IMG/VR virus record: IMGVR_UViG_3300032269_001670
Location: 1-64,000 of that record
Origin: a virus
Lineage: Duplodnaviria; Caudoviricetes
DNA length: 64,000 nt
Reading direction: 5' to 3' (one strand)
In this document: piece by piece, positions 1 through 64,000 of the stretch
How positions within the stretch are numbered: the stretch's first letter is position 1
Layout: each line of letters opens with the position of its first letter
Notes under the pieces: model-generated
Databases searched by the model: none
What the model was told of the DNA's origin: nothing
The model's input: only the letters and a program-made list of their open reading frames with translations
Program-made: the position numbers and the translations under genes

Positions 1-96
1 AAGACTGCCTGCGTCGCATTCTCGTGGGGAAATCGGCCCTTGACGGCGCAGCAGATGGGCCATATACTACTGATGTGGTAGCTGAAGGAGGTTCCG

Positions 97-381
97 ATGA
101 ATAGCGATTTGCCACTGAATATTGCGGCGATCCGACGCGGATGCACCGAGGTTAACGATGTCATCGCGGCATCGAAGCCAGACAATGGAAGTGAAGAGGC
201 GCGCCGTGCTGTCGCTCCGCTGATTTTCCATCAAGCTGCGGCCAACTTGCGAAATGGCGAGTTTGCAGCACTTGATCCGGAGATTTGGTGGCAAGTTGCC
301 GAGGCGATGCAGTACTCCGTTGACTGGTGGGCTCTTACCGGGGATATGCATGAAGTGATTCCTGGGGGAGATCGCCTGTGA
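97..381 (+). CDS. hypothetical protein
   Basis: 94 aa ORF with upstream AAGGAGG; stop overlaps next start. Confidence 0.6.
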   Translation: MNSDLPLNIAAIRRGCTEVNDVIAASKPDNGSEEARRAVAPLIFHQAAANLRNGEFAALDPEIWWQVAEAMQYSVDWWALTGDMHEVIPGGDRL

Positions 382-626
382 GCAAGCAAAGCGGAGATGC
401 CAGTAAGGAGCTGCGCGCCCAACAGAAAGAGCGCTATGCAAAAGTCTGGCAGTTAATTAAGGAGTCCGGGGTGAAGCGACGATGGGTCGCCATGCATCTT
501 GGTGTATCCTATGGGTATCTGAACCAGGTCCAGTACGGACACGCGCCGATGACGGCGGAGATGCGACGACGACTGTCCGAGTATCTTGGTCTTAGTGAAG
601 CCGAGCTTTTTGGCTCGGAGAAGTGA
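378..626 (+). CDS. XRE/Cro-like HTH DNA-binding protein
   Basis: RWVAMHLGVSYGYLNQVQYG...RRLSEYLGLSEAELF resembles an XRE HTH. Confidence 0.7.
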   Translation: MSKQSGDASKELRAQQKERYAKVWQLIKESGVKRRWVAMHLGVSYGYLNQVQYGHAPMTAEMRRRLSEYLGLSEAELFGSEK

Positions 627-634
627 GGTTAGGA

Positions 635-1282
635 ATGGCTTACGATAACGCACCGAAGAAGAAGTTTGCAGAAGACTACATTGATGTAGCGGAGCGTCTC
701 CGCGCTTGGTACGAAGCATATCCAAACGCCCGAATTGAAACGAGCATCGTTTCGCACACTGATAGCCGCGTGACGGTGAAGGCACTAGCATTTCGTGGCG
801 ACACAAGCGATCCCGATGTTTCTGGAAGGCCGCGACCATACGGCTTTGAGGAGCGCCCCGCAGGTGTTGGCCACTCCTCCATGGCAATCCCAGGCAGCAC
901 GCCATATACTCGCGGCAGCGAGGTGGAGAATTGCGAAACCTCCGCAGTCGGGCGAGCCCTTGTCATGGCCGGTCTTCCATCCAAGAAGGTTGCGTCAAGC
1001 GATGAGATCCGAGCAAAGGGCGGCACAACTGCCAAGCCATCTCCGGCGATGCAAGAACGCGAAAAGCACAAGATTGACGATGAGGCAATTCTTCGCGCAG
1101 CCCAGAGCAACTTTTCTGAGGATGCAGCGCTGCTTGATTGGCGCGATGCCATCAGCGGGGCAGGAAATGCAACTGAACTTGCAGCCGTAGCACAGCAGAT
1201 TGCCGCATCACAGCTTGATGCCGACCAGAAGCGCTATCTGGGTCAGTACTACACCGCACGCAAGTCAGAAATCGGCGCCTAA
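635..1282 (+). CDS. Rad52/Sak-like single-strand annealing protein
   Basis: YIDVAERLRAWYEAYPNARIETS...ENCETSAVGRALVMAG pattern; next to exonuclease and SSB; ATG at 635 after RBS. Confidence 0.7.
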   Translation: MAYDNAPKKKFAEDYIDVAERLRAWYEAYPNARIETSIVSHTDSRVTVKALAFRGDTSDPDVSGRPRPYGFEERPAGVGHSSMAIPGSTPYTRGSEVENCETSAVGRALVMAGLPSKKVASSDEIRAKGGTTAKPSPAMQEREKHKIDDEAILRAAQSNFSEDAALLDWRDAISGAGNATELAAVAQQIAASQLDADQKRYLGQYYTARKSEIGA

Positions 1283-2142
1283 TGCGCGAGCACGTCAGCA
1301 TTAGCGAAATCCGCGAGTTTCAGTCCTGCCCTCTGCGCTGGTGGTACCGGTACGAGAATGGACTATGGACCGAAAAGACGAGCTCGTTCTTCGCGCTCGG
1401 TACTGCGGTACACGCGGGTCTCGCCAACTGGTATGAGCCGATCAATGGGGGCAAGAAGACGGGCGACCTGACGATGCCGCTGAAGCTGTACAAGGCGACG
1501 TTTGCCGATGAGTCTGCCAAGGTCAACTGGGCCGATGAGTCCGACAAGGACCCGATCAGCCAGTCCGCACTTGGCGAAGATATGCTCAAGGCGGCGATCT
1601 TTGAGGGTGACGATTGGACGGCGAAGGCGGTTGAGCGTACGTTCATGGCCGATATCTCCCACAGCCGCCTTGGAAAGCTTCCGATCAAGCTAAAGTCGGT
1701 TCTGGACATGGTGACGAACACCAACGATGTGGTTGAGCACAAGACCGCAACACGAAAGTGGGAAGAAGGCCGAGAGCATGGAGACATTCAAGCGACAGCC
1801 TACGTCTCTGTGGTTCGTCAGAACTACGACCATGATCCGAAAGTGACGTTCAACATCGTCAGCAAGCACTCAAAGGGTCCAAATGTGGACCGACGCACCA
1901 CCACCCGGACGCAAGACGACATCGACCGTCTGTATGTGACGGTTCGGGCGATGCTCGACGCCAAGGAGAAGGGCGCGATTTATCCAAACCCAACCGCGTT
2001 CGCACATGCGACGTGTGAGTTCAGGAAGTTGTGTGACAAGTGGGAATCTCATCCTCAGCCACTGCCGGAAACGGCACGTGGGATGCTTACGGTGCTGCCA
2101 TCCATCCGCCAGTCAGCGCTGACGAAGATGTACGGCGAGTGA
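1282..2142 (+). CDS. PD-(D/E)xK RecB/Cas4-like exonuclease
   Basis: SISEIREFQSCPLRWWYRY, LDMV...VVEHKT, QATAY, C-terminal CEFRKLC. Confidence 0.8.
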   Translation: MREHVSISEIREFQSCPLRWWYRYENGLWTEKTSSFFALGTAVHAGLANWYEPINGGKKTGDLTMPLKLYKATFADESAKVNWADESDKDPISQSALGEDMLKAAIFEGDDWTAKAVERTFMADISHSRLGKLPIKLKSVLDMVTNTNDVVEHKTATRKWEEGREHGDIQATAYVSVVRQNYDHDPKVTFNIVSKHSKGPNVDRRTTTRTQDDIDRLYVTVRAMLDAKEKGAIYPNPTAFAHATCEFRKLCDKWESHPQPLPETARGMLTVLPSIRQSALTKMYGE

Positions 2143-2447
2143 ACGATCTCGTCTGGTGGCGTAAAGAGATCGAATCCGCGAAAAATAAGCAAGGCCGAAT
2201 GGGCGACTTCTACACCGCAATGACCGGCAAGAAGCTTGTTCGCAGCGAGTACGGTCGGATCTTCAAGTTGATGCAATCATTCCCGGGCGGCATCCCGGGG
2301 CTCATGTCCGCGATTTGTGAGGCCGCAATCAGGGACCTCGATGGAGATCCCATCGCGTATGTGCAGAAGTTGGCCGATAGTCCGCGCTGGAAGGCTCCGG
2401 TCGCGGGAAGGAAGAAGGAGAATTACGATGGGATTATCCAGGATTGA
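2139..2447 (+). CDS. hypothetical protein, possibly a replication-initiation partner
   Basis: GTG start overlaps upstream stop; directly precedes the DnaC-like gene. Confidence 0.55.
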   Translation: MNDLVWWRKEIESAKNKQGRMGDFYTAMTGKKLVRSEYGRIFKLMQSFPGGIPGLMSAICEAAIRDLDGDPIAYVQKLADSPRWKAPVAGRKKENYDGIIQD

Positions 2448-3099
2448 CCCAAACGTTGATTTCGCGGTGATTATGACCCCAGAAGGGGCCGTGATGCGCC
2501 GGAATGACGAGCCACCTGCCCCGGAGGTTGCAGAACAGCGTCTAGAAAAGGCCGGTGTGGCACCTCGGTATGCAAGTGCGTCGTTTGCAATGCTGAAAGA
2601 GCTCCCAGAGGCCAAAACGGCGGTAAAAGTTGCCACAGAGTGGGCAGATGCACCGCTCACGGACCGGGGATTCTTCTTTGTTGGCACGCCGGGGGTTGGA
2701 AAGACCTACTTGGCGGTCGCGGCATTGCGAAAGAAGGTTGAAGCGGGCCTGTTGAACGCAAAATTCATCAATGTGCCGCTCTTTTTGGACAAGATTCGCA
2801 CCTCGTTCAAGTTTTCGGACGATTCTGCTCAGGCAGAGTTTGATTTCTTGTGCAATCGGGCCTCACTCGTCGTTTTGGACGACTTTGGCAAGGAGCGCGC
2901 GACTGATTGGGCGACCGAACGGCTCTATGTGCTTGTCGAAAGCCGCTATTCCAAGATGTTGCCGGTCATTGTGACGTCAAATCGGACGCTGGATGAGCTG
3001 AATGACCTTGGATACGGTGCAACGGTGTCACGTTTGACCGAAATGTGCACGGTTGTCAAGGTTGGCGGGTCAGATTTGCGGCCAAAGTTGCGCGTATGA
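2428..3099 (+). CDS. DnaC/IstB-like AAA+ helicase loader
   Basis: Walker A GTPGVGKT, Walker B LVVLDDFGKE, IVTSN, SRL motifs. Confidence 0.85.
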   Translation: MGLSRIDPNVDFAVIMTPEGAVMRRNDEPPAPEVAEQRLEKAGVAPRYASASFAMLKELPEAKTAVKVATEWADAPLTDRGFFFVGTPGVGKTYLAVAALRKKVEAGLLNAKFINVPLFLDKIRTSFKFSDDSAQAEFDFLCNRASLVVLDDFGKERATDWATERLYVLVESRYSKMLPVIVTSNRTLDELNDLGYGATVSRLTEMCTVVKVGGSDLRPKLRV

Positions 3100-3485
3100 C
3101 CGAACGCTCGGTTGCTGCACCACTCGAACTGACGCTGATTGGGCGTCCACCGAGCTGGAATGCGGCGTATCGGGCGCGAAAGTCATACATTTTCATGACG
3201 CGCGAGGCAAAAAGTTGGAAAAAGCTGACGACGATCCTCGCGCAAACGGCAGCAGCGGACCAGCAGTGGAGTTGCGGCCGTGATACAATGCTCGTCGTCG
3301 ACGTATGGATCTACGTGAAGCGTGCGATTGACGCCGACAACATCTTGAAGCTCACGCTCGACGCAGTTGCGGCGGGTATCGGGATCAATGATGCACGGTT
3401 CCTGCCAAGGGTGTGGGAGCTGAGGAAGAAGTGCGATGAAGAAAAGATCGTACTGAAGATTACGGAGGTAGAATACGATGATTAA
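3096..3485 (+). CDS. RusA-like Holliday junction resolvase
   Basis: PPSWNAAY...DADNILKLTLDAV...INDARF. Confidence 0.75.
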   Translation: MTERSVAAPLELTLIGRPPSWNAAYRARKSYIFMTREAKSWKKLTTILAQTAAADQQWSCGRDTMLVVDVWIYVKRAIDADNILKLTLDAVAAGIGINDARFLPRVWELRKKCDEEKIVLKITEVEYDD

Positions 3486-3861
3486 GGTTCAGTTGATTGG
3501 TAATGTTGGATCAAATCCGACGGTTCGAATGACACAGAAGGGGCGCCAGGTCGCCAACTTCAATGTCGCAGTACACGGTGCAAAGGATGCAAACGGAGAA
3601 GAGAAGTCGACGTGGTATCCCATCTCTTGCTGGGACGGCCGGGCAGAGCTCGCCGATAAGATCGTCAAGAAGGGCGACCTTATTTGGATCGAGGGCACGC
3701 CGGATATCTCAACGTGGACCGACAAGAACGATGTCGAGCACGTAGAGATTGCTATCACCGCAAAGTTTATTCAGGTCCTGCGTCGCAGCTCCAAGGGAAC
3801 CGAGGAGTCCGCTCCGGTTTCCGGCGCAATGCAGCAGTCGCTTGAGGAGCTCCCGTTCTAA
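3478..3861 (+). CDS. ssb: single-stranded DNA-binding protein
   Basis: VQLIGNVGSNP, KKGDLIWIEG, acidic tail ending ELPF. Confidence 0.9.
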   Translation: MIKVQLIGNVGSNPTVRMTQKGRQVANFNVAVHGAKDANGEEKSTWYPISCWDGRAELADKIVKKGDLIWIEGTPDISTWTDKNDVEHVEIAITAKFIQVLRRSSKGTEESAPVSGAMQQSLEELPF

Positions 3862-4082
3862 TGACACAAGAACTTGATCTTCCCAAGCTGTCCGCCGATA
3901 TCGATAAGGCGCTAAGCCTGCCCAGTGGTCCGGAAAAGGAGAAGCTCTCCAATGAGGTTTTGCAGACCCTTTCCTCTCTCATCTCGGCAATGTCGAAAAT
4001 TGCGGAAAAGATCGGCACACCCGTGGACTCAACCTCACACAAGGTTGGTACACGCAGTGCTGGACGCTCCAAGGTGAACTAG
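3861..4082 (+). CDS. hypothetical protein
   Basis: 73 aa ORF, start overlaps ssb stop. Confidence 0.5.
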   Translation: MTQELDLPKLSADIDKALSLPSGPEKEKLSNEVLQTLSSLISAMSKIAEKIGTPVDSTSHKVGTRSAGRSKVN

Positions 4083-4215
4083 CCTATCATTGCGCCCCCC
4101 ACTCACTCCGGCGTAAAATTTTTAAGAAATTTGGCGTAGGGGCTGGGGAGTCAATCACCTTTGCAGAGGGGTTGGAGAAATCCAGCCCCTCTCGCCGTCT
4201 TACAAGGAGCCCACG

Positions 4216-4521
4216 ATGAGCAATGCAGTATCCCCGTTGAACATTCCGGATGAACTACGTAAGGGTCCAACGATCCTCGACTTCTATGCTGATTGGTGCC
4301 AGCCTTGTAAGGCCATCAGTAAAGAGCTTGAGCGACTCAAGACACTGCAGCCACGTGTGAACATCGTCAAGATCAACGTTGACAACCATCAATCGCTGGT
4401 GCAATCCTATGAGATCAAGAGCATTCCCTTTGTCCTCTACTACGAAACAGCGGGAACCGCACCAAAGCAGCTCACCGGCTTCGTCAAAGCAGAAGAGATG
4501 ATCCGCCGTTTTGGCCTTTGA
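4216..4521 (+). CDS. thioredoxin
   Basis: LDFYADWCQPCK (CxxC), KINVD, IKSIP; RBS AAGGAG. Confidence 0.9.
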   Translation: MSNAVSPLNIPDELRKGPTILDFYADWCQPCKAISKELERLKTLQPRVNIVKINVDNHQSLVQSYEIKSIPFVLYYETAGTAPKQLTGFVKAEEMIRRFGL

Positions 4522-4583
4522 GGAGAGGGATTATCCAATCCCCGCCCAAACTCCGCTCTGCGTGGCTCCTAGGGGCATCTACG

Positions 4584-4659
4584 GGGGGTGTAGCTCAACG
4601 GTTAGAGCACTGAGCTTATATCTCAGCGGCTCCTGGTTCGAGTCCAGGCTCCCCCACCA
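4584..4659 (+). tRNA. tRNA-Ile (anticodon UAU)
   Basis: Cloverleaf: anticodon stem CTGAG/CTCAG, loop CT-TAT-AT (TAT at 4617-4619), T arm CCTGG-TTCGAGT-CCAGG, encoded CCA. Confidence 0.9.
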
Positions 4660-4796
4660 CCAATCTGCTATGCTTTTGCCAGCACGCTGGACCTGAAAGG
4701 TATTGCTCCCTATTTTCATGTCGGGGGGTGACCATATCGGGCCTTTAAGCGTCAGCGCTGCCCCTTGCGGGTTGGTCCAGGTGCTATACTCTCCCT

Positions 4797-5192
4797 ATGA
4801 AGTCTGTCTCACGCTTTATGCACTACGTCGAAATCAACCAGGCCAACGGCTGCTGGGAGTGGACCGGCGCCTTTGACCGGAGTGGGTATGGTGCATTCAA
4901 GGATCAGGGCAAAAAAATAAATTCGCACCGGTGGAGCTACCGTCATTTTAAGGGCGAGCCACCGAAGGGGTTGGACATCGATCACCTCTGTCGCATCAGG
5001 AAGTGTGTCAGCCCAGAGCATCTAGAGGCAGTCACGCGAAAAGTCAACGTCCAGCGTGGTCTTGCTGCGCAGGAGCGAAAAACCCACTGCATTCATGGAC
5101 ACGAATATACGCCAGAGAATACGTACCGATATCCGAGTGGCGGACGTGAGTGTCGGACGTGCAAGTATGATGGTGGACGCATTCCGGAGTAG
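4797..5192 (+). CDS. HNH homing endonuclease-like protein
   Basis: CWEWTG...SHRWSY...IDHLCRIRKCVSPEHLEAVT..N, C-terminal THCIHGHEYTPENTY..CRTC; TGn-TATACT 6 nt before ATG (leaderless). Confidence 0.85.
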   Translation: MKSVSRFMHYVEINQANGCWEWTGAFDRSGYGAFKDQGKKINSHRWSYRHFKGEPPKGLDIDHLCRIRKCVSPEHLEAVTRKVNVQRGLAAQERKTHCIHGHEYTPENTYRYPSGGRECRTCKYDGGRIPE

Positions 5193-5257
5193 CTCAGTGG
5201 TAGAGCGGGCGACTGTTAATCGCCTGGTCGTAGGTTCGAGCCCTACCTCCGGAGCCA
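5183..5257 (+). tRNA. tRNA-Asn (GUU)
   Basis: TCCGGAG/CTCCGGA acceptor stem, CT-GTT-AA anticodon loop, GGTTCGAG T arm, encoded CCA. Confidence 0.95.
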
Positions 5258-5502
5258 CGTTGTGCGTGATCCCGAGTCACCTCCGGAGTCACGCCCGGGA
5301 GTGATAGAAGGATAGAGTGAAGGAAGGATTGAATAAAAGAGTGATGGAAGGATTTAGGTATTTTAAAAAAATCCAGGCCAGGCGTTGCCCTTTGCTGTTT
5401 TTGTGGGGAGAGGGGTTGAGGGGATCTGGTGAAATGTTGAACTCTGCGCAGCGCTGACCCCGCCCGGCCACCTCGACGAACGGTCAAGGGGGTTGAGGCA
5501 AC

Positions 5503-5538
5503 AAGAAGCCCCACCCCCCGTAGGGGGCGGGGCTGCTT
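5503..5538 (-). terminator. intrinsic terminator (cassette A)
   Basis: GC-rich stem, UACG loop, U-rich tail on minus strand, about 20 nt past the ORF stop. Confidence 0.75.
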
Positions 5539-5556
5539 GGTTCCGAGCTTCTCGGT

Positions 5557-5778
5557 CTAGTTGCTCAGGTGGAGACCGATCTCCTCGCCTACGATCCACG
5601 CCGCTACGAAGAGACCGAAGCCAGCGAACCCGCCAACAATCGCCATACCTGGACTCACCCAAAATCCGGTGCCGCCGACCACTACGCCGAACCCGCCGTC
5701 GTAGCCGAACGCCCCACCGAGGACGATAGCCCCGAGCGCAATCGTTGCCACCATCAGAGCTTGTGCTGCCTTGCTCAT
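5557..5778 (-). CDS. small Gly-rich membrane protein
   Basis: 73 aa with 2-3 hydrophobic segments; own promoter, RBS GAAGGGAG and terminator. Confidence 0.75.
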   Translation of the reverse strand: MSKAAQALMVATIALGAIVLGGAFGYDGGFGVVVGGTGFWVSPGMAIVGGFAGFGLFVAAWIVGEEIGLHLSN

Positions 5779-5828
5779 TTCGTTTCTCCCTTCGTCGGTT
5801 CGGGTCTGTGCCTACCCCCGACACATAG

Positions 5829-5856
5829 AGAATAGCGCAACCACGGCAGGAGTCAA
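5829..5856 (-). promoter_or_regulatory. sigma70-type promoter
   Basis: TTGACT-N16-TATTCT. Confidence 0.7.
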
Positions 5857-5917
5857 GAGGTAAGCTCAGGCGAGGCCGACCCCGACCGCTGCCCTCAACC
5901 GGTGCCTACCTACCCAT

Positions 5918-6012
5918 TAGTTCGTGGGGTCAGGGGTAGCGCGCGAGTAATGAATGAATGATGAATGATGAATGAGTGATGAAATGGGGTATGGGGTGAA
6001 GGGGTAAGGGGT
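5918..6012 (+). repeat. spacer: TAGTTCGTGGGG, (TGAA/TGA)n and four GGGG tracts
   Basis: GGGGTATGGGGTGAAGGGGTAAGGGG at 5986-6011. Confidence 0.9.
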
Positions 6013-6039
6013 GAATCAGAAAAATCGATGAACGGGCAA

Positions 6040-6073
6040 CAAGAAACCCGCCCCCGAAGGAGCGGGTTTCTTG
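6040..6073 (-). terminator. intrinsic terminator (cassette B)
   Basis: AAGAAACCCGC..CCGAAGG..GCGGGTTTCTT; cUUCGg loop on minus strand. Confidence 0.85.
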
Positions 6074-6090
6074 CGCCCGAAGGCTACCGA

Positions 6091-6555
6091 CTAGCAGCCG
6101 CGCTGCGGCTCCATCTTGACCTGCTCCTCTCCTGCGATGAGCCACGACACGAGCCGAGTCAGGTTCACGCCACGATGCGCGTGGAACGAGGCGCGCTTCA
6201 CACACGCCGACCCTTCCTTCCCCGCGTACTCGCAGAAGGTCGTGATGCCGTACTCAACAGGAGCCGAGATCACCAACGAGAGCGAAGGATCGCCAGCCTT
6301 GCTCAACCAGACACCGAGGGCGTGCTCGTCGCGGTTGATCTGCCCAGCCACGCGAACCAGTACCGAACCCGACTCAGCGACCGCCTCAGTCTTTACCCGA
6401 CCGAGAGCCTTGTGGTCAGCCTGCCGCCTCGAAGCAGAGGCAACGCGGCGAGCGCGCTCCTTCTCCGTGGTCGGCTTCGTCCAGTAGGTCAGAACGACGA
6501 CCTTCCCACCGGACTTCTTGGCGGCTTCCAGACCCTCTTCGTAGGTCATTCCCAT
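6091..6555 (-). CDS. hypothetical protein, paralog of 10152-10643
   Basis: 154 aa from ATG at 6555; C-x9-C-x6-H-x-H; ends in GC. Confidence 0.8.
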   Translation of the reverse strand: MGMTYEEGLEAAKKSGGKVVVLTYWTKPTTEKERARRVASASRRQADHKALGRVKTEAVAESGSVLVRVAGQINRDEHALGVWLSKAGDPSLSLVISAPVEYGITTFCEYAGKEGSACVKRASFHAHRGVNLTRLVSWLIAGEEQVKMEPQRGC

Positions 6556-6612
6556 TTGGTACTCCCTGTCGGGCGGTTGCCTAGCGGCTCCCTCTATGCT
6601 CCCGACACAAGA

Positions 6613-6641
6613 AAGATACACCCACCGAAGCCAGAGCGCAA
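6613..6641 (-). promoter_or_regulatory. sigma70-type promoter
   Basis: TTGCGC-N17-TATCTT. Confidence 0.7.
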
Positions 6642-6699
6642 GCCCGACCCATCAGGCGCAACGCTGCCCGCTCATCGACATTGCCCGCCTTTGGCCCTT

Positions 6700-6961
6700 T
6701 GTTCTTGGGGTGAGGGGTAATGATGATGATGAATGATGAATGATGATGAATGATGAATGAGGGCTGAAAAAGAAGCTCCGCGCTCATTGACCGAGTCTCG
6801 ACAGAGCAGCCCGAAGGTTGACTCTTGCCGGACAACGAGTCGTAGTTCTTGGGGTCAGGGGTAAATGGTGGGGTAAGGGGTAAGGGGTAGATGATGAATG
6901 ATGAACGATGATGATGATGTCGATGAACGGGCAGCGATGGGGTAAGGGGTGGGGGCAGGGG
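6700..6961 (+). repeat. double spacer with G-tracts and TGA microsatellites
   Basis: (TGA/TGAA)n at 6721-6759 and 6891-6927; five GGGG at 6851-6887; four G-tracts at 6939-6961. Confidence 0.9.
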
Positions 6962-6991
6962 TGAAGGCCTTCACGATGACCAGACACAACC

Positions 6992-7032
6992 CAACAAGAA
7001 ACCCGCCCCCCGAAGGGAGCGGGTTCCTGTTG
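6992..7032 (-). terminator. intrinsic terminator (cassette C)
   Basis: Near copy of the 6040-6073 terminator. Confidence 0.85.
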
Positions 7033-7050
7033 CCCGAGGCTCGACGAAGG

Positions 7051-7545
7051 CTAGCCCGTGATGATGGCACCCTTCCTGCGGTTCTCAATGCCCAACGCCC
7101 ACGCCAGATCGCCGTAGCGAGTCCGAGCGTCAGCGAGCATCTGAAGATCCTCTGGGCGCTGCTCCCAGAGCGCAACGATGGTGCGGCGTGCCGACTCGGT
7201 GAGGTCTCCGAACTCCTCTTCGTCGTAGCCCGTCGAGTAGTGGGCAGCGTCATCTACCAACTCGCGGAACTCTGCTGGATTCATCACCAAAACCACCCAA
7301 CCCTCGTTGGTGCCGTTCGTTGACCGAATCTCGACGGAGACGAAGTCAAGGTCGCGGCTCGTGTGGTCGTCCCAGAAGCGACCCGAAACCACGAGAGCCT
7401 TCGCAGCCTTGCCAAGCGTGCGGATAGCAGCATTCGCAGCGGCGTGCTCCTCGTCAGTGATGGAGAGCAGGACGGAGCGGACGATTGCCCGCACCTCGAC
7501 GAGACGCTTCTCGTTGCTCTCACTGCTGAACGGATTTCCGTCCAT
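7051..7545 (-). CDS. hypothetical protein
   Basis: 164 aa; RBS GAAAGGGG; own promoter and terminator. Confidence 0.75.
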   Translation of the reverse strand: MDGNPFSSESNEKRLVEVRAIVRSVLLSITDEEHAAANAAIRTLGKAAKALVVSGRFWDDHTSRDLDFVSVEIRSTNGTNEGWVVLVMNPAEFRELVDDAAHYSTGYDEEEFGDLTESARRTIVALWEQRPEDLQMLADARTRYGDLAWALGIENRRKGAIITG

Positions 7546-7596
7546 TGTGTACCCCTTTCGTCAGGGCGGGTCTGTGCCGACAACCCCAACACCGAA

Positions 7597-7625
7597 AGAC
7601 TACATCGACAGACGGGCAGCGTCAA
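7597..7625 (-). promoter_or_regulatory. sigma70-type promoter
   Basis: TTGACG-N17-TAGTCT. Confidence 0.75.
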
Positions 7626-7667
7626 ACCCGACGCACCAGACGCAACGACCGAACCACCTATGAAGTC

Positions 7668-7915
7668 GTAGTCCTTGGGGATAGGGGTACGCCCGAAGTA
7701 ATGGCCTGATGATGATGACCTGATGATGATGACCTGATGAATGAGAACTGATGAATGATGACCGCTACCGGTGCTGAGATTCTCAAAGCTACACAAGAAA
7801 CGACCCCGTAGGAACGACGGAGAGGCACGGAAACGAGTAGGCCTATACCAGAACACCTAGAAGTTTTGGGGTAAGGGGTACGGGGTAAGGCCTAAGGGGT
7901 GAGGGGTAATGAGTG
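7668..7915 (+). repeat. double spacer with G-tracts and TGA repeats
   Basis: (TGATGATGACC)x2 and TGAA repeats at 7706-7760; five GGGG at 7868-7906. Confidence 0.9.
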
Positions 7916-7921
7916 AGGCCA

Positions 7922-7960
7922 TAAAGAAACCACCCCCACCCCGAAGGGTGAGGGTGGCCT
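7922..7960 (-). terminator. intrinsic terminator (cassette D)
   Basis: CCACCC..CACCCGAAGGGTG..GGGTGG with TTTCTTT tail on minus strand. Confidence 0.8.
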
Positions 7961-7983
7961 CAGTTGCCCCCAGCCGGAGAGGA

Positions 7984-8340
7984 CTACCTCTCAAAGTGTG
8001 TCGGCCAGACCTTTCGTGGCTCCTCTACGGCTACGACGAAGGCCAACGGCTTCCCGTCCAACTCAACCCACGAGCCGTTCAGGCCAGCAACACCGGCTTC
8101 GGTCATCACCTCAACAGCCCAAGCAGGAGCGTCCTCGGAAGAGTCGGACTCAGGGCCGAACTCACGAACCGAGTCAATCTCAAGCACCGCGCCGATTGCC
8201 TGAATCATTCCGCGCACGGTGGGCATCACATCACCAAAGGTGTCGGCCTCGGTTTCGTCATACGACCACCCGCTCGCCAGATTGACCCGCTGACCGCTAC
8301 CGGTGTCGGGCTTTGGTACGAAGACCAAGAAACGCCACAT
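7984..8340 (-). CDS. hypothetical acidic protein
   Basis: 118 aa; RBS GAAAGGGG; own promoter and terminator. Confidence 0.75.
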   Translation of the reverse strand: MWRFLVFVPKPDTGSGQRVNLASGWSYDETEADTFGDVMPTVRGMIQAIGAVLEIDSVREFGPESDSSEDAPAWAVEVMTEAGVAGLNGSWVELDGKPLAFVVAVEEPRKVWPTHFER

Positions 8341-8390
8341 AGCGTTCCCCTTTCTGTGCTACTCGGCCGAGCATAGCGTCCGAGGAGTTG

Positions 8391-8419
8391 AGTGTAGCCG
8401 GTGGTGGGCAACAGCGCAA
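8391..8419 (-). promoter_or_regulatory. sigma70-type promoter
   Basis: TTGCGC-N17-TACACT. Confidence 0.75.
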
Positions 8420-8460
8420 GCGAACGCTGACCGAGTCCAGGAATCTATTCTTTAGGTTGT

Positions 8461-8662
8461 TAGTTCTTGGGGCTAGGGGTAATGGGGTATGGGGTAATGA
8501 ATGATGAATGATGACTGATGATGCTGGACTAATGAATGATGACCGCGACCGGCCACAACCAAGAGCGCGCAGCTCGACGCGAACCATTGACCCTGAGCCG
8601 GTATTGGGGCAACGGGGTATGGGGTCAGGGGTCGGTGGGGGTCAGGGGTGAATGATGAATGA
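8461..8662 (+). repeat. double spacer with G-tracts and TGA repeats
   Basis: TAGTTCTTGGGG; four GGGG at 8469-8494; six G-tracts at 8606-8648. Confidence 0.9.
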
Positions 8663-8668
8663 ACGGAT

Positions 8669-8706
8669 AAAGAAGAAGCCCCACCCCCGAAGGGGCAGGG
8701 CTTCAT
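8669..8706 (-). terminator. intrinsic terminator (cassette E)
   Basis: GAAGCCC..CCCCGAAGGGG..GGGCTTC; UUCG loop. Confidence 0.85.
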
Positions 8707-8728
8707 TGACCGCTACCGGCCGCGTCGT

Positions 8729-9040
8729 TCAGTTGTCGAGGTCATCACCGAACTGGTAGCCGCACGGCTCGCAGTAGTCGCCCGACCAGCCAGCCATCGC
8801 GTCGCACTTGGGGCAAACGCCCGAGGTGCTCATCTCGGTACAATCGACCCAGGCTGAACGCTCGTCATCGAGCAGGAACTCCCGCGCATCGTCGGCGGTG
8901 TCGGCGTTGTACGCCGCCAACTCCGAAGCCAGCGCAATCAGGGCTGCCGTTGCCTCTGACCGGCCAGCGTGCCACGAGCGGTGCGTCTCGTTCTCCCAGA
9001 CCACCTCGACCAGCCAGAGCGTCTTCTCCGTGTCCGTCAT
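8729..9040 (-). CDS. hypothetical protein with C-terminal zinc ribbon
   Basis: 103 aa from ATG at 9040; CPKC-x9-CEPC. Confidence 0.75.
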   Translation of the reverse strand: MTDTEKTLWLVEVVWENETHRSWHAGRSEATAALIALASELAAYNADTADDAREFLLDDERSAWVDCTEMSTSGVCPKCDAMAGWSGDYCEPCGYQFGDDLDN

Positions 9041-9083
9041 TTCTGTTCTCCTCTCTGTACTACCGGCAACTGCCGGCACCCGA

Positions 9084-9113
9084 AGTATACGCGGCCGGTC
9101 GCGGTCAGCGCAA
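9084..9113 (-). promoter_or_regulatory. sigma70-type promoter
   Basis: TTGCGC-N18-TATACT. Confidence 0.75.
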
Positions 9114-9124
9114 GTCCGAACCAT

Positions 9125-9360
9125 AGAGGAGAGAGAAGGGAGAGAGAGGAGAGAGAGTAGAGAGAAGTAGTTCTTGGGGTGTGGGGTATGGGGTAATGAT
9201 GAATGAATGATGAATGAGTGAATGATGAACTGGTGAATGATGAATGACGCTGACCGAATCCCGGTGAGCGTCGAGCTACGACCGAATGGAACGACGGACG
9301 GAGTGGCCTAGTTCTTGGGGTCTGTGGTGTGGGGTCTGGGGTCTGGGGTCTGGGGTGAAT
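9125..9360 (+). repeat. spacer: (GA)n tract, TAGTTCTTGGGG twice, TGAA repeats, (TCTGGGG)n
   Basis: GA-rich 9125-9166; TGAA/TGA 9196-9247; five GGGG at 9317-9355. Confidence 0.9.
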
Positions 9361-9380
9361 AATAGCCTGATGAATAGCAC

Positions 9381-9422
9381 CAACAAAAAGACCCCACCCC
9401 CGAAGGGGTGAGGCCTTTGTTG
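9381..9422 (-). terminator. intrinsic terminator (cassette F)
   Basis: CACCCCCGAAGGGGTG core with U-tract on minus strand. Confidence 0.8.
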
Positions 9423-9440
9423 CCCGTTCGCCGGCAGCGT

Positions 9441-9824
9441 TCAGAAGGGAGCGGCTTCCTCGTTCTGCTCGGTGTAGGCCTTGCGCGCCATCGTCCGCAT
9501 CTTGCGGATAGTGCGCTCATAGCGAGCACTGCTCTGCTGGTAGCACGAGGCCACCCACTCCATCAGTTCGGCGTCGGTCGTCCACTCCCAGAAGTCGAGA
9601 GGGAGAACGCCGAGGAGCGGGGCGGCATCGCCACCCTGCCAGAGGTGAACCTCGTTCACGGGCGCAGCCATCCCGTAGAGGATGGCCTCATAGCGGATCG
9701 CCTCGCCGTTGCCCGAATCCCGGCGAACGACCACCGACCGCTGCCAGAGCGAACCGCTGCGCTCGCCTTCCTGCTCATCTCCGAGAACTACCGAGAGGGT
9801 AGCCTTCTCATTACTCTTGGCCAT
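9441..9824 (-). CDS. hypothetical protein
   Basis: 127 aa from ATG at 9824; RBS AGAGGAG. Confidence 0.75.
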   Translation of the reverse strand: MAKSNEKATLSVVLGDEQEGERSGSLWQRSVVVRRDSGNGEAIRYEAILYGMAAPVNEVHLWQGGDAAPLLGVLPLDFWEWTTDAELMEWVASCYQQSSARYERTIRKMRTMARKAYTEQNEEAAPF

Positions 9825-9874
9825 TGCTGGTCTCCTCTGTGCTCGTCGGTGGAGCATTGCCACCGAACACCCCA

Positions 9875-9903
9875 AGTTTACCGGCACACAGGCAACAGCG
9901 CAA
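9875..9903 (-). promoter_or_regulatory. sigma70-type promoter
   Basis: TTGCGC-N17-TAAACT. Confidence 0.75.
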
Positions 9904-9944
9904 CAGGCCACCAACCGAACGACGACCGAGCGGCCAGTCAGTCA

Positions 9945-10083
9945 GTTAGTTAGTTGGTTAGTTCGTGGGGGTGCGGGGGGAATGAGTGGGGAGTGAATGA
10001 GTAATGAGTGAATGATGAATGAGGCCTGAACTATTGGTGGGGGTGTGGGGGTGTGGGGGGTGCGGGGTGAAATGTTGCCCGTG
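9945..10083 (+). repeat. spacer: (GTTA/GTCA)n, TGAA/TGAG repeats, G-tracts
   Basis: Four G-tracts at 10039-10067; TGAAATGTTGCCCGTG at 10068-10083. Confidence 0.85.
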
Positions 10084-10102
10084 AAAAGCTCTGACGAAAT
10101 GA

Positions 10103-10137
10103 TGAGGCCGCCACCCCCGACGGGATGACGGCCTCGG
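10103..10137 (-). terminator. terminator-like hairpin (cassette G)
   Basis: GAGGCCG...CGGCCTC stem; weak U tail. Confidence 0.6.
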
Positions 10138-10151
10138 TTCCGGTCGGACGA

Positions 10152-10643
10152 CTAGCAGCCGCCGATGCTCTTATCCTCAACCTGCTCCTCGCCGCCGATC
10201 ATCCACGACACAAGGCGGGTGAGGTTCACCTCGCGGTGGCCGTGGAACGCGGCGCGCTTCTCGCACGCACTACCCACAACTCCCGCGTACTCGCACGCCG
10301 TAGTCCAGCCGTACTCGGTCGGAGCCGACAGCACCAGATTGACGCACGGCTCACCCTTCTTGGTGATGTACACGCCGAGCGGGTGGACATCGCGGTTTAC
10401 CTGACCCGCAACGCGGAACAGGAACGACACGCGCCCCTTCTCATCAACCACCTGCTCGCCCGTGGTCTGAACGCGACCAAGTGCGCGGTGGGTAGCAGCA
10501 CGAGCAGCGGCCTTCTTGGCGCGCTCCTCAAACTGCTTCTTGGTGGTCGGCGCGCTCCACGCCGTCAGCACGACGATCTTACCGCCGGACTTCTTCGCCG
10601 CTTCTACGGCCTTCTCGTACGACATCCCCTTTGGTTCAGTCAT
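10152..10643 (-). CDS. hypothetical protein, paralog of 6091-6555
   Basis: 163 aa; shared blocks EAAKKSGGK.VVLT.W, RVAGQ.NRD.H.LGV, CEYAG..GSAC.KRA.FH.HR.VNLTRLVSW; ends in GC. Confidence 0.85.
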   Translation of the reverse strand: MTEPKGMSYEKAVEAAKKSGGKIVVLTAWSAPTTKKQFEERAKKAAARAATHRALGRVQTTGEQVVDEKGRVSFLFRVAGQVNRDVHPLGVYITKKGEPCVNLVLSAPTEYGWTTACEYAGVVGSACEKRAAFHGHREVNLTRLVSWMIGGEEQVEDKSIGGC

Positions 10644-10688
10644 AGGTTCCTTCTCCCTACTACTTCATCGGCAAGTGCCGACAGGTAC

Positions 10689-10717
10689 AGGTTAGCCCAT
10701 CAGACAGACGAACGCAA
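10689..10717 (-). promoter_or_regulatory. sigma70-type promoter
   Basis: TTGCGT-N17-TAACCT. Confidence 0.7.
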
Positions 10718-10744
10718 CCGCGACGCGCCAGACGCAACGCAGCC

Positions 10745-10834
10745 GGTCAGTCAGTCTGGGGTGTGGGGTATGGGGTGTGGGGTATGGGGGCGGTATAAAC
10801 CCGCAGTAATAGGCCGCCTGAAATGTTGCCCGTG
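10745..10834 (+). repeat. spacer: (TNTGGGG)x5
   Basis: TCTGGGG TGTGGGG TATGGGG TGTGGGG TATGGGGG at 10755-10790. Confidence 0.9.
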
Positions 10835-10850
10835 TAAAGCTGTACAAAGA

Positions 10851-10892
10851 GAGAGGCCGCCACCCCCGCACAGATGGGAGCGACGGCCTCGG
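10851..10892 (-). terminator. intrinsic terminator (cassette H)
   Basis: GAGGCCG...CGGCCTC stem with pyrimidine tail. Confidence 0.7.
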
Positions 10893-10909
10893 AGCCGAAC
10901 CGGAGAGGC

Positions 10910-11377
10910 CTAGCGGTAGTCGCTCGGCATCACCGGATTGTGGAGTGAGTCAATCCACACCGCGCCAATAAGCGGCGTATCCAAGAGCGTAGACTCAATG
11001 GCCTCAAAGACCTCGGCAGCGATAGGCGACGACTCGCCACCGGTAGCGTCTACGAAGTTAGCGAACGCGACCGGATCGCCGGAGAAGATCGCCGCCTGAG
11101 CGATAGTGATGGTCTTCCACGAATCAGCCTCGTAGTATGACCAGAACGAGCCGCCGGTCTCGTCGTCAGCCCAGCCAATCAGCACCGCAAGAGCGGTGCC
11201 GTAGGTTGGCACATAAGCGATGAGGTCGTCGCCGTCGCCGTAGCGAACATAGGCGCGATAGGCCGCGTCAGCCGGTAGCGTCTGGCGGCAAGCAGGGCAG
11301 ACACCCTGCGACTGGTTGCCGAGGTACTTCTGAACCCACTTCGTCGCCGGAGTGGTCTGGTCAGTTGCGTTGCTCAT
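10910..11377 (-). CDS. hypothetical protein with CxxC
   Basis: 155 aa from ATG at 11377; RBS AGGAAGGAA. Confidence 0.75.
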   Translation of the reverse strand: MSNATDQTTPATKWVQKYLGNQSQGVCPACRQTLPADAAYRAYVRYGDGDDLIAYVPTYGTALAVLIGWADDETGGSFWSYYEADSWKTITIAQAAIFSGDPVAFANFVDATGGESSPIAAEVFEAIESTLLDTPLIGAVWIDSLHNPVMPSDYR

Positions 11378-11426
11378 CTGTTCCTTCCTTCCTGTGCCTG
11401 TGCCGTTGCCAAGTGGCAACAGGTAC

Positions 11427-11455
11427 AAGGTAAGGCCTACCGCGCCAGAAGTCAA
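11427..11455 (-). promoter_or_regulatory. sigma70-type promoter
   Basis: TTGACT-N17-TACCTT. Confidence 0.75.
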
Positions 11456-11563
11456 ACGCCGTTGCGGAGAGCGCAACCGGTAGCGGGTGAGATGTCGCTC
11501 GTGGGGTGTGGGGTGCGGGGTCGCCGGTACAGGTACGGCCTGAATAATGAACTGATAACAACA

Positions 11564-11607
11564 CAAAAAAAAGAGGCCGCCCCCGGCACAGATCGGGGAC
11601 GGCCTCG
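11564..11607 (-). terminator. intrinsic terminator (cassette I)
   Basis: GAGGCCG...CGGCCTC stem followed by T8 on minus strand. Confidence 0.85.
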
Positions 11608-11626
11608 TAGATAACCGGAGCGACGA

Positions 11627-11995
11627 CTACATCGGGAACCCGCCGAACTCTAACGCCTTGATGATGGCGGCGAGTTCGTCCTCGGTGAAACCGCGCAGCT
11701 CGTCGTCGTGAACGAGTGAGCACGTACCGACAAGTCCATCACCGAACAGGTACGCCGGCGCGGACTTAGTAGCGAGAGCCAGAACATCAGACGCGGTGAG
11801 GTTCACGGCCGGCTCAGACTTGAGCAGTCCCTCCTCGTCGGCAATGAGCGCAACCGGCACGCCGCCGATCTTGCCGGAGCCGACTACCTCGACCATCTCG
11901 CACTCAGTCGCAGCGTAGAGGCCGGCGAGTCCCTGACCACGAGCGACGACGGACACCTTGCCCGGAGCAATCCTGAGAACCTGTGAGTCGTTCAT
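11627..11995 (-). CDS. DUF3846-like protein
   Basis: 122 aa; VEVV...LIADEEGLLKSEPAVN..AS...LVG...GFTEDE pattern. Confidence 0.65.
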   Translation of the reverse strand: MNDSQVLRIAPGKVSVVARGQGLAGLYAATECEMVEVVGSGKIGGVPVALIADEEGLLKSEPAVNLTASDVLALATKSAPAYLFGDGLVGTCSLVHDDELRGFTEDELAAIIKALEFGGFPM

Positions 11996-12041
11996 TGTTT
12001 CCTTCCTTTCCTGTGCTTCATCGGGAAGTCCCGACACAGAG

Positions 12042-12069
12042 AGAATACATTACCCACGCCGGAAGTCAA
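12042..12069 (-). promoter_or_regulatory. sigma70-type promoter
   Basis: TTGACT-N16-TATTCT. Confidence 0.7.
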
Positions 12070-12166
12070 CACCCCCCCCCTAAGGCCGGCCTGTCCAAGT
12101 CGAGCGTGTAGCTGGGGGCGTGGGGGGTTGGGGGGTCTGGTACAGGTACGGCCTGATAAATGACCC

Positions 12167-12209
12167 AAAGAAAAACCCCCTCACAGATGCCCGTCTGCGA
12201 GGGGGTGTT
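12167..12209 (-). terminator. intrinsic terminator (cassette J)
   Basis: ACCCCCTC.CAGA...TCTG.GAGGGGGT with TTTTTCTTT tail. Confidence 0.85.
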
Positions 12210-12236
12210 AGACCGGCGGAAAGGATCGCCGGCGTA

Positions 12237-12518
12237 TTATTCGGGGCGCACGAAACGGCCTTCCTCTCCGTTCTCCATCAAGACGAAGTCGGCAAGATGA
12301 CGCGCGATAGCCTCAGCGTCATCATCACGACCAAGCACCGGATAGCCGGCGGTACAACCCTGCGAGTAGTGGTAGCCGTCAAGGTCAAGCTTCCACAGCG
12401 TTCCGCCAAAGTTCACGCCGTCCTCGCTCATCAGCGCGACCCACGACTCGGAGTCAAGGTCAATGCGAAGGTATCCGGCCTCGTCCATCTCGTAAGCCTC
12501 AGTTCCGGTAAGTGCCAT
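12237..12518 (-). CDS. hypothetical protein
   Basis: 93 aa; RBS GAGAGGAGAGG. Confidence 0.7.
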   Translation of the reverse strand: MALTGTEAYEMDEAGYLRIDLDSESWVALMSEDGVNFGGTLWKLDLDGYHYSQGCTAGYPVLGRDDDAEAIARHLADFVLMENGEEGRFVRPE

Positions 12519-12533
12519 TTGTCCTCTCCTCTC

Positions 12534-12707
12534 TCAACCTGCCGGCGCGCACATCGCGTCGGTACAAGGCCAGCCTAGCAGAACCGCGACCAATGCCGCA
12601 AGTGCCGCAAGATACAATGCGCGACGGAGCAGCTGCTCGCGTCGCTGCTGCCGAACCCACGCCTCAGTTTCGCGCAGGTATTCGGCCTTCGTAATCAAAC
12701 TACGCAT
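12534..12707 (-). CDS. small single-pass membrane protein
   Basis: 57 aa from ATG at 12707; hydrophobic ALYLAALAALVAVLLG. Confidence 0.6.
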   Translation of the reverse strand: MRSLITKAEYLRETEAWVRQQRREQLLRRALYLAALAALVAVLLGWPCTDAMCAPAG

Positions 12708-12942
12708 TATCGTTCTCCTCATCAAGCGGATACCCTGCCGACTCCAAGAGGTAGACCGCGCACTCCGCAATCGCGCTCTTATAGTCGCCGAAGGTAGCGC
12801 GCTCTCCGGGGTAGAAGTCGTCAAACGCAATGTCGGGCAGGTCATCAGCCGAGAGGCCAACCTTCACCTCAACCTTGCGCGATACGGCCTCAATGAACTT
12901 CTCAAAGGGAAGCTCAATCATCTCGTTCACATCACGGCTCAT
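12700..12942 (-). CDS. hypothetical protein
   Basis: 80 aa; RBS GAAGGAAGGAG. Confidence 0.7.
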   Translation of the reverse strand: MSRDVNEMIELPFEKFIEAVSRKVEVKVGLSADDLPDIAFDDFYPGERATFGDYKSAIAECAVYLLESAGYPLDEENDNA

Positions 12943-12984
12943 CAGATACTCCTTCCTTCCATACCGGCAAGTGCCGGCTACGCC

Positions 12985-13014
12985 AGACTACACCCGACGC
13001 TAGGCCTGAGTCAA
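12985..13014 (-). promoter_or_regulatory. sigma70-type promoter
   Basis: TTGACT-N18-TAGTCT, overlapping the 3' end of the upstream ORF. Confidence 0.75.
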
Positions 13015-13221
13015 GGCCTCAGTTGGGTCAAACACATCAGGCCGGCCTTCTGCCACCCAAGCGTCAAGCTCCGTGCGCCACTTGTACGGCCGCTCAATGA
13101 GGTCAAGCAACAAGTCGCATCGGTCATTGGTCTCCGCATACTCCGCATACCCGCCGTGAACCATTGCGCGAGCAAACGCCAACACATCAGATTCGTCGTA
13201 AGGCCAATCAAATCGCCCCAT
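13000..13221 (-). CDS. hypothetical protein
   Basis: 73 aa from ATG at 13221; RBS AGGAAGGA. Confidence 0.65.
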   Translation of the reverse strand: MGRFDWPYDESDVLAFARAMVHGGYAEYAETNDRCDLLLDLIERPYKWRTELDAWVAEGRPDVFDPTEALTQA

Positions 13222-13360
13222 TATCTCGTCCTTCCTGTACGCCAATCTCCTCTAAGGCCGATACCTGAGCGTCAGCAAAGCACTCCGCACAGATACGCGA
13301 TTCGTACTGCCGGTCGTCCTCTACTTCACTCCCGCACCAAGAACAAGCGTTCCTACTCAC
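13208..13360 (-). CDS. small zinc-finger-like protein
   Basis: GTG start after AAGGAG; CSWC...CAEC. Confidence 0.55.
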   Translation of the reverse strand: MSRNACSWCGSEVEDDRQYESRICAECFADAQVSALEEIGVQEGRDNGAI

Positions 13361-13721
13361 CCGATACTCCTTCCTTATGAGCCGCATACTCATCGGCTAC
13401 CCTACGAGCATACTGCTTGGCTTCCTCAAAGTCAATCAGCACTTCGCCGTCCTCGTTCTCCCCCCAGACGACCTCGAACCACGGATTATGCGCCCACTCA
13501 ATCAGGCCGCTCTCCTCGGCAGCGGCGAGCTTCTCGTCGGTATCAAGCCCCTTCTCGTCAAGGTCGCTCGTGTACCGGAGAATACTGGTTTCACCAGACG
13601 GCTCTCGGTAGACAACGCGCATCTCTCCGGCTCGGTACACAACGACTTCCTTGTCGGCGGTGAACCATACTGGGTCAGAATCGTGGTACTGCGTAAAGAA
13701 GGCCGCGTCGTTCCTGCTCAT
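13353..13721 (-). CDS. hypothetical acidic protein
   Basis: 122 aa; start overlaps upstream stop. Confidence 0.65.
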   Translation of the reverse strand: MSRNDAAFFTQYHDSDPVWFTADKEVVVYRAGEMRVVYREPSGETSILRYTSDLDEKGLDTDEKLAAAEESGLIEWAHNPWFEVVWGENEDGEVLIDFEEAKQYARRVADEYAAHKEGVSGE

Positions 13722-14026
13722 TAGTTCCACCCAACTTCCTGCCACGCGACAAAGCACTCGTCGCACAAATCCACCGACTCCTCATAGGCGTTCTCATAGC
13801 CGTTCCACCCGTAGCTGAAAGGCCGCGCCTTCACTCCTGCGTGCGACCACTCAGGCCACCGGTTCGCGTTCTCGCAAGTGCGGAACTCATCAAGGCCGTT
13901 GTTGTTCTGGTGCGTACCATCGCCGCAATCAACGCAAGTACCACCAGACAACGGAACCTCACAACCGCAACGGCACGAGCAGGTACTCTCCTGCGGGTCG
14001 CCAACCGGAATCTCAAACAAGTCCAT
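13721..14026 (-). CDS. Cys-rich hypothetical protein
   Basis: 101 aa from ATG at 14026; CSCRCGC, CVDC, CDEC. Confidence 0.7.
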   Translation of the reverse strand: MDLFEIPVGDPQESTCSCRCGCEVPLSGGTCVDCGDGTHQNNNGLDEFRTCENANRWPEWSHAGVKARPFSYGWNGYENAYEESVDLCDECFVAWQEVGWN

Positions 14027-14069
14027 CTGTCCTCTCCTTCCACTACACCGGCAATCACCGGTACAACGA

Positions 14070-14098
14070 ACACTACACCCAACGATTCCTGTCGTCAA
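14070..14098 (-). promoter_or_regulatory. sigma70-type promoter
   Basis: TTGACG-N17-TAGTGT. Confidence 0.75.
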
Positions 14099-14103
14099 GT
14101 ATG

Positions 14104-14538
14104 AAGGGGAGCCGACCAGACACCACATCTGGCCGACCCCCCCAGCTTTCGCGCTACTGACGCTTATCCCCTTTCACAGAGGCAACCTTCGGCTCTCGCC
14201 TGATTGCTGATACCGGCCACCCTGATGGTTAGTCCAAATGCCCCGTATCTTTATCGTCGCGGGCAGTTCGTCTATCTGCCAACTATCCGGCCTCTACCCG
14301 GAACGGATTCATTATGTCCCGGAACCCCTGAGAGCCGTCGCTCCCAGAGATTCCGGTAGGTTGGTCGCTTCCACCGGTATTGGCCATAGCCCCGGCTTCC
14401 GCTTCCCAAGCTTCCTCTCCCGCATTTACAGCAGCGATTAGAGGCCATCACTCGCCTGAACCACTTCGCATTTTTTGGCTGCGTGCTTTGTTCCTAACAC
14501 TCTCACCTAGTCGTCGCGTTCCTAGGATTGCTCCGACA
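14104..14538 (-). ncRNA. candidate large structured non-coding RNA (about 430 nt)
   Basis: No minus-strand ORF of 60 aa or more; promoter TTGACG-N17-GAAACT at 14544-14572; many hand-folded hairpins, several with GNRA loops; long 3' hairpin. Confidence 0.55.
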
Positions 14539-14668
14539 TACGAAGTTTCTCACACCGGTATCACCTCGTCAAGTAAGTTGCGGATAAGGTTTGTGTAAGG
14601 TATCTTAACTATTGGGGGTTTGGGGGTTGCGCCGGTATACGGCCTGGATAATGAATAAGTCGAGCTAC

Positions 14669-14707
14669 AAAGAAAAACCCCCGGTGGGAGGACTCCACCG
14701 GGGGGAT
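14669..14707 (-). terminator. intrinsic terminator downstream of the RadC-like gene
   Basis: CCCCCGGTGG...CCACCGGGGG with TTTTTCTTT tail. Confidence 0.85.
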
Positions 14708-14747
14708 AGGACTCGTGGGGAGGAGGACACCCCCCTACGAGTCGTAG

Positions 14748-15242
14748 CTAGTTCAGGGTGCTGTCCTCAAACATACTCGGCTTCTGTGAGCGGATACTCG
14801 TGAACGCTCCGTTCGCTCCGACGACCAGATGGTCAAGGAACTGAACATCAAGCAGCGTGGCGGCCTTCGCCACATCAGCCGTAAGCCTAATGTCCTCATC
14901 AGACGGCTGATGGTCGCCCGAAGGGTGATTGTGAACCAACGCCAGACCGACCGCGCCCATCATCAGCGCAGAGCGGAGCAGTTCGCCAATCCGCACCGAA
15001 GTTCCGGTCGCCGTACCAGAGTAGATACGATGAATCCCAAGCAGGTTGTTGCGCCCACCGAACGACACGACGAACAAGGCCTCACTCATCTCCGCGTCAG
15101 CGAACTCGCGGAACAGAGCCGCAAGGTCGCGTGGACTCGTGATGACCGCCGACTTGTTGCTGCGTGAGGTGCGCTTCACCGAATACTCATAGGCGTTCCA
15201 CATACCAGTTTCGGCAATGCTATTAGCCTTCCTCTTTGCCAT
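14748..15242 (-). CDS. RadC-like JAB/MPN domain protein
   Basis: ITSPRD, EALFVV, VHNHPSGDHQPSDEDIRLT, LDHLVVG. Confidence 0.9.
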   Translation of the reverse strand: MAKRKANSIAETGMWNAYEYSVKRTSRSNKSAVITSPRDLAALFREFADAEMSEALFVVSFGGRNNLLGIHRIYSGTATGTSVRIGELLRSALMMGAVGLALVHNHPSGDHQPSDEDIRLTADVAKAATLLDVQFLDHLVVGANGAFTSIRSQKPSMFEDSTLN

Positions 15243-15250
15243 AAGTCCTC

Positions 15251-15595
15251 CTAGTAATCCTTGACGAGAATCTTTTTGTCCTCGTTCTCTGGCAACTCTA
15301 CCACCAATCCGTAGTAGTCGCAATACTGCTTGATGAGGTCGAGTGCGCGATGCCCACCAGACCACCCCAGATAGCACTCATCTGAGTCGGTATCGCGGTT
15401 CTGGTCGTGGTAAAAGAAATACACCGGATCGCTAATGTTGTCCGCATCAGCCATCAGACTAAGCTCCGCTGCGGTACAGGTATTACAGCACCACCGACCA
15501 ATCTTTTCTGGCCCATACACATAAGCCTCGGTGTCGCGGAACATCGTCATCAGAAGGTCGTCTAACGAATCCCAGAAGTCAATGTACGGCCTCAT
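15251..15595 (-). CDS. hypothetical protein (possibly DUF6891-like)
   Basis: 114 aa; FFYHDQ...YLGW...GLVVE...KILV. Confidence 0.6.
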   Translation of the reverse strand: MRPYIDFWDSLDDLLMTMFRDTEAYVYGPEKIGRWCCNTCTAAELSLMADADNISDPVYFFYHDQNRDTDSDECYLGWSGGHRALDLIKQYCDYYGLVVELPENEDKKILVKDY

Positions 15596-15795
15596 CAGTA
15601 AGTCCCCTCTCCGCCGCAGCCACACTCGCCCTCGTAGCAGGTTGCCCCTTCCGAAAGCAGCATCGCGCAGCCATACTTCTCGGAGCGGTGTTCCTCGCAC
15701 GGATCGCAGTACCACTGAACGATACCGGAAGCGTTGTTATCAGCCCAATAGCCGTTCTCTACGACCTGCTTACAGGTGTCGCATTGCGTTCCCAT
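15595..15795 (-). CDS. small Cys-rich protein
   Basis: 66 aa; CDTC, CDPC, CYEGECGC. Confidence 0.65.
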   Translation of the reverse strand: MGTQCDTCKQVVENGYWADNNASGIVQWYCDPCEEHRSEKYGCAMLLSEGATCYEGECGCGGEGTY

Positions 15796-15843
15796 TGTCC
15801 TCTCCTCTCCTACTAGCTAGATAGCCGAACCCGGCTACGCCTA

Positions 15844-15872
15844 ACACTAAACGATAAACGCAGCCGGGTCAA
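15844..15872 (-). promoter_or_regulatory. sigma70-type promoter
   Basis: TTGACC-N17-TAGTGT. Confidence 0.75.
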
Positions 15873-15875
15873 ACC

Positions 15876-16385
15876 CTACTTCTTGGCGAGCATCCCCTCA
15901 ATGCGCTCGGTCATCTTGCGCTCCTGATCCAGCAGGAACCACGGCTCCACAATCGCGGAGTGCGTATAGGTGCGCTGGCCTGAGAGCCGGAACATCTTGC
16001 CGCCAACGAACTCCCACTTCCAGAAGTCGCCGTCCTCGCCCTGCCACTCGTAGTCGCCATCCTCAATGAACGGCGCAGCAGCCGCGAAAAACACTTCTTC
16101 CTGACCAATCTTGTTCTCGTAGCAGGTGATCACGAGATCGCCATTGCTATCGTCAATGATCGTCTCAAAGCCGAGCGCAACGAATACGGCCTGTGTATCA
16201 GGGAGCGTTCGCAAGTCCTGTGGCATCCACGAGAACCACGAAGAAGTCCTTTCCCCGCCGCCGTATGATCCGCCACGCTTCGCGTTATCCGGAGCTTCTT
16301 GAAGCGCCATCATTGCCTCATACGCCTTGCCAAGATTTTCCGCCTTGATACGAAGGCTTCCGTTTCCTGAAATGTAGTATCCCAT
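15876..16385 (-). CDS. hypothetical protein
   Basis: 169 aa from ATG at 16385; RBS GAAGGAGTAGGA. Confidence 0.75.
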   Translation of the reverse strand: MGYYISGNGSLRIKAENLGKAYEAMMALQEAPDNAKRGGSYGGGERTSSWFSWMPQDLRTLPDTQAVFVALGFETIIDDSNGDLVITCYENKIGQEEVFFAAAAPFIEDGDYEWQGEDGDFWKWEFVGGKMFRLSGQRTYTHSAIVEPWFLLDQERKMTERIEGMLAKK

Positions 16386-16429
16386 TGTCCTACTCCTTCC
16401 TACTTCCTCACGGCAAGTGCCGCAGAGCA

Positions 16430-16458
16430 ATACTAATCTAGTGCGTTGTATCGGTCAA
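16430..16458 (-). promoter_or_regulatory. sigma70-type promoter
   Basis: TTGACC-N17-TAGTAT. Confidence 0.75.
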
Positions 16459-16702
16459 GTACGCGAATCCAATGGTCGGTGCGGGTGTGCCGGTCAATGA
16501 GCGTGTACTTGATGCCAAGCTCCCCAAGAGAGCGCACGAGCAATGATGCGTCAGCATCCTCCTCCAAGAACAGGCGGTCGTCCTTCTGGTACGAGTACGA
16601 ACTGATAAGCCCCTGAATGCCGAGCATCTCTACAAGCTCGCGCTTCACCTCGAGCCATCCGTGCGATGGGTCGTGGTGATAAGTGATAACCAAGTCCTCC
16701 AT
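16433..16702 (-). CDS. conserved-looking hypothetical protein
   Basis: HDPSHGWLEV...ISSYSY...FLEEDADA; RBS TAGGAGG. Confidence 0.75.
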   Translation of the reverse strand: MEDLVITYHHDPSHGWLEVKRELVEMLGIQGLISSYSYQKDDRLFLEEDADASLLVRSLGELGIKYTLIDRHTRTDHWIRVLDRYNALD

Positions 16703-16775
16703 AGAACCTCCTACCGGCTCGTAAGCCGCAATACATACACGGTCAGAAGCCCGACCAGCAACCAGAATAGCACGA

Positions 16776-17219
16776 TCACAATACTTCGCAACCCTTCAGG
16801 TCGGAGCAGATGTGAAGGTATTCCTGCCAATGGCGAACTTCCTCAATCCACCCCTGAACCTCACCATCCTTGTCGATAAGAAACTGCGCTCCGTCGTATT
16901 CCTTCATAGCCTCAATCACCGCCGCGCGAATCTCAAGGTCATCCTTCTTGGCAAGAATCTCCCAAGCATCAAAGCACTCCCAATCACGGATGACCGTACC
17001 GGAGTTATCCCACAAGGCCTCATTGAGAAAGGCCACGCCAAGAAGCTCGTTGAGCTTGCGAAGGATACCCATACCGCCAATGTTCATCCGGTAATAGGCC
17101 GTGTTGCGCCAATAGTCCGGAGCTTCGTCGTTGTCGCCAAAAATCCACGGCGTTGCCTTCTTAGCAAACGCTAGCGACTTCTCCCTGTCCTCGCGCATAG
17201 AGTAAATGTCGTAGCCCAT
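16776..17219 (-). CDS. hypothetical protein
   Basis: 147 aa; MGYDIY...AYYRMNIGGM; RBS TAGGAGG. Confidence 0.75.
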   Translation of the reverse strand: MGYDIYSMREDREKSLAFAKKATPWIFGDNDEAPDYWRNTAYYRMNIGGMGILRKLNELLGVAFLNEALWDNSGTVIRDWECFDAWEILAKKDDLEIRAAVIEAMKEYDGAQFLIDKDGEVQGWIEEVRHWQEYLHICSDLKGCEVL

Positions 17220-17261
17220 ACTTCCTCCTACAACTTCCTACCGGAAAGCTCCGGCAGAGCG

Positions 17262-17291
17262 AGCATACACCCTCCCTACCGGAGTCGTCAA
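17262..17291 (-). promoter_or_regulatory. sigma70-type promoter
   Basis: TTGACG-N18-TATGCT. Confidence 0.75.
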
Positions 17292-17295
17292 GCAC

Positions 17296-17553
17296 CTACG
17301 CGCGCACCTTGCTGGCCTCGTACCGAGTGGACATCGCAAGCTTCTGTTCGTCTGACCAAGGCGGAACCTGATAGTCAAGCGGTTTGCGTGATTCCTCGTA
17401 CGCCCAGTCAATCCATCCTGAAAGCTCCACGAGATCGCGGTTCTCCCTGATGTATCGACGGATGCGCTTGCTGTATGCCGTATGACGCTCTAATGCCTTG
17501 CGGAACCGGACATACGCCCGGTAATCGTCCTCGGTATACAGCTGATCACTCAC
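17296..17553 (-). CDS. hypothetical protein
   Basis: 85 aa; GTG start overlaps upstream stop. Confidence 0.6.
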   Translation of the reverse strand: MSDQLYTEDDYRAYVRFRKALERHTAYSKRIRRYIRENRDLVELSGWIDWAYEESRKPLDYQVPPWSDEQKLAMSTRYEASKVRA

Positions 17554-18002
17554 TTCACTGACCTCCGTACCGGCTGAACTCCGGCCCGACGAAGCACGGT
17601 GTTGATGTATTGCGCGCTGACATCGTAGCTCTTGCCGATGAGCACAAGACGCTCACCGGCGCGATACCGGGTGACGACATCCTGTACGGCATCAGTAGTG
17701 AACTTCGTGCGCTTGCTCGTCGAAAGGCCAGCCGTAAAGAGTGCGTTCCTGATCGTGCTAGTCGAGCAGTTGAACTTCTTTGTGGCCTCAGTAAGTGTTG
17801 GCGAGTGTTCGCGGTAATACGACACGATCTCGTCGTAGTCATACTTGCGAAGCCGCGTGCTATTCAGAATCGGCGGACGATTGACGCCCATCTTTGCGAC
17901 GATCTGCTGAACCCGCTGTCGGGTGATGCCGTACTTTTCCGCGACGGACTGGAGTGTCATGCCACTAAGGTAATCAGTGGCAATGAGATTATTTCGTTCC
18001 AT
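17550..18002 (-). CDS. multi-HTH DNA-binding protein
   Basis: Three HTH-like repeats: TLQSVAEKYGITRQRVQQIV, TLTEATKKFNCSTSTIRNAL, RLVLIGKSYDVSAQYINTVL. Confidence 0.75.
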   Translation of the reverse strand: MERNNLIATDYLSGMTLQSVAEKYGITRQRVQQIVAKMGVNRPPILNSTRLRKYDYDEIVSYYREHSPTLTEATKKFNCSTSTIRNALFTAGLSTSKRTKFTTDAVQDVVTRYRAGERLVLIGKSYDVSAQYINTVLRRAGVQPVRRSVK

Positions 18003-18130
18003 TGCTCTCTCCTGTGAACAATACTGGGAGACGCCCAGCTCGTACGATAACTCTACTGACAGATGTACCATGTCAATCGGTAGAACCTATCGCTATTTCC
18101 TCTTGGGGTGCGGGGTTAGACAATCCGGGA

Positions 18131-18385
18131 ATGACATACTTTGTCGTGTATAAGCCCGGAAAACCTGATACTTGGCACATCACCTCGAGTGCCGGGTTCT
18201 ACGACGTTGCCACTACGCCAACCGAGGCCCTACAAATGATTAGCTCTGACGCTGAGAAACAGCAACCCGGCAACGACGACATTGAGTTTGCCGTCCGGTG
18301 GATCAACACCCCAGATGGATTCCTGGCTCCTGGGGAGGATGATCTTTCGGTGGATCTTCCGGCGGAGTCTTCTCTCCCAAACTAG
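18131..18385 (+). CDS. hypothetical protein, opposite strand to the array
   Basis: 84 aa from ATG at 18131; weak RBS. Confidence 0.4.
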   Translation: MTYFVVYKPGKPDTWHITSSAGFYDVATTPTEALQMISSDAEKQQPGNDDIEFAVRWINTPDGFLAPGEDDLSVDLPAESSLPN

Positions 18386-18433
18386 TGAGTTTTAGAATCC
18401 ATCCTATGAATGCTATGGCGTAGAGCGTTTCGA

Positions 18434-18784
18434 TCACGCCAAGATACCCTCTTGATCCGCACTCTGGCGAAGGTGGTCCATGTATTCCTTCGCTGGCTCG
18501 TCGTACGAAAAGATGCTGACGTTTGCGCCGCGCATCCCCTCAATCCACCCAACAACAACCTGTCCGTGTCGCTCATGGCTGACGAACGGCTCGCCCTGAA
18601 GGGCGATGTACAGGGTGTCATCCGCAAGGTTATCCGAAGCTCCGGCAAGAGCCTCATACAAGGCCGTCCTACCGAACACCCCATCCACCTGCGGGTAGAT
18701 GTCGGAGTAGACAAACTCCTCGCCTGCTCCAACAATCTCGTCAATGGTGTTGCCGTCAATGTACGCGCTGTATACCGGCTTCAT
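18434..18784 (-). CDS. hypothetical protein
   Basis: 116 aa; RBS GTAGTAGGAGG. Confidence 0.7.
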   Translation of the reverse strand: MKPVYSAYIDGNTIDEIVGAGEEFVYSDIYPQVDGVFGRTALYEALAGASDNLADDTLYIALQGEPFVSHERHGQVVVGWIEGMRGANVSIFSYDEPAKEYMDHLRQSADQEGILA

Positions 18785-18786
18785 AC

Positions 18787-19584
18787 TCAACCTCCTACTA
18801 CGCCGCCAAAGTTCTCATCGCAGAACGACTCGAAGGCGGTCATTGGAATCGTATCATAGTCGCGCTCGTAGCTACGCGAGCCATCCTCCTCCTTGTACCA
18901 CGCCTCGTCTGGGAGAGAGTCGTGCTCGCTGCTGTATTCCTGCCGTGAGATTTCGTTGCCCGAGTGATACATCACCTCACCCGCAAAGCCCATACCCGCC
19001 TCACAATAGCGATGCGAAATGGTCAGCGTCGGGAACAGCCCAGAGAGCTCGTGAGCCACAGGCTCCGCAGGACTCCACGCCGTCTCAAAGTTATACGAGG
19101 TGCGACCATCAGTAGCAAGGTCGTCGGCGCGGTCGTTCCACACCTCACCGCAGTTCCACTTCGTCCCCCAGTTGGCAACATTCCAGTTGTACCACCAGTC
19201 GGGGTGCGACGAAATCTCGCCGAGCTTGTGCGTCGGGCAGACCGATGAACCGCCGAATCCGGCAGCAACAAAGTCCTTGATCGTGCCGTTGTCGAGCACT
19301 TCCTTCTCAATGAGTAAGCCGTTCACTTCCCAATGGCCTTCAGCCTTCTCGAAGCCGTCCTCGCCCCACTCGCCGACCTGCGGCTTCGTCTCAACCCAAA
19401 CCTTCTGACAGCCGCACTGGAAGTCATTCTGCGTCTCTGCCGCAGCATAGATAGGGCTATCCGGTGGCGGCACAATCTTGGCAAAGTCGAAGTCGCCGTT
19501 CTCTCCCTTTACTAACGCAATGAGCCGGACGATCTCTGCCTCATCGCCCGTGATGTCCAGTTGATTTACGCACCAGTTTGGCAT
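18787..19584 (-). CDS. YubB/DUF1281 ferredoxin-like domain protein
   Basis: MPNWC.N.L.ITG, FDFAKIVP.P, WY.WNVANWGTKWN, FETAWSP, YCEAGMGFAG. Confidence 0.8.
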   Translation of the reverse strand: MPNWCVNQLDITGDEAEIVRLIALVKGENGDFDFAKIVPPPDSPIYAAAETQNDFQCGCQKVWVETKPQVGEWGEDGFEKAEGHWEVNGLLIEKEVLDNGTIKDFVAAGFGGSSVCPTHKLGEISSHPDWWYNWNVANWGTKWNCGEVWNDRADDLATDGRTSYNFETAWSPAEPVAHELSGLFPTLTISHRYCEAGMGFAGEVMYHSGNEISRQEYSSEHDSLPDEAWYKEEDGSRSYERDYDTIPMTAFESFCDENFGGVVGG

Positions 19585-19624
19585 ACTTTCTCCTACACTT
19601 CCTTACTCCAAGTGGAGTGGTACT

Positions 19625-19653
19625 ACCTTATCGTCTATGTGCTTGCGTGTCAA
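19625..19653 (-). promoter_or_regulatory. sigma70-type promoter
   Basis: TTGACA-N17-TAAGGT. Confidence 0.8.
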
Positions 19654-19934
19654 GCGTGCCGGTGGGCCTCTACAAAATCGCAGCCTGGCAAGAAGCACCA
19701 CCCCTCATCACGAGCTTGCTTGTCCGACATAAATGGCGGATGGAATTCACACTCACACGGAGCGCAGTCCAAGCAGTAGACGAGATAGCCGTCTGGCACA
19801 CTTCCCTCATACAGCTCGAAGTCAAGCACATCGAAGCGCGTGTACGGCATACCATTCCAAGTGCCGATGACCTTCTCGTCGGCGTAGAACACCATGTCTC
19901 CGCACGCAATACACTTATCCATCTGGCCGCTCAT
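19650..19934 (-). CDS. Cys-rich hypothetical protein
   Basis: 94 aa; CIAC, CLDCAPCEC. Confidence 0.6.
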   Translation of the reverse strand: MSGQMDKCIACGDMVFYADEKVIGTWNGMPYTRFDVLDFELYEGSVPDGYLVYCLDCAPCECEFHPPFMSDKQARDEGWCFLPGCDFVEAHRHA

Positions 19935-20476
19935 GATGCCACCTGCGCGTAGCGAATCATCGCGTCGGCTTCGGCATCTGCCTGATCGTAGCCAATGATG
20001 CCGCCCAACGACTCAACAATCTCCCAAGTGTTCTCGTGCGAATCAACGCCGCAGCTCACTGACTTCTCCAAGATGACGCAATAGACTTCACCGCGAAGCA
20101 CGGAGTCTACGACGCTAATCTCGGACTCGGCCTTCGCCGCAAGCTCCTCCTCGGTATACGAATCACCGAGCCAGAACTTCGCCTGATCCTTCTCAATCAC
20201 ATAGAAGCCAATCTGCGCGGAGTCCCACTTATCGGTGAACGGCGTAAGGCTGATGCTCATGCCGGAGTGCGAGAAGCCGTAGACCTTGTGAACATACACC
20301 GCATCTGCCGGTGGCGTGAAGGTGGCGACATTTTCGTCATCCACCGAAAGCTTGACATCCCACGGGAAGCCGTAGTTCGCGGCCTTCTCGCCGGTATAGA
20401 ACTGACCTGCGCGGTCGCCAAGGACATCGTAGCCGTCGGCTGTGTCCTGCTCAATCCTCGTCCTGTACTTATCCAT
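19931..20476 (-). CDS. hypothetical protein
   Basis: 181 aa; HSG.SIS..PF.DKWDS.QIGF; RBS TAGGAGG. Confidence 0.75.
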   Translation of the reverse strand: MDKYRTRIEQDTADGYDVLGDRAGQFYTGEKAANYGFPWDVKLSVDDENVATFTPPADAVYVHKVYGFSHSGMSISLTPFTDKWDSAQIGFYVIEKDQAKFWLGDSYTEEELAAKAESEISVVDSVLRGEVYCVILEKSVSCGVDSHENTWEIVESLGGIIGYDQADAEADAMIRYAQVAS

Positions 20477-20515
20477 ACTGCCTCCTACAACAATACGGCA
20501 ACTGCCGTGCTAACG

Positions 20516-20544
20516 ATACTAATGTGTCGGTATTGTCCTGTCAA
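20516..20544 (-). promoter_or_regulatory. sigma70-type promoter
   Basis: TTGACA-N17-TAGTAT. Confidence 0.8.
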
Positions 20545-20814
20545 CTACCTATCGGCGACCTGAAAGATGAGACGACCGCCACCATTCATCTCGTCGTCCG
20601 CCGAGACAATCACCTCGAACTTGTCGCCGTGAATGTCCTCAATAATAAAAACCGGGAATGGTGGGAAATAATCGTCGCCTTCCTCAACCCGGCCACCAAT
20701 AATCCGCGCGCCGCGCAGCGGCTCAAGCATCTCACTGATGATGTAATGAACTTCCCGATCCTCTGGCAGAAGCTTCTCGCGCTCCTTCACCAGTGCGTCA
20801 TGATCGACTGCCAT
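20545..20814 (-). CDS. hypothetical protein
   Basis: 89 aa; RBS TAGGAGG. Confidence 0.7.
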   Translation of the reverse strand: MAVDHDALVKEREKLLPEDREVHYIISEMLEPLRGARIIGGRVEEGDDYFPPFPVFIIEDIHGDKFEVIVSADDEMNGGGRLIFQVADR

Positions 20815-20823
20815 AATTTCCTC

Positions 20824-21012
20824 CTACTGCTGTGCTACCGGCACAACGATCTCGTCCTCGGGTGAGAACTGATCGACCGGAGCGAGTTCTGCGGTATACA
20901 CTACCTCGACGCCATACGGCGTGTCAAGTAGGGTAGGCCAATCCCAGTTTGCCGGATGATCTGCGCGCTCGTCCACTTCGATAGACAAGCTCACCAAGTA
21001 TGTTCGCGCCAT
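20824..21012 (-). CDS. hypothetical protein
   Basis: 62 aa; RBS TAGGAGG. Confidence 0.7.
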   Translation of the reverse strand: MARTYLVSLSIEVDERADHPANWDWPTLLDTPYGVEVVYTAELAPVDQFSPEDEIVVPVAQQ

Positions 21013-21045
21013 AACTTCCTCCTACACTACACGGCAACTGCCGTA

Positions 21046-21246
21046 CTACTGAGTATCTTCTTCTGGTGTCATCCTGTCAAGTACAAAGGCAAACCGAAAG
21101 GGCGTCTTGCTCCTGGGCTTGTGGGCGGCCTTACACTCCTCGCATACCCACGCGCCGTTCGGGTCTGGTACAAGTGTGTGCCTGATGTTATTCGGGCAGG
21201 TTGGCCACTTGCCTGACTCCCACGAGCTAGTTCGTTTCCGGCTCAT
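21046..21246 (-). CDS. small zinc-ribbon-like protein
   Basis: 66 aa; CPN...CEEC. Confidence 0.5.
   Translation of the reverse strand: MSRKRTSSWESGKWPTCPNNIRHTLVPDPNGAWVCEECKAAHKPRSKTPFRFAFVLDRMTPEEDTQ
21052..21080 (-). promoter_or_regulatory. sigma70-type promoter
   Basis: TTGACA-N17-GATACT. Confidence 0.65.
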
Positions 21247-21457
21247 CGCCTAACTCCTCCAAGATTGAATCGATCATCCGGTCGCCGGCCTCCTGCGCTT
21301 CGGCGGCAATCTCCTGATACGAGCTGTCGATGAAGTGCTCACACTCCTCGGCTGACCAGTGTGGACGCCGACGCTGGATGTCATCTGCCGTCCACTTGAC
21401 CGTAATCGAAATAATCTGAAAGTTCTCCCGGATCTCCTGTTCGCTCATCTCACTCAT
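21227..21457 (-). CDS. hypothetical protein
   Basis: 76 aa; DIQRRRPHWSAEECEHF. Confidence 0.65.
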   Translation of the reverse strand: MSEMSEQEIRENFQIISITVKWTADDIQRRRPHWSAEECEHFIDSSYQEIAAEAQEAGDRMIDSILEELGDEPETN

Positions 21458-21719
21458 TCACAACCACCAGACGGCAGTTGTCGAAGCCACGGGAGCACAT
21501 CCCCGGCTCGTGCTTGTACGGCTCGCTAATAGCTGCCCCACAAGAAAGGCACCACTCCCCGCAGGGGCAGAAGTCATCTGACGCAAAGATGGGGAACGGG
21601 GGATTACCCTCCGAATCCACGGCCGATGAATCAAGCTCCTCCCCAAACCGGGACTGAGCACACGGAACGCAGTGAACGGCTGCATCGTACTGATACGCCT
21701 GAACTGCCCACGCCTTCAT
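21450..21719 (-). CDS. Cys-rich hypothetical protein
   Basis: 89 aa from ATG at 21719; AYQYDAAVHCVPC, CPCGEWCLSC. Confidence 0.65.
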   Translation of the reverse strand: MKAWAVQAYQYDAAVHCVPCAQSRFGEELDSSAVDSEGNPPFPIFASDDFCPCGEWCLSCGAAISEPYKHEPGMCSRGFDNCRLVVVNE

Positions 21720-21776
21720 TAGAAGAACGCTCCGCAGACGATAAAGAAGATGACCCAAAACCACACGCTATTCATA
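21720..21776 (-). CDS. putative 18-aa hydrophobic peptide
   Basis: MNSVWFWVIFFIVCGAFF, with RBS TTAGGAGGG and a 5' hairpin. Confidence 0.45.
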
Positions 21777-21852
21777 CACCCTCCTAACTACTGCGCCAAC
21801 TCGCACACAATACAAAAAATCAACCAAAACAGCACAAACTCCAAGCACCCTC

Positions 21853-22173
21853 CTATGGCTGCTGAATCGTAGATTCGCAGTATACCAGACCATACGATTC
21901 GGGGTCGTGGCCAATGCGGGTCTCAAGCTTCAGGGCCGGCATCTCTACCTTCCTAATGCTCTCGCCACAGTCATGGCACCTGATCTCGGTAATGTCTGGG
22001 TAGCTATACTCCTCCGGGTTTGACTGAACGGCAATCTGCGCTCGCTCACCTTCGCCGATGATAGAGCAGACAACCTCGAGCAGTCCATAGAAGTAGATGC
22101 CATCCCACCATTCATTCGACGCCCGGGACTTCCCGGAGCACCCCTTATGGAGATAGGTCTTAAACGTGCTCAT
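21853..22173 (-). CDS. hypothetical protein
   Basis: 106 aa; CHDC; start overlaps upstream stop. Confidence 0.6.
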   Translation of the reverse strand: MSTFKTYLHKGCSGKSRASNEWWDGIYFYGLLEVVCSIIGEGERAQIAVQSNPEEYSYPDITEIRCHDCGESIRKVEMPALKLETRIGHDPESYGLVYCESTIQQP

Positions 22174-22421
22174 GAGGCCTTCTCAAGCTTGTGCGCCTTA
22201 TCGGTCGCGTCCATACCGACACCGGTAAGCCGCTGCACCTCGGGGCCATCGCCTTCTGCCTGATAGATCCTGAGCGCATCCCCATAGGCAATACACGCAT
22301 CAAGGTAGCTCCGCATCGCCTCTGGATTCTGGGTCTGCTGTGCCTGCATAAACGCATAGGCACCCCGAGCTGCTAAGAACCCTGTGAGCATTCCGTTCTC
22401 GTACTTTTGGCCTGTCGCCAT
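22170..22421 (-). CDS. hypothetical protein
   Basis: 83 aa from ATG at 22421; RBS GTAGTAGGAGG. Confidence 0.65.
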   Translation of the reverse strand: MATGQKYENGMLTGFLAARGAYAFMQAQQTQNPEAMRSYLDACIAYGDALRIYQAEGDGPEVQRLTGVGMDATDKAHKLEKAS

Positions 22422-22571
22422 ACCGGTACCTCCTACTACACACCCCAAATAGGGCAGTACCACCATAGGGGATAGAGAGCCAGCCGTCAAACCCAGCGAT
22501 GGTTAAGGTTTCTTTATCTTGGCTAAGGACGCTCTGCCTGGGGTGCGGGGTGCCGGATAGTAAAGATTCCT

Positions 22572-22712
22572 GAATAACTTCTGAATAATTCCTGAATAAC
22601 CCTGGAATAACCCCGGAATAACTGGAGCTGGTGGAATAACTTGTGCGGAAAATGGCTGGAATAACCTTAGATATGGTAGTTGTGAAGAGGGGCATAAACG
22701 GCCTGGAATAAC
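22572..22712 (+). repeat. GAATAAC direct-repeat array with 11-bp period
   Basis: GAATAA(C) at 22572, 22583, 22594, 22605, 22616, then 22634, 22659, 22706; one more at 22821. Confidence 0.9.
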
Positions 22713-23110
22713 AGCCCACCGTGGCAACCACCCAAATCCACCAGCCAAATATCATCTTCCTGTTCCAGACACCAAACCACCACCCACACGCCACAACCTC
22801 AAACAAACGACCAACCCAGGGAATAACTGGTCATAGCGCAGACAGGAGAACACAGTCCCCAGTACAGGAAGAGTCAGCCATGAATGAAGGCGTTCTTCCC
22901 TACTACGTTCTCTTAGTCGTTCTCTATCCCTATGGAGCTTGTACGGCGCCTGCCTCACGGCACCGTGACCCTCGCCTCACGGCTCAACCGCCTTCGGCGT
23001 TTTCGGGCCGAGCCCGAGGCTCACTGGCGTAGAAGTCCTCAGTGCCAAAATGTAATAACCGCATGGTAAAGTAATCGACCGGAGGGAGACAAACAGCGCT
23101 GACCTGAAAT

Positions 23111-23140
23111 TTGACAGACAAATATCAGGCCTGCTAGGCT
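23111..23140 (+). promoter_or_regulatory. sigma70-type promoter
   Basis: TTGACA-N18-TAGGCT. Confidence 0.75.
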
Positions 23141-23146
23141 CCTCTT

Positions 23147-23300
23147 GGCACCACCGGGGAACACCTATCAACCGGGAAAAGAAGAGTAAGCGAAAGCTTC
23201 AGTGAATCCTTCTGCTTTCGGAAGTAAGGCGGTTCGCCATAACCCGGTGGTGTCATCTATGCCGGTTGAGGAGGGACTCCTACCCCGCCTCCCGGCACCA
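23147..23300 (+). ncRNA. candidate structured 5' leader or small RNA
   Basis: 12-bp helix 23147-23158 with 23243-23254 closing a multi-hairpin domain, then a second long hairpin before the RBS. Confidence 0.5.
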
Positions 23301-23315
23301 TAGTAGGAGGTTAAA

Positions 23316-23528
23316 ATGAAAACACGAAACCTTAGGAAGCAGGCACGCAAGGCCGCCAAGATGCGCGGCCACCAGCTTGGAAAGTTCACCCACCTCATCG
23401 GCACCGGGTGGAACGCGCATAGCACCGCGATCTGCACCAAGTGCGGCGTCGATGTTGCCGTCTATCCCGACCCTGCCCCAAACGGCATTGACATTGCTGG
23501 TGAGGCCGTAGCCCTAGGCTGCCGCTAA
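23316..23528 (+). CDS. small basic protein with CxxC
   Basis: 70 aa; RBS TAGTAGGAGG. Confidence 0.7.
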   Translation: MKTRNLRKQARKAAKMRGHQLGKFTHLIGTGWNAHSTAICTKCGVDVAVYPDPAPNGIDIAGEAVALGCR

Positions 23529-23707
23529 TGGAGCCGATAATCATCCGCAAGGAAGAAGCCCCAACGACGGATCTAAAGTGCCGAGACTGCGACGACAAAG
23601 CTCGTGCCGTTTGGCTTGATGGCGGCGGTGCGGTGCCACTATGCGATCCGTGCGTAGAGGCGCGACGAAAGGTATACCGCCGCAAGTATGCCGTGATGCC
23701 CGGATGA
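23528..23707 (+). CDS. small zinc-finger-like protein
   Basis: 59 aa; CRDC...CDPC; start overlaps upstream stop. Confidence 0.55.
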   Translation: MEPIIIRKEEAPTTDLKCRDCDDKARAVWLDGGGAVPLCDPCVEARRKVYRRKYAVMPG

Positions 23708-23922
23708 GCGCGCCTATTGAGCCCTATATCATGTGGCGGCCTAGCCTGAAGTACTATGCGTGTAACGAGTGCCGAGGAAACTCCGTTGGGTATTACATCA
23801 ATGAACATCGATGGTGGAGCCGACTCTGCAAGGAGTGCATGCAAAAAGCCAAGGATAAGTATGAAACTCAGACCGGCAAGAAAGTAGGGGAAAGTCGGAA
23901 GGCATCCCTAGAGGGGTTATAA
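23704..23922 (+). CDS. small zinc-finger-like protein
   Basis: 72 aa; CNEC...CKEC; ATGA overlap. Confidence 0.55.
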   Translation: MSAPIEPYIMWRPSLKYYACNECRGNSVGYYINEHRWWSRLCKECMQKAKDKYETQTGKKVGESRKASLEGL

Positions 23923-23924
23923 GT

Positions 23925-24323
23925 ATGGCTTTAAAGATTGCCGCTTTTCTTGGGCTCTGGTTTGGAGTCACCGCAGCTATCCTGATCAACACCCCTGCCA
24001 AAGGAACGGATTCCTCTCGGTTTTCTGACCAGTTGGTAGCCCTGCATGAAGAAGTATTTTATTGGCACGAGAGTATGTACATTGGCGGAGCCGGAGCCGA
24101 GTGGAAGCCTGATTGGGACTGGTACATGGACTTGCAGGGGAAGATTGAAAGGTTCCAGGCGGAACTCGACCGTGCCCCCAATAGCTCGTGTGCAAACGAA
24201 GCTCGTGCTATCGTCATCTTGCACTGGCCATGGCTTGCCACAAGTCCTGCTGACATTGCCGGGGTTGAGCTCCGATGGAAGGAATCTATCGACAAACTGC
24301 CGTTATTGTGTGGAGAGTTTTAA
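23925..24323 (+). CDS. hypothetical exported or membrane-anchored protein
   Basis: N-terminal hydrophobic segment. Confidence 0.6.
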   Translation: MALKIAAFLGLWFGVTAAILINTPAKGTDSSRFSDQLVALHEEVFYWHESMYIGGAGAEWKPDWDWYMDLQGKIERFQAELDRAPNSSCANEARAIVILHWPWLATSPADIAGVELRWKESIDKLPLLCGEF

Positions 24324-24335
24324 GGAGGCACGAGC

Positions 24336-24737
24336 ATGACGAAGAAGAAGGTGATTACCGCCGACGACGTGCGAGAGATGAAGGCCATGCTTGACATGGT
24401 GAACTTGTCGTCTCTTGATAAACCATACGGGGAAGATAACGAAGCAACGCTAGGAGATCTAGTCGAGTCCCCGGGGCCATCCCCAGAGGAGCTTAGTCTC
24501 ACGTCTGATATGGTGCGCCTCATTCACGAGATGCTTGAAAGCCTTCCCGACCGGGATCGAGACATCCTTTGTATGCGCTACGGGATCGGCCTGAATCGCC
24601 CAATGACGATGGAGGAGGTAGGCCAAAAGTACAACCTGAGCCGTGAGCGCGTCCGCCAGATTGAAAATGCCGCGCTGACAACGCTCCGGCACCCGAGCAG
24701 GATGCGAAAAATGCGTGCATATTCGGTGGCAGGATGA
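24336..24737 (+). CDS. sigma70 region 3.2/region 4-only protein
   Basis: SLDKPYGEDNEATLGDLV...LPDRDRDILCMRYG...TMEEVGQKYNLSRERVRQIENAALTTLRHPSR; region 2 absent. Confidence 0.9.
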   Translation: MTKKKVITADDVREMKAMLDMVNLSSLDKPYGEDNEATLGDLVESPGPSPEELSLTSDMVRLIHEMLESLPDRDRDILCMRYGIGLNRPMTMEEVGQKYNLSRERVRQIENAALTTLRHPSRMRKMRAYSVAG

Positions 24738-24961
24738 AAGCAAATCGACTTGAGGGAGCCCCAACCCCGGATGAAGTACTCGTTGCGATGCGTGAATACA
24801 TGGACACTTGGAACCGAGCTCCGACGTTCCGCGAGATGACCGAGATCCTTAATTGCGGTCGAAGCACTGTACAACGCGCCGTCAATAAGCTTGAACAGGA
24901 CGGGTGGATTATGCGTCGTCCGTACGGCACGCGCAGTTGGAAGATTAAGCGCATCCGATAA
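24734..24961 (+). CDS. LexA-type winged-HTH protein without peptidase domain
   Basis: YMDTWNRAPTFREMTEILNCGRSTVQRAVNKLEQDGWIMRRPYGTRS. Confidence 0.75.
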   Translation: MKANRLEGAPTPDEVLVAMREYMDTWNRAPTFREMTEILNCGRSTVQRAVNKLEQDGWIMRRPYGTRSWKIKRIR

Positions 24962-24986
24962 TGAAGAAGCCGAAAAGCGCTAAGTC

Positions 24987-25544
24987 ATGAGGATTCGACT
25001 TCGCCCGGCGTACTCAGATGCCGCCTTAGCCAAGCTTTATCAGGTGCCGCACCAGCACGCCAAGTTCCCGGATCACATCCTTAGGGTAAAGATGACCATT
25101 GCGCTGGCTTCGTATTTTCCCAACGTTAAGACCATTGCCGACCTGTCTGCTGGAGACGCGACGATCATCAACGCTATCCACGCGGAAAAACGGTACATTG
25201 GGGACTTTGCCCCGGCCTATGAATTTGTAGGGCCGATTGAAAAAACCATTCACGAAATCCCTAATGTCGATCTCTTCATTTGCTCAGAGACCGTTGAGCA
25301 TTTAGACAACCCAGACGAGGTCTTGGCAATGATTAGCAAGAAAGCAAAGCACCTGATTCTTTCTACCCCGGTTGGGGAGATGAACGATCAGAACCCAGAG
25401 CATTACTGGGGCTGGGACCACGAGGGCGTGCGCGAGATGCTTTTGGCCTCTGGGTTTGCCCCCAAAGCGTTTGCCAACTTCAGGATAATGGGTATAGGCT
25501 ACATGTATCAAGCCTGGGCGTGTGACTCAAAACAAAGGATTTGA
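24987..25544 (+). CDS. class I SAM-dependent methyltransferase-like protein
   Basis: IADLSAGDA, DLFICSETVEHLDNP, LILSTP. Confidence 0.7.
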   Translation: MRIRLRPAYSDAALAKLYQVPHQHAKFPDHILRVKMTIALASYFPNVKTIADLSAGDATIINAIHAEKRYIGDFAPAYEFVGPIEKTIHEIPNVDLFICSETVEHLDNPDEVLAMISKKAKHLILSTPVGEMNDQNPEHYWGWDHEGVREMLLASGFAPKAFANFRIMGIGYMYQAWACDSKQRI

Positions 25545-25570
25545 CAGCCTAATACCCCATACCTTAGAAT
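25541..25570 (+). promoter_or_regulatory. sigma70-type promoter
   Basis: TTGACA-N18-TAGAAT, followed by a GCGGG/CCCGC hairpin and TAGTAGGAGG. Confidence 0.8.
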
Positions 25571-25612
25571 GCAGAAAGCGGGGATGTCCCGCCTAGTAGT
25601 AGGAGGTAATAA

Positions 25613-26026
25613 ATGAATTGCAAGTATTGCGATCCGGCAACAAGCACGGAGATTAAGGTAACCCTCGGCGAGGGCACGATGGGCGTGTATCCCGCACGAA
25701 TCCGCACCGACTATCGTTGGAACGGCTGGCTCTGTCCGGCATTCGATTTCCAGACCGCCCTGCGCGTTGCGGCGGATACCCACCTGCTTGCAGCCGAGCA
25801 CAACGACAAGGGCGACGCGGTAGAGTTCGCCTCCTATAACGCCAGGGATGATGTGTTTATCATGAGCGGCGGTGGCCGCTCGTTCGAAGATGATCTTGTG
25901 GAAATTTCCGCAACCCCGTGCTGTGGGCGCTATGATATTGGTTCAATGAACTGGACATGGGTCGAAGATATGCCAGAGCTTGGCGACGATCCGCAGTTCA
26001 CGGCAACGCTGCCGCTTGAAGGATAA
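25613..26026 (+). CDS. hypothetical protein
   Basis: 137 aa; RWNGWLCPAF...IGSMNWTW. Confidence 0.7.
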   Translation: MNCKYCDPATSTEIKVTLGEGTMGVYPARIRTDYRWNGWLCPAFDFQTALRVAADTHLLAAEHNDKGDAVEFASYNARDDVFIMSGGGRSFEDDLVEISATPCCGRYDIGSMNWTWVEDMPELGDDPQFTATLPLEG

Positions 26027-26036
26027 AGAAGGAGTA

Positions 26037-26594
26037 ATGATGGTCAAGAAGAAGTCAGAAGTTGAGTACATTGAGGTCGTTCGGTACGACGAAGAAGTGG
26101 GAGATGAGTATCTTGCCAAGGTTCCAAAGATTTCTCTGGATGCGTGCCAGCTGTGCGCGTGTGCCGGATGCCTGTCAGACAAGTGCTGCGAGCATCTTGA
26201 ATACTGGAACAGTACAAACGGCAAGCCTGCGCGCTACCAGATTGATGACTTGCGCAACGAGATTGAGCAACGCAATAAGATCATCAAGGCGCTTGAGCAG
26301 CGTTTACAAGCCATTGGGCAGTCGTGCACAGTATTCCTGCGGCGAGATCATGTCGGTGTACTGCCGGAAGACAAGGCATTTATCGAAGTGCTTGGAGCCG
26401 CTGCGTCAATGGGGGTTGCCCATTGGGATCGCCTGATCGCCAACGACGATTATTTGTGCAAGGCATGCAAGTGCAATCTCTGCTGCGAGCGCATGATGGT
26501 CGAGCTCAAAAATAAGCGGAGCATTGGAGACTTTGCAAAAGTCCCGGAGTGCTGCGGCCACAAGGTCAGCAGCTGGGCAGATCTGCCGTTTTAG
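26037..26594 (+). CDS. Cys-rich hypothetical protein
   Basis: 185 aa; RBS AAGGAG; CQLCACAGC, CKACKCNLCC. Confidence 0.65.
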   Translation: MMVKKKSEVEYIEVVRYDEEVGDEYLAKVPKISLDACQLCACAGCLSDKCCEHLEYWNSTNGKPARYQIDDLRNEIEQRNKIIKALEQRLQAIGQSCTVFLRRDHVGVLPEDKAFIEVLGAAASMGVAHWDRLIANDDYLCKACKCNLCCERMMVELKNKRSIGDFAKVPECCGHKVSSWADLPF

Positions 26595-26609
26595 GCGGGA
26601 AGGATAACC

Positions 26610-26936
26610 ATGTGCAACGAATACAACGGTTGGGTTAATTGGGAAACTTGGAACATGGCGCTCTGGATTGGCGAAAGCGATGACGAAAGCATTTTGAGTC
26701 AAGCAAACCGAGAGATTGAAGATTTTACTGGAGAAACGGAAATGGACATCACCGGAGCTACCTGCTCGCTGGCAGAATGGCTACAGACATATTGCGAAGA
26801 AGTGTATCTTGGTCATCTAAACCAGGATGACTTGCGCGGTCCGGCCGCTGATGCCATCTACAGCAGCTACCTTCCTAAGGTAGAATGGCATGATATTGCT
26901 AAACATTACATTCAGGAGGCCTTAAATGAAGCTTGA
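26610..26936 (+). CDS. conserved-looking phage hypothetical protein
   Basis: YNGWVNWETWNMALWI motif. Confidence 0.75.
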   Translation: MCNEYNGWVNWETWNMALWIGESDDESILSQANREIEDFTGETEMDITGATCSLAEWLQTYCEEVYLGHLNQDDLRGPAADAIYSSYLPKVEWHDIAKHYIQEALNEA

Positions 26937-27090
26937 GTTTGCGCAGGATCTTGTGATTATTGGTGGTGGAGCGTTGTTGATGTGGGCCGGAGTCATTGCC
27001 AAAGACCCTATTAACATCGTGCTCTCTGGGGCGTTCCTGCTCTTTGGGCTTGCCACCTTGTACGTAGACGTTCGGCGGAATATCCGGTGA
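26926..27090 (+). CDS. small two-TM membrane protein
   Basis: 54 aa; RBS AGGAGG; two hydrophobic segments. Confidence 0.6.
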   Translation: MKLEFAQDLVIIGGGALLMWAGVIAKDPINIVLSGAFLLFGLATLYVDVRRNIR

Positions 27091-27377
27091 TCGGAGAAGA
27101 CATTCGCTGGTCCCTCGAGCAGGCATGGAGCAGGTATCGCCTCGGGTTGCTAAGCCCTAGTAGTGCTTTATGGTTTTCGTCAAACGCTCCGTGCGAATGC
27201 GGAAATTCAGATGGGTTTAGTTGTTTTAACTCCGAGCATCACGAATGGCGAAGGGTTATGAGCTTGGCCTTCGTGGAAGAGCCGCACCCTGTTGAGCCCC
27301 CGGTATTCGATGCGTGCGATGTGTGCGCGTGCGTTGGATGCTCTGCGGGGAATTGCTGTGAGCATGAGGGAATTTGA
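27087..27377 (+). CDS. Cys-rich hypothetical protein
   Basis: 96 aa; DACDVCACVGCSAGNCCEH resembles DACQLCACAGCLSDKCCEH in 26037-26594. Confidence 0.6.
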   Translation: MIGEDIRWSLEQAWSRYRLGLLSPSSALWFSSNAPCECGNSDGFSCFNSEHHEWRRVMSLAFVEEPHPVEPPVFDACDVCACVGCSAGNCCEHEGI

Positions 27378-27378
27378 T

Positions 27379-27726
27379 ATGTGGAATACGTTGGAGTATA
27401 TTTCCGAACTGCCACCGGAGGCGTTCCGGACCGTAGAATTCAATGGGGACCGTATCGTCTTGCATCAGGTTGGAAGCAAGTGCATCGGCGAGGTTGCGGT
27501 GACACATGAACCGTATTGTCGGCTGAACGTTGAACTCGATGTACAACCGCCGCGTGGCTGGTTCTGGCTCAAGCATTGGAGCGAAAATGAGCCGCTTGTT
27601 CAGGCCCTCCTTGATCAGGGCATCCTTGAGCTTCATGAAAGCGCAATGGAGCCCACCGGGTACGTAGTTTGCCGGGCGGCCAAGCTGAAGCCAAAGACAT
27701 TCACGGCGGAAATCCATGGCGCATAG
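27379..27726 (+). CDS. hypothetical protein
   Basis: 115 aa; WLKHWSENEPLVQALLDQGILE. Confidence 0.65.
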   Translation: MWNTLEYISELPPEAFRTVEFNGDRIVLHQVGSKCIGEVAVTHEPYCRLNVELDVQPPRGWFWLKHWSENEPLVQALLDQGILELHESAMEPTGYVVCRAAKLKPKTFTAEIHGA

Positions 27727-27925
27727 CGGCCATATTGACGGGCATATTCACGTTGACTGCGAAGACAGCGCCCAAGCGACGCAATATTCTGCTTGCGAAT
27801 GCTGCAACGGGTTCCTTGACGAGGTTAAATCTAATGTGTATGAGCTGCAGCAATCCGCCCGAGAGCAGGGTCTTTGCCCCGGGTGTGGCAGCGACTGGTG
27901 CGCCGGAGGGTGCGATGAGGACTGA
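27716..27925 (+). CDS. small Cys/His-rich protein
   Basis: 69 aa; CECC, CPGC, C..GC. Confidence 0.55.
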   Translation: MAHSGHIDGHIHVDCEDSAQATQYSACECCNGFLDEVKSNVYELQQSAREQGLCPGCGSDWCAGGCDED

Positions 27926-28134
27926 TAGGGTGTATGATTTGATTATCACCGCATTGGTCGGTGGGTTAATCTGGTTGCTGGCCAGCGCGGTCGGCGTATT
28001 GTAGAAGGAGTAATCATGGGTACTATTTTCTTTGGAATTGCGTTCTTGGCCATCTTGGTCACCGGGATCAGCGAGTATCGCCGGCATCTTCGTGTCATTA
28101 ATGCCACTCGTTATGCAAAGACCGGGAAGAAGAA

Positions 28135-28431
28135 GTGAGCTATAGCTACACAAAGAAGGATATTCAGGACGGTATCGACGCACTAAACCGGCGCTGCGGA
28201 TTTGAGCCCGGGTCTAAGCTGTGGAGCACCGTCGACGGAAAACAAGTTTCACAGGTTGGTTATTATCACTCCTGGAATAACGGTAGCGGCTTGCAACTTG
28301 TCCAGACCGTCAATGCGCAGGGCGGCCATCGAACTGTCCTTAAGCTGATTGCGAAAAATAAGCGAGAGCTTTATAATTTGATCTGGGCGTACATTGCCGG
28401 CCTTGATGATGGAAAGGGTACACATGTCTGA
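28135..28431 (+). CDS. hypothetical protein
   Basis: 98 aa; GTG overlaps upstream stop. Confidence 0.6.
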   Translation: MSYSYTKKDIQDGIDALNRRCGFEPGSKLWSTVDGKQVSQVGYYHSWNNGSGLQLVQTVNAQGGHRTVLKLIAKNKRELYNLIWAYIAGLDDGKGTHV

Positions 28432-28894
28432 AGAATACACGCTAGAGGTTATTGAGGCCCGAGAGCTACTCGCCGAAGAAAATGGCGAAGAGAAGCCCGC
28501 GCGGTGCCAATTTTGCGATCCGGAAAGCAGCCATGAAGCCATGCTCACGTTGCATGGAATGGATTGGGTTCCAACGTATGGGAGATACTTGAAAAATTTT
28601 GGAAGTGATGAATGGCTAACTTGCGCATTTCCGGCATTTGAAGTCCGCACCATGAAGGCATTCCTTGATGAGCGCATCCAAAGGGATTGGCCAAACTCAA
28701 CTATTGTTATCCTTGATGAGGTAGATGATTCGATTTATGTCGTTGAATCCGGGGTAAAAGACCCTAACGAAGCTGTTGAGCGCATTTACCCAACTGAATG
28801 CTGCAGTCTATACTGGATTGGAAAGCCGTCGTGGCCTTGGACTATTGTTCCCCCGGTATCGGAAGAAGAAGACCCAGACCATCCAAATGCCTAG
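28424..28894 (+). CDS. hypothetical protein
   Basis: 156 aa; RBS GGAAAGGG. Confidence 0.6.
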   Translation: MSEEYTLEVIEARELLAEENGEEKPARCQFCDPESSHEAMLTLHGMDWVPTYGRYLKNFGSDEWLTCAFPAFEVRTMKAFLDERIQRDWPNSTIVILDEVDDSIYVVESGVKDPNEAVERIYPTECCSLYWIGKPSWPWTIVPPVSEEEDPDHPNA

Positions 28895-29102
28895 GATGTC
28901 ATATGGTCGCCCAATAAATCCGCTTGGTGTGTGCAATCATTGCGCAAGAGTTGGACGTGTCTGGGAGTATGGGGCGGACGAACCTGGTCAGCAAAAAAAT
29001 ATCTGCCACGAGTGCATTGGCGCCGTGATTGAGCAGCCAAGTCCGCCAAAGAAAGACCGCAAGAGACGGTCTGGGGATTTGGGCGACCGGTCAGTCGATT
29101 AG
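28887..29102 (+). CDS. small zinc-finger-like protein
   Basis: 71 aa; CNHC...CHEC. Confidence 0.55.
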   Translation: MPRMSYGRPINPLGVCNHCARVGRVWEYGADEPGQQKNICHECIGAVIEQPSPPKKDRKRRSGDLGDRSVD

Positions 29103-29528
29103 CCCAAGGCTGATTGATTGCTTTTGCACCGTCTTATAAAACTTTGATGCGTGCCTAAGAGCTCGTTTAGCAACGCCAATTGGCATGTATTCAGTGGCAA
29201 GCTTAATGTATGTCTCTGCCCACTTTTTTGTGTGGTTCTCTTTTGTAATAATGTGCGCAAGCTCGTGTACGGCCGTATCGACGTCGTTGGCACATAGAGT
29301 TACCTCGCCAAAATCCGTTTCAGCCTCACCCATGGGGTGATGGTCGCCGTAGCTTGATCGACTTTTGGGTGGGTTGTGATAGTGCAGCCGGACAACCGTT
29401 AGGTTGATTTTTCGGGACTCTGCAATGGCCGCAACGACGGTCAACGACTTTCGCCAGCGAGTAAGATCACGCTTGGGCATCTGGACGGGGATAACCAGCT
29501 CAAAAGGGAGATCTTCGTACCACGCCAC
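29091..29528 (-). CDS. zincin-like metallopeptidase domain protein
   Basis: TAVHELAHIITKENHTKKW (HExxH...H); start uncertain. Confidence 0.65.
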   Translation of the reverse strand: MAWYEDLPFELVIPVQMPKRDLTRWRKSLTVVAAIAESRKINLTVVRLHYHNPPKSRSSYGDHHPMGEAETDFGEVTLCANDVDTAVHELAHIITKENHTKKWAETYIKLATEYMPIGVAKRALRHASKFYKTVQKQSISLGLID

Positions 29529-29529
29529 C

Positions 29530-29988
29530 TCATCGGCCCTTCTTTCGCTTTGAACCGCAGGTTGGGCATACATCGCCATCTTCGCCTTCGGTGTTATTGA
29601 GTTTGGCCAAGAGCTTCTGAATATCGTCCTGATCGAATGCCGTGTCGAGAAGGTAGTTCCCAGCATCTGCTTCCTGGAGCAGCGCAAGCAGGGTATCATC
29701 GTTCCAGCTTGCCAGTTCTGCTGTCTTATTGTCCGCAAGAAGAATTGCCTTTGCCCGCTCATCGTCGCAGTCCGCCCAGAAGACCGGGACCTCTTTGATG
29801 CCGCAAATCCGAGCGGCCTGTACGCGATGATTCCCAGCAAGGATGTAACCGGTCGATTTCTGAGCCACGACCGCGCCAAACCACCCGTTCTTCTTGATGC
29901 TTGTAACAATCGCGCCAATATCCCCTTCACGAGGATTATCCGGGTGAAGGATGAGATCGTCGATATTTTCTGTGCTGACTTCTGGCAT
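29530..29988 (-). CDS. ParB/Srx N-terminal domain protein
   Basis: HPDNPR, SIKKNGW, ILAGNHRVQAA, LADNKTAE; C-terminal CPTC. Confidence 0.85.
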   Translation of the reverse strand: MPEVSTENIDDLILHPDNPREGDIGAIVTSIKKNGWFGAVVAQKSTGYILAGNHRVQAARICGIKEVPVFWADCDDERAKAILLADNKTAELASWNDDTLLALLQEADAGNYLLDTAFDQDDIQKLLAKLNNTEGEDGDVCPTCGSKRKKGR

Positions 29989-30152
29989 GGTTCCCCCCTG
30001 ATATGATATGCTCATGGTAGGCAATGGCCTTACTTGTGAGAATAGCCTATACTCGTCTTGGAAACAAGCGCCGGCAATGCTGGCGAGGAGGTAGTTAAAT
30101 GTCTAGTAGACACGTGTCTAGCTCGCTGCTACCGTACCCGGAGGAGGCTCGC

Positions 30153-30860
30153 ATGAAGCTACTGGCACGCAGAGCTCACCGACGATTGTGGACAGTGCTC
30201 GTCGCGCTGGCCGTAGCGGGAGCACTCCTCGTCGCCCCCGCGCCTAGCGTGGAGACGGCTACTGCTCCGGGTGTCCAGTACTATGATTACCCGAAAACCC
30301 CCAATGTTGACGTAGCGTTTAACCGCGCCTATTGGGCCCCTGCTCAAAAAATGATTGGCTTTGGCACAACCTACGATGCCTATCGGCACGCAAGGTCCTG
30401 GTACGATAACCCCAAAACCTGGGTTTCTGTAGATCCCAATAACAAGCAGCTTACAAAGGCCAAGTGCCTGCAGAATCCAAGCTGGGACTGCTACTACCGC
30501 AACATGGGAAGCTGGAGCAAATTGGTTCGCCCATGGAATGGCCTTAAGTACGTTGGAAATATGTACGCTGCCATTGGCCCCGTTCTCCGAAAACGGATTG
30601 CCGAACAGATGCCCCTTTGGCATCAGATTCCCAGCAACAAGCTTTTGATCACGTCCCTAGTGACCCACAAGTCGGTTGAGGTGTGGATTGTTGACTTCTG
30701 TGACTGCCGCCAGAGCCACCCAAGTGGACCTGCGTCAGCGTGGTCTCTGGTAGACTTGTCACCGCAGGTGTGGGCAGCTTTGGGGGCCTATAAAAACGGC
30801 CACAGCGGCTCTAATATTAAAGGATGGAAAAACACAATTGAAGTACGGTTTTTGCCGTAA
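30153..30860 (+). CDS. exported protein with RlpA/expansin-like double-psi beta-barrel
   Basis: Signal-like N-terminus; SVEVWIVDFCDC...LVDLSPQVWAALG...IEVRF. Confidence 0.65.
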   Translation: MKLLARRAHRRLWTVLVALAVAGALLVAPAPSVETATAPGVQYYDYPKTPNVDVAFNRAYWAPAQKMIGFGTTYDAYRHARSWYDNPKTWVSVDPNNKQLTKAKCLQNPSWDCYYRNMGSWSKLVRPWNGLKYVGNMYAAIGPVLRKRIAEQMPLWHQIPSNKLLITSLVTHKSVEVWIVDFCDCRQSHPSGPASAWSLVDLSPQVWAALGAYKNGHSGSNIKGWKNTIEVRFLP

Positions 30861-30869
30861 GGAGGAGTA

Positions 30870-31229
30870 ATGGGCCCAGAACTTGTGTACTTGCTTTCAC
30901 AGATCCGCGTTGGCCGAGAAAACGCAGTTACCTACAAAGAGCTTTCCAAGAAAACTATGTGGAACAGCCGGGCTATTCAAATGGCTGTTGAGGAGCTTAG
31001 GAATGTCTGGGAACAGCCGATCTGCTCCGCGTCCGATAGCCCTGCAGGAATTTATATTGCTACCAGTTCAGAGGAGCTGGATACGTGGGCAAACATGCAG
31101 CGGGAGCGCGCCCGGAGCCTTCTTCGCTCCTCATGGGCCATCCGAAAGATTGCCAAGAAGTGGAAGGTTCAGGAAGACCAGGCCAGAAGGGACAATGCAG
31201 TACCCGGAGAGGTAACCCTCGGCCTATAA
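30870..31229 (+). CDS. winged-HTH protein
   Basis: GRENAVTYKEL...RAIQMAVEELR...PICS...GIYIATSSEE. Confidence 0.7.
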   Translation: MGPELVYLLSQIRVGRENAVTYKELSKKTMWNSRAIQMAVEELRNVWEQPICSASDSPAGIYIATSSEELDTWANMQRERARSLLRSSWAIRKIAKKWKVQEDQARRDNAVPGEVTLGL

Positions 31230-31245
31230 TCTGGTATAGTCTAAC

Positions 31246-31317
31246 GGGGCCGCGTATACGCCAAAGGTCATCATGCCTGAGGGTAACGGCGGGTGAAACT
31301 CCCGCCCGGCTCCACCA
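31246..31317 (+). ncRNA. tRNA-like RNA with alanine identity (G3:U70), resembling a tmRNA tRNA-like domain
   Basis: GGGGCCG/CGGCTCC-A-CCA acceptor stem; GGCGGG-TGAAACT-CCCGCC T-like arm; TGG-TATAGT 5 nt upstream. Confidence 0.7.
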
Positions 31318-31327
31318 AAGGAGAATT

Positions 31328-31549
31328 ATGCCAACATACGACTATAAGTGCGAAAAGTGCGACATCACCCGGGAGACTGTTCGCAAGATGAGCGACGACT
31401 CTAAGGAGCTCTGCTTGGTATGCAATGGCGAGATGCGCGTTGTGTTTAACGCCCCAAAGATTACTTACAGAGGATCAGGTTGGGCATTCCAAGAAAAGAT
31501 TCCCCAGGAAACGCACTTGGTTATTGGATCTGACTCAAAGAAGTCCTGA
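31328..31549 (+). CDS. FmdB-family zinc-ribbon protein
   Basis: MPTYDYKCEKC...CLVC...RVVFNAPKITYRGSGW. Confidence 0.85.
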   Translation: MPTYDYKCEKCDITRETVRKMSDDSKELCLVCNGEMRVVFNAPKITYRGSGWAFQEKIPQETHLVIGSDSKKS

Positions 31550-31880
31550 GCTGACGGGACATATCCCGAATTGCTTTTCCCGGAGTTTCGCCGCGTCCAA
31601 CAATTGACGCAACATCTGGGAGTAAGTCGAGCGGCATAATTTCAGCAACCCAATGTGGTTCCTTGTCGTTGCTGTAATTCCACCAAAAAATCTGCATTGA
31701 CGGAAGCTCAACCCTCTTGCCAACCGATTGCTCAAAATCTCGCCATGCGCATTGCATGCAATCGTCGGGATCAACCGGAAGGCCATAAGACTTCAATCCG
31801 TCTGGTGTTTGGATGAGTGCCGATAAGTGGAGACACTCTGTCTTTTCGCTTACCAGTTTTAGCTCTTTTGAATCCATCAA
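31521..31880 (-). CDS. hypothetical protein with possible HicB-like C-terminus
   Basis: 119 aa; WVAEI...GRGETPGKAI. Confidence 0.55.
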   Translation of the reverse strand: MMDSKELKLVSEKTECLHLSALIQTPDGLKSYGLPVDPDDCMQCAWRDFEQSVGKRVELPSMQIFWWNYSNDKEPHWVAEIMPLDLLPDVASIVGRGETPGKAIRDMSRQLRTSLSQIQ

Positions 31881-32186
31881 ACTCCTACCCCGTATACCCT
31901 GCCCCCGTCGCCCGTCATCCCCGCCATCCCCCCCAGGTCTGGATTGCGCATCCTAGCACACCAAAATCCGAAGTGCCAACTGCTTTGTGGTTCTGCGCCG
32001 CGCCCCAATTTTAAGCACAAAATCGCCCCAATTTTCTAAACCAAAGTATTAACAACATACTCATACCCCGGAACCCTCGCCGCCCGGAGCCCTGAGTCCC
32101 CCCATCCCCCCCTCTCCTTAAAGGTTCTCCCCCCCTTCCCCCAAAAACAAGTTGGCACGTCAAAAGTTTTCGTGTATGATCCCGGC

Positions 32187-33002
32187 ATGGCCAAAAATAA
32201 ATTCCAAAAGCAGCAACCAGAGGCGAAGCCTGCCCCCCAGGGATCGCCAATTTCACTATTTTCGATCACACCCATCATTGACGGGAACGTAAATCATGGA
32301 TACGTGCATTCACTTTTAGGGATTCAGCAGGCCTGCATGTCGGTCGGCATCCCATTTTCCTGGTCGTTTGTCATCGGCAACTCGATGCTGGTTGCAGCTC
32401 GAAACCGGTGTGTGGCCCAGTTCATGAGCAGTACAAAGGCGACGCATATGCTGTTCCTTGACGCAGATATTTCCGTGCGTTGGGAAGACGTTATGGTAGC
32501 TGTCGTTGCCGACAAAGATGTTGTTGCCCTTCCCTGCCTTAAACGGGCTATCGATTGGGACCGAAGCGTCGGCATGATGAGAAAACATCCAGAAGTTCCT
32601 GGACGCGCAATTGAATCGGTGATGGGCATGCCTAATTTTATTTTGGACAAAAATGCTCCCGGCCCAAGTAAAGAAGATGAAGAATTTGGGATTATGGAAG
32701 CAACGCATGCCGGAACCGGAGCGATGATTATTGCGCGCCGTACATTTGAGAAGTATCAGAAAGCTTACCCGGACCGCTGGTACATGGAGGATGTTGCCGG
32801 CGTGACGCATCGGACCGTTGAGTATTTCCGCTATGGGCGCAGAGACAATCATTTCATTGGGGAGGATTACACGTTCTGCGACGACGTACGAGCTATGGGC
32901 GGAAAGATTCACGTTAAGGTTGACGGGCGATCAACTCATGTTGGGCAAGTAAACCTGCGTTATGATTTGGCTGCGCTTAAAGCGCTTGCATCGGAGGCGT
33001 AA
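32187..33002 (+). CDS. GT-A fold glycosyltransferase-like protein
   Basis: ARNRCVAQF, LFLDADI (DxD), GTGAMII, GEDYTFC; TTGGCA-N17-TATGAT 6 nt before ATG. Confidence 0.75.
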   Translation: MAKNKFQKQQPEAKPAPQGSPISLFSITPIIDGNVNHGYVHSLLGIQQACMSVGIPFSWSFVIGNSMLVAARNRCVAQFMSSTKATHMLFLDADISVRWEDVMVAVVADKDVVALPCLKRAIDWDRSVGMMRKHPEVPGRAIESVMGMPNFILDKNAPGPSKEDEEFGIMEATHAGTGAMIIARRTFEKYQKAYPDRWYMEDVAGVTHRTVEYFRYGRRDNHFIGEDYTFCDDVRAMGGKIHVKVDGRSTHVGQVNLRYDLAALKALASEA

Positions 33003-33208
33003 TGGAAATTATCATCGCGTTTTCAATTGGTTTATTTTTGGGGATTGGAGTTGGCGGATCGTTAATGTCTGGAAAAATTGCAGACGCCAAGCACGAGGGA
33101 TGGCAAAGCGGCATGAACGACTTTGCCCAATTGCTGTCGGTCATGAAGCAGGAACAAGAAAAGATTGACGCCGAAAAGGCCCCGGTATTTGGGAAAAAGG
33201 TAAACTGA
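33002..33208 (+). CDS. small membrane protein
   Basis: 68 aa; N-terminal TM segment. Confidence 0.6.
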   Translation: MEIIIAFSIGLFLGIGVGGSLMSGKIADAKHEGWQSGMNDFAQLLSVMKQEQEKIDAEKAPVFGKKVN

Positions 33209-34005
33209 TGGCAGAAAAAAAATCTCCTAAAGTTTTTCTTGTCACGCCAACACTTGATGGAAAAGTGACTGCGGAATACGCGCTGGCAGCAACGCAGCTG
33301 CAGTCTGTGTTGTATTCTCACGGCATTAACTTTCAGCTGCATCTTAACATTGGAAATTCATTGCTCGCTTCGGCAAGAAACAAACTTGCTGACGATTTTT
33401 TGTCCAGCAATGCAGACTATCTTCTGATGGTTGACTCAGACATTGCATACCGAGCTCAAGATGTAGTTGCAGCGTTGCCACACCTCGACGACGCTATTGT
33501 TGCCTTCCCTTGTTCAAAAAAGTTTACAAACTGGGATCGAGTTGCAAAAACTGTGCGCAACAACCCAGACTTTCCTGCGCAGGCAATTTCGGCAATTATG
33601 GGTGATGCAAATTTTCACTTGGGGGAAAGCGATTACCTTCGACCAAACGAGCACGGTTTAGCAAAGGTAAAGTGGATTGGTACGGGCATCATGATGACGT
33701 CGCGCAAAGCTCTGGAAAAGATTATTGCTGCCGAACCAGAGAATAAAACAATGGCCCACAACAAAGTGATTTATGAATTTTTTAGATACGACATGGAGTG
33801 GGAGGAAAAAGACGGCGTGAAGTACAAGGGGTATTCCGGAGAGGATGTTTCGTTCTGCGTGATGGCCAGAAATGCCGGGGTAGAGGTCTACGCCAAGCTC
33901 GATGCGCTTACAACGCACTCAGGATTCATGACGTATCGATTTGACGCAACAGCAGTGGCTAAAATCAAAAAGATTCCCGATGACATCAAGAGGCTAGGGA
34001 CGTAA
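33208..34005 (+). CDS. GT-A fold glycosyltransferase-like protein, paralog of 32187-33002
   Basis: ARNKLADDF, LMVDSDI, GTGIMMT, GEDVSFC. Confidence 0.75.
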   Translation: MAEKKSPKVFLVTPTLDGKVTAEYALAATQLQSVLYSHGINFQLHLNIGNSLLASARNKLADDFLSSNADYLLMVDSDIAYRAQDVVAALPHLDDAIVAFPCSKKFTNWDRVAKTVRNNPDFPAQAISAIMGDANFHLGESDYLRPNEHGLAKVKWIGTGIMMTSRKALEKIIAAEPENKTMAHNKVIYEFFRYDMEWEEKDGVKYKGYSGEDVSFCVMARNAGVEVYAKLDALTTHSGFMTYRFDATAVAKIKKIPDDIKRLGT

Positions 34006-34432
34006 GCCTAGATTCTTTTAACGGGTAGGCATACACCAACCAGTTTGATCTGATCTCTCGCCCCGGAAGATTCTCGTCCTCCACAACCGGCACGTAAGCC
34101 AAAACGTGTTCAAGCTTGGAAAATGACCGCAAAGTGCTGTGGGCGGTCTCTTTCGTGCAAGACACTACTTCATCAGGCTTGGGAATAAATCCAAGCTCAA
34201 TTAGGCCACGAAGCGTGTGAGACGCCGGGTCGCCAAAGTCAAGGACAACCACGTATGGCTCAGGAAGGATGACAGTTGTGAACTCTTCTTCAGCCCGGAT
34301 GCCCAGGTTGTGCAGGATAAACGAGACGCGCTGCTTGCTGATACCGAACATGCGACCGATTTCGTTTGCCGTGTAGCCATCGAGAAACAGCTCGCCGATT
34401 TCTTGGTTCCTTTGATGTTTGACATTAGGCAC
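33986..34432 (-). CDS. HTH (sigma region 4-like) protein
   Basis: GYTANEIGRMFGISKQRVSFIL; RBS AGAGGAG. Confidence 0.7.
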   Translation of the reverse strand: MPNVKHQRNQEIGELFLDGYTANEIGRMFGISKQRVSFILHNLGIRAEEEFTTVILPEPYVVVLDFGDPASHTLRGLIELGFIPKPDEVVSCTKETAHSTLRSFSKLEHVLAYVPVVEDENLPGREIRSNWLVYAYPLKESRLTSLAS

Positions 34433-34588
34433 AGTCCGAGCACTCCTCTACGCTAGATTCATGGATTTCACAGATCATGAACAAGGTAGAGCAACTGGTG
34501 CATACAGTTTCGACAAGGCTAAACGAACACTCCTCTGTACAGCCTTGTGGCTGTTCCCAGTCCAAAAACTCCAGGGGATAATCGCTCA

Positions 34589-34780
34589 TCATTTCACCGG
34601 GCAAGTCTTGTGGCGGTGAGAAAATCGCTTTGCTGACGCGCCACTGTTGGCAATGGAAACCTTCAGCACAGTAGAAATTTGATCAGAACGCATCGTTTGG
34701 CCGCATGCAGTGCACTTTCGCGCAGTCATAACCGGAGCTTTTTTCTCCTTGCTAACCGCAGTTTTTCCTTTAGGTGCCAT
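34589..34780 (-). CDS. small basic zinc-binding protein
   Basis: 63 aa; CTAC...HxxC; RBS GGAGGG. Confidence 0.55.
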   Translation of the reverse strand: MAPKGKTAVSKEKKAPVMTARKCTACGQTMRSDQISTVLKVSIANSGASAKRFSHRHKTCPVK

Positions 34781-35012
34781 GTTCCCTCCAATGTTGGCGG
34801 GGGGCCACCGTTGGCCCGGCAGCTCGTCCGTCGACGTGCCTTGGCCATCCAGCGTAACCCTCCGACGGGCTCTTTACCCCCCGCCTCAGCTGCGGTATAA
34901 CGCCACAGCGCGCCGCGCCACGTTCGGAAGGTGGCGCAGCATTAAAGTATTAGATTGTTACCCGCAAGGTCAATCTCACACGAATCTACAAACTGTGTGG
35001 TATAGTCGTTTT

Positions 35013-35234
35013 ATGGAAATGAATATTCCGCCAAGTCCGCGAGCTGCGGCAATCTGGTACCTTTGGTCTTCGTCCTTTGCGGTCTCCATTGTGTATGCTC
35101 CACGCTGGCCAGATGATGCCGTGCCATATGCGGTGCAGTTCCCAAAGAACTACGATACCGGCGATTTTGTCCGCCTGGACGAACGCGAGGCCCAATGGTT
35201 GATTGACCAGAAAGTGAAGGTTCAACATGACTAA
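35013..35234 (+). CDS. hypothetical protein (leaderless)
   Basis: TGG-TATAGT 6 nt before ATG; overlaps the next gene. Confidence 0.55.
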   Translation: MEMNIPPSPRAAAIWYLWSSSFAVSIVYAPRWPDDAVPYAVQFPKNYDTGDFVRLDEREAQWLIDQKVKVQHD

Positions 35235-35898
35235 AAGGAATCTGCTTATCGTGCCTACAAGAAACCGACCGGAGAAGGCCTTGGAGCTCCTGCAAGAATT
35301 CAACAACACAGCGGAAGACTCCGACATTATTTTTGGTCTTGACGATGACGATACCAGTAACTACGCACCTGAGGTTCGAGAGAAAGCAGTAATCAATCCC
35401 CGGTTGCGAATGTGCGGCACGCTCAACTTGATCGCTAACCAATATGCCAATAAGTACGAGTTCCTTTCGTTTATGGGCGACGACCATCGACCGCGCACCA
35501 ATGGCTGGGATAACCGGCTGATGCTTGGCATTGGATCAAATCCTGGTGTTGCTTGGGGCAACGATCTCCTGCAGGGCGAGCGCCTCCCAACGGCGGTGCT
35601 GCTCTCGTCGTCAATTGTCCGCGCAATCGGCTATATGGCTCCGCCCGAGCTTGTACACATGTACATGGACAATTTCTGGCTGACGATTGGCAAAGGGCTC
35701 GGCAACGCTTTTTACGACGGAGATTGCATCATTGAACACATGCATTTTATTAACGGGAAAGCAGAGAGGGATGCCGGATACATTGAAGTAAATGCTCCCG
35801 AGGTGTTCATGAAAGATTCAGAGGCATATGGAAGGTATTTGACGGAGAGGCTCTTCTCCGATCTCGGAAAGATTCAGAACGTCGACCTCGAAGGATGA
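35227..35898 (+). CDS. glycosyltransferase family 2-like protein
   Basis: IVPTRNRP, FGLDDDD, FMGDDH, YMDN, IEHMH. Confidence 0.8.
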   Translation: MTKRNLLIVPTRNRPEKALELLQEFNNTAEDSDIIFGLDDDDTSNYAPEVREKAVINPRLRMCGTLNLIANQYANKYEFLSFMGDDHRPRTNGWDNRLMLGIGSNPGVAWGNDLLQGERLPTAVLLSSSIVRAIGYMAPPELVHMYMDNFWLTIGKGLGNAFYDGDCIIEHMHFINGKAERDAGYIEVNAPEVFMKDSEAYGRYLTERLFSDLGKIQNVDLEG

Positions 35899-36638
35899 AA
35901 CAAGTCATCTCGTACAGCCTGTATGGTTCAGAGCAAAAATATCTAGTTGGCGCACTTAAAAATGTAGCGTTGGCACAAAAGATTTATCCAGAATATACCG
36001 TTCGTTTTTATGTTTCAGATGATGTCCCGCAATGGCTCATTGATACCCTTGAGCAATTTCAAAACGTAGAGATTAAAAATGCCCCACAAAATAATCGATG
36101 GTTTTCATCTGCTTGGCGTTTTTTAGCTTTTGCTGACCCAGAAGTTGATCTTGTCTTGATTCGGGACGTAGATGCACGATTAACGGTTAGAGAGCGCCGA
36201 GCACACGATGATTGGCTTGATAGCCAGCTGGACTTTCACGTCATGAAGGATCATCCAAACCACAAGCAACCTGTTACTGCCGGGATGTGGAGCGGGTGGG
36301 CAGACAAATTGCGCAACATGTCGACGCTTATGGGCATGTTTATCCAGGAGCGTGGGGAGCAGCCGGCATACGGTGCAGACGAGCTGTTTGTCCGAGACAA
36401 GTTGGTGGAAAAGATTTTGCGAAGCTGCATGATGCACGACAGCTATTTTGAAACCGAGTTGAATCGCCCAAGCGTTAGAAAAAAGTTCCCTACAAAGCTT
36501 CAGAACCCGGCTAATCATGTCGGGGCGGCGCTAGATGAAAATGATTTCTTTCGGTACCCGACAGACGAGGGTCTGTCGGTACTGAATGGTGGAAGTGGTC
36601 GTTTTGAATACGACCTTGATTTGTTGGAGGAGTACTAG
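35895..36638 (+). CDS. glycosyltransferase-like protein
   Basis: ISYSLYG...WRFLA...IRDVDAR...FHVMKDHP.H...AGMWS...DELFV. Confidence 0.7.
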   Translation: MKQVISYSLYGSEQKYLVGALKNVALAQKIYPEYTVRFYVSDDVPQWLIDTLEQFQNVEIKNAPQNNRWFSSAWRFLAFADPEVDLVLIRDVDARLTVRERRAHDDWLDSQLDFHVMKDHPNHKQPVTAGMWSGWADKLRNMSTLMGMFIQERGEQPAYGADELFVRDKLVEKILRSCMMHDSYFETELNRPSVRKKFPTKLQNPANHVGAALDENDFFRYPTDEGLSVLNGGSGRFEYDLDLLEEY

Positions 36639-37513
36639 TGAACATCCTGATCACCGGCCACAAGGGGTTTGTGGGGCAACATTTTCATAAGTTTTACGAA
36701 CAACAGGGTCATCAGATTCTTGGCGTAGACATCGTCGACAGCATGGATGTTCGCAAGTTCTTCCAGATGGCCAATCACACACAGTTTGATCTGGTGATTC
36801 ATCTTGCTGCCGTAGTGGGGGGCCGAGCAAAGATCGAGGGCAACCCGCTCTCCGTCGCCGTAGACCTGTCTATCGACGCAGAGATGTGGCAGTGGGCGAT
36901 TAGGACCAAGCAGCCCCGTGTGGTGTATTTCTCCTCATCGGCGGCCTACCCAGTTCATTTACAAACAAAACAGTCGCACAAGAAGCTTACTGAGTCCGAC
37001 ATTAACCTGGACGACATCCGCAATCCAGACCTCACCTACGGCTGGTCAAAGCTTACAGGCGAGTACCTGGCCAAGTTTGCCGAGGCCGAGGGGGTTCGGA
37101 CGCATATCTTCCGCCCCTTCTCCGGATATGGTGAGGATCAGGCGCTGGACTATCCGTTCCCATCGTTCATCGAGCGCGGACGAAACCGTGACAATCCGTT
37201 TGTGATCTGGGGTGACGGCACGCAAACCCGTGACTTTGTGCACATCAGCGATGTCATCGGCTGCGTCGATGCCGCCGTAACTCAGGACTATCGTGGGCCG
37301 CTCAACATTGGCACGGGTCATGCCACAAGCTTCCAGCAGCTTGGAGAGATGGTGGCCAAGGCCGAAGGATATTTTCCAAAGTTCCAGTTTTTAACCGATA
37401 AGCCCGAAGGCGTCAACTGGAGAGTGGCAGACATCTCTGCTATGCTGCAGGTATACACGCCAAAGATTGATCTTGAGACAGGAGTAAAGCGCGCGCTAAG
37501 CGCAAGGAGGTAA
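36638..37513 (+). CDS. NAD-dependent nucleotide-sugar epimerase/dehydratase
   Basis: ITGHKGFVG, HLAA, FSSSAAY, YGWSK (YxxxK), RPFSGYG. Confidence 0.9.
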   Translation: MNILITGHKGFVGQHFHKFYEQQGHQILGVDIVDSMDVRKFFQMANHTQFDLVIHLAAVVGGRAKIEGNPLSVAVDLSIDAEMWQWAIRTKQPRVVYFSSSAAYPVHLQTKQSHKKLTESDINLDDIRNPDLTYGWSKLTGEYLAKFAEAEGVRTHIFRPFSGYGEDQALDYPFPSFIERGRNRDNPFVIWGDGTQTRDFVHISDVIGCVDAAVTQDYRGPLNIGTGHATSFQQLGEMVAKAEGYFPKFQFLTDKPEGVNWRVADISAMLQVYTPKIDLETGVKRALSARR

Positions 37514-37514
37514 G

Positions 37515-37859
37515 GTGAAGGTTGTTGATTACCCCGCAGGAAGTTTTGAGGCCGAGTTTGAAAAGATTTACAACGAAGCGTTTGAGCTGTTGATCCGGAA
37601 GCAACGCCGGTACGGGAACAGCAACATTGAAAACCTTGGCGTTCATGGCGTTATTAGCAGGATTTCATTTGACAAGATTTCCCGCGCGTTAAAATTTATG
37701 CAGGGCCGCGTTGTCGATGGTAGGGTAGTTCTTGACCCAATTGACGGTGCAAGCGACGAGTCGCTGGAAGATACGCTTCTGGATATTGCAAACTACGCGC
37801 TAATTGCTGTTGCACTACGAAGAAATGTATGGGGCAAGCCACTGGCGGAGGAGCTCTAG
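37515..37859 (+). CDS. nucleotide modification-associated domain 1 (DUF1599-like) protein
   Basis: KQRRYG.SNI...RISFDKISR...ESLEDTLLDIANYA. Confidence 0.75.
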   Translation: MKVVDYPAGSFEAEFEKIYNEAFELLIRKQRRYGNSNIENLGVHGVISRISFDKISRALKFMQGRVVDGRVVLDPIDGASDESLEDTLLDIANYALIAVALRRNVWGKPLAEEL

Positions 37860-37863
37860 ATCA

Positions 37864-38301
37864 ATGCCAATTAGGGAAGTTGTTCTCACCAAGGAAGAGT
37901 TAAGCGATGAGCTTGCGGTCTTGTATCCGGAGCTTACTCCTCGAGATCGAGCACAAGCGTGCGCTCAGGATCTTGGAACAATTACCGCGCGAACTATTGT
38001 TGGTTACATTATGGGAGAGCGCCCACCGGCCACAAAGTTTTGCAGCGACTTCCTGGTCATGCTCAACGAGCGGCACCCTGAGCGCGCATATAAGCTTTCA
38101 CAATCAACGATTCTGCAGTCTACAAATGAAGTGGTCCAGGAGCATAAGCGCGACCTCTTGATGTACGAACGTTCTATCGATAAGATGTGCGCGAGTTGTG
38201 CGGGCAAAACGGTTGAAGAGGGCGGAACATGCTGGGATAGCGTTGAATGTCCCCTTGCCGCGTTTACCAAATATCCGCCGAGAAATGGAGGATCGAAATG
38301 A
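37864..38301 (+). CDS. hypothetical protein
   Basis: 145 aa; C-terminal CASC...C...CPL. Confidence 0.6.
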   Translation: MPIREVVLTKEELSDELAVLYPELTPRDRAQACAQDLGTITARTIVGYIMGERPPATKFCSDFLVMLNERHPERAYKLSQSTILQSTNEVVQEHKRDLLMYERSIDKMCASCAGKTVEEGGTCWDSVECPLAAFTKYPPRNGGSK

Positions 38302-38483
38302 ATGATCTGATTTTTCCGGAGCGATTCTTCCTGGTGCTTGAGCGAGACCGCGAGAGCAACGTGAACATCTGGTCGGTATTTGATCGTGAGAAGCGCCAGA
38401 TGGTTTCAAGCGGATTTGATGAGGACTGGTTATCGGCAGTTGAGGCCGCTCGGAAGTCGATTGATGAGGTAAAGAATGGTTAG
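38298..38483 (+). CDS. hypothetical protein
   Basis: 61 aa; RBS GGAGG; overlapping start/stop. Confidence 0.55.
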   Translation: MNDLIFPERFFLVLERDRESNVNIWSVFDREKRQMVSSGFDEDWLSAVEAARKSIDEVKNG

Positions 38484-38760
38484 CCAGCGAGAGATTCAGC
38501 AAGCAACCAACGATCTTGACGATTTTGTTGGCCTCATGGCTAAGGTGATTGGGGCCAAGCGAAACCAAGAAAAACACAGCGGGTTTTGCGTTATTGCAAA
38601 AAACAAGAAAACCGGAAAGCTTATGATGCACGCAGGAATGATTCTTGGGGAAGATATGAAGCAGATTACAACAAGCCACACTAATATTGAGGAGTGCGAA
38701 ATGCAGGCTTATGCATGGGCTAACCAGATGGTTATTGCGTATGGAGGCAAGCGTGTCTGA
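38476..38760 (+). CDS. hypothetical protein
   Basis: 94 aa. Confidence 0.6.
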   Translation: MVSQREIQQATNDLDDFVGLMAKVIGAKRNQEKHSGFCVIAKNKKTGKLMMHAGMILGEDMKQITTSHTNIEECEMQAYAWANQMVIAYGGKRV

Positions 38761-39112
38761 TCCGCAAGATAAGAAACGGCTGAAGGAGTTCCTTCTTAAA
38801 CACGCCGATACGTGGGTGAGTCAGAAGCTCCTCTCGTCCCAGCTTGGGCTTCCGCGATGGTCTGCATTAATTAACGAGTTGCGTAACGAAGGAAATGTCA
38901 TTGCGCAGCGAATGAGTAACGATGCAACGCCGCTAGTGGAATACAAGCTGAGCACAGCTAAGGCGTCGACCTTAACGGGTTGGGTTTGCAGTAAATGCCA
39001 AAACGTTATTGAAAAGGGCAGGATGGAATCAAATACCCTCTCGCCCAAGCACTCGAACAATTATTGCGTTCAGTGTCGAAAGAAAAGTTTGTTTGAATTG
39101 CGAGGGAGTTGA
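38753..39112 (+). CDS. HTH plus zinc-finger protein
   Basis: WSALINELRNEG; CSKC...CVQC. Confidence 0.6.
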   Translation: MSDPQDKKRLKEFLLKHADTWVSQKLLSSQLGLPRWSALINELRNEGNVIAQRMSNDATPLVEYKLSTAKASTLTGWVCSKCQNVIEKGRMESNTLSPKHSNNYCVQCRKKSLFELRGS

Positions 39113-39114
39113 TA

Positions 39115-39453
39115 ATGGTTGAAAAGATTGAGGAAGTCCTGTATGCAGACGGTTGGGACGACTGCTTGGTTGGTCACGGAAACATCTTTCTTGGATCTGA
39201 CGGCCAGAAGGTGGTTGCAATTTACGACCGAGACAAGATGATTAGGAAGATGGCACAGGAGATTATTGAACAGGAACAGAGCCGAGATCAGGATCAGGCA
39301 GAAGACTTTGACCCTTATCTTGAGGCTGATGAGTACATTTCCTTCAATGTAGAGGGCGCGTACCTTCAACCCGGAATGCCGGTATTTGCTACCTTTGATC
39401 AGCGCGTTGATTTTTCTTCAGCAACTGTTTGCCGGTGCAATTCGTGCGTTTGA
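39115..39453 (+). CDS. conserved-looking phage hypothetical protein
   Basis: ADGWDDCLVG...AIYDRDKMI...EYISFNVEGAY..PGMPVF. Confidence 0.7.
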   Translation: MVEKIEEVLYADGWDDCLVGHGNIFLGSDGQKVVAIYDRDKMIRKMAQEIIEQEQSRDQDQAEDFDPYLEADEYISFNVEGAYLQPGMPVFATFDQRVDFSSATVCRCNSCV

Positions 39454-40418
39454 TTCTTTCTGTTATCGCCTCCGTTTCTTTGCTGTCCTTATCGCTTGGC
39501 GCAGCAAAAGACGGTTATATGGAGGCAACCGATTGGGCCTTAGATCGGCTTGTAGAGCCATCAGATGCTTGGATTGGCGGACGAATTAGTGACGGATATT
39601 CCTGGGATGGAGAAAACGTTGGCGCCGGCTACACGGTCTACGTTGTAGATACCGGCGTGCAGGACACGGAAGAGTTCCCTGGTGGCGTCACCGGAAAGTC
39701 GTTTGTTGGCGGAACATTTGAAGACTGCGGTAGCGGCCATGGAACGCGGGTTGCTTCGTTGGTTGCCGGGGCCGGAGTTGGCATTGCGCAAAAGGCGGCC
39801 GTTGTGTCTGTCCGAGTGCTTGCTTGCAGTGGCAAAGGGACAAACTCCAAGATCATTGCTGGACTTAGCTGGATTGCCAAAAATGCCAACCCAGAAAAGA
39901 GCGTGGTGAACTTGAGCTTTGGCGGAAAGGTCTCGTTGGCAATTGATAACGCGGTGCGGTCGTTGACAGACTTGGGTATTCCGGTAGTGATTGCGGCCGG
40001 AAATGATCGACGTGATTCTAAAAAATATTCACCGGCAAGACTAGGGTGCACCGAAGATCTTGCAATTACCGTAGCTTCCAGCACAATTTATGATTTACCG
40101 TGGACATTTTCTAATTTTGGAGAATGCATCGCATTATACGCCCCTGGTGCTCAGGTTGAGCCGTTTGGGTTTGCCGGCCCACAGATTTCAAGTGGAACAT
40201 CTTTTGCCGCCCCGTTTGTTTCTGGGGCAATTATCGCCTTTGCCGAGCACGTTGAGGGAACCACAGAAGATGGTTTTTACGAAATGATGTCTTACACTAC
40301 AGACAGCATTACAATTTCTAAAAGGCCAAAAACGACCTCATCATTGCTTCAGCTATACGAAACCGAAGATCTTGGAACTCCAGATTTTTGTGATTGGATT
40401 TTCTGCTCAGAAAATTAA
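39429..40418 (+). CDS. secreted subtilisin-like serine protease (S8)
   Basis: Catalytic triad in VYVVDTGV, GHGTRVAS, SGTSFAAP; oxyanion AAGN; signal-like N-terminus. Confidence 0.9.
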   Translation: MPVQFVRLILSVIASVSLLSLSLGAAKDGYMEATDWALDRLVEPSDAWIGGRISDGYSWDGENVGAGYTVYVVDTGVQDTEEFPGGVTGKSFVGGTFEDCGSGHGTRVASLVAGAGVGIAQKAAVVSVRVLACSGKGTNSKIIAGLSWIAKNANPEKSVVNLSFGGKVSLAIDNAVRSLTDLGIPVVIAAGNDRRDSKKYSPARLGCTEDLAITVASSTIYDLPWTFSNFGECIALYAPGAQVEPFGFAGPQISSGTSFAAPFVSGAIIAFAEHVEGTTEDGFYEMMSYTTDSITISKRPKTTSSLLQLYETEDLGTPDFCDWIFCSEN

Positions 40419-41845
40419 TATCGTTTTGCCGAAGTAAAGTAAAAACCAGAACCACCAAGATCAGACGCATAGACCAAGGCATCAACCATGTCGTCGTGTT
40501 GACCGTTTGGAAACGCTAACATCTCAGATTCTAGGTCGGAAATTCCTGGCGCATTATTAACGTGAAAAACTTTTCCTGCTTCGTATCGAGCAGCTAGCGC
40601 CCGGCTTCTGGACACCTTGTCTTTATCAGGACGAACGGCTCGAGCAGGCAAGCTTGTTGTGGACAGGATTTCTCGTACAAATGTGCTTTGATGCTGAACG
40701 GCTTCAATGTTCAAAGATTCAAAGAACCGCACGTCATCAAGCTCCGGGTCTAGGCCCTTAAGCCCAACAAGCCGTTGAGGCCAAAGCATCCGTGGACCGC
40801 GCTCCTCATTAATACTTCCATCATTATTTACGCCAGTAAGCCATGCCCGGTGACCCTCTTGGAGGCGTGCTCTCCAAGCGCCAACGATGTATAAATTGTG
40901 TTCAGAATCTTCCAAAACCTCGACAGCGGCGGTATAGTCGCTTCGCTCGCTAGACGATGAAGCAAGGTCAACGCCTATTCTTCGGGCACCTTCTGGGACC
41001 CGGTCAATACGTTGAAAATAATCATATCGGAAAATGTTGCCGCCCATAGACGTCACGTCGTTTTGGAACTGTAGCATGAAGATTGGCGTGCCAAGTTCCT
41101 GCTTTTTTTGCTCCATATCGGCAACCGTATACATCTCCGGCCAGAGCACTTTGTCATCCTCCAAAGCTCTTCGTTGATAGTGCTGAACGCCTTTGCTAAT
41201 AAGCTCCGCGTAGAAGTCGTCTTCGTGCCATCGCGTTCCGATGTACCAGCGTTTTGCTTTTGGGACAAGCATTGGGTCCACGACTTGCCAATAGGTTTCA
41301 CTTGCCTTTTGTCTTTGTCCAGATGTGGCGTTTTCTTTCAGTCCAACCATGTCGTCTGCAAAAAGAATGTCAAGACGGGCACCGGGCTTAATCGACCCAA
41401 GCCCGTCGGCAAAGCAAGTGGAGTCTTTGCCGAGATTAGCTCCCTTAACCGTCCAGACCTCATCAGTCCACTTTGAGCCAATAACGCCATCTTGCGCCCA
41501 GGGAAACACCTCGGCAAAAAACGGGGACTCAATAAGGGCTTTAATGGCACGAGAACGCGCAAGGGCATCAGACATGACGGCGGTAAGCACGCCAATCCTG
41601 ACTTTGCCCTTAGTCAAGCCAATCATGCGAGCAGCCCGATGAATCAGTTGGGTCGTCTTGGCATGGCCACGTGGCATGAGCACAAGACCCCGGTCGTTTT
41701 TATCCAAGAACTGCTCCATCTCACGAAGATGTCTTGGAAATATCAAACCGCTAACATATTCTGCAAATGCTGCATCGGATGTCTGGGCCTTGACCCGAAG
41801 CCAATCCCGGTAGCTACTATTTACGCTCTTCTGCTGTTCCATCAA
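40415..41845 (-). CDS. terL: terminase large subunit
   Basis: LMPRGHAKT, LFADD, YIGTRWHEDD, IGVDLAS, RuvC-like tail FPNGQHDDMVDAL. Confidence 0.9.
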   Translation of the reverse strand: MMEQQKSVNSSYRDWLRVKAQTSDAAFAEYVSGLIFPRHLREMEQFLDKNDRGLVLMPRGHAKTTQLIHRAARMIGLTKGKVRIGVLTAVMSDALARSRAIKALIESPFFAEVFPWAQDGVIGSKWTDEVWTVKGANLGKDSTCFADGLGSIKPGARLDILFADDMVGLKENATSGQRQKASETYWQVVDPMLVPKAKRWYIGTRWHEDDFYAELISKGVQHYQRRALEDDKVLWPEMYTVADMEQKKQELGTPIFMLQFQNDVTSMGGNIFRYDYFQRIDRVPEGARRIGVDLASSSSERSDYTAAVEVLEDSEHNLYIVGAWRARLQEGHRAWLTGVNNDGSINEERGPRMLWPQRLVGLKGLDPELDDVRFFESLNIEAVQHQSTFVREILSTTSLPARAVRPDKDKVSRSRALAARYEAGKVFHVNNAPGISDLESEMLAFPNGQHDDMVDALVYASDLGGSGFYFTSAKRY

Positions 41846-42335
41846 TCACCTGTAAATTCTCTGCAACCTCATCTGCCCACATCTGCAACCTCTTGGCCAA
41901 CTCTTCCGGTGGAAGATTGTCAATCTCATGGGTGGCTTGATTAATTTGAATAGCCATATTTGTAGTGTTTTTAATGCTTTGGATACCTTCGCCCATGTAG
42001 GCGCCGGTTAACTTAGCAAGTCGGTCCACCACCTCAAGTTGAAGCTTAAGGAATACCGCCTCTTCCTTAGACCCACGAGCCCGAGCTGCACCAGCAGCGG
42101 CCATTTTTCCAATTAAGTTTACTCGCTGTGTAAGTTCCATTCGAGACTGAGCGGCGTCAGGGCCCTCCTCCGACCATTGTTTACGGATCACGTAAATGTG
42201 CTTGCGAACAGTTTCCGTTGACAGCTGCAATGCAGTGGCAATTTCGGGCAGGGGGACGCCTTGAAGGTGCAGTCCCTTGATCTTTTCCCGTAGAGCAGTA
42301 AGCTGCTCGGCGCCTACGCGCCCACGCTTTGCCAT
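41817..42335 (-). CDS. probable terminase small subunit (N-terminal HTH)
   Basis: HTH PLPEIATALQLSTETVRKHI; directly upstream of and overlapping terL; leaderless. Confidence 0.65.
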   Translation of the reverse strand: MAKRGRVGAEQLTALREKIKGLHLQGVPLPEIATALQLSTETVRKHIYVIRKQWSEEGPDAAQSRMELTQRVNLIGKMAAAGAARARGSKEEAVFLKLQLEVVDRLAKLTGAYMGEGIQSIKNTTNMAIQINQATHEIDNLPPEELAKRLQMWADEVAENLQVIDGTAEERK

Positions 42336-42356
42336 AAAGATAGTATACTGGCTCAT

Positions 42357-42608
42357 ATGCTACAGAGCACCCATTGCTACTTCTGCGCACAAATAGAAAA
42401 TCTGTTCTTGACACATGCGTGTGTAAAGTGCAAACAAAATCAATGGTCGTGCCCGCAGCACGCATTGGTTCGGGAAACTTGCTACAATTGCGGTCAGCAA
42501 GAAGCTCTTGTCAGGACATGCCTAAACTGTGGGCAAGAACTTTCTGATCAAAAGTGTAAACTTGTGTGCTCATGCGGCTACTTTGCCTCATGCTCAGACT
42601 ACTACTGA
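42357..42608 (+). CDS. small Cys-rich zinc-finger protein
   Basis: Multiple CxxC; C-terminal CLNCGQELSDQKCKLVCSCGYFASCSDYY. Confidence 0.6.
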   Translation: MLQSTHCYFCAQIENLFLTHACVKCKQNQWSCPQHALVRETCYNCGQQEALVRTCLNCGQELSDQKCKLVCSCGYFASCSDYY

Positions 42609-42615
42609 GGTGCAG

Positions 42616-42957
42616 ATGAACCGAACAAGAATTACTGGCGGAGATCTGCAGCGACTCCTCGCTAAAGACTACCCAGAGTATCGCAGCGTGACGGAGGCTT
42701 GCCGGGTTGCCTCGCCGGATTTTGGCCTTACACCAGAGACCATGCGATGCTATGCGGCAGCAGGGGTCCCCATGCGAAGCAGGGCATATAACAAAATTAG
42801 GTCTAGGCTGATGGCTATCGATCAAGAGGAGGCAGAAGCCATGGTCACGGTCACGGTGGCGACTAAGAAGCTTTCCGAGGCTATTGACCTTCAAGTCAGG
42901 GCCTTTGAGGCTGCGGCCGCGTCGCTTCGCAAGCTCCGAGGCGATCTTAACGGGTAG
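42616..42957 (+). CDS. hypothetical protein with possible HTH and coiled coil
   Basis: 113 aa; RBS GAGGTG. Confidence 0.6.
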   Translation: MNRTRITGGDLQRLLAKDYPEYRSVTEACRVASPDFGLTPETMRCYAAAGVPMRSRAYNKIRSRLMAIDQEEAEAMVTVTVATKKLSEAIDLQVRAFEAAAASLRKLRGDLNG

Positions 42958-43004
42958 AAGGCGGCTACCTTGCGGGTGGCCATGAAAAACCATAGGATTC
43001 CTTC

Positions 43005-43352
43005 ATGAGCAATTCCACTTACGACATTGTCGCGCAACAGGGTTCCGATTATTCCGTTACCTTGACGTACAACGATTCAAGCAACGTGGCGATCAATTTG
43101 ACTGGCTACACTGCTCGGATGCAGGTGCGAAAGGTGGCATCGTCGCCCTATGCGTACCTTACATTGACAAACTCTTCTGGGATGACACTTGGTGGGGCCG
43201 CCGGAACTGTTGCGATTAATGTGCCCGCTGCGGCTTTGGCCAGCATCCCTGCCGGCTCTTACGTCTACGATGTCGAGCTCGTATCAGGCAGTGGAGCTGT
43301 TGTTAAGCCAATTGTTGGGGCGTTTATTATTTCTGCGGAGGTTACTCGATGA
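43005..43352 (+). CDS. virion structural protein (tail-fibre or baseplate associated)
   Basis: QGSDYSVTLTY...NLTGYTARMQVR...YVYDVEL...G.F.IS.EVTR. Confidence 0.7.
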   Translation: MSNSTYDIVAQQGSDYSVTLTYNDSSNVAINLTGYTARMQVRKVASSPYAYLTLTNSSGMTLGGAAGTVAINVPAAALASIPAGSYVYDVELVSGSGAVVKPIVGAFIISAEVTR

Positions 43353-43666
43353 GCGACAACAATATTACAGTTACGCAAAGAAATAATACGGTTTTGGTGC
43401 AAACAGTAAGCCAACCCAATTCTGTTTCAGTGCAAACACCTGGCCCCCAGGGGCCGCCTGGAATTGGTACATTTTCAACGTACACGCACAATCAAGCGTA
43501 TCCAGCCTCAGTTTGGACTATAACTCACAATTTAAACTGCAGGCCAAGCGTAACAATTGTAGATTCTGCGGGTACTGTAGTTTTTGGAGATGTCGAGTAT
43601 CTTAGCGCAAACGAGATTCGCGTGACCTTTGTCGCTGCCTTTGCCGGCAAAGCATACCTAAACTAA
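43349..43666 (+). CDS. small tail-fibre-associated protein
   Basis: YTHNQ..PASVWTITHNL...PSVTIVD...GDVEY...FAGKAYLN. Confidence 0.7.
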   Translation: MSDNNITVTQRNNTVLVQTVSQPNSVSVQTPGPQGPPGIGTFSTYTHNQAYPASVWTITHNLNCRPSVTIVDSAGTVVFGDVEYLSANEIRVTFVAAFAGKAYLN

Positions 43667-43676
43667 GGAGAGAAAA

Positions 43677-45701
43677 GTGGCAACAAAGTTCCTAACCAGC
43701 CTTGATCTCAGCAAAAATGAGTTGCAGAATGCGGTAATCCAGAATCTCGGTACCGCGCCGTCGACGGGTCTCGTTGATGGACTCATCTACTACGACACGT
43801 TCCTTGATGTTCTTCGCGTCTACGCAAATGGCGCATGGGCAACTCTTTCAACTAGCGCAGGCACGGTTACATCCGTTTCCGGAACAGGAGCAATTTCTTC
43901 AACTGGCGGAACCACCCCAACCATCAGCATTGCTGATGGTTCAACCACCGTTAAGGGTGCCGTACAACTAGAGGACTCCGTATCCAGCACATCAACAAGC
44001 AAGGCAGCAACGCCTGCGTCCGTCAAGTCTGCTTATGACCTTGCCAATGGTAAGGCTAACCCAGGCGATACACATTATGTTGGAACTACTGCAGTTGCTC
44101 TAAACCGAGCCTCTGCAAACCTTGCGTTAACTGGTATTTCTAGCGTTACGCTTCCAGGTTCAACTTCGGGTACTGCACAGATTATCCCAACGGCTGTTGC
44201 CGGAACCGGCACCGTCATTACGCTTCCGGCCACAACTGGTACGGTTGCGTTGACCGGAAACAAGCTCAGCGTATTTGCTGCAACATCCTCTTCTGAGCTT
44301 GCCGGGGTTATCTCTGACGAAACCGGTAGCGGCGCTCTTGTATTTGCCAACACGCCAACGCTTGTAACTCCAATTCTTGGCACGCCAACAAGCGCAACAT
44401 TGACAAACGCGACTGGCCTTCCTATCAGCACAGGCGTTTCTGGCCTTGGCACGGGCGTAGCAACGTTTCTTGCCACGCCGTCTTCGGCAAACCTAGTAGC
44501 AGCGGTAACCGATGAGACTGGCTCTGGCGCGCTGGTATTTGCCACCAGCCCAACGTTGGTTACGCCAGTTCTCGGCACGCCAACAAGCGCTACGCTCACC
44601 AATGCAACTGGCTTGCCAATCAGCACGGGTGTTTCTGGCCTTGGAACTGGCGTTGCCACGTTCCTTGCCACGCCGTCTTCGGCAAACCTCATCTCTGCCA
44701 TTACCGACGAGACCGGAACTGGTGCGCTGGTATTTGCTAATACCCCAACGCTTGTTACGCCAACAATTGGCGTTGCCACTGCAACATCCGTCAACAAGGT
44801 AGCCATTACGGCTCCTGCAACAAGCGCAACTCTTGCGCTTGCTGATGGCAGCACGCTTGCAACCTCTGGCGCATATGGCGTTACGCTGACTGCAACCGGC
44901 ACAACTGCGCTTACGCTCCCAATTTCAGGAACTCTTGCCACGCAGGCATATGTTGACGGCGTTGCCACCGGCCTTGACGTCAAGGCTTCGGTTCGAGCAG
45001 CAACAACTGCGAACATCACCCTAAGCGGCGCTCAGACAATTGACGGAGTTTCCGTTGTTGCTGGCAACCGAGTCCTTGTAAAGAATCAATCTACTGCGTC
45101 GCAGAACGGCATTTACGTTGCCGCTTCTGGCTCTTGGACCCGCGCAACTGATGCCAACGAAGATTCTGAGGTAACTGCTGGCTTGTTTACCTTCGTTGAA
45201 GAGGGTGGCACAAACGCAGACAGCGGTTGGATTCTCACGACAGACGGTGCAATTACCGTCGGCACCACCGGATTGACCTTTGTGCAGTTCTCTGGCGCTG
45301 GCCAGGTTACTGCTGGTGATGGTCTTACCAAGACCGGTAATACGCTCAATGTTGTTGGAACAGCGGATAGAATTACGGTCGCCGCTGACTCAATTGACAT
45401 TGCCAGCACCTATGCAGGTCAGTCAACCATCACCACACTTGGCACCATCGGCACCGGTACCTGGCAGGGCACGGCAATTGCCTCAACCTACGGCGGAGCG
45501 CTTCGTTACAACACGAGCGCAACCTGGACTGCTGGGGAGGCTAAGGCAATTACGCACAGCCTTGGAACCAAAAGCGTGATCGTTGCCATCTACGACAGCT
45601 CCGACAACGCCGTCTTTGCTGACGTCGTCACCACAAGCACAAGCGTGGTTACGATCACAATCAGCCTTGCAGGGACGTACAGAGTCGTCGTTATCGGGTA
45701 A
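43677..45701 (+). CDS. tail fibre protein with 65-aa tandem repeats
   Basis: Thr/Gly/Ala-rich; repeat starts at 44316, 44511, 44706; GLDVKASVRAATTANITLSGAQTIDG...RVLVKNQ...NGIY domain. Confidence 0.8.
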   Translation: MATKFLTSLDLSKNELQNAVIQNLGTAPSTGLVDGLIYYDTFLDVLRVYANGAWATLSTSAGTVTSVSGTGAISSTGGTTPTISIADGSTTVKGAVQLEDSVSSTSTSKAATPASVKSAYDLANGKANPGDTHYVGTTAVALNRASANLALTGISSVTLPGSTSGTAQIIPTAVAGTGTVITLPATTGTVALTGNKLSVFAATSSSELAGVISDETGSGALVFANTPTLVTPILGTPTSATLTNATGLPISTGVSGLGTGVATFLATPSSANLVAAVTDETGSGALVFATSPTLVTPVLGTPTSATLTNATGLPISTGVSGLGTGVATFLATPSSANLISAITDETGTGALVFANTPTLVTPTIGVATATSVNKVAITAPATSATLALADGSTLATSGAYGVTLTATGTTALTLPISGTLATQAYVDGVATGLDVKASVRAATTANITLSGAQTIDGVSVVAGNRVLVKNQSTASQNGIYVAASGSWTRATDANEDSEVTAGLFTFVEEGGTNADSGWILTTDGAITVGTTGLTFVQFSGAGQVTAGDGLTKTGNTLNVVGTADRITVAADSIDIASTYAGQSTITTLGTIGTGTWQGTAIASTYGGALRYNTSATWTAGEAKAITHSLGTKSVIVAIYDSSDNAVFADVVTTSTSVVTITISLAGTYRVVVIG

Positions 45702-45710
45702 GATAGGCCT

Positions 45711-48700
45711 ATGACAAAGTTCGTAGGCAATACTATTACCCTTCCAACACTGGCAACGGCCCCGTCGTCCCCGGCAGCTGGAGACACTTATTACAACACC
45801 ACGGACAACACCGCCTATGTCTATAACGGCACATCTTGGGTAGACCTTGCTGCATCCGGCGGAGGCTCAGGCGATATTACCGATGTCGTCGCTGGAGCTG
45901 GCCTCACGGGCGGTGCAAGCACTGGTTCTGCGACTCTTGATGTTGGCGCCGGCACTGGCATCATCGTCAATGCTGACGATGTGGCAATTGATACATCCGT
46001 TGTTGCGCGTAAGTCTGACAAGCTATCCGTATTTGCTGCAACTACATCTGCAGAACTTGCTGGAGTTATTTCAAACGAGACTGGTTCTGGTGCACTGGTT
46101 TTTGGGACTGGACCAACAATTTCCCTTCCAATTATTGACAATCCAAAAATTGGATACACCACCCAGGCAACGGCTGCATCAACGCTGACGCTTACTAGCG
46201 CATCAAACTATTATCAATACTTTACTGGAACGACTGCTTCACAAGTTGTTGTATTGCCAGTCACCAGCACACTTGCACTTGGTCAGCAATATGAGATTAA
46301 TAACAACTCAACGCAATCTATTGCAGTTCAGTCATCTGGCTTAAATGCAATAGTTACTGTTTACCGTGGAATGACTTATCGGTTTACTTGTATTCTTACA
46401 TCAGGAACAACTGCTGCCTCTTGGGAGTATGAAATTGTTGGTGTTAATACTGTTACTGGTGTTACTGGATCGCCTTCAAATTTAGTTTTTAGTTATGCTC
46501 CGAATATTGACCAGGCATATCTAACTTCACCACAAATTTATGGCGGCTTGCAAATGGGGCAGACAACGGTTGTTACCGCAGGGGGGACAACAAACCCAGG
46601 TGGAAGTGGTTCCGTATTCTATAGGTTTACTGGCACATCAACACAAACAATGACGATGCCTGCGTCTTCTGCAAATATGGGATACGCGTGGATTATTCAA
46701 AATTTTAGCACAGGCGATGTTACCGTTAACGCGTCTGCCGGCGGAACGATTGTGGTGCTCAAAACAAATCAGCAAGTACTACTCCACGCAACAAGCACCA
46801 CGCCAACAACCCCTTCGCTGTGGGATATTATTTACCTTGGCGCACCAACTTATACTGGTACTGGTTCAAGCGTATTTGCCACCAGCCCAACGCTGGTAAC
46901 TCCTAATCTTGGGACACCAAGTGCCATTAACCTATCCAATGCAACAAGCCTTGCTGATGCTGCCCTTGCGGCAACGGGAACGGCTGGAACTTACACCAAA
47001 GTAACAACAGACGCTAAAGGTCGCGTAAGCAGCGGTACAACGCTTTCAGAATCTGATATACCAACTCTTAGCACCGTTGGGAAGGTTTCTAACTCCGCGA
47101 CTACTGCTGCGTCTGCAAATACGGCAAGCGCCATTGTTGCTCGTGATGCAAGCGGAAACTTTACGGCGGGAACTATTACCGCAACAACTGTAACCGGTCT
47201 TTCCGCGCCATCTTCAAGCACAGATGCAGTTAACAAGGCATATGTTGATTCGTTCTCTGTTGGACTCAATTGGCACGCAGCTGTTAAGGTTGTGCAAACT
47301 GGAAATACATCAGGAGTTTATACCGCCGGGACGAGCGGATTTGATGGCGGAACAGGCGTAGGTGCATACATTGAGGCTGCCGTCAATGGGCCAATATCTT
47401 CAAGTGCCGTTGACGGATATAGTTCATGGGTTCTTGGAGACCGTTTACTATATGTTGGAAATACTAATGCCACAACTAACGGAATCTACAAGCTTACTAA
47501 CTTAGGAAGCGCAAGCTCAAAATGGCGTTTCACTCGAGCAACAGATTTTGATGGAAGCAGCCCAACAGCAATCGTCATGGCCGGAGATGCCGTCTATGTT
47601 ATTAACGGAACAACTTATGGAAAGAGCGCTTGGGCAGTAAACTCTATTGGAACTGGGACAGATAACAACATTATTGTCGGAACAGATACCATTGATTTTG
47701 CTCAGTTTAACGGTGCTGCAACGCTTACGGCAGGGGCAGGTCTTCTTACCACTGGTAACACCATTGATGTCGTTGCTGGAACAGGCATTACAACTTCAGG
47801 GGATCAAGTATCTATTGATAGCACAGTAGCAACGCTTGCTGGAACACAAGCCATTACCAACAAGACTTCGTACAATAAAGTTGCAATCACAGCTCCAGCA
47901 ACCAGCGCCACTCTTGCGCTGGCTGATGGAAGCACCCTAGCCACGTCAGGTGCATTTTCTACAACGCTAACGGCAACGGCAACCACTAACGCCACGCTTC
48001 CTTCTGGCACCACGACGCTTGCGTCAAATGTAACGACAACAATTGGAGATGTTATTTATGCTTCGGCAACTAGTGTCCCAGGAACACTAGCCAGGCTTGC
48101 CGGAAACACTGCAGCTCAACCGTCATTCCTTTCATCAACTGGTAACGGCACGGCGAATACATCAACTGCATTTACTTCCAGCACCGGTAGCGGCAATGTG
48201 GTGCTTGCAAATAGCCCAACGCTAACAACGCCAAGCCTTGGAGCCGCCACAGCAACCTCAATCAACGGGACCACAATCCCGTCTTCCGCAACCCTAGTCA
48301 CGAGCGTCACTGGCACTGCAAATCAGGTGGTTGCAAGTACAAGTACTGGAGCCGTAACGCTCAGCCTTCCGCAGTCCATTGGCACGACTAACAGTCCGCT
48401 ATTCAAGACCATCAAAATCACACCAGATACTGATGCTTCAATCACATCGTCTGATGGTGAGTTTGTTTATCGGAATGACGAATACTCACGGCTCACCTTC
48501 AATGTTGCAGGAACAGAGAAGCAGGTGTATCCAGTGCCAGGAGCGACATCATCAACTGCTGGCGCTGTTATACTCAGCGCTTCAACCAGCGACACTAGTT
48601 CAACTACGGCAGCAACACCAAGTGCCGTAAAATCTGCATACGACTTGGCCGCAGCAGCCGTGCCACAAACACGCACGATCACTGGATCGTTTCCAGTGTA

Positions 48701-49412
48701 CGCCAACGGAGTGGCTGGAACCGCAATCCCATTGAGCGGAAACATCACGATCAGCGTCGCTGATGCGTCAGCAACAACTTCTGGCGTGACAAATGTGATT
48801 ACCACATTTGACACGACATCACCGTATCCACCCAGCGGGTACGCTATCAACAACTACTACAGCAGCGTGTTGGGAAGTTACGCGGTCACTTCATACTTCC
48901 AGTCAGTTTTCTATGGATCGTCATCGGTTCTTGCAACACATCCGCGCGAAGTACTCACCACGACCAATGCCAACACCAGCGGCACGCTGATCCTGACGCA
49001 GTTCCGTCCGATGAAGTCCTTCAGCGTGACGAACATTTCGGTCACATCAGGAGCAACTGCATCAGCATCGTTGACATACTGCGCCTTCGGCATCTACACG
49101 CGCAGCGGCACAACCTTCACGCGCGTACGAATCACTGCAAGCGACACCACCATCTTCAACACCGCTAACACCAAGTACACGCGAGCGCTGACCAGCACCT
49201 ACTCAGTCACCGCTGGTGTCGAGTACTTTATTGGCGTGCTTCAAGTCGGAACGACAATGGCAACCACGCTTGGGGCGACGGCTCGTGCTGATACAGCAGC
49301 GAACGCCGCAACTGGGGTGCAGGTCTACACGGTCGCCAGCCAAACCACATTAGGTACCGCGCTTACGGGTACAGCCCACGCAACACGTGCAGACTTTGCG
49401 GAGGTGTCGTAA
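45711..49412 (+). CDS. long tail fibre protein
   Basis: 1233 aa, Thr/Ser/Gly-rich; shares modules with 43677-45701. Confidence 0.8.
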   Translation: MTKFVGNTITLPTLATAPSSPAAGDTYYNTTDNTAYVYNGTSWVDLAASGGGSGDITDVVAGAGLTGGASTGSATLDVGAGTGIIVNADDVAIDTSVVARKSDKLSVFAATTSAELAGVISNETGSGALVFGTGPTISLPIIDNPKIGYTTQATAASTLTLTSASNYYQYFTGTTASQVVVLPVTSTLALGQQYEINNNSTQSIAVQSSGLNAIVTVYRGMTYRFTCILTSGTTAASWEYEIVGVNTVTGVTGSPSNLVFSYAPNIDQAYLTSPQIYGGLQMGQTTVVTAGGTTNPGGSGSVFYRFTGTSTQTMTMPASSANMGYAWIIQNFSTGDVTVNASAGGTIVVLKTNQQVLLHATSTTPTTPSLWDIIYLGAPTYTGTGSSVFATSPTLVTPNLGTPSAINLSNATSLADAALAATGTAGTYTKVTTDAKGRVSSGTTLSESDIPTLSTVGKVSNSATTAASANTASAIVARDASGNFTAGTITATTVTGLSAPSSSTDAVNKAYVDSFSVGLNWHAAVKVVQTGNTSGVYTAGTSGFDGGTGVGAYIEAAVNGPISSSAVDGYSSWVLGDRLLYVGNTNATTNGIYKLTNLGSASSKWRFTRATDFDGSSPTAIVMAGDAVYVINGTTYGKSAWAVNSIGTGTDNNIIVGTDTIDFAQFNGAATLTAGAGLLTTGNTIDVVAGTGITTSGDQVSIDSTVATLAGTQAITNKTSYNKVAITAPATSATLALADGSTLATSGAFSTTLTATATTNATLPSGTTTLASNVTTTIGDVIYASATSVPGTLARLAGNTAAQPSFLSSTGNGTANTSTAFTSSTGSGNVVLANSPTLTTPSLGAATATSINGTTIPSSATLVTSVTGTANQVVASTSTGAVTLSLPQSIGTTNSPLFKTIKITPDTDASITSSDGEFVYRNDEYSRLTFNVAGTEKQVYPVPGATSSTAGAVILSASTSDTSSTTAATPSAVKSAYDLAAAAVPQTRTITGSFPVYANGVAGTAIPLSGNITISVADASATTSGVTNVITTFDTTSPYPPSGYAINNYYSSVLGSYAVTSYFQSVFYGSSSVLATHPREVLTTTNANTSGTLILTQFRPMKSFSVTNISVTSGATASASLTYCAFGIYTRSGTTFTRVRITASDTTIFNTANTKYTRALTSTYSVTAGVEYFIGVLQVGTTMATTLGATARADTAANAATGVQVYTVASQTTLGTALTGTAHATRADFAEVS

Positions 49413-49543
49413 TGGCAGTGATCACTGAGCCAGCCTATCTAGACGAGCAAACTGGTATGCTCACCGAGATCGTCCGAGACGCAGAGACTGGCGAGATCAT
49501 CGGCAAGAATGAGCGTATGCCTGAACCAGTTATCGGGAATTGA
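49412..49543 (+). CDS. small protein, possibly a fibre assembly factor
   Basis: 43 aa; start overlaps fibre stop; RBS GGAGG. Confidence 0.5.
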   Translation: MAVITEPAYLDEQTGMLTEIVRDAETGEIIGKNERMPEPVIGN

Positions 49544-49679
49544 TCTCAGAGCTCTATCAAGCCATTGACGCAAAAGACGCATTCTGCTGCCACTATTCGG
49601 CAGTGGAAGAAAATGTAAAGTGTCCGCCGCTGCACAACTGTCAACTGTGCAATGACGTACATCTTGGATAGGGGGAGTT

Positions 49680-49874
49680 ATGGACCAGCAAATTAGTCCG
49701 GAAGCGATGTTTATGAAAATTGGCGTTCTATCGATTGAGATTGATATGATGCGAGCAACAATTGTGCAGCTTAAAAACGAACTTGATGAGGCCCATGAGC
49801 GCATTAAGGAATTTGAGAAGAACACTCCAGTGAAGCCGGCAGTGACGGCTTCTTTTAAATCAATCAGCGATTAA
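49680..49874 (+). CDS. small coiled-coil protein
   Basis: 64 aa; RBS GGGGGAG. Confidence 0.55.
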   Translation: MDQQISPEAMFMKIGVLSIEIDMMRATIVQLKNELDEAHERIKEFEKNTPVKPAVTASFKSISD

Positions 49875-50004
49875 GATAATCTTTCTGTATTAGGAAAGTC
49901 TGTCGGTCATAACCGGCAGACTTTTTATTTGTTGAACGTTAAGTTTTCATCACATATATTGTACCTGTCAATTCCACTTGCGCAGAGCATGATGAGGTGC
50001 AAAT

Positions 50005-50190
50005 GTGACTGCAAGCCAAGCCCACCAAATCCTAGATCGCCTTGAAAAAATCGAGGAAGAAATTTCTGCCATGCGTGTTGAGATGGCAGAAACTCGTGGT
50101 GCCTACCGACTTGCCAAGTTCATCATTGGCATTCTTGGCCTTACCGGCATCAGCAGCTTTGTCGCCTGGATGGCAGGGCAGGGAAAATGA
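50005..50190 (+). CDS. small membrane protein (XhlA/holin-like)
   Basis: Coiled-coil N-terminus and C-terminal TM segment. Confidence 0.55.
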
Positions 50191-51665
50191 GCATCAAACT
50201 AACCTCTATTGCTGCAATTATTTGGCTTACTCTAGCGACTCTTTTCTACGGCGCAGTAGCAAACCCGGTTTCCGGAAGTCAAAATAGCTACGTAGATCGC
50301 ACACAAGATTTTTGGATTACCGTTCCAGAGCAAAGTTTGCTGCATATTTGGACCGACCTGTGCGATAACACCAACAGTGGCTGGTGCGGCGGCATTGTTG
50401 ACTCCATGCTATGGCTGTACGACGGCCAAGGAAATTTGATTGCTGCCAATGACGATTCATATACCGACCACACCGGTGGATATTCTCTTGCATCTACTAT
50501 CCGCGTTTCCGTTCCGGCAGGGGATTATCGCATTCGTGCGGGCGTATGTTGTGGCGATCCAGCGGCCGACCGTTTCTATGGCAATCATTACTACATGATC
50601 AGCAACTTTGAGGCTGAGCTTGCCCCCGGAACACCATCGGCAACGTGGACCCCAACCCTACCGCCAACGCCTACGCCAACCCCTGAGCCGACCCCAACCC
50701 CAACTCCTGAGCCAACCCCGACGCCCGTCCCAGACCCATACCTAAACGCCCCAACTGGACTGCTGATAACTGTTTATAGCGATGGCAGTGTTTCCCTCAT
50801 TTGGGATGCACCAGAGGCAAGCGGTACGAATGTCGAGAGATACGCTGTCTCCTGGACTACCGGAGACGCCCTCGGCTGGGGTGCCGCATCACTTGAAACA
50901 AACATGACAATTTCTAACGGTGTGTTTATTCAGACCGGTGGTGTCAACGCAAATTACACATTCTGGATTAGGGCTGACAATGACACCCTTGGCGTTTATT
51001 CGCCCTCGTCAGTGCCGGTTTCTGTGTTTGTTCCTGCGCCTCCGCCACCAACCCCAAGTCCTACACCTGAGCCAACCCCAACGCCGACTCCTGAGCCCAC
51101 GCCAGAGCCTACCCCCACTCCGACACCAGAACCGCCAACACCAAGCCCCAGCGTGGCTCCTACCCCCCTTCCAGAGCCTTCTGTGACGCCGTCCCCAACA
51201 CCGCGTCCAAGCCATAGCCCGGAGGTAACCCATGTACCAGTTCCGTCCCCGACTCCCACACCCGAGCCGACGCCCGAGCCGACGGCCACCCCTACGGAAT
51301 CTCCGACCCCTTCTGTTGATCCCAGCCCTGTACCTACTGACACACCTGGACCCATTGATCCGGGCGCTGCTGTGGGGGCGGTAACGGAGGCCGTTGGGGA
51401 AGCTGCCGCAGCTATTGCAGACACCATCAGCAATAGTGTAGAAAATGTTGGTAAAGCTGTCACTGCAATTACCAATCTTGGCAAGGACCTCTCGCCGGAG
51501 GAGAAGAAAAAGGCCGCACCGGTTGTGGTTGCGGCTGTTGTAGTGACGCAAGTAGCCCAAGCTGCAGCAGCTGCTGCAAGCGCGGCAAGCGCTGCTCGAA
51601 CGACTGGTGGAGGTGGCTCCACATCGTCTGGCGGTGGAGATAAACCAAGGAGAAACCGCAAATGA
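50187..51665 (+). CDS. exported membrane-anchored protein: PPC-like domain, FN3-like domain, long Pro-Thr repeats
   Basis: Signal peptide; [16 protein letters not shown]; APTGL...SLIWDAP; (PT/PEPT)n; C-terminal hydrophobic helix. Confidence 0.75.
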
Positions 51666-51838
51666 TTAAAAACGCTGTAAATGACATTATTGCAGGTGGG
51701 TGGACAATCTTTGGTTTGGCCATCGCCTGGGCAGTACTTCCAGAGGGTGAGACCCGCGACGTTGTGGGTTCGATCCTGCTTGCACTATCGGGTGCCTGGC
51801 TCATCACCGGCCCCCTTCGCTGGCGCGAAGACGACTAA
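51662..51838 (+). CDS. small two-TM membrane protein
   Basis: 58 aa; RBS AAGGAG. Confidence 0.6.
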
Positions 51839-51853
51839 TCGCCCATAGGGCAT

Positions 51854-51890
51854 AAAAAGAGGAGGGGCCTCATAGGGCCCCTCCTCTTTT
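51854..51890. terminator. bidirectional intrinsic terminator
   Basis: AAAAAGAGGAGGGGCC...GGCCCCTCCTCTTTT between convergent operons. Confidence 0.9.
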
Positions 51891-51907
51891 AGTTTACCCG
51901 ATTATGA

Positions 51908-52321
51908 TCAGCCCTGGTGGCCGTCATCCTCAAGGTTCTGGAGCTCAGCATGATCTTCGTTGGCAAGGGTGCCAGCAAGTTCATCTGCAATTCCGTCTCC
52001 ATCGGTATCGATTGCGCTGCCGGTAATGTGAGCCGTGCTCTCGGCAGCCGCCTTCTCTTCAGCCTTAGCAACCTTAGCCTTGCCAACGCCAAACTTGGCA
52101 TCTTCAGGGTTCAAGGCGCGAACGACTACCTGCAAGCAGGCGGCCAATCCGGCTGAAACTACGGTTCGGAAGTCGTTGCCTGAAATATCAAGCAGCGGAA
52201 TACCAAGACCAAGCGCAACGGCAATTGACGTTGCAATAAAGGCGCGTGCGGCTTCCAGGAGCATCTCGTCGATACCCGTGTTGGCCGCGATCCATAGAAC
52301 TGCGTTCTTAATGGCGCTCAT
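51908..52321 (-). CDS. putative holin
   Basis: Two TM segments; directly downstream of the endolysin; acidic tail with DTDGDG. Confidence 0.6.
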   Translation of the reverse strand: MSAIKNAVLWIAANTGIDEMLLEAARAFIATSIAVALGLGIPLLDISGNDFRTVVSAGLAACLQVVVRALNPEDAKFGVGKAKVAKAEEKAAAESTAHITGSAIDTDGDGIADELAGTLANEDHAELQNLEDDGHQG

Positions 52322-52335
52322 GTTTTCTCCTTTAC

Positions 52336-53079
52336 CTACTTACCGCAAGTCGGGCAAACGGCCGGCTTGACGGGCGCTGGTGCCACTGGGGCCGCCGGCG
52401 CTGCCGCAGGCTTAGGCGCAACCCAACCCTTTGGCGCTGAGATAATAATAACATGCGCATGCGGTGGAGCCTTGTGAGATCCACTTACGCGCTTGCTGTC
52501 GGCAATGGCCTTAAGCTGAGCTTCAGTTACCTGCACGCCAAACTCTTCAGCACCCTTACCCTCTCGGGTTGGGCATGCCCACTGCCATCCATGATCTGCG
52601 CACCAGGCTGCGCTGGTCATGTGGCCGTATCCCTCCGCAAGATGCTTGGGGTCTTTCTTGTAGCCGCCGCCACCCTTACCCCACCACTTAGCCCACTTTC
52701 GATGCCAAGCGCTGATTTCTACCTCAGGTGGAAAGCCTACTGGCTGCTGCACCCAGACGCCAAGTGCCGATCCAGCCTTGGCTGAAGCAACAACGTCTTC
52801 CCAGCTGGTAGCAAATCGAGCTTCGGCGCCAAGGACGCGAGCGGTCTTGATGAGGTCACCAAGTGACGAACCGTTATCGGAAACACCCTGCTTCTCAACC
52901 CTGCCGGTTGCCTTTGCCTTAGCGGCAACCCCGTCAGAAGCACTAAAGTCGTGACCTGGGGCGTACTGAAACACCCACGACACGGCTGCGGCCATAGAAG
53001 ACGGGCCACAATCGTCCAAGATTCCCTGTTTAATTGCCTCAGCGTCAGAATAGAGCTGGGACTTTACCTTGTATCGCAT
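52336..53079 (-). CDS. putative endolysin, peptidase C39-like
   Basis: DDCGPSS (Cys) and YGHM (His); Pro/Ala tail; position after tail genes. Confidence 0.7.
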   Translation of the reverse strand: MRYKVKSQLYSDAEAIKQGILDDCGPSSMAAAVSWVFQYAPGHDFSASDGVAAKAKATGRVEKQGVSDNGSSLGDLIKTARVLGAEARFATSWEDVVASAKAGSALGVWVQQPVGFPPEVEISAWHRKWAKWWGKGGGGYKKDPKHLAEGYGHMTSAAWCADHGWQWACPTREGKGAEEFGVQVTEAQLKAIADSKRVSGSHKAPPHAHVIIISAPKGWVAPKPAAAPAAPVAPAPVKPAVCPTCGK

Positions 53080-53137
53080 AAAATACCCCCTTTGTTATGC
53101 CCTTTCGGCTAGGAGATCATACGGCTCAAGGTGAAGA

Positions 53138-55435
53138 TTAGGCACCAGCCTCAAGTTCTGCGATACGAGTTTCAAGGGCTTGATTCTTGGAAGCAAGCTC
53201 CTTGATTGCCCCGATGAGGAAGACGGGAAGCTGAGAATACTGAACGCTCTCAATCTCCCCAGTCTCTTCGTTGTATCGGCAAATGCGCTTCATATCCTCA
53301 CTAATTGCCTCAACTTCTTCAGCAATCAATCCAGTCATTGTTCCGGTGTCTTCTGTTTTTGCGGTTTCAGGGTTCCACTTAAACGTTACTGGTCGCAGTT
53401 TAATGACGTCGCCTAACGAAATATTAAGGTTGTCAATATCTTTCTTATACCTTCTGGCGGAACTAAACCTTGCAAGTGTTCCATATGCACTTGTAGAGTT
53501 GATATAGAGGTCAGAACTTGATGAGGTTGCGGTAACATTAACACGTAAGTCATCGTTAACAACAAAATAACCTGCTGATGTGCTGTAGTAGATATTTGGT
53601 GTTGAGCCAAAATAAACACCACTTGTTGCGCCAACATAAACAGCTCCGGTAGCAGTAACACTGCTAGTGGCACTAATTGATCCGGTGACTGCCAAAGTGT
53701 CACTCATAGTAAAGTTTGCGCCGTTATGGCTAAGATTTCCAAGGTCGGTATTTGCAGAGTTTCGGAAATAAACTGTTGGGCTTACAGTCCCTCCGCGCAA
53801 ATATATGGCACCGTGATATGTGTAGAAATATCCATTAGCAATCAGTCGATCACCGGTGACGTTTGACCCTGCAGTAAATGCGCCACTCGTGTTTAGGGTT
53901 CCAGTTCCATCAGATGAGTAAAGGTTTGCACCACCAAGAAATACTGGAGTAGTTGCGGTAAGAAACCCAAGTTCTCCATCAGCCAAAACGTCAAGGCCAG
54001 AAGTTCCATATGCGTTAGCGTTGGCAGTCGCTCCAAGAGCCAAAGATCCGGCCAGCACTGCACCAGGAGAACCGGTGCTTGCGCCAGAAGATCCCGTAAG
54101 GGTTTCACCGTAAAACTGATGGATTCCACCGGCATAGTATTGAATATTCGCGTACTTCCTCCAGTAAATAGTCGTACCGGCAGAAACTGCAGTTGTGTTG
54201 TTTGGCTTTGTAATAGTAAATGTGTTTGTTGCAACAGTTTTTACTCGGGCAGTTCCAACAACCAAGTTGGTGTTTGAGCTATACGTTGAAACGTACGTGC
54301 CGACAGAGAGTCCATGTGCGTTGCTTGTTACGGTGATAGTTGTGCTTGATTTTGCTGCAGTTGCAGTTACCGGTGGTTCATTAAGACCAACCGGAAGAGC
54401 AACGATGCTGGCACCAGTTTGCGAGGGTGTTGAGTCAAGGGCAATTCGAGCATTCGTTGAGCTATCACCACCAGTGATTGACGTTGATCCACCAAGGGTC
54501 ACATTTCGGGCAAAAACAGAACCATCGGCATTTTGCGTATACGTTTTAACCACCGGAATTACAACTGGAGCATAGAGAGATGGAAGCGCTGCGCCCAATG
54601 TTCCATCAAATTCTAGGTCTTCTCCAAAACGTTGTTTGAAAGTAAACGTTGTGGTGTCAGGAACAGTAGCAACGTACCAGACACCGTCAAGTGTTTCTGC
54701 CGACCCAGCAATCTCTACGTAATTACCGACAACAAGACCATGTGCTGCGGACGTGACTACGGTAACTGTACTTAGATCTGCGGTGCCAACCGTTGCGTCA
54801 AATACGCGGGAAATGCTAGAAATTGCAATGACTTTTGCAACATACACAGTGCTTGCTGGATCATACAACAGTCCAGAGGTAATGTCTGATTTGCTGTAGG
54901 TAAGGTTATTTCCCAAAACTGTTGCCGATGCATAATCCACCGGGCCGTTTGTTGGGAGATTAAGGCCAACGCCACCAAGCAGTGCCGAGCCATTAAAATA
55001 CAGTCCGGAGACTCGGATATAATCACTAGTCACAATCCCATGTCCAGATGGAAGGGCAAGGGTAATAGTTCCGGATGAGGTAGAAACGCCGGTTGCCGCA
55101 ACGTTTCCTCCAGCAAATCCCATTTGAACTGCGGCGTGATCCTCTGGGGCCCCGGACCATTTAGTATTCCAAGAAGGAACGGTTTGCAGCAAACCAGTGC
55201 GCATCAAGCTTGCGTCAATAACGCCGGCTTTTAGGTAGCTTGCGTTAATAACGCTGCCCGTATCATGCCTAACGCTAACAACCGGCTCCGTTCCGGCAGG
55301 GACAATTTCTCCATCTGATCGACGCTCATCAGCAGCATTGAGAATGGTAATTCCCGTGCTATTCACTTGAACAGCAGAAAACGTAGAGCCGTCACCGGCA
55401 ATTGTTGGTGGTGTCTGAATATTCTCAATAGGCAT
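53138..55435 (-). CDS. tail fibre/spike with C-terminal intramolecular chaperone (peptidase S74-like)
   Basis: SSARRYKKDI...LRPVTFKW...GLIAEEV...VQYSQL...AIKEL plus coiled coil. Confidence 0.85.
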   Translation of the reverse strand: MPIENIQTPPTIAGDGSTFSAVQVNSTGITILNAADERRSDGEIVPAGTEPVVSVRHDTGSVINASYLKAGVIDASLMRTGLLQTVPSWNTKWSGAPEDHAAVQMGFAGGNVAATGVSTSSGTITLALPSGHGIVTSDYIRVSGLYFNGSALLGGVGLNLPTNGPVDYASATVLGNNLTYSKSDITSGLLYDPASTVYVAKVIAISSISRVFDATVGTADLSTVTVVTSAAHGLVVGNYVEIAGSAETLDGVWYVATVPDTTTFTFKQRFGEDLEFDGTLGAALPSLYAPVVIPVVKTYTQNADGSVFARNVTLGGSTSITGGDSSTNARIALDSTPSQTGASIVALPVGLNEPPVTATAAKSSTTITVTSNAHGLSVGTYVSTYSSNTNLVVGTARVKTVATNTFTITKPNNTTAVSAGTTIYWRKYANIQYYAGGIHQFYGETLTGSSGASTGSPGAVLAGSLALGATANANAYGTSGLDVLADGELGFLTATTPVFLGGANLYSSDGTGTLNTSGAFTAGSNVTGDRLIANGYFYTYHGAIYLRGGTVSPTVYFRNSANTDLGNLSHNGANFTMSDTLAVTGSISATSSVTATGAVYVGATSGVYFGSTPNIYYSTSAGYFVVNDDLRVNVTATSSSSDLYINSTSAYGTLARFSSARRYKKDIDNLNISLGDVIKLRPVTFKWNPETAKTEDTGTMTGLIAEEVEAISEDMKRICRYNEETGEIESVQYSQLPVFLIGAIKELASKNQALETRIAELEAGA

Positions 55436-58400
55436 CAGGTTGTCTCCAGTGAAGCATCATTAATGGAGGTTCCACCATCAGATGCCAACGATAGGTCTCT
55501 TGTAATATATAGCCACGCATCGTCGCCAATGCTGCTCAAGGCAGACTGTGGAATATATGACCAGTCGCCATACAGCTTACCACCGTCTGTGGTTTCCGCA
55601 ACAGCACGAATTCTATATTGATAGCGATGAGTATAATCACTGCTTGTATCGGTGTAAGTTGAACCGCCAAATGTCACAGTACCAAGGCTGCCCCACTTGT
55701 TTTGCGCCTGTCCGGCCTTTACTGTCTCATACCAACTGACGGTAAACTTAGTGGAAATTGTTGACTTTGCAGCACTATATGCGGCGATTTCGGCATTTTC
55801 TGGGGCGTACATATTAAAGTACACAATTTGCCCGTTTCTGCTCACATGATCAACCGTCCAGTAGCCATTAAAAGACGGGTTACTTAGCAGGTTTTTCTTT
55901 GCCGGATTGACCCAACCAGCAATTTGGATAATGTCCCCAGCAGAGATATTAGTGGACTGATTGAAATATACATAGCAGCTGGACACCCCGCCAGCAACCG
56001 CAGAACCGCGATAAATTGCCCTTCCGCTTTTTCGAAGCGCAGCCTGCCCAAGAACATTTTTCTTGAGCTCCTGTGATCGTCGTTCAATCTCAAAACGCTT
56101 TACCAACTTGTTCCTAGGATTATTTTGATCAAACGTCCAGTTGATGACCGCAGCAAGATCTACCGTTGTTGCCTTTCCGTCCTGATCCTTACTATTGACC
56201 ACGATATTTGACACCCGTGTTGGTCGGGTCAGCGCAAGTTGTCCTGGGCCAAGGTTTACAGTAAGCTGCTCTCGTTGCACCAACACGATTGCGTTGCTTT
56301 CAAGGGCCGGCTCACCAGAAAGCTGCACAGAATAGTATGCTTCTCCACCGATAAACTTTGTTGTTTGAGATTTTACAACCACTGGCTCAACAACATCAAC
56401 CTCTGTCCAAAAGAATGGGATCACTGAACCAACAGTTAGGCGACCATCTGATGCTGCAGTCGGGTGATCAATCTCATACGATTCAATTGTTTTGCCCGAA
56501 TCGGCAAAAATTGCCTGCGCAGCTAGGGAGGCATCTTCTGGGGTCTCAATTTCTTTGTTAACAGTGGCCGATTCAATGATCTTTCCGTGGGTATTCCAAA
56601 CGCCCTGAACGTGGTCAAAGGTATATCGCAATACCTGACCTGTAACTACGTTTGCAGTAGTCAAATCTCCGGTTGGGTTTATTGCAAAGGGTTTTGCATA
56701 AATATAGACACGGTTTGCAGTACTACCATGCTGCGAGATATTTTGCGGAGTTTCAAATGTTTTCATTGGAATGACTGCATTTAGCGCTGGGTCAAATAGC
56801 ATTTCGACCGTTCCGCCATGCCTAATGCCGTAATCGGCAAAACCAAACTCGCCATCAAGAAGCACAGCTTTTGGATCGGCAAAATATGCAGCGTAGGATT
56901 GACTATGGGTCTCATGATCAAAGTACACTGCACCATACGCAATCTGTGCGTCTGTGGCCTTTACAACGCCCCACACTTTTTCCCAAACATCTGCCTGCGT
57001 TGGGGTACCACCGATGTCGTCCGCAGTGTGCTCGCTACCGTTAGACTTATACCACTGGATTTTTACATGTGTTTTTGTTGGATATCCACTTTTTACCATG
57101 GCGGAGACAAAGAAAACTTGTCCAGTGGTTACTGGGAACTTCTTTGATACCACATGAGCTCCCGTCGTTGCGCTGCAGACTGCCGCATACCCGTATCCGT
57201 ATGGCCCACCGGTTCGTGCAGTTGTTGTCCACGGGCTTTCAAACGTCCAGTCGCGCAAACTTGCATTACCAAACTCGTCTTCTAGCACAGGATTTTCTAC
57301 AAGGTTCTTAACGTCGCGTTTTACGTAGTGGAGATATTTGTTTGCATCCACCCAATATTGGCAACCAGTTTTTTTTGAGATGTAATCCATTGCTTGGCGA
57401 AGTGTCATGCCATTAAATGGCTCTTTGACTTTGCTCACCTCTGATCGTCCTGGGTTATCAGAAAGAAGCTTATAAGTAGACGCTGTTGAAAGAAGCGATC
57501 CAGCAATGGCAAAATAATGAGCCATCCAGGCAATAAACCAATTTCTTTCTTCGACAGGAAGCACTCGGTCAATAACAATAATGTCGCCAATCCAGCCATC
57601 GTAAAACCTTGAGGCAGCAGTAGAGCTATCCCATCCGTATCCAACAGTAAAGCTTGCTGCCGGCCCACCAATGGCATTCGTGGTACCGCTGTAGTTTGTC
57701 GCATTTGTAACGTACGGTGTTCCATCGTTTTTGCAAATTGTCAGGTTGTTTGTTCCTGTTGATGAATCAAGAGATATGTAGATAATAGAAGGAACATTCA
57801 CGGTCAGTGTGAGCCCAGTATTATAGTAAGTACCGTACACCGTGCTAAAAACAACGTTTCCGCTTGAGTTAATCAAAAGCTCTCGGCGCTGCCCTGCATC
57901 CCGCGATCCATGGTGCCAGATAGTTTTATAGCCAGATGCAGGAAAAGAAGTTGGCTGAACAACCGTAATAGCGCTAAATGATTTTGACAACGAAGCAAAG
58001 CCGGTATCCATAACGTCTGCGTAGCCGGTATCGGAAGTTTTTGTATAGTTAGCAGTTGTAAGGGCATAGGTAAAGCTTGTTGAGTCTGGAACAGTATCAA
58101 TCTCATAATAGCCATTGACTGCTGTTTTAGTTACTGCGCGGACATTGACAACTTGGCCCTCGCGGAATCGATGCGGGGCCTTTGTATAAATGGTAACAAC
58201 ATTGGATGCGACTTGAACATAGGCAATCTCGGTGCTGAACCGCGAGGAGAGTCCCTGGTAGCCGGTGGAAGTAAATTTAATTGCCTGCCTACCTCCAATG
58301 TAAGTCAGGGAATCTTCTGGGGCAGTAATGAAAGATGCACTTGGCACAGCTGCTCCTCCGCGTCCAGTGCTTGTTGTCCACGGGTAATTAAATTGCATAA

Positions 58401-60516
58401 GCGCAGCAGTCGCAGCAAACTCACCTGGCGCAGCGTCGGCAGCCGATCTGGTATCGGAAAATTTAATCCAGGCAACGCCACCAGAATTGTATGTTACCGA
58501 TGAAGCAAGTCGCGCGCTTTTACTTGTAATGCTGTTAATGTAGTTTGTTGACGAACCAGTATTTGACCCGCTGTTGGTAAAGAAAATGAGATTGCCCTTA
58601 ACCCTTTTAATTGTTTGCGATCCGTTAAGGCCAGAGGCGGCACCAGTTAGCCCGGAAATAGTAATTGCAGAACCAACTTCAAATGGGTGGCCAGAGCTTT
58701 TCCCAGATTTTGGCGCATACGGGGATACGTTTGCAGCAATTCCAATGACACCAGTATTTTTATAGCGACCATATCGGTATACGCGCCACGGATTTGTTGA
58801 GTAGGCATCTGAAACTGCCCCAGAAACAGCAGAAATGACGGCCCTACAAGCAAAATCTGCTAACCCCTCAACAACGATTACTTCGTTTTGATTAAACCAT
58901 TGCGTTGTTGAATTATACCAAATCTGCGTGACGTTATCTTGACGACGAGCTGCAACAATTCGGAAGCGCTTGCTGTCCGCGTACAAGTTTTGAACTTTAT
59001 CTTGAGCAAGTTGAATATACGTAGCATAAACGTAGGCACTTGCAAAATTTGTTCCATTCATCGTGCTGGAGTTCTTAACTTTAAATGTTGTTGGGGTTGC
59101 CTCCTCAACAACGGAAGCAGCAATGTTTAGAGATCCAACGCCACCGCTTTCTGTGATCCCACTGATGCCAATCACATCACCAACAACCAATGTGTTTGCG
59201 CAGGTATATGTGACATATGCACCGTCGGTGCTGGATGCCGTAATAGGAAACTTCTTCACTGTCATGCCGGGATCGGTTGCGGAGGTAAATCGGATGACTG
59301 TCGAGCTTTGTCGGTCGCATCGGAATGTCTGAGTGAATGACGTCTTTCCTGAGTCCATAAGCATGTTTTGAACATTGACATACTCTCCGGTTACCAAAGA
59401 GTGGTTTCCAAGTGTTGTGAATTCAACGTAATTATCTGTTGTGTTGTAGGAGCCAATAGAAGAAATTACATACCGCTCGTTAAGTGCACTTGTCAGGGCA
59501 ACGCATCGCATGTCTGTTGTGATGTCTGCGGCGACCGGATCAAGAGAAAACCTATTGGAGCTAGTTTTATACTCGGACAATGGCATCCAAAGCTTTGCCC
59601 CAAGGGCGGCCGGGTAGGCCGGGTCTGGGAGGTAGGAAACAGGGCTAAATCGCGTATCATTGAGCTCTTCCTGGACATAGCTACCATTGTAAGTAATCCC
59701 AAGGCTCACGGAATTTCCGCTATACGGGTCAGTAGTTCGAACGTCGCTAAAAAGCGAAGCAGTACTTGGCGTTGCCCTTCCGGATGTTTCGCTACTCGCG
59801 GTATACGGAGCAGTTCCAGAGGCTGTCGCCTTAATCGAAACCTCAGAAAGAATCGAAGAGACAGTCCACGTCCCGTTATAATTTGTTGTTCGGTCGACAA
59901 TGAAGGATTGACCAACAATCATGTCGTGGGCATCTTCCAGCGAAACAGTAATTTCTCTAGTCGAACCAGACCCGCCATCGTTAAGCTTCAAGATCTTTAG
60001 GCCGTTTTTTGCCTTGTCAGTGACCGCTCCACCCTTAATAATCTGATAGTCTTTTACATCATACGGAGCTTTGTATCGGTCAATGACTACCTCGTCAAGT
60101 AGTGCTGTATAGTCCTGGCAAGTAATCTTTGTGGTAATGGCACCGCCACTGCGTTCCCGGGCAACCTGCGTAATAATGCCACCAAAAATTAACGTGCCAC
60201 TTTCATAGATTTGCACTTCAGACCGTGCGGGGATCTCAAAATCAAACGTTGGGTCAGCTAGAGCGGCGGTTGCTTTGGCGATATTTGTGGCCCCGGTATA
60301 CGATGACCATCGGGTATTAGAGATTGGGAACATTGTGTAAATGGAAAAATTTGCGGTCGCCTGCGAGCCATCAGAGCTTTGGGTAAATGTGAACGACTCG
60401 CTCCCGCCATCCAGGAACATGACTCGATTTGTTACGTCAACAAAATCTGACAGCGTTGGATAGTCAAGAAGCTTAGGCTGAATTTTGACTGTAATTGTCC
60501 CAGTAACTTGGGCCAT
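55435..60516 (-). CDS. large minor tail/baseplate protein with repeated beta modules, a LamG-like region and a carbohydrate-binding-like region
   Basis: 1693 aa; follows the tape measure gene; H-x2-3-G...NG.Y.(V/I) repeats; FYDGWIGDIIVIDRVL. Confidence 0.75.
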   Translation of the reverse strand: MAQVTGTITVKIQPKLLDYPTLSDFVDVTNRVMFLDGGSESFTFTQSSDGSQATANFSIYTMFPISNTRWSSYTGATNIAKATAALADPTFDFEIPARSEVQIYESGTLIFGGIITQVARERSGGAITTKITCQDYTALLDEVVIDRYKAPYDVKDYQIIKGGAVTDKAKNGLKILKLNDGGSGSTREITVSLEDAHDMIVGQSFIVDRTTNYNGTWTVSSILSEVSIKATASGTAPYTASSETSGRATPSTASLFSDVRTTDPYSGNSVSLGITYNGSYVQEELNDTRFSPVSYLPDPAYPAALGAKLWMPLSEYKTSSNRFSLDPVAADITTDMRCVALTSALNERYVISSIGSYNTTDNYVEFTTLGNHSLVTGEYVNVQNMLMDSGKTSFTQTFRCDRQSSTVIRFTSATDPGMTVKKFPITASSTDGAYVTYTCANTLVVGDVIGISGITESGGVGSLNIAASVVEEATPTTFKVKNSSTMNGTNFASAYVYATYIQLAQDKVQNLYADSKRFRIVAARRQDNVTQIWYNSTTQWFNQNEVIVVEGLADFACRAVISAVSGAVSDAYSTNPWRVYRYGRYKNTGVIGIAANVSPYAPKSGKSSGHPFEVGSAITISGLTGAASGLNGSQTIKRVKGNLIFFTNSGSNTGSSTNYINSITSKSARLASSVTYNSGGVAWIKFSDTRSAADAAPGEFAATAALMQFNYPWTTSTGRGGAAVPSASFITAPEDSLTYIGGRQAIKFTSTGYQGLSSRFSTEIAYVQVASNVVTIYTKAPHRFREGQVVNVRAVTKTAVNGYYEIDTVPDSTSFTYALTTANYTKTSDTGYADVMDTGFASLSKSFSAITVVQPTSFPASGYKTIWHHGSRDAGQRRELLINSSGNVVFSTVYGTYYNTGLTLTVNVPSIIYISLDSSTGTNNLTICKNDGTPYVTNATNYSGTTNAIGGPAASFTVGYGWDSSTAASRFYDGWIGDIIVIDRVLPVEERNWFIAWMAHYFAIAGSLLSTASTYKLLSDNPGRSEVSKVKEPFNGMTLRQAMDYISKKTGCQYWVDANKYLHYVKRDVKNLVENPVLEDEFGNASLRDWTFESPWTTTARTGGPYGYGYAAVCSATTGAHVVSKKFPVTTGQVFFVSAMVKSGYPTKTHVKIQWYKSNGSEHTADDIGGTPTQADVWEKVWGVVKATDAQIAYGAVYFDHETHSQSYAAYFADPKAVLLDGEFGFADYGIRHGGTVEMLFDPALNAVIPMKTFETPQNISQHGSTANRVYIYAKPFAINPTGDLTTANVVTGQVLRYTFDHVQGVWNTHGKIIESATVNKEIETPEDASLAAQAIFADSGKTIESYEIDHPTAASDGRLTVGSVIPFFWTEVDVVEPVVVKSQTTKFIGGEAYYSVQLSGEPALESNAIVLVQREQLTVNLGPGQLALTRPTRVSNIVVNSKDQDGKATTVDLAAVINWTFDQNNPRNKLVKRFEIERRSQELKKNVLGQAALRKSGRAIYRGSAVAGGVSSCYVYFNQSTNISAGDIIQIAGWVNPAKKNLLSNPSFNGYWTVDHVSRNGQIVYFNMYAPENAEIAAYSAAKSTISTKFTVSWYETVKAGQAQNKWGSLGTVTFGGSTYTDTSSDYTHRYQYRIRAVAETTDGGKLYGDWSYIPQSALSSIGDDAWLYITRDLSLASDGGTSINDASLETT

Positions 60517-60519
60517 AAA

Positions 60520-63500
60520 TTACCTCTTTACGTATCCGGTTGAGCGGAGCGCTCGAGCCTGTGCCGCCGCCACCCTCTCAGCCAATCGATCAATATCTGC
60601 AGCAGAGTTGAGCTGCGGATTATGGATGTTCACTGTACCACTAATTGGTGATCGAGATGGGTGTGCATGCACGTTCGGTGGGGTCATAGATCGTGGGCCA
60701 CCAGTGAGGAGGTCCATAAGGAATCCAGGAGCAGACATTTCTGCCATTGTGCCGCCAATAGTTGCCCCAGTAATTCCCATAGTTTTTAAGAAATCTTTTG
60801 ACAAATAATTACTAAATCCGTTGTTATCTAATGCTTTCAGGCCCCAATTTTGTAAGAAAGTAAGTTTTGACGCCATTTGCACAAACTTACCTGGCTCATA
60901 ACCTGGTTGCCCAAGATTTTCCCATGATTGACCAAGTTTATATGACCATGATCCTTCCTTCATGCCATTTTCTACGTATCGCTCAAGTAGACCTCCCGCT
61001 TTTCCCGCAAGAGCCCCCAATGGTGCTCCGGCGCGCATCAAAAGCATCCCAAGAGCAGACTTCCAGTCTCCGCCCATTTGCCCATTTCTGCCAAAACGCG
61101 CTACGGTCTTTTGCCAATCTTGCATATTGTTTAGGTTATGCATTCCGGAATCACCCGACCCAGTGCCAAAGGCATACCCACCCAGGCCCATATTGACAGC
61201 GCCAAGAGCTCCCGCAGACGAGCGCAACCAGGACGGAAGCTTGTGGTTCGGGACGACACGAATACCGTTTTGCCCAACTTCGATCATCTCCGGTCCGCGT
61301 TCGCCAACCATGAACTGGCCGGCGCTGGAAATCATGCCGCCAGCTGCGCCTCCAGGAAGGATATACGATGGCAGGAATAACTGCGCATTTGCCTGACCAA
61401 GACTCGTTGGGCCACCAGTTCCGCCGCCATAAAGGGCGTTAGTGAGCGCCTCAATCAGGGATTGGTTGTTTGGCAGCAAGATGCCCTGCAGTGCCGTTCG
61501 GAAAGCGGAATCTTGACTCTTTACTTCAGATGCAAAGATCTCTGCGGTATCAGAGATATTGGCCATTTGATTGTTCAAACCAGTAATTGTCTTGACAAGC
61601 AGCGCCCGGATCTCGTCTTGCTTGTCTTGAGCAATATTTTTTCCTCCTCCGGTAGTAAAGTATCCTGGATCAACCTTTCCATTGGCGTACTTTTTGCCAA
61701 GGGCGGCAAGAACGCGCTGGACTGATTTCTTTTGATCAGCAAGATATTTTTCCTTGTACGTCTTTCCGGTAACCTTGGTCTGGCCTCCAGTGTTAAAGAT
61801 GTCAAGGGCATCTTGCGCGGCCTTGTAAAGCTTGTCCTGTCGAGCGGCCTCGGCCGCTTTGGCAATTAACCCAGGAAGAGCTTTGAAGACCTTGGTTACG
61901 CTATTCTGCATGGCCTTCATAAAGCCATCGCCAAAGGACGACATAAACGAGTACCCCTGGCTTTGCGCAACGTCAAGATCAAGGCCGGCAGATGCAAAGA
62001 TGTCTTTAAACTTCTGCTTGGCAGCAGCCGTTCCAATCCTTCCTTCTTGAATTTGCTTCATCAAATCGTCCATCTGCTCTTGGATGGATCGAGCCCGTTC
62101 TGCCTGATCCTTTTGTAGGGCCTTTGCCTTGTCTTCGTAGTAGGTCGTTGTTTCCGTATAAGAAACACTACCCTTGCCGGCTTCAATCGCCTTGGACATT
62201 TGATCCAACTTATTTGTGCCCATCTGGTTGAATAGGTCTCGAGCAGCTTCTCGAGCCTTGCGGGCGCGCTCCAACGGGGCAACAGATGCATCAAAGACAT
62301 CAAGAGCAGCCTCAGCCGCAGCAGTACGCTGCTTCTCCAGCTCTGCCATCTTGTCCATCTCTTCGCGCTGCTGCTTCATGGCACCGTACTGCTCCTCAAG
62401 GACGCCAAGCCGAACCATTTCGCCGTTATACATAACCATAGTGTTCTCAAGGGCATGTGCCTTTTCATCCTCAAGCGCCTTCTTTTCGGCATCAAACATC
62501 TCTTGGATAATTTCCTGAGTTCGTGACGTAAGTCGAGCAAGGTCAGTTTGGAATGGCTCTAACGCTTTCTGGTAAGCGTCCTGAGCTTCTTTTAGCGCTG
62601 CGCCAGTGGCGTCTAGGTTGTCGGAAAGCACCTTTGCAATGGCGTCCTGAGCCTCCTTGCTTCCGCCAGCAAGGTCCTTAAACATGGCTTTAACTTGATC
62701 AACCGTTTTTCCTGTTGCCTTGGCAATTTGCTCAAAGCTGGCCCCCTCAAGGAACATCTTCCCAGCAAGCTTATCGGGGCTTTGAAGAATAAGCGCCTGA
62801 GCATTTTGACGAAGAAGATCTTCCGGGCTGACTTTATCAAGATATTCTTTTTGCCAAGCAGCAAGCTTTTTGACCCACTCATCAAGCTGGTCTTTTATTT
62901 CGCCTTCATTTGGCTGGTAGGCAAGTGCCTGCTCGGGGCTATAGCCATTCTCTATAAGGGTTTTATACAGGGTACTTCCCACTTGCACCTTGCCCGCCGT
63001 GGGCTTTTCTGGTGGAGCAGGAAGGTTGGTCGGAATATTCGGGAAAAGCTTTTGATATTCAGTTTTTCCATAGTAGTCAAGAAGTGTCTGCTGCGACGAG
63101 TATGCGCCTTGATAGTCAGCTGCTGCTTTTCGTTGCTCATCAGTTACTTGTTGATCCATCCACCATCCGACCAAAGCAGAAATTGCTATAAGAACACCAG
63201 CAATGGCGAGACCCATTGTTCCAAAAGCAACTTTAAGAGCATTTCCTGCCATGGCAAGACCGGAAATTCCAAAACCAACCTGTGTCAAACCATCGCCAAT
63301 TGCTGTAAGGGTTTTGCTGTTAAGTGCTGAGCCCATCAGACTTGTAAACATGCCAATTCCCATCATGGCAGTACCAACCATCTGCGCCCTTGCGGCAATA
63401 GCCTTTATGACTGTTTTCAAACTTTCAAGGCTAAGCCCAGTGGTCTTAAGTTTCATCACAAATTGGCCAAGTTGCGCAATTGAGCTCTGATTGGCTTCTT

Positions 63501-63996
63501 TGTAGGCATTGGAAAGAGCGCGCATTCCGGAGGTGCCCATATCCTTCTTTAGAGCTGCCCACTCCACCTTTCCTTCAGCCGTGTTTCTATTGTTGTAAAG
63601 TTCCCTGTAGCGGCCCATAACAAGGTTGGCAGTTTCTGGATTTAGGGCATTATTCCGAACAAAAGCATTCTGGGTTGCCCCAGGAACTAGCGCACCGGCC
63701 GGGATACCAGTAAGTTCCATACCATTTGCTGCGGCAAATTTAGGAAGAATATGCATTGCTGCTCGCATAAGCGCAGGGCTTCCGTACCCCATTCCAGCAA
63801 CCCCAGTTTGCCCAAGCGCCATTGTCGGAGAGGCGCCCATCATTGCCGCCAGCCCCTGTGGTTCATTTACAGAAAGACCATACAGCTTATTTCCGGCATA
63901 CATGCGCTTGCTGGCGCCAAATGCTCCACCCGCGCCCATAAAGCCACCCATGGCTCGGCTGTTTTGCATGCGTTCAAGTGCCTGGGCGGCAGCCAT
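60520..63996 (-). CDS. tape measure protein (5' end probably beyond the window)
   Basis: More than 1150 aa, Ala/Gly/Lys-rich helical, TM-like segment, C-terminal NIHNPQLNSAADIDRLAERV. Confidence 0.8.
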   Translation of the reverse strand: MAAAQALERMQNSRAMGGFMGAGGAFGASKRMYAGNKLYGLSVNEPQGLAAMMGASPTMALGQTGVAGMGYGSPALMRAAMHILPKFAAANGMELTGIPAGALVPGATQNAFVRNNALNPETANLVMGRYRELYNNRNTAEGKVEWAALKKDMGTSGMRALSNAYKEANQSSIAQLGQFVMKLKTTGLSLESLKTVIKAIAARAQMVGTAMMGIGMFTSLMGSALNSKTLTAIGDGLTQVGFGISGLAMAGNALKVAFGTMGLAIAGVLIAISALVGWWMDQQVTDEQRKAAADYQGAYSSQQTLLDYYGKTEYQKLFPNIPTNLPAPPEKPTAGKVQVGSTLYKTLIENGYSPEQALAYQPNEGEIKDQLDEWVKKLAAWQKEYLDKVSPEDLLRQNAQALILQSPDKLAGKMFLEGASFEQIAKATGKTVDQVKAMFKDLAGGSKEAQDAIAKVLSDNLDATGAALKEAQDAYQKALEPFQTDLARLTSRTQEIIQEMFDAEKKALEDEKAHALENTMVMYNGEMVRLGVLEEQYGAMKQQREEMDKMAELEKQRTAAAEAALDVFDASVAPLERARKAREAARDLFNQMGTNKLDQMSKAIEAGKGSVSYTETTTYYEDKAKALQKDQAERARSIQEQMDDLMKQIQEGRIGTAAAKQKFKDIFASAGLDLDVAQSQGYSFMSSFGDGFMKAMQNSVTKVFKALPGLIAKAAEAARQDKLYKAAQDALDIFNTGGQTKVTGKTYKEKYLADQKKSVQRVLAALGKKYANGKVDPGYFTTGGGKNIAQDKQDEIRALLVKTITGLNNQMANISDTAEIFASEVKSQDSAFRTALQGILLPNNQSLIEALTNALYGGGTGGPTSLGQANAQLFLPSYILPGGAAGGMISSAGQFMVGERGPEMIEVGQNGIRVVPNHKLPSWLRSSAGALGAVNMGLGGYAFGTGSGDSGMHNLNNMQDWQKTVARFGRNGQMGGDWKSALGMLLMRAGAPLGALAGKAGGLLERYVENGMKEGSWSYKLGQSWENLGQPGYEPGKFVQMASKLTFLQNWGLKALDNNGFSNYLSKDFLKTMGITGATIGGTMAEMSAPGFLMDLLTGGPRSMTPPNVHAHPSRSPISGTVNIHNPQLNSAADIDRLAERVAAAQARALRSTGYVKR

Positions 63997-64000
63997 GGTC

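What the first reader, a model, noticed from the sequence alone, without database searches (positions are those of the whole stretch)
5290..22500. 17-kb array of self-contained, probably shufflable expression cassettes
Seen: about 35 small minus-strand ORFs served by 18 near-consensus sigma70 promoters (TTG(A/C)CN/TTGCGY-N16-18-TANNNT; two have a GANNNT -10). Units repeat as promoter, 5' hairpin, RBS, ORF, terminator and low-complexity spacer. From 5.5 to 12.1 kb every gene is monocistronic. Neighbouring spacers share exact blocks: TGAAATGTTGCCCGTG at 10068 and 10819; GGTACAGGTACGGCCTGA at 11526 and 12139; TAGTTC(T/G)TGGGG at 5918, 6843, 8461, 9168, 9309, 9959; near-identical terminators at 6040 and 6992. 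Established: repeated promoter/stem-loop elements (PeSL) mediate modular shuffling of small genes in T4-type phages, and integrons store cassettes between repeated sites. Inference: this is a phage cassette library of early host-takeover or anti-defence genes, exchanged by recombination between spacers. No integrase is in the window, so the Sak-like annealase and exonuclease at 635-2142 are the candidate machinery.
Basis: partly seen in the sequence, partly recalled or inferred. Interest (0 to 1): 0.9.

Follow-up and report, generated by a model that had tools for sequence, protein, structure and literature searches.

The report
Shuffled phage gene cassettes, C-tract joints
An uncultured 86-kb phage carries a row of small unknown genes, each with its own start and stop signals, and related phages have gained, lost, moved and swapped these genes, in the junctions that could be mapped at short C-rich repeats between them; this is a new variant of the gene shuffling known from T4-like phages.

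Summary
The minus strand of 5.3-22.5 kb carries about 32 small ORFs and about 20 host-type (sigma70-like) promoters. Each promoter is followed by a 5' hairpin and a strong RBS: 20 matches, against 1.1 +/- 1.1 in shuffles and 0 on the antisense strand. Only the distal 7 kb (5.5-12.2 kb) consists of fully self-contained cassettes with terminators and long spacers. The proximal 10 kb is compact operons with internal promoters.

The shuffling inference passes its own refutation test. About 20 related metagenomic contigs show at least 8 cassette orders and no inverted cassette. One cassette, about 97% identical, sits in two different slots. Its homology starts right after a resident C4-N3-C4 tract and ends with its own tract. 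ORFs are also replaced inside conserved promoter/leader and terminator frames.

The complete genome has no integrase or resolvase. A Rad52/Sak-like annealase, PD-(D/E)XK exonuclease, RusA and SSB module lies beside the array.

This is a PeSL/moron-type hyperplastic region in an unrelated phage lineage, with strand-specific C-tract (G4-type) joints as the novel feature. This scan has found similar cassette arrays in several other uncultured phages. Gene functions, transcript ends and the recombination enzyme remain untested.

The parts
5258..22560 (-). Whole leftward-transcribed accessory-gene region. It runs from the first promoter (-35 at 22490, C-tract just upstream) to the last terminator beside tRNA-Asn.
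   Evidence: Gene map, sequence read, GC skew, tRNAs.
5497..5856 (-). Cassette A: promoter (-35 at 5856), 5' hairpin, 73-aa hydrophobic ORF 5557-5778, terminator 5507-5534.
6038..6641 (-). Cassette B: ORF 6091-6555. It is a paralogue of G (B/G family, conserved C..C..H.H motif).
   Evidence: (promoter with -35 at 6641; it misses the composite filter); terminator block shared with C.
6992..7625 (-). Cassette C: ORF 7051-7545.
   Evidence: 89% identical to G001 from 5 nt inside the terminator end to 10 nt beyond the -35. Only 62% identical to collinear G002 although the flanks are 94-95% identical.
7920..8419 (-). Cassette D: ORF 7984-8340.
   Evidence: The homology block with G001 starts exactly at the terminator end and stops 26 nt inside the promoter, so the promoter was swapped.
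8665..9113 (-). Cassette E: ORF 8729-9040.
   Evidence: Block boundaries -5/+4 nt relative to terminator end and -35.
9378..9903 (-). Cassette F: ORF 9441-9824. In other relatives it is replaced by the unrelated ORF x54.
   Evidence: Block boundaries -3/0 nt. ORF-exact replacement between G001 and G003.
10095..10717 (-). Cassette G: ORF 10152-10643 (B/G family).
10843..11455 (-). Cassette H: ORF 10910-11377.
11563..12069 (-). Cassette I: ORF 11627-11995 (DUF3846).
   Evidence: 58% identical to G002 inside 89-97% identical flanks. Compensatory changes in its terminator stem.
12165..13014 (-). Three-gene unit (12700-12942, 12534-12707, J 12237-12518) with promoter at 13014 and terminator 12175-12206.
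5857..6037 (-). Spacer B>A: TCATTCA-type repeats plus C4-N3-C4 tracts (5926-5936, 5986-6011).
6642..6991 (-). Spacer C>B: two repeat/C-tract modules around a remnant hairpin-plus-T-run, read as an empty cassette.
   Evidence: same remnant in L076.
7626..7919 (-). Spacer D>C: two modules around an orphan terminator (7804-7822).
   Evidence: the orphan terminator is conserved in L076, L017 and G004.
8420..8664 (-). Spacer E>D with C-tracts 8469-8494 and 8606-8648.
   Evidence: a 59-nt C-tract block is deleted in G002.
9114..9377 (-). Spacer F>E with C-tracts 9176-9193 and 9331-9355.
   Evidence: repeat-unit indels against G002.
9904..10094 (-). Spacer G>F with C-tracts 9967-9980 and 10039-10067.
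10718..10842 (-). Spacer H>G with C-tract 10758-10790.
11456..11562 (-). Spacer I>H with C-tract 11503-11520. This slot holds an extra B/G cassette in L108, L109, G001 and G003.
12070..12164 (-). Spacer J>I with C-tract 12114-12135. This slot holds the same extra cassette in L104-type relatives.
13015..22500 (-). Proximal compact part: operons with internal promoter-hairpin units (-35 at 22490, 21080, 20544, 19653, 18075, 17291, 16458, 15872, 14572, 14098). It has one strong terminator (14678-14704). It includes RadC-JAB (14748-15242), a sigma70_r4-type HTH protein (17550-18002) and an Api92-like/DUF1281_C protein (18787-19584).
   Evidence: gene order largely fixed in relatives.
635..1282 (+). 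Candidate single-strand annealing protein (Rad52/Sak-like fold).
   Evidence: AlphaFold model pLDDT 69.6. The top Foldseek hits are RAD52, Mgm101 and phage 80alpha Sak, with weak E-values from 5e-3. No Pfam hit.
1282..2142 (+). PD-(D/E)XK exonuclease.
   Evidence: PF12705, E 1.4e-20.
3045..3861 (+). RusA Holliday-junction resolvase (3045-3485) and SSB (3478-3861).
   Evidence: PF05866 E 1.1e-6; PF00436 E 6.5e-23.

Best explanation
This is the hyperplastic accessory-gene region of an uncultured tailed phage that encodes no integrase or resolvase. The phage is not T4-like and not N4-like. Host sigma70 RNA polymerase reads the region leftward from about 20 promoters. Each transcript begins with a stem-loop and a strong Shine-Dalgarno sequence.

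In the distal 7 kb every gene is a stand-alone cassette. A cassette consists of pre-promoter, promoter, 5' hairpin, RBS, orphan ORF and intrinsic terminator. It is followed by a strand-specific spacer module of TCATTCA-type repeats and C4-N3-C4 tracts.

Cassettes are gained, lost and moved between slots by recombination at the C-tract modules. One unit runs from the end of one C-tract to the end of the next. ORFs are exchanged inside conserved leader and terminator frames.

Shown: the anatomy; the permutations; the positions of the junctions; the absence of a tyrosine or serine recombinase.

Inferred: the joining is short-homology or microhomology recombination carried out by the adjacent Rad52/Sak-like annealase, exonuclease, RusA and SSB module. 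It would act during replication or co-infection, possibly through excised circles. The spacers would also insulate transcription, through the terminator plus a C-rich, G-poor, rut-like RNA and G-runs on the template strand.
For: Promoter/hairpin/RBS composite: 20 on the sense strand against 1.1 +/- 1.1 in shuffles and 0 on the antisense strand. Terminators are in excess.

At least 8 cassette orders occur in about 20 contigs from many metagenomes. The same order recurs in independent samples and no cassette is inverted.

Against G001, distal adjacencies are kept in 3 of 9 cases and proximal ones in 11 of 11.

In G000 versus G001, the homology blocks of C, D, E, F and H end within -5 to +17 nt of the terminator end. 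They end within -26 to +28 nt of the -35.

The same cassette lies between J and I in 4 contigs and between I and H in 3 contigs. It is 94% identical over the aligned stretch and about 97% within the unit. Its homology is bounded by C-tracts on both sides.

An extra B cassette in L076 is flanked by the repeat/C-tract module on both sides.

F is replaced by the unrelated x54 within 8 nt of the stop codon and 4 nt of the start codon.

ORFs C and I are 62% and 58% identical to G002 inside flanks that are 89-97% identical.

Spacers are homogenised within lineages: 9-mer sharing is 0.06-0.08 within a genome against 0.013-0.022 between lineages.

C-tracts cover 5.6% of the distal sense strand against 0.1% elsewhere.

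No integrase or resolvase is found. The recombination module is present.
Against: No RNA data exist, so promoters, terminators and monocistronic transcripts are predictions.

The annealase assignment rests on weak fold scores (best E 5e-3, model pLDDT 70).

Only three whole-cassette indels could be mapped to the nucleotide. In one of them (L076 against L017) the downstream junction is not clean between the C-tract and the next promoter.

Between the G000 and G001 lineages the spacers cannot be aligned, so those breakpoints are only bracketed.

A selection filter could add to the contrast between the distal and proximal parts, because autonomous cassettes tolerate rearrangement.
Confidence: 0.72

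Rival explanations
1. Passive moron row. The cassettes are ordinary early genes. Rearrangements arise by rare illegitimate recombination anywhere, and only those falling between autonomous units survive. The spacers exist solely as transcription insulators (intrinsic terminator, Rho-loading C-rich RNA, template-strand G-runs) and have no role in recombination.
For: The spacer modules lie directly downstream of terminators, are strictly strand-specific and are G-poor on the RNA strand. Spacers are more conserved than several ORFs between G000 and G002, which suggests selection on them. The compact proximal part would not tolerate breaks.
Against: Junctions of the mapped indels fall at the C-tract itself, which is 5.6% of the sequence. 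They do not fall anywhere in the 170-500-nt spacers. The inserted unit carries its own module, so the module is duplicated on both sides, as expected for homology-guided exchange. Spacers are homogenised within lineages.
Confidence: 0.18
2. A dedicated but unrecognised site-specific or structure-specific enzyme cuts and joins at the C/G-tracts. It could be one of the orphan proteins or a host factor. This would make the array a true integron analogue.
For: Junctions lie at one edge of a conserved C4-N3-C4 periodic motif whose loop bases vary. Every cassette keeps the same orientation.
Against: No tyrosine or serine recombinase is present in a genome rated 100% complete. The tracts vary in length and sequence, with no inverted-repeat core. 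A general recombination module is present and sufficient in principle.
Confidence: 0.06
3. The different orders are metagenome mis-assemblies across repeated spacers.
For: The spacers are repetitive and several strains co-occur in the same samples (for example, two related contigs from dataset 3300032311).
Against: The same orders recur in contigs from different datasets: three or more for the B-x54-C-D-E-G-H-I type, and three for the A-B-F/x54-E-D-G-C-H-G type. Repeats shared between spacers are short and imperfect. They are 25-63 nt at 60-88% identity, with exact blocks of at most about 18 nt, well below read length.
Confidence: 0.03

Closest known systems
PeSL (promoter-early stem-loop) regulatory cassettes in the hyperplastic regions of T4-type phages (Arbiol et al. 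2010, PMC2839356; Comeau et al. 2014, PMC4122927)
   Same: Repeated composites of a strong sigma70-like promoter and a stem-loop/terminator lie between ORFan genes in a plastic region. Insertions, deletions and replacements between close relatives are bounded by the repeated regulatory DNA. No site-specific recombinase is involved. The model proposes an excised mini-circle that can re-insert at another copy.
   Different: The phage is an unrelated 86-kb lineage. The intergenic units are 170-500 nt, not about 100 nt. The terminator and promoter are separated by a dedicated low-complexity module. [quoted passage not shown] The stem-loop next to the promoter lies at the transcript 5' end and is distinct from the terminator. 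Mini-circles have not been looked for.
Morons of temperate phages (reviewed in PMC3594210)
   Same: Independent transcription units (promoter, gene, terminator) added between genes and spread horizontally among phages.
   Different: Morons are usually single insertions in prophages, expressed from the repressed prophage for the host's benefit. Here ten units form a contiguous array in a phage without integrase, with shared joints.
Integron gene-cassette arrays
   Same: A one-directional row of small, mostly orphan genes. A unit is an ORF plus one 3' repeat element, inserted next to a resident copy of that element. The order is variable.
   Different: There is no IntI integrase and no attC hairpin site. 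Every cassette has its own promoter and terminator instead of depending on a single Pc promoter.
SPO1 host-takeover module (24 small early genes; PMC10531801)
   Same: A dense cluster of small early genes of mostly unknown function. From my own knowledge, not from the paper cited, it is read by host RNA polymerase from many strong promoters.
   Different: The SPO1 module lies in a long terminal redundancy and is not known for spacer-mediated shuffling. Here the end repeat is only 123 bp and the array lies 5 kb inside.
G4-dependent pilin antigenic variation in Neisseria gonorrhoeae (recalled from memory, not checked here)
   Same: A G-quadruplex-forming tract next to a variable locus is needed for recombination.
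   Different: That case has a single G4 acting with RecA-dependent gene conversion in a bacterium. Here G-tracts lie in every spacer of a phage array, and no structure or dependence has been shown.

Membership tests
PeSL-type modular shuffling | Repeated sigma70-like promoter plus stable stem-loop motif, concentrated in a plastic region, upstream of ORFans | tested here: met
   20 composite promoter/hairpin/RBS units on the sense strand against 1.1 in shuffles. The distal ORFs have no Pfam or PHROG family except DUF3846.
PeSL-type modular shuffling | Indels and replacements between close relatives are bounded by the repeated regulatory DNA | tested here: met
PeSL-type modular shuffling | Crossover in the AT-rich region or promoter-stem-loop itself, in a motif of about 100 bp | tested here: not met
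   Whole-cassette junctions lie at C-tracts 25-100 nt upstream of the -35. The regions upstream of the -35 are GC-rich. ORF-level exchanges do use the leader and terminator.
PeSL-type modular shuffling | Mini-circles formed by exchange between neighbouring motifs | not testable with these tools
PeSL-type modular shuffling | Host genome is a T4-type myovirus | tested here: not met
   The genome is 85.7 kb. It has no nucleotide match in 50,697 phage records. The nearest protein hits are short matches to Roseobacter, Limnohabitans and Synechococcus phages.
Moron | Autonomous unit of promoter, gene and terminator between other genes | tested here: met
   Units A-I; these are predictions only, with no RNA data.
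Integron | IntI tyrosine recombinase | tested here: not met
   PF00589 is absent from the complete genome, and the control genomes were positive. PF00239 is also absent.
Integron | attC sites (imperfect inverted repeats) and promoterless cassettes behind one Pc promoter | tested here: not met
   The joints are direct, strand-specific C-tracts, and every cassette has its own promoter.
N4-like phage early region (hairpin promoters for a virion RNA polymerase) | Giant virion RNA polymerase gene | tested here: not met
   The 3397-aa ORF gives only a tape-measure-type PHROG hit and one hit of unknown function, with no RNA polymerase family. The hairpins lie downstream of canonical -35/-10 hexamers.
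Rad52/Sak single-strand annealing proteins (for ORF 635-1282) | Rad52-like N-terminal fold | tested here: inconclusive
   The top 10 Foldseek hits are RAD52 or Mgm101, and Sak is at ranks 14 and 41. However, E-values are 5e-3 or weaker and model pLDDT is 69.6. There is no Pfam hit.

The most novel reading that the evidence does not exclude
The C4-N3-C4 tracts (G-runs on the template strand) are not just patches of homology. They would be structure-forming (G-quadruplex or i-motif) elements that stall replication or transcription in every spacer. The stalls would create breaks or template switches that the phage's annealase resolves. The array would then be a recombinase-free, structure-driven counterpart of an integron, in which the G4 tract plays the part of attC.
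Probability: 0.2. Interest if true: 0.85.

Novelty: new variant of a known kind. Interest (0 to 1): 0.62.

Why it matters
How phages turn over their large stock of small accessory genes without site-specific recombinases is only partly understood. The PeSL model has been tested in a few T4-like phages. This array offers natural, nucleotide-resolved examples in an unrelated lineage. One cassette sits in two slots, ORFs are swapped inside fixed regulatory frames, and empty cassettes remain as scars. All of this is tied to a short, strand-specific, G4-type repeat that is easy to mutate and assay. If the tract is the active joint, it would be a simple, portable way to build and reshuffle insulated expression cassettes. 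It would also be a marker for finding accessory-gene (possibly anti-defence) libraries in metagenomic phages.

Tried and rejected
1. N4-like phage with hairpin promoters for a virion RNA polymerase. I suspected this from the 3397-aa ORF. I rejected it because there is no RNA polymerase family and the hits are tape-measure-type.

2. Integron-like site-specific system. I rejected it because there is no integrase or resolvase and no attC-like inverted repeats.

3. Assembly artefact. I rejected it because the same orders recur in independent datasets and the shared repeats are short.

4. Rapid drift as the reason that spacers of G000 and G001 do not align. I rejected it because spacers are 88-97% identical between G000 and G002, better than several ORFs. 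The G001 spacers therefore belong to a different, internally homogenised family.

5. Megablast of the 17 kb against 50,697 phage records gave no match.

6. Rfam gathering scan of the window found only the two tRNAs.

7. Fold search for the B/G family gave no credible match.

8. Pfam and PHROGs on the ten distal proteins gave only DUF3846 for I.

10. More distant relatives (57-67% exonuclease identity) have far fewer C-tracts and promoter-hairpin units in the 10 kb downstream. The dense architecture is therefore clade-specific.

Full report
WHAT THE WINDOW IS. The window is the first 64 kb of an 85,707-bp IMG/VR virus record with 123-bp identical ends, rated 100% complete. The 17-kb region has no nucleotide match among 50,697 cultured-phage records. 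The genome encodes a large terminase, tail-fibre proteins and a 3397-aa tape-measure-like protein. My first idea, an N4-like phage with a giant virion RNA polymerase, was therefore wrong. Genes 97-4521 lie on the + strand, followed by tRNA-Ile and tRNA-Asn. All genes from 5557 to 22421 but one (18131-18385, + strand) lie on the minus strand. Plus-strand genes resume at 23316.

OBSERVATION. A composite search for a sigma70-type promoter, a hairpin within 36 nt and an RBS plus start codon finds 20 sites on the array's sense strand. It finds none on the antisense strand and 8 in the remaining 68 kb counting both strands. One hundred dinucleotide shuffles give 1.1 +/- 1.1.

The hairpins start about 7 nt after the -10 hexamer, at the expected transcript 5' end. 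Their stems differ between units while staying paired, and their loops are mostly of the type R-S-T-T. Terminator-like sites number 32, against 13.5 +/- 4.4 expected, mostly on the minus strand.

The full unit of promoter, hairpin, RBS, ORF, terminator and spacer is repeated nine times between 5.5 and 12.2 kb (units A-I). A three-gene unit ending with J follows. From 12.2 to 22.5 kb the genes are packed into operons with internal promoters. That part has only one more strong terminator, after the RadC gene, and no long spacers.

THE SPACERS. Each distal spacer is 107-350 nt between terminator end and the next -35 (171-409 nt from stop codon to -35). It holds one or two modules made of TCATTCA-type short repeats followed by C4-N3-C4 tracts on the sense strand. 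A further 25-100 nt then lead to the next -35. C-tracts cover 5.6% of the distal sense strand, against 0.1% in the rest of the genome. Canonical four-run G4 motifs occur 7 times on the + strand between 5.9 and 10.8 kb, once elsewhere on that strand, and 0.3 times in shuffles. Two spacers contain orphan terminators between two modules, which look like emptied cassettes. The same scars occur in relatives.

COMPARATIVE TEST. Searching IMG/VR with the flanking exonuclease, with cassette G and with cassette H gave about 20 contigs that carry homologous arrays. Five whole records were fetched. Read from the tRNA side, the cassette orders are:
- A B C D E F G H I J: this genome and G002.
- A B F E D G C H G I J: G001, L107; L105 in part.
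- A B x54 E D G C H G I J: G003.
- B x54 C D E G H I G J: L104, L112, L114, L115; L106, L113 and L116 in part.
- B F x58 C E D G H I J: G004.
- x54 C B D E G H I J: L076.
- E H G I J: L102.
- x54 G H G I J: L109.

The same order recurs in contigs from different datasets, and none of well over 100 cassette instances is inverted. Against G001 only 3 of 9 distal adjacencies are kept, but 11 of 11 proximal ones are. An exact test on that table, computed by hand, gives p about 0.002. Rearrangement is therefore concentrated where the long spacers are.

BREAKPOINTS.
(a) Between this genome and G001 the backbone is about 80% identical. The cassettes are 60-92% identical, so they are a mosaic. The homology blocks of C, D, E, F and H end within -5 to +17 nt of the terminator's T-run. 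They end within -26 to +28 nt of the -35 hexamer, and the spacers between them do not align at all.

(b) One B/G-family cassette is 94% identical over the aligned stretch and about 97% within the unit. It lies between J and I in L104, L106/L120, L118 and L119. It lies between I and H in L102/L117, L108 and L109, and it is absent from both slots in L076 and L111. In both slots its homology begins immediately after a resident C-tract and ends at the last C-run of its own C-tract. In the stored orientation of the loci, the L104 insert is about 8485-9155 and the L108 insert about 5760-6778. At the downstream joint the only sequence shared with the empty site is the C-tract itself.

(c) L076 has an extra B cassette between D and C relative to L017, with the repeat/C-tract module present on both sides. 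The downstream joint is less clean there.

(d) Between G001 and G003, ORF F is replaced by x54. The two proteins show no similarity (E > 1). The homology breaks lie 8 nt beyond the stop codon and 4 nt before the start codon.

(e) Between this genome and the collinear G002, the intergenic regions are 88-97% identical, but ORFs C and I are only 62% and 58% identical. This genome's C is 89% identical to that of G001.

(f) In L108 a small zinc-ribbon ORF has been inserted between the 5' hairpin and the RBS of the mobile cassette, between two copies of the RBS-proximal motif.

Two levels of exchange therefore exist: whole units at C-tracts, and ORFs inside conserved leader and terminator frames.

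SPACER EVOLUTION. Different spacers of one genome share 3-4 times more 9-mers with each other than with spacers of the other lineage (0.06-0.08 against 0.013-0.022). The G001/G003 lineage uses its own roughly 45-nt element, made of a T-run, a short conserved box and two long C-runs. This genome's lineage uses TCATTCA repeats and multi-copy C4-N3 tracts. Between G000 and G002 the spacers differ mainly by gain or loss of whole repeat units (7, 9, 14 and 59 nt). One terminator stem shows paired compensatory changes. The spacers are thus conserved, homogenised and prone to slippage. They are not neutral filler.

MACHINERY AND CONTENT. No Phage_integrase or Resolvase domain occurs in the genome, and the control genomes were positive. 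The + strand block beside the array encodes:
- an HTH protein;
- a protein whose model matches RAD52, Mgm101 and Sak best, though weakly;
- a PD-(D/E)XK exonuclease and a DnaC/IstB-like ATPase;
- RusA, SSB and a thioredoxin.
The distal cassette proteins are orphans, apart from DUF3846 in I. The B/G family, with 2-3 copies per genome, has a conserved C..C..H.H motif and no fold match. The proximal part includes a RadC-like JAB protein, an Api92-like DUF1281_C protein and a sigma70-region-4-type HTH protein. From my own knowledge, these families are common in anti-restriction and leading-region contexts. This is a hint, not a test, of an anti-defence role.

MECHANISM. Best reading (0.72): short-homology or microhomology recombination at the C-tract modules, and at the conserved leaders and terminators for ORF swaps. 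It would be carried out by the phage's general recombination module during replication or mixed infection. The all-direct orientation of the joints explains why only deletions, duplications, excisions and re-insertions are seen, and never inversions. The spacers probably also insulate transcription. The enzymology, any circular intermediate, G4 formation and Rho loading are all inferred.

Rivals are a purely passive insulator role for the spacers (0.18), an unrecognised tract-specific enzyme (0.06) and mis-assembly (0.03).

COMPARISON AND NOVELTY. The closest known system is the PeSL cassettes of T4-type phages (PMC2839356, PMC4122927). This array shares its logic but not its lineage, unit size or crossover element. 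It also fits the moron concept (PMC3594210). It fails the integron tests. Earlier follow-ups in this scan reported PeSL-like cassette arrays in several other uncultured phages, so the general architecture is recurrent. The specific new points here are the strand-specific C-tract/G4-type joints, the nucleotide-resolved case of one cassette in two slots, and the lineage-wise homogenisation of the spacers.

LIMITS. All relatives are metagenomic contigs. No reads or RNA could be examined. Only three whole-cassette events were mapped to the base.

Noticed in passing
window 14104-14572 (-): A cassette slot with a promoter (-35 at 14572) but no convincing ORF. It is about 470 nt of GC-rich, apparently structured sequence between the RadC terminator and the next promoter. 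It has no Rfam family at gathering threshold.
   Followed up: partly
window 22571-22827 (-): Eight copies of an 8-nt iteron-like word (GTTATTCM) lie within 260 nt of the divergent intergenic region between the array and the + strand genes. The whole window has 10 copies, against 2.8 +/- 1.7 expected. It may be an origin or a regulator-binding array.
   Followed up: partly
window 24336-24737 (+): A 133-aa protein consisting only of sigma70 region 3 (weak) and region 4 (PF04545, E 8e-19). A second region-4-type HTH protein lies inside the array at 17550-18002. Either could modulate the array's -35-dependent promoters.
   Followed up: partly
window 6091-6555 and 10152-10643 (-); relatives in alignment A2: The B/G protein family has 2-3 diverged copies per genome (32-72% identity). 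It has invariant Cys, Cys, His, His positions and a confident model (pLDDT 78, pTM 0.73) with no PDB fold match.
   Followed up: partly
window 9441-9824 (-): The cassette F protein differs at only 0-5 of 127 residues between genomes whose backbones are about 80% identical at the DNA level. This suggests recent transfer of this one cassette between lineages.
   Followed up: partly
window 18131-18385 (+): The only well-scoring + strand ORF inside the array. It is conserved in position and strand in most relatives and is removed by a 374-nt indel in L116.
   Followed up: no
window 7804-7822 and about 6770-6800 (-): A hairpin-plus-T-run stands with no gene upstream at each site, between two spacer modules (the second was read by eye only). 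The first is conserved in L076, L017 and G004. They look like scars of deleted cassettes.
   Followed up: partly
window 10853-10890, 11573-11606, 12175-12206 (-): The terminators of H, I and J share the loop word ATCTGTG. From memory, this resembles the class II T7 RNA polymerase pause/termination signal. It is probably just paralogy of the terminators.
   Followed up: no
window 4584-4659 and 5183-5257 (+): tRNA-Ile (anticodon TAT) and tRNA-Asn (GTT) lie at the convergent boundary between the recombination module and the array.
   Followed up: no
window 60520-64000 and beyond (L080): A 3397-aa ORF with only a tape-measure-type PHROG match near residue 1840 and a small hit of unknown function near residue 256-327.
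   Followed up: no

What the first reader, a model, noticed from the sequence alone, without database searches (positions are those of the whole stretch)
5918..12135. Strand-specific telomere-like (TNNGGGG)n G-tract islands in every spacer
Seen: clusters of 4-6 GGGG tracts with mostly 3-nt linkers at 5986-6011, 6851-6887, 6939-6961, 7868-7906, 8469-8494, 8606-8648, 9317-9355, 10039-10067 and 10758-10790. Weaker 2-3 tract versions occur at 9176, 11503, 12114, 14614, 18104 and 22539. All are on the + strand, which is the template strand for the array genes. Linkers vary (TAA, TAT, TCA, TCT, TGT) while the G4 runs are kept. Established: four or more GGGG tracts with short loops form stable G-quadruplexes. 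Inference, three alternatives: (a) G4 structures act as recombination hotspots or polymerase roadblocks at cassette borders; (b) the complementary C-rich, unstructured read-through RNA is a Rho rut site backing up each terminator; (c) the tracts are binding sites for a phage or host protein.
Basis: partly seen in the sequence, partly recalled or inferred. Interest (0 to 1): 0.8.

Follow-up and report, generated by a model that had tools for sequence, protein, structure and literature searches.

The report
G-run heptad repeats joining phage cassettes
Every gap between the small single-gene cassettes of this 86-kb phage holds a conserved two-part repeat of seven-base units (runs of four G, then ATGA-type units); relatives reshuffle the cassettes at these gaps, but what the repeat does is still unproven.

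Summary
All listed G-tract islands exist, all lie on the + strand, and there is at least one in each of the nine array spacers. There are 14 islands of three or more tracts, against 0.03-0.16 in shuffles.

Each island is half of a module of seven-base repeats, (GGGGTNW)n then (ATGAATG)n. The first island starts 23-62 nt after each terminator. The last one ends 40-69 nt before the next sigma70-type promoter.

Eighteen related IMG/VR contigs carry such islands on the same strand. One sublineage instead has 16 copies of a fixed unit, GGGGGTATGGGGG-N13-TAATAG-N6-GAAAAAA.

G-runs in islands change 3-4 times more slowly than linkers or isolated G-runs. Cassette order is permuted between relatives, and homology stops 2-81 nt from an island.

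The same heptads occur in unrelated high-GC phages and in bacteria such as Planctomycetota and cyanobacteria. There they show no polarity to genes, so the strand bias here may be inherited.

My best reading is a selected cassette-boundary module that stops read-through transcription. The likeliest route is Rho loading on C-rich, nearly G-free RNA (about 0.3). Protein-binding sites, G4 DNA and a neutral minisatellite remain live rivals.

The scan earlier gave a similar rut-type reading for a C-tract in Felix O1-type phages.

The parts
5926..6011 (+). Spacer 1 module: island A (2 tracts, 5926-5936), an (AATGATG)n block at 5949-5983, and island B (4 tracts, 5986-6011). Island B lies 29 nt after the g2 terminator in mRNA sense.
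6707..6961 (+). Spacer 2 double module. Island 6707-6717 is followed by an ATGA block at 6719-6760. Then comes an 85-nt unit with a degenerate hairpin, island 6851-6887 (5 tracts), an ATGA block at 6890-6919, and island 6939-6961 (4 tracts).
7677..7906 (+). Spacer 3 double module: island 7677-7687, an ATGA-type block at 7701-7763, a terminator-like hairpin at 7804-7822, and island 7868-7906 (5 tracts).
8469..8648 (+). Spacer 4 double module: island 8469-8494 (4 tracts), an ATGA block at 8497-8543, a terminator-like hairpin at 8566-8581, and island 8606-8648 (6 tracts).
9176..9355 (+). Spacer 5 double module: island 9176-9193 (3 tracts), an ATGA block at 9195-9250, and island 9317-9355 (5 tracts).
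9967..10067 (+). Spacer 6 module: island 9967-9991 (3 tracts), a (GAATGAGT)n block at 9980-10023, and island 10039-10067 (4 tracts).
10758..10790 (+). Spacer 7: a single island of 5 tracts, followed by a TAATAG and GAAA unit like the L012-type module.
11503..11520 (+). Spacer 8: a 3-tract island, followed by CCTGAATAATGA.
12114..12135 (+). Spacer 9: a 3-tract island with G5, G6 and G6 runs, followed by CCTGATAAATGA.
5405..5423 (+). Three-tract island, 83 nt after the g1 terminator hairpin (5534-5507) in mRNA sense. The same island is conserved in L012 and L014.
14614..14626 (+). Two-tract island after the RadC-cassette terminator and before a promoter. It has the same layout as the array spacers.
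18105..18115 (+). Two-tract GGGGTGCGGGG, about 27 nt upstream of the TTGACA promoter of the HTH (sigma region-4-like) gene 17550-18002. No terminator lies upstream.
22540..22550 (+). Two-tract GGGGTGCGGGG between the GTTATTCC iteron-like array and the first leftward promoter. No leftward gene lies upstream.
32098..32142 (-). Mirror-image element, G-rich on the - strand. Two C-blocks flank TCTCCTTAAAGGTTCT, ending 9 nt before the -35 box of a rightward promoter (TTGGCA-N17-TATGAT, gene 32187-33002). A 46-nt core is identical in four genomes.
5557..12518 (-). Array of ten monocistronic cassettes: 5557-5778, 6091-6555, 7051-7545, 7984-8340, 8729-9040, 9441-9824, 10152-10643, 10910-11377, 11627-11995 and 12237-12518. 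All but the last, which follows its upstream gene after a 15-nt gap, have a sigma70-type promoter, a 5' hairpin and a ribosome-binding site; all ten end in an intrinsic terminator.

Best explanation
The islands are the G-rich half of a selected two-part boundary module that separates the phage's self-contained expression cassettes.

**Layout in mRNA sense (- strand).** Each cassette ends in an intrinsic terminator. The first C-tract island, (WNACCCC)n, starts 23-62 nt later. It is usually joined to a G-free (CATTCAT)n block. The next sigma70-type promoter follows 40-69 nt after the last island.

**What is shown.**
- This layout.
- Its non-random occurrence.
- Its presence on the same strand in 18 related contigs.
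- Slower change of the G-runs than of linkers or isolated G-runs.
- The coincidence of the modules with the joints at which relatives have permuted, lost or replaced cassettes.

**What is inferred.** I take the module to be a second-line, polar stop for RNA polymerase that reads through the terminator. This would insulate each promoter from its upstream neighbour.

**Mechanism I commit to.** Rho loads on the C-rich, nearly G-free read-through RNA. I put this at about 0.3 on its own, ahead of but not far from its rivals. Shuffling of cassettes at these direct repeats would then be a by-product, helped by the phage's own exonuclease, SSB and RusA. This parallels the PeSL elements of T4-type phages.
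For: **Position.**
- The first island starts 29, 36, 23, 26, 31, 35, 62, 52 and 39 nt after terminators g2 to g10. These terminator-proximal islands are the larger ones, with 3-6 tracts.
- The gap from the last island to the -35 box is 40-69 nt.
- Across 19 arrays, 59% of terminator-like hairpins (137 of 232) have an island within 100 nt downstream, against 14% of random positions.

**RNA composition.**
- 10 of the 14 minus-sense 78-nt windows with (C+1)/(G+1) of 4 or more lie in the cassette spacers 5284-10107. The best reach C=38, G=1.
- C-free runs on the + strand reach 72-76 nt.
- The L012/L014 type also keeps windows at a ratio of 3 or more in most spacers.

**Two blocks, one property.** The two blocks differ in sequence, but both lack C on the + strand, and both are heptads.

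**Selection.** Substitutions per site are 0.052 in island G-runs, 0.170 in linkers, 0.200 in isolated G-runs and 0.146 elsewhere. Fisher tests give p of about 1e-8 to 1e-15.

**Spacers versus genes.** Between the window and its closest relative, the DNA outside the four genes compared is 88.7% identical and those genes 78.6%.

**Shuffling.** Gene order is P-g3-g4-g5-g6-P-g8 in the window and P-g6-g5-g4-P-g3-g8 in L012, with orientation kept. Homology blocks end 2-81 nt from an island.

**Host and Rho.**
- Planctomycetota is the putative host phylum. The evidence is weak: the phage sigma fragment's best hits are 47-49% identical, and the same heptads are common in Planctomycetota genomes.
- Four planctomycete genomes that carry such heptads all encode Rho.
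- One Pirellulales chromosome appears, by eye, to have the same order of hairpin, TAATGA-type block, C-island in RNA sense and next gene.
Against:
- **C4 runs are not needed for a rut site.** Selection on the runs themselves therefore points to G4 DNA or to a protein.
- **The L012/L014 unit does not look like a rut site.** It has a fixed format with constant 18-20 nt spacing and only two tracts.
- **Three elements have no upstream terminator or co-directional gene.** They are at 18105, 22540 and 32098-32142.
- **No polarity elsewhere.** The same heptads in unrelated phages and in bacteria show none: 28 against 32 downstream of genes and 23 against 25 upstream.
- **They also occur without Rho.** A cyanobacterial genome that carries such heptads gave no match to the Rho RNA-binding domain.
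- **The strand bias may be inherited.** Cassette duplication alone would produce it.
- **The host is not known.**
Confidence: 0.32

Rival explanations
1. The G-blocks are binding sites on double-stranded DNA for a sequence-specific protein, encoded by the phage or the host. It would recognise two G4-7 runs 2-3 bp apart. It could act as an orientation-dependent block to elongation, like the stoperators of mycobacteriophage L5 (from my own knowledge, not checked here). It could equally be a regulator bound upstream of the promoters.
For: - L012 and L014 each carry 16 copies of GGGGGTATGGGGG-N13-TAATAG-N6-GAAAAAA. All are on one strand and the spacing is constant.
- A 46-nt element with two G/C-blocks at 32098-32142 is identical in four genomes whose flanks barely align. 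It ends 9 nt before a -35 box.
- The G-runs evolve slowly while the middle linker base is free.
- Two-tract sites lie upstream of promoters that have no terminator before them. One is in front of an HTH gene, which would fit autoregulation.
- The AT-block motif TYATTCM is strongly strand-biased, 56 against 15. It recurs as an 11-bp-phased array in the 22.6-kb control region.
Against: - The distance to the -35 box varies from 9 to 69 nt, and copy number from 2 to 8.
- A 7-bp period is not in phase with the helix.
- No candidate protein was tested.
- The same heptads occur in many unrelated phages and bacteria. That argues against a lineage-specific factor.
Confidence: 0.25
2. The + strand G-runs fold into G-quadruplex DNA once the adjacent AT-rich heptad block melts under negative supercoiling from the downstream promoter. 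The structure would either block polymerases or start recombination at the cassette joints, as the pilE G4 does in Neisseria.
For: - G4Hunter scores reach 2.0-2.8.
- 7 of 9 spacers hold an island with 4-6 tracts and 3-nt loops.
- Conserved G-runs with free loops are the classical G4 signature.
- A block of about 30% G+C, which should melt easily, sits beside most islands.
- Cassette permutations have their ends next to islands.
- A G4 upstream of pilE drives cassette-type gene conversion (PMC3547852, PMC4412290).
- The heptad class shows no transcriptional polarity elsewhere, as expected for a DNA structure.
Against: - Tract number runs smoothly from 2 upward with no threshold at 4.
- Spacers 8 and 9 and the sites at 14614, 18105 and 22540 have only 2-3 tracts.
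- The L012/L014 units have two tracts. At best they could form two-quartet or long-loop structures.
- In leftward transcription the G-rich strand is the template. The strand displaced in the bubble is therefore the C-rich one.
- Nothing shows folding in duplex DNA.
Confidence: 0.2
3. The islands are a selectively near-neutral, self-expanding heptad minisatellite of the STRR kind. It would have been copied along with the cassettes. Its only consequence would be to supply direct-repeat homology for cassette shuffling.
For: - (GGGGTCA)n, (GGGGTTA)n and (GGGGTGA)n arrays occur in intergenic gaps of unrelated high-GC phage contigs. They also occur in many bacterial phyla, with no polarity to genes.
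- Between close relatives, whole heptads are gained and lost.
- Cyanobacterial STRR repeats are 7-bp units of unknown function (PMC2670836).
- The strand bias follows automatically if the array grew by tandem duplication and by exchange between direct repeats.
Against: - Island G-runs change four times more slowly than isolated G-runs ascertained in the same way. Neighbouring linkers are not homogenised.
- Islands persist in essentially every spacer of 18 relatives, although their sequence turns over.
- The spacing from the terminator is tight, at 23-62 nt.
- Between the window and its closest relative, the DNA outside the genes is more conserved than the genes.
Confidence: 0.15
4. The module is read on the + strand. 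Either it is a promoter for antisense shut-off transcripts, or it encodes a small G-repeat guide RNA like the vrRNAs of VIPR systems.
For: - The L012-type unit has a promoter-like geometry: a block, 13 nt, TAATAG, 6 nt, then GAAAAAA.
- The phage encodes a sigma70 region 3-4-only protein and a second protein with a region-4-like HTH.
- VIPR vrRNAs are tandem repeats of conserved GGY alternating with variable NN (bioRxiv 10.64898/2026.04.26.720920).
Against: - TAATAG lacks the essential last T of a -10 box.
- No + strand promoter or terminator was found in the window's spacers.
- The period is 7, not 5, and there are 2-8 units rather than 9-16.
- Only the middle linker base is truly free.
- No RAMP-like protein was found. 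The ten cassette proteins have no relevant Pfam or PHROG hit, and the modelled P-family fold has no PDB match.
Confidence: 0.05

Closest known systems
PeSLs (promoter-early stem-loops) of T4-type phages (Arbiol et al. 2010, PMC2839356; Comeau et al. 2014, PMC4122927)
   Same: Both are small composite regulatory repeats, a terminator stem-loop plus a strong sigma70-like promoter, that flank non-essential ORFan genes. In both, recombination between the repeats causes insertions, deletions, replacements and shuffling between close relatives.
   Different: Here the repeated homology is not mainly the promoter and terminator. It is an extra two-part heptad microsatellite lying between them. PeSLs have no G-run or ATGA repeats. 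This phage is an unrelated siphovirus-like virus. Mini-circles were not looked for.
Rho-dependent terminators with C-rich, G-poor rut sites (for example lambda tR1; from my own knowledge)
   Same: Both have 60-150 nt of unstructured, C-rich and almost G-free RNA downstream of a gene's 3' end. In both, it lies ahead of the region to be protected.
   Different: Known rut sites are degenerate. They have no periodic C4 runs and no conserved run length. Here the site follows a good intrinsic terminator. Rho dependence is untested and the host is unknown.
STRR heptanucleotide repeats of filamentous cyanobacteria (mentioned in PMC2670836; STRR1 = CCCCAAT from my own knowledge)
   Same: Both are tandem 7-bp units with a C4/G4 run, lie between genes, vary in copy number and have no known function.
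   Different: The unit sequences differ. STRRs are chromosomal and are not known to be tied to terminator-promoter junctions, cassette arrays or a second ATGA-type heptad block.
pilE G4 of Neisseria gonorrhoeae and the G-rich repeats at other antigenic-variation loci (PMC3547852, PMC4412290)
   Same: Both are G4-capable motifs on one strand, upstream of a promoter, at a locus where gene cassettes recombine.
   Different: pilE has a single 16-nt motif. It needs its own small-RNA promoter and it drives gene conversion into one expression site. Here there are many islands, often with fewer than four tracts, and whole cassettes are permuted.
Stoperators of mycobacteriophage L5 and its relatives (from my own knowledge, not checked in the library)
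   Same: Both are many copies of an asymmetric site in short intergenic gaps, with one orientation relative to transcription. In L5 they act as polar blocks to elongation.
   Different: Stoperators are single 13-bp sites bound by the prophage repressor. Here the sites are tandem heptads of variable number. No repressor or integrase was seen and binding is untested.
VIPR vrRNAs (bioRxiv 10.64898/2026.04.26.720920)
   Same: Both are phage-borne tandem repeats with a conserved G-rich part and a variable part.
   Different: The period is 7 rather than 5. There are fewer units, no conserved 3' tail, no Vipr/RAMP gene and no evidence of + strand transcription.

Membership tests
PeSL-type mobile regulatory cassettes | A terminator stem-loop directly coupled to a sigma70-like promoter between small ORFan genes | tested here: met
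   Hairpins with T-runs follow every cassette. TTGACN/TTGCGC-N17-TAnnCT promoters lie 40-57 nt before each ATG.
PeSL-type mobile regulatory cassettes | Indels, replacements and shuffling between close relatives have their ends at the repeats | tested here: met
   Cassette order is permuted with orientation kept. Homology ends 2-81 nt from islands.
PeSL-type mobile regulatory cassettes | Excised mini-circles formed by exchange between neighbouring repeats | not testable with these tools
   This needs PCR or read data.
Rho-dependent terminator (rut site) | About 70-80 nt of C-rich, G-poor, unstructured nascent RNA | tested here: met
   78-nt windows reach C=31-38 with G=1-3 in mRNA sense. L012/L014 are weaker but reach a ratio of 3 or more.
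Rho-dependent terminator (rut site) | Termination depends on Rho and is sensitive to bicyclomycin | not testable with these tools
   No RNA data. Four planctomycete genomes with such heptads do encode Rho, but the host is unproven.
Intramolecular G-quadruplex motif | Four or more G-runs of at least 3 G with short loops on one strand | tested here: inconclusive
   Met by 7 of 24 islands in the window's 5.2-23 kb stretch, and by at least one island in 7 of 9 spacers. Not met by spacers 8 and 9 or by the sites at 14614, 18105 and 22540. Not met by any island of L012 or L014.
Intramolecular G-quadruplex motif | K+-dependent folding in vitro or in vivo | not testable with these tools
   This needs CD, melting or polymerase-stop assays.
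STRR-type heptanucleotide repeats | Tandem 7-bp units in intergenic DNA | tested here: met
   Tandem Repeats Finder gives period 7 for GGGGTAA and for ATGAATG. 83% of linkers are 3 nt long.
STRR-type heptanucleotide repeats | The unit sequence of a described STRR family and a cyanobacterial chromosome as carrier | tested here: not met
   The units are GGGGTNW and the carrier is a phage. Similar arrays were found in cyanobacterial contigs, but also in many other phyla.
VIPR vrRNA | 9-16 repeats of GGY/NN with a 5-nt period, followed by a conserved structured 3' tail | tested here: not met
   The period is 7, there are 2-8 units, and an ATGA-type repeat follows instead of a tail.
VIPR vrRNA | An adjacent vipr (RAMP) gene | tested here: inconclusive
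   The ten cassette proteins give no RAMP hit in Pfam or PHROGs. The P-family model (pLDDT 69) has no PDB match at E of 0.001 or better. The other cassette proteins were not folded.
L5-type stoperators | An asymmetric site with one orientation relative to transcription, in intergenic gaps | tested here: met
   All islands have C-rich sense strands. The 32.1-kb element is mirrored for a rightward gene.
L5-type stoperators | Bound by a phage repressor that blocks elongation | not testable with these tools
No repressor or integrase was identified among the roughly forty proteins scanned.

The most novel reading that the evidence does not exclude
The G-run heptads are a general, so far undescribed class of functional intergenic element in high-GC phages and their hosts. 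In this phage lineage they would be recruited as structure-forming (G4) or protein-bound joints. These joints would actively drive orientation-preserving shuffling of accessory-gene cassettes. That would make them a phage counterpart of the pilE G4 or of integron attC sites, and would couple insulation of expression to evolvability.
Probability: 0.15. Interest if true: 0.85.

Novelty: new variant of a known kind. Interest (0 to 1): 0.58.

Why it matters
Arrays of small, independently expressed accessory genes are where phages keep anti-defence and host-takeover functions. How such arrays are insulated and reshuffled is known mainly from the PeSLs of T4-type phages.

This case adds a different, easily recognised joint: a two-part heptad repeat with conserved G-runs. 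It comes with clear comparative evidence, namely selection on the runs, conservation across the lineage, and permuted cassette order.

The same heptads turn up in unrelated high-GC phages and in Planctomycetota, cyanobacteria and other bacteria. I found no description of them in the literature library. A function established here could therefore explain a widespread repeat class, including the long-unexplained STRR repeats.

The repeat could also serve as a compact natural insulator for synthetic gene arrays.

Tried and rejected
**Searches that found nothing**
- Nucleotide searches of the region against 50,697 deposited phage genomes, both near and distant, gave no match.
- An exact scan for AGTTCTTGGGGTNNGGGGTA in IMG/VR gave no hit outside the window's own genome.
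- Literature searches for the heptad strings found nothing relevant.

**Ideas dropped**
- I first thought of an N4-like phage, because of the 3397-aa ORF. PHROGs shows a tape-measure-like protein and no virion RNA polymerase.
- C-runs at 50.6-51.3 kb are Pro/Thr-rich linker coding sequence and are unrelated.
- A hairpin around TAATAG in the L012-type unit is present in some copies and absent in others, so it is not a consistent structure.
- I looked by eye and by scan for + strand promoters in front of the islands. There is no consistent -35 box, and TAGTTC lacks the last T of a -10 box.

**VIPR guide-RNA reading**
- Rejected on period, unit number and the lack of a RAMP gene.
- The paralogous P family (two copies in the window at 6091-6555 and 10152-10643, three in each relative examined) was folded. 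The model has pLDDT 69, and Foldseek against the PDB gave nothing at E of 0.001 or better.
- The ESM Atlas gave no usable hit.

**Blocked or weak**
- Host inference from the sigma fragment gives only about 47% identity to Planctomycetota RpoD, so it is a weak lead.
- My crude GC3-based gene calls in bacterial loci are unreliable for single loci. I used them only for pooled polarity counts.

Full report
**1. What the window is**

- The window is bases 1-64000 of an 85,707-bp IMG/VR virus record with 123-bp terminal repeats.
- It has no nucleotide match among deposited phage genomes.
- It encodes a large terminase, a portal, a giant tape-measure-like protein, an exonuclease, a DnaC-like loader, RusA and SSB. 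It is therefore a novel siphovirus-like phage with its own recombination genes.
- From about 22.4 kb leftward all genes are on the - strand.
- The stretch 5.5-12.5 kb holds ten monocistronic cassettes. All but the last, which follows its upstream gene after a 15-nt gap, have a sigma70-type promoter, a 5' hairpin and a ribosome-binding site, and all ten end in an intrinsic terminator.
- Their proteins are orphans, apart from one DUF3846 hit.

**2.

- With tracts of at least 4 G and loops of at most 7 nt, there are 14 islands of three or more tracts on the + strand. Thirteen lie between 5405 and 12135. The - strand of the whole genome has one.
- Dinucleotide shuffles give 0.03-0.16 such islands.
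- G4Hunter at 2.0 or more marks 20 + strand windows, all within 5399-12147.
- All nine spacers between the cassettes hold at least one island.

**3.

- The islands are heptad repeats, GGGG-T-N-W. Of the linkers, 83% are 3 nt long, position 1 is T in 89%, the middle base is free, and position 3 is mostly A or T.
- On the + strand, most islands are followed by a second heptad repeat, (ATGAATG)n.
- The order in mRNA sense is:
  - stop codon;
  - terminator hairpin and U-run;
  - 23-62 nt;
  - C-tract island of 3-6 tracts;
  - in the longer spacers, a 60-90-nt unit with a degenerate terminator-like hairpin, then a (CATTCAT)n block and a second island, usually ending in CCCCAAGAACTA;
  - 40-69 nt;
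  - the -35 box.
- Neither block contains C on the + strand. Read-through RNA would therefore be C-rich and almost free of G. The best 78-nt windows have C=31-38 with G=1-3, and C-free runs on the + strand reach 72-76 nt. These are the most extreme such stretches in the genome.

**4. Relatives**

- I found relatives through the loader gene and through a pattern scan. Together they give 18 related array loci in IMG/VR.
- All carry G-islands on the same strand.
- L016, L017 and L020 have 15 islands each, with the same two-part build.
- L012 and L014 share cassettes of up to 96% protein identity with the window. Each has instead 16 copies of a fixed unit, GGGGGTATGGGGG-N13-TAATAG-N6-GAAAAAA, with constant spacing and only two tracts.
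- Across all 19 arrays, 59% of terminator-like hairpins are followed by an island within 100 nt, against 14% of random positions.

**5. Selection**

- In four pairs of relatives, island G-runs change at 0.052 substitutions per site. Linkers change at 0.170, isolated G-runs ascertained in the same way at 0.200, and all other sites at 0.146. P values run from about 1e-8 to 1e-15.
- Between the window and its nearest relative, whole heptads are gained or lost and linker bases change. The runs stay intact.
- In that pair the non-coding DNA is 88.7% identical and the genes 78.6%.
- Caveat: alignment inside repeats tends to pair G with G.

**6. Cassette shuffling**

- P is a paralogous gene family, with two copies in the window and three in each relative examined.
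- Gene order is P-g3-g4-g5-g6-P-g8-g9-g10 in the window, P-g6-g5-g4-P-g3-g8-P-g9'-g10 in L012, and P-?-g3-g4-g5-P-g8-g9-P-g10 in L020. Orientation is the same in all three.
- Homology blocks between the window and L012 end 2-81 nt from an island on both sides.
- This matches the behaviour of PeSLs in T4-type phages (PMC2839356, PMC4122927).
- Any rearrangement that keeps cassettes intact must end in a spacer. This shows coincidence, not cause.

**7. Facts that cut against a simple reading**

- Two-tract sites at 18105 and 22540 lie upstream of promoters with no terminator or co-directional gene before them.
- A mirror-image element at 32098-32142 has its C-blocks on the + strand and ends 9 nt before the -35 box of a rightward gene. 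Its 46-nt core is identical in four genomes whose flanks barely align.
- (GGGGTCA)n-type heptad arrays occur in unrelated high-GC phage contigs. Only 5 of those 101 loci share any protein-level hit with this phage.
- The same arrays occur in bacterial genomes of many phyla, notably Planctomycetota and also cyanobacteria. In both sets they show no polarity to the neighbouring genes.
- The strand bias here could therefore simply be inherited through cassette duplication.
- Four planctomycete genomes that carry such heptads encode Rho. The cyanobacterium tested does not.
- The phage's sigma region 3-4 fragment is closest to Planctomycetota RpoD at 47-49% identity. This is a weak host lead.

**8. 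Weighing the mechanisms**

| Reading | Best explains | Does not explain | Weight |
|---|---|---|---|
| Rho/rut insulator | Post-terminator position, G-free composition of two unrelated blocks, free sequence and copy number | Selection on the runs themselves, the fixed L012-type unit | about 0.3 |
| Protein-binding sites | The fixed L012-type unit, the invariant 32.1-kb element, the promoter-only sites | Variable spacing, heptad phase, the wide spread of the heptads | about 0.25 |
| G4 DNA | Conserved runs with free loops, lack of polarity elsewhere | No threshold at four tracts, the two-tract units | about 0.2 |
| Neutral minisatellite | Wide distribution, unit-wise indels | The selection signal, the tight geometry | about 0.15 |
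| + strand promoter or VIPR-like guide RNA | Promoter-like geometry of the L012-type unit | Fails the tests applied | about 0.05 |

I commit to the insulator reading with Rho as the likeliest agent, and I state plainly that the margin is small.

**9. Novelty**

- The design, a terminator-promoter joint at which cassettes shuffle, is known from PeSLs.
- C-rich rut sites, G4 motifs and 7-bp STRR repeats are each known (PMC2670836, PMC3547852, PMC4412290).
- Three things are new: the two-part heptad module as the joint, the selection on it across a phage lineage, and the link to a repeat class shared with putative hosts.
- Searches of the held library for the heptad strings found no description of them.

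Noticed in passing
window 32098-32142 (context 31880-32190): A 46-nt element, two C-blocks flanking TCTCCTTAAAGGTTCT, is identical in four related genomes whose flanking DNA barely aligns. It ends 9 nt before the -35 box of TTGGCA-N17-TATGAT, which drives an apparently leaderless gene at 32187-33002 of unknown function.
   Followed up: partly
window 22560-22830: An array of GTTATTCC(A/G)G repeats, partly 11 bp apart, lies in the roughly 900-bp gene-free gap between the leftward genes (first start at 22421) and the rightward genes (first start at 23316). It could be an origin or an operator array. The related motif TYATTCM is strand-biased, 56 against 15, and makes up the AT blocks of the spacers.
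   Followed up: partly
L012:13694-20450 and L014:13577-20330: Each locus has sixteen copies of a fixed tripartite unit, GGGGGTATGGGGG-N13-TAATAG-N6-GAAAAAA, all on one strand and often in pairs 50-66 nt apart. It replaces the heptad islands between nearly identical cassettes. Some copies have a 3-5-bp stem around TAATAG and others have none.
   Followed up: partly
window 5200-8613 vs L082; window 9423-13359 vs L095: Between the window and its closest relative (a 78-kb contig), the DNA outside the four genes compared is more conserved (88.7%) than those genes (78.6%).
   Followed up: yes
window 24336-24737 (+) and 17550-18002 (-): Two small proteins carry sigma70 region-4-type HTH domains. One matches only regions 3 and 4, with its best hits to Planctomycetota RpoD. 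The other is a 150-aa HTH protein whose promoter is preceded by a two-tract island.
   Followed up: partly
L032, L034, L054, L070, L072, L094, L026, L134 (IMG/VR); L140-L259 (bacterial genomes): Long (GGGGTCA)n, (GGGGTTA)n and (GGGGTGA)n heptad arrays of up to 18 tracts lie in short intergenic gaps of unrelated high-GC phages. They also occur in many bacteria, notably Planctomycetota, and in cyanobacteria, Acidobacteriota and Verrucomicrobiota. They show no polarity to the neighbouring genes.
   Followed up: partly
L159:1207-1360 (Pirellulales MAG): A chromosomal (GGGGTCA)5 island is followed by a TAATGAC-repeat inverted repeat. It lies between two genes that appear, by eye, to run leftward. 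This is the same order of hairpin, TAATGA block and C-island as in the phage spacers.
   Followed up: no
window 7804-7822, 8566-8581, 6764-6845: The longer spacers contain 60-90-nt units with degenerate terminator-like hairpins between two repeat modules. These may be scars of lost cassettes or tiny RNA genes.
   Followed up: no
window 6091-6555 and 10152-10643 (-), with 3 copies in each relative: A paralogous 150-163-aa protein family recurs inside every array. It has 38 invariant positions, including His, Cys and Arg residues. It has no Pfam family, and its AlphaFold model (pLDDT 69) has no PDB fold match.
   Followed up: partly
window 4584-4659 and 5183-5257 (+): tRNA-Ile(TAT) and tRNA-Asn(GTT) genes sit just before the array, with an HNH endonuclease gene (4797-5192) between them. 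L012 appears, by eye, to have a tRNA at the matching place.
   Followed up: no
window 5297-5372: A 76-nt C-free, GA-rich tandem repeat with 12- and 16-nt units lies between tRNA-Asn and the first island.
   Followed up: no

Follow-up and report, generated by a model that had tools for sequence, protein, structure and literature searches.

Stem-loops at the 5' terminus stabilise bacterial and phage mRNAs, as in the ompA leader of E. coli and the T7 gene 10 leader; in these cases and in Bacillus the element is a short, stable, cis-acting hairpin of free stem sequence, with an accessible ribosome site behind it. In the lambda nut site, boxB, read by N, combines a 5-bp stem with a conserved GNRA-like pentaloop early in early transcripts, lies tens to hundreds of nucleotides from the start, is accompanied by boxA and is present once in each operon. 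N4-like phages carry DNA hairpins of 5–7 bp stem and 3-nt loop, with variable stems and conserved loops, and nine early start sites of this kind are known in LUZ7, together with middle promoters of 3–4 nt loops (PMC4496689, PMC9163698). These short GC-rich hairpins precede early genes, belong to template-strand DNA, have a purine-centred loop, serve a giant virion polymerase and lack −35/−10 boxes (PMC4496689, PMC3715699, PMC9163698). In the PeSL elements of RB49/phi1, PST and nt-1, each gene of an array of small, mostly unknown early genes has a strong sigma-70-type promoter and a stem-loop, which lies upstream of the −35 box and works as a terminator, and cassette boundaries fall at these elements (PMC2839356, PMC4122927). 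The SAS/ESAS repeats of Cluster K mycobacteriophages stand in one orientation directly ahead of the start codon in a subset of genes, ESAS being 17-bp inverted repeats of conserved sequence and variable spacer (PMC3203893).

The DNA analysed here (the window) comprises positions 1 to 64,000 of IMG/VR record IMGVR_UViG_3300032269_001670, from an uncultured 86-kb freshwater phage, and was compared with about 30 relatives. A first-pass annotation had described 12 hairpins with R-N-U-U loops, placed just after a −10 box and before a ribosome-binding site. All 12 were found with the coordinates, stems and loops claimed, on the minus (mRNA-sense) strand (Table 1), and in every one the gap from the −10 box to the stem was 6–7 nt. 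A −35/−10 pair (TTGAC-N16–18-TAnnnT type) with a spacer of 16–18 nt preceded each hairpin, and a Shine-Dalgarno-like site starting 6–14 nt past the stem, then an ATG, followed it; the promoter of unit 21031–21044 was verified by hand since its −10 box reads GATACT. Stems had 5–6 pairs in 11 of the 12 hairpins and 4 in hairpin 16411–16422 (5–6 counting flanking pairs). Predicted stabilities were −5 to −8 kcal/mol, U-tracts were missing, and the Shine-Dalgarno site was unpaired in most predicted leader folds. On the minus strand, RNTT tetraloop hairpins with at least five Watson-Crick pairs numbered 10, compared to a mean of 2.3 in 200 first-order-Markov shuffles (approximately dinucleotide-preserving), and composites of promoter plus hairpin numbered 10 versus 0.03 per shuffle, the plus strand having none; a chance origin of the 12 hairpins is excluded. 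Among Rfam covariance models only two tRNAs reached the gathering score in the window, and no match at E≤1 within 8900–22600 overlapped the hairpins.

Table 1. Promoters and 5' hairpins of the early gene array (hairpins in mRNA sense; gap, distance from −10 box to stem).
Feature	Sequence	Position	Strand	Remarks
5' hairpin	CCGGC-AGUU-GCCGG	9063..9076	-	model 23.4 bits; -8.3 kcal/mol
Promoter	TTGCGC-N18-TATACT	9084..9113	-	7-nt gap; ATG 9038-9040
5' hairpin	UCGGC-ACUU-GCCGA	10668..10681	-	
Promoter	TTGCGT-N17-TAACCT	10689..10717	-	7-nt gap; ATG 10641-10643
5' hairpin	GUUGCC-ACUU-GGCAAC	11405..11420	-	
Promoter	TTGACT-N17-TACCTT	11427..11455	-	6-nt gap; ATG 11375-11377
5' hairpin	UCGGG-ACUU-CCCGA	12021..12034	-	
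Promoter	TTGACT-N16-TATTCT	12042..12069	-	7-nt gap; ATG 11993-11995 (DUF3846 protein)
5' hairpin	CCGGC-ACUU-GCCGG	12964..12977	-	
Promoter	TTGACT-N18-TAGTCT	12985..13014	-	7-nt gap; ATG 12940-12942
5' hairpin	ACCGGU-GAUU-GCCGGU	14047..14062	-	U-G pair beside loop
Promoter	TTGACG-N17-TAGTGT	14070..14098	-	7-nt gap; ATG 14024-14026
5' hairpin	UAGCCG-GGUU-CGGCUA	15822..15837	-	
Promoter	TTGACC-N17-TAGTGT	15844..15872	-	6-nt gap; ATG 15793-15795
5' hairpin	CGGC-ACUU-GCCG	16411..16422	-	
Promoter	TTGACC-N17-TAGTAT	16430..16458	-	7-nt gap; ATG 16383-16385
5' hairpin	CCGGA-GCUU-UCCGG	17241..17254	-	
Promoter	TTGACG-N18-TATGCT	17262..17291	-	7-nt gap; ATG 17217-17219; homology blocks start at -35
5' hairpin	ACUCC-ACUU-GGAGU	19605..19618	-	
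Promoter	TTGACA-N17-TAAGGT	19625..19653	-	6-nt gap; ATG 19582-19584 (DUF1281_C/Api92-like protein)
5' hairpin	ACGGC-AGUU-GCCGU	20495..20508	-	
Promoter	TTGACA-N17-TAGTAT	20516..20544	-	7-nt gap; ATG 20474-20476
5' hairpin	ACGGC-AGUU-GCCGU	21031..21044	-	
Promoter	TTGACA-N17-GATACT	21052..21080	-	7-nt gap; ATG 21010-21012; hand-read
Other-loop hairpin	UCGGUGG-CAAUGCU-CCACCGA	9846..9866	-	after TTGCGC-N17-TAAACT; read from sequence
Other-loop hairpin	CUGGG-CGUCU-CCCAG	18024..18038	-	11 nt after TAGAGT
Other-loop hairpin	GCGGG-GAUGU-CCCGC	25578..25592	+	7 nt after TAGAAT
Sister promoter with other 5' hairpin		5856		
Sister promoter with other 5' hairpin		7625		

The claim that the stems covary was borne out: in the 12 copies 97% of cells were paired and all six pairs varied on both sides, a score reached by none of 500 shuffles, and across window copies and relatives pairing was 97–98%, with all pairs covarying. 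When 381 kb of sequence from relatives was searched with a covariance model built from the window copies alone, 87 matches reached E≤1, and 83 of these lay on the sense strand; 194 kb of unrelated loci yielded no match. In the relatives' whole genomes the matches cluster in one early region of 8–15 kb. The relatives and this genome together provided 233 non-redundant early promoter units, of which 57% had a tetraloop hairpin at exactly the same place, versus a background of 3.7%. The hairpin lies 8–12 nt from the Shine-Dalgarno site and 20–24 nt from the AUG. The hairpins in front of a single orthologous gene comprise no fewer than seven different stems, with ACUU, GCUU, AGUU or GAUU loops. 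One RNA run contains relatives as well; it is stored as contigs, so that 5' ends are not visible in it.

Stems are thus wholly swapped, even before the same ortholog, and the non-palindromic loop is kept, in agreement with the earlier proposal of a structure rather than a sequence-specific DNA operator. ESAS differ in this respect, since the phage hairpin has variable arms around a conserved centre. At the base of the stem, the first position departing from Watson-Crick pairing was G-U rather than A-C by 96:19 (65:9 among unique hairpins). This tolerance of G-U over A-C points to a fold that acts in the sense strand, and hence as RNA; a G-T wobble forms in DNA too, so that a hairpin of the non-template DNA strand is formally possible. 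An inverted repeat acting as DNA, either as such a hairpin at initiation or as a hairpin or cruciform promoter for a phage polymerase, with a start site about 11–15 nt downstream of the loop as in N4 and LUZ7 early and middle promoters, appears very improbable to us. The N4-like elements are a precedent for variable stems with a conserved loop, and purines, as read from the sequence, are common 10–12 nt past the loop centre. By contrast, a full sigma-70-type promoter stands at a fixed distance in 12 of 12 cases, and the excess of G-U over A-C is opposite to what a template-strand hairpin predicts, a cruciform predicting no bias. The genome does contain an ORF of 3397 aa, the size of a virion polymerase, but its product matches tape-measure and ddrB-ParB models, weakly and below Pfam cut-offs, and no solved N4 polymerase sequence or polymerase-annotated PHROG. 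Searches for an RNA polymerase of the T7/N4 or multisubunit type came back negative, with neither an RNA_pol nor an Rpb1 domain nor a DFDGD-type motif, which makes an N4-type DNA hairpin promoter unlikely; a PF00940 search also gave no match and is a weak test, its control being positive in 0 of 14 control genomes. Unlike the N4 and LUZ7 promoters, therefore, the phage element has a 4-nt loop, a sense-strand bias and host-type promoters, with no detectable phage polymerase.

The position of the hairpin relative to the promoter is fixed. From the −10 box to the start of the loop the distance is 11.6 ± 0.6 nt. Of 119 units, 97 (82%) have a purine as the 7th nucleotide after this box, the 6th being mostly a pyrimidine, and the stem begins at −1, 0 or +1 relative to the 7th nucleotide. 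The start predicted from promoter geometry would lie at most 1 nt from the stem, which fits a 5'-terminal protective hairpin; protection of the 5' end calls for such tight spacing to the start, and a downstream protein-binding site would not need it. We consider it probable that the element is a stem-loop at the very 5' end of the mRNA, that it prevents decay from setting in at this end and that it insulates the ribosome site, the start and the stabilising effect being predictions. Host RNA polymerase would initiate at the sigma-70-type promoter, and the hairpin would constitute the first 14–16 nt of the early mRNA. The nascent transcript would fold immediately into a GC-rich stem-loop of 5–6 bp, with 0–1 unpaired nt at the triphosphate end, followed by a purine-rich spacer of about 10 nt, the Shine-Dalgarno site and the AUG. 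The paired 5' end would bar an RppH-type pyrophosphohydrolase, the 5'-monophosphate sensor of RNase E and the 5'–3' exonuclease RNase J, so that early messages of anti-defence type would outlast unprotected ones, and the context of the ribosome site would be constant whichever gene comes next. Likeness to the ompA, T7 gene 10 and Bacillus stabilisers extends to a hairpin flush with the predicted 5' end, a free stem sequence and an accessible ribosome site; unlike them, the phage element is a module repeated family-wide, on dozens of promoters per lineage, and keeps its R-N-U-U loop. Promoter, flush 5' hairpin, spacer and ribosome site would together make up a small, portable unit for the expression of phage early genes, which recurs on over 100 distinct promoters in one lineage of uncultured freshwater phages.

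The array consists of promoter-hairpin-gene(-terminator) cassettes, each self-contained, set one after another, and like PeSL arrays it has strong sigma-70-like early promoters in front of small, variable genes. Blocks of homology to relatives start or stop at the −35 box (positions 17291 and 11455) or right at the edge of the hairpin (19617), and the same gene is headed by differing versions of promoter and hairpin across relatives. The hairpin might on these grounds be chiefly a recombination landmark for cassette shuffling, as proposed for the T4-type PeSL, and be conserved through spread by recombination. This is scarcely likely: homologous recombination would need stems more alike than these, selection for pairing in one strand is evident from the compensatory changes and the G-U bias, and no recombinase is linked to the element. 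Moreover, the PeSL stem-loop sits upstream of its promoter and has a terminator role (PMC2839356, PMC4122927), whereas the phage hairpin lies downstream of the −10 box at the predicted transcript start and a separate terminator serves.

A protective 5' stem-loop accounts for the stem better than for the loop. RNUU loops occurred in 121 of 132 positioned tetraloop hairpins family-wide (R in 129, C in 98, U in 123 and U in 129, by position) and in 0 of 63 terminator hairpins of the same strand, where UUCG is preferred. The loop is therefore under selection of its own, as the first-pass annotation had supposed, and since a stabiliser needs only a stable stem, stability alone is insufficient to explain the motif; the loop may be kept for a particular tetraloop fold or for a protein reader. 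Why a non-canonical tetraloop is selected at the 5' end where terminators of the same genomes use UUCG is a testable question. RNUU is, to our knowledge, absent from the known extra-stable tetraloops, and searching the literature turned up no example of its use in bacteria or phages.

A trans-acting phage or host protein could read R-N-U-U and jointly control the tagged early messages, by 5' antitermination of the lambda N/boxB type, translational control or timed shut-off. That the hairpin is mainly its binding site is in our judgement unlikely, although this role may coexist with 5'-end protection. The near-fixed loop positions amid varying stems, kept before the same orthologous gene and missing from terminators, speak for a reader, and the cassettes at 9–12 kb each close with a strong terminator, a target for read-through control. 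However, the early proteins are mostly acidic, none matches RNA-binding families and no candidate reader was found; a convincing arginine-rich (N-type) early protein was not seen; and the phage promoters differ from lambda nut in their RNUU tetraloop and in having no boxA-like partner or other conserved flanking box beside the hairpins. ACUU, GCUU and AGUU loops are mixed within each genome, and sister early promoters of the same genomes bear other hairpins or loops in about 33% of cases and none in 7%. The first-pass annotation is borne out as to selection on the loop; its proposal of a factor acting through the loop to license or shut off every early mRNA is not supported as put forward, about a third of sister promoters carrying other loops. 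More tentatively still, R-N-U-U could tag about 60% of early messages for a dedicated phage or host protein that controls the regulon as a block, and, with similar reserve, the means might be 5'-loaded antitermination through the cassette terminators or timed shut-off. Should a protein read the loop, the two would form a new RNA-protein recognition pair, with an anti-defence early regulon under its control. With no reader, the motif would show that 5'-terminal hairpins have a sequence preference, which might help in designing synthetic mRNA stabilisers and in annotating start sites in metagenomic phages.

Sister promoters of the same array bearing other 5' hairpins had been overlooked by the first-pass annotation (Table 1). 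If the tag is read, these would escape control, among them the promoter of the gene for a sigma-70 region-4-like HTH protein (17550–18002), which is headed by hairpin 18024–18038. The plus-strand hairpin at 25578–25592 recurs in relatives L017, L020 and L021, where it heads the DUF1281_C gene.

All 12 hairpins that the first-pass annotation had listed between positions 9063 and 21044 were present exactly as described, in the mRNA sense of the minus strand. Each was preceded by a -35 box (TTGAC in 10 copies and TTGCG in 2), a spacer of 16–18 nt, a -10 box of the TAnnnT type (GATACT in one copy) and a gap of 6–7 nt before the stem, and the stem was followed, 6–14 nt further on, by the start of a Shine-Dalgarno-like site and then by an ATG. 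Hairpin stability was moderate (-5 to -8 kcal/mol). Chance occurrence was assessed with 200 first-order-Markov shuffles of the window, which approximately preserve dinucleotides. On the minus strand, 10 RNTT hairpins of 5 or more pairs were observed versus 2.3 in the shuffles, and composites of promoter plus hairpin numbered 10 versus 0.03 per shuffle, with none on the plus strand. Aligning the 12 copies showed 97% of cells paired and a change on both sides in all six pairs; such covariation was reached by none of 500 shuffles, and the signal was lost when the partner was slid by 1–3 columns.

Using a 265-aa early protein, 31 related IMG/VR loci (contigs up to ~90 kb) were retrieved. At least seven different stems, e.g. 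ACUCC, GCGGG, CAGGG, UGGC and GUCC, were found upstream of the orthologous gene, where the loop stayed ACUU, GCUU, AGUU or GAUU; the loop was GAUGU in three loci, and two loci had no promoter there. From the relatives and this genome, 233 non-redundant sense-strand units were then chosen by promoter and Shine-Dalgarno site alone, with no hairpin criterion. A tetraloop hairpin, defined by at least 4 Watson-Crick pairs and a loop starting 9–15 nt after the -10 box, was present in 132 of them (57%). The background was 3.7% at randomly chosen positions of this DNA, and the antisense strand gave 1 of 23 units. RNUU accounted for 121 of the 132 tetraloops (ACUU 55, GCUU 40, AGUU 16). When G-U pairs were also accepted, an RNUU tetraloop was seen in about 58% of units, another hairpin in 33% and no hairpin in 7%.

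Searched with a covariance model trained only on the 12 copies in the window, 381 kb of relatives gave 87 matches at E ≤ 1 (83 on the sense strand), and 194 kb of unrelated loci merely sharing a distant homologue of the 265-aa protein gene gave none. When five relatives' records, four of them at least 90% complete, were searched whole, most matches fell within one 8–15 kb early region and on one strand; one record showed two adjacent, converging clusters. In the aligned matches, 98.5% of cells were paired, a proportion inflated by their being fitted to the model, and 114 cells changed on both sides versus 33.5 in shuffles. An exact IMG/VR search for the promoter plus GGCACTTGCC returned 36 stretches, many in contigs already known as relatives, and no Rfam family matched the hairpins. 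The initial observation is upheld and extends from the window to a phage family. An opposite-strand hairpin, CCGGG-ACUU-CCCGG (22119–22140, plus strand), scored 18.8 bits with the model; it lies inside a minus-strand gene (21853–22173), has no promoter nearby and is probably a chance match.

G-U outnumbered A-C by 96 units to 19 at the first non-Watson-Crick position of the stem base; counting each unique hairpin once, the ratio was 65:9. Since one transition yields either mismatch from a pair, only selection for sense-strand pairing explains this 5:1 bias, which speaks against a template-strand DNA hairpin, predicting the opposite bias, and against a cruciform, predicting none. An operator for a dimeric repressor was ruled out by the unconserved arms and the non-palindromic conserved centre. 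The loop started 11.6 ± 0.6 nt after the -10 box. In 82% of units the 7th nucleotide after this box was a purine; the 6th was mostly a pyrimidine. Such a succession is typical of start sites, and the stem began at -1, 0 or +1 from this purine, the predicted start. The distances from stem to ribosome site (8–12 nt) and to AUG (20–24 nt) were narrow, yet looser than that to the -10 box. Given the near-constant distance to the -10 box and the narrow one to the ribosome site, the hairpin is most likely a stem-loop at the predicted 5' end of the mRNA. Covariation, the preference for G-U over A-C and the start-site geometry thus support the structural, RNA-level part of the first reading. Relatives were found in a single RNA run, a freshwater metatranscriptome (X1, share 0.08), at 88–95% similarity; this run is kept as contigs, a form that yields neither start sites nor strand.

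The size of a 3397-aa ORF, that of the N4 virion polymerase, raised an N4-like reading, in which the hairpins would be promoters of the N4/LUZ7 type (PMC4496689, PMC9163698). This ORF had no match among solved structures (PDB) and no polymerase signal in PHROG, Pfam and motif searches, after which the reading was dropped; its weak matches to tape-measure (TMP_3) and ddrB-ParB models, both below Pfam's cut-offs, suggest a polyvalent tape-measure protein. No phage RNA polymerase was found with PF00940, a weak search whose control rang in 0 control genomes, or with PF00623, nor was a DFDGD-type motif found. Taken with the sense-strand G-U bias and the start-site geometry, the failure to detect such a polymerase makes a hairpin promoter of this type unlikely.

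A 5'-terminal stem-loop would deprive RppH, RNase E and RNase J of free 5' nucleotides; for the ompA and T7 gene 10 leaders, such 5'-end protection is established. The same module also surrounds the ribosome site of every cassette with an identical context that is mostly unstructured. Selection acts on the loop itself, beyond 5'-end protection: among the 132 tetraloops, position 1 was a purine in 129, position 2 C in 98, and positions 3 and 4 U in 123 and 129, whereas terminator-like hairpins with tetraloops, of which this DNA has 63 on that strand, favoured UUCG (17) and lacked RNUU. An A or G at position 1 is always able to pair with U4, but no G..C, C..G or U..A loops occurred, so base identity matters beyond pairing. 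RNUU is kept either as a particular tetraloop fold favoured at the 5' end or because something reads it. The mixture of ACUU, GCUU and AGUU in every genome and the other loops at one third of sister promoters speak against a universal reader; against a reader protein, neither Pfam (20 early and middle proteins) nor screening of small proteins for basic or arginine-rich ones yielded an RNA-binding candidate. Nothing relevant was found in the literature on bacterial or phage tetraloops of the ACUU, GCUU or AGUU type. Inspection of the 12 copies by eye for pairing between the loop and an AAGU-type motif downstream gave inconsistent results for AGUU, GAUU and GGUU loops, and this idea was dropped.

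Within the array, hairpins with other loops hold the same place at 9846–9866, at 18024–18038, after the promoters at 5856 and 7625, and at 25578–25592 on the plus strand. The last is identical to the head of the DUF1281_C gene in three related loci (L017, L020, L021), which indicates that promoter-hairpin heads are exchanged between genes. The leader hairpins after 5856 and 7625 are longer and different, with GGCACAGACCC common to both; this type of element also occurs in relatives, as at 19673 and 20360 of locus L024.

Features mapped besides the 12 hairpins (window positions; G000 marks coordinates reaching past the window)
Feature	Position	Strand	Remark
tRNA-Ile(TAT)	4584–4659	+	tRNA gene
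tRNA-Asn(GTT)	5183–5257	+	tRNA gene
Second leader-hairpin family	~5810–5840, 7580–7610	-	after promoters at 5856 and 7625
G-tract/TGAATGA repeats and CACGGGCAACATTTCA box	9140–9360, 9930–10070, 10740–10800	+	
Strong intrinsic terminators	9385–9412, 10846–10892, 11570–11606, 12170–12210, 14670–14730	-	closing cassettes
Sigma-70 region-4-type helix-turn-helix small protein	17550–18002	-	
Sigma-70 region-4-type helix-turn-helix small protein	24336–24737	+	
GCGGG-GAUGU-CCCGC	25578–25592	+	7 nt after TTGACA-N18-TAGAAT promoter
3397-aa ORF	G000 60520–70713	-	partly in window; N4 virion polymerase size

The window covers the first 64 kb of the virus record, a single contig of 85.7 kb with direct terminal repeats. 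It encodes a terminase, a portal and tail fibres besides the tape-measure-like ORF. No annotated close relative was found among GenBank phages: megablast of the region gave no match, and terminase relatives were all below 30% identity. An exact 39-nt tRNA-Asn segment had no match in genome_contigs, and Latescibacterota MAGs, to which a sigma-region-4 fragment gave only pattern-limited matches of 40–49%, were not accepted as a host call. Depth of the freshwater metatranscriptome at the tRNA-Asn stretch was very high (~1850), with one C>T difference, and presumably comes from cellular tRNA of an abundant organism. The two region-4-type proteins possibly modify -35 recognition for a switch away from early promoters. 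One of them ends in an RpoD-like LRHPSR tail, and the minus-strand gene is headed by a non-RNUU leader hairpin of its own.

Between ~22.5 and 5.3 kb the genes are on the minus strand, arranged as a series of small cassettes; the encoded proteins, which include a DUF1281_C/Api92-like domain, RadC, DUF3846 and many acidic unknowns, resemble early anti-defence proteins. Of the cassette arrays described so far, the PeSLs of T4-type phages come nearest; their stem-loop is located upstream of the promoter and ends transcription (PMC2839356, PMC4122927), a role taken here by separate terminators with UUCG loops. In the ESAS repeats of Cluster K the arms are conserved (PMC3203893), in the present hairpins the centre. 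What is specific to these hairpins is the conserved RNUU loop and their position flush with the predicted start. Homology blocks shared with relatives (L003, L006, L015) start at the -35 box in two cases (17291, 11455) and right at the edge of the hairpin in another (19617), indicating that cassettes move as units; the variable stems argue against the hairpin itself being a recombination substrate. Cassette-level shuffling was also seen as whole-gene replacement, e.g. at 20824–21012. Between terminator and promoter, the cassettes at 9–12 kb carry G-tract (GGGGTNT) repeats, TGAATGA repeats and a conserved CACGGGCAACATTTCA box.
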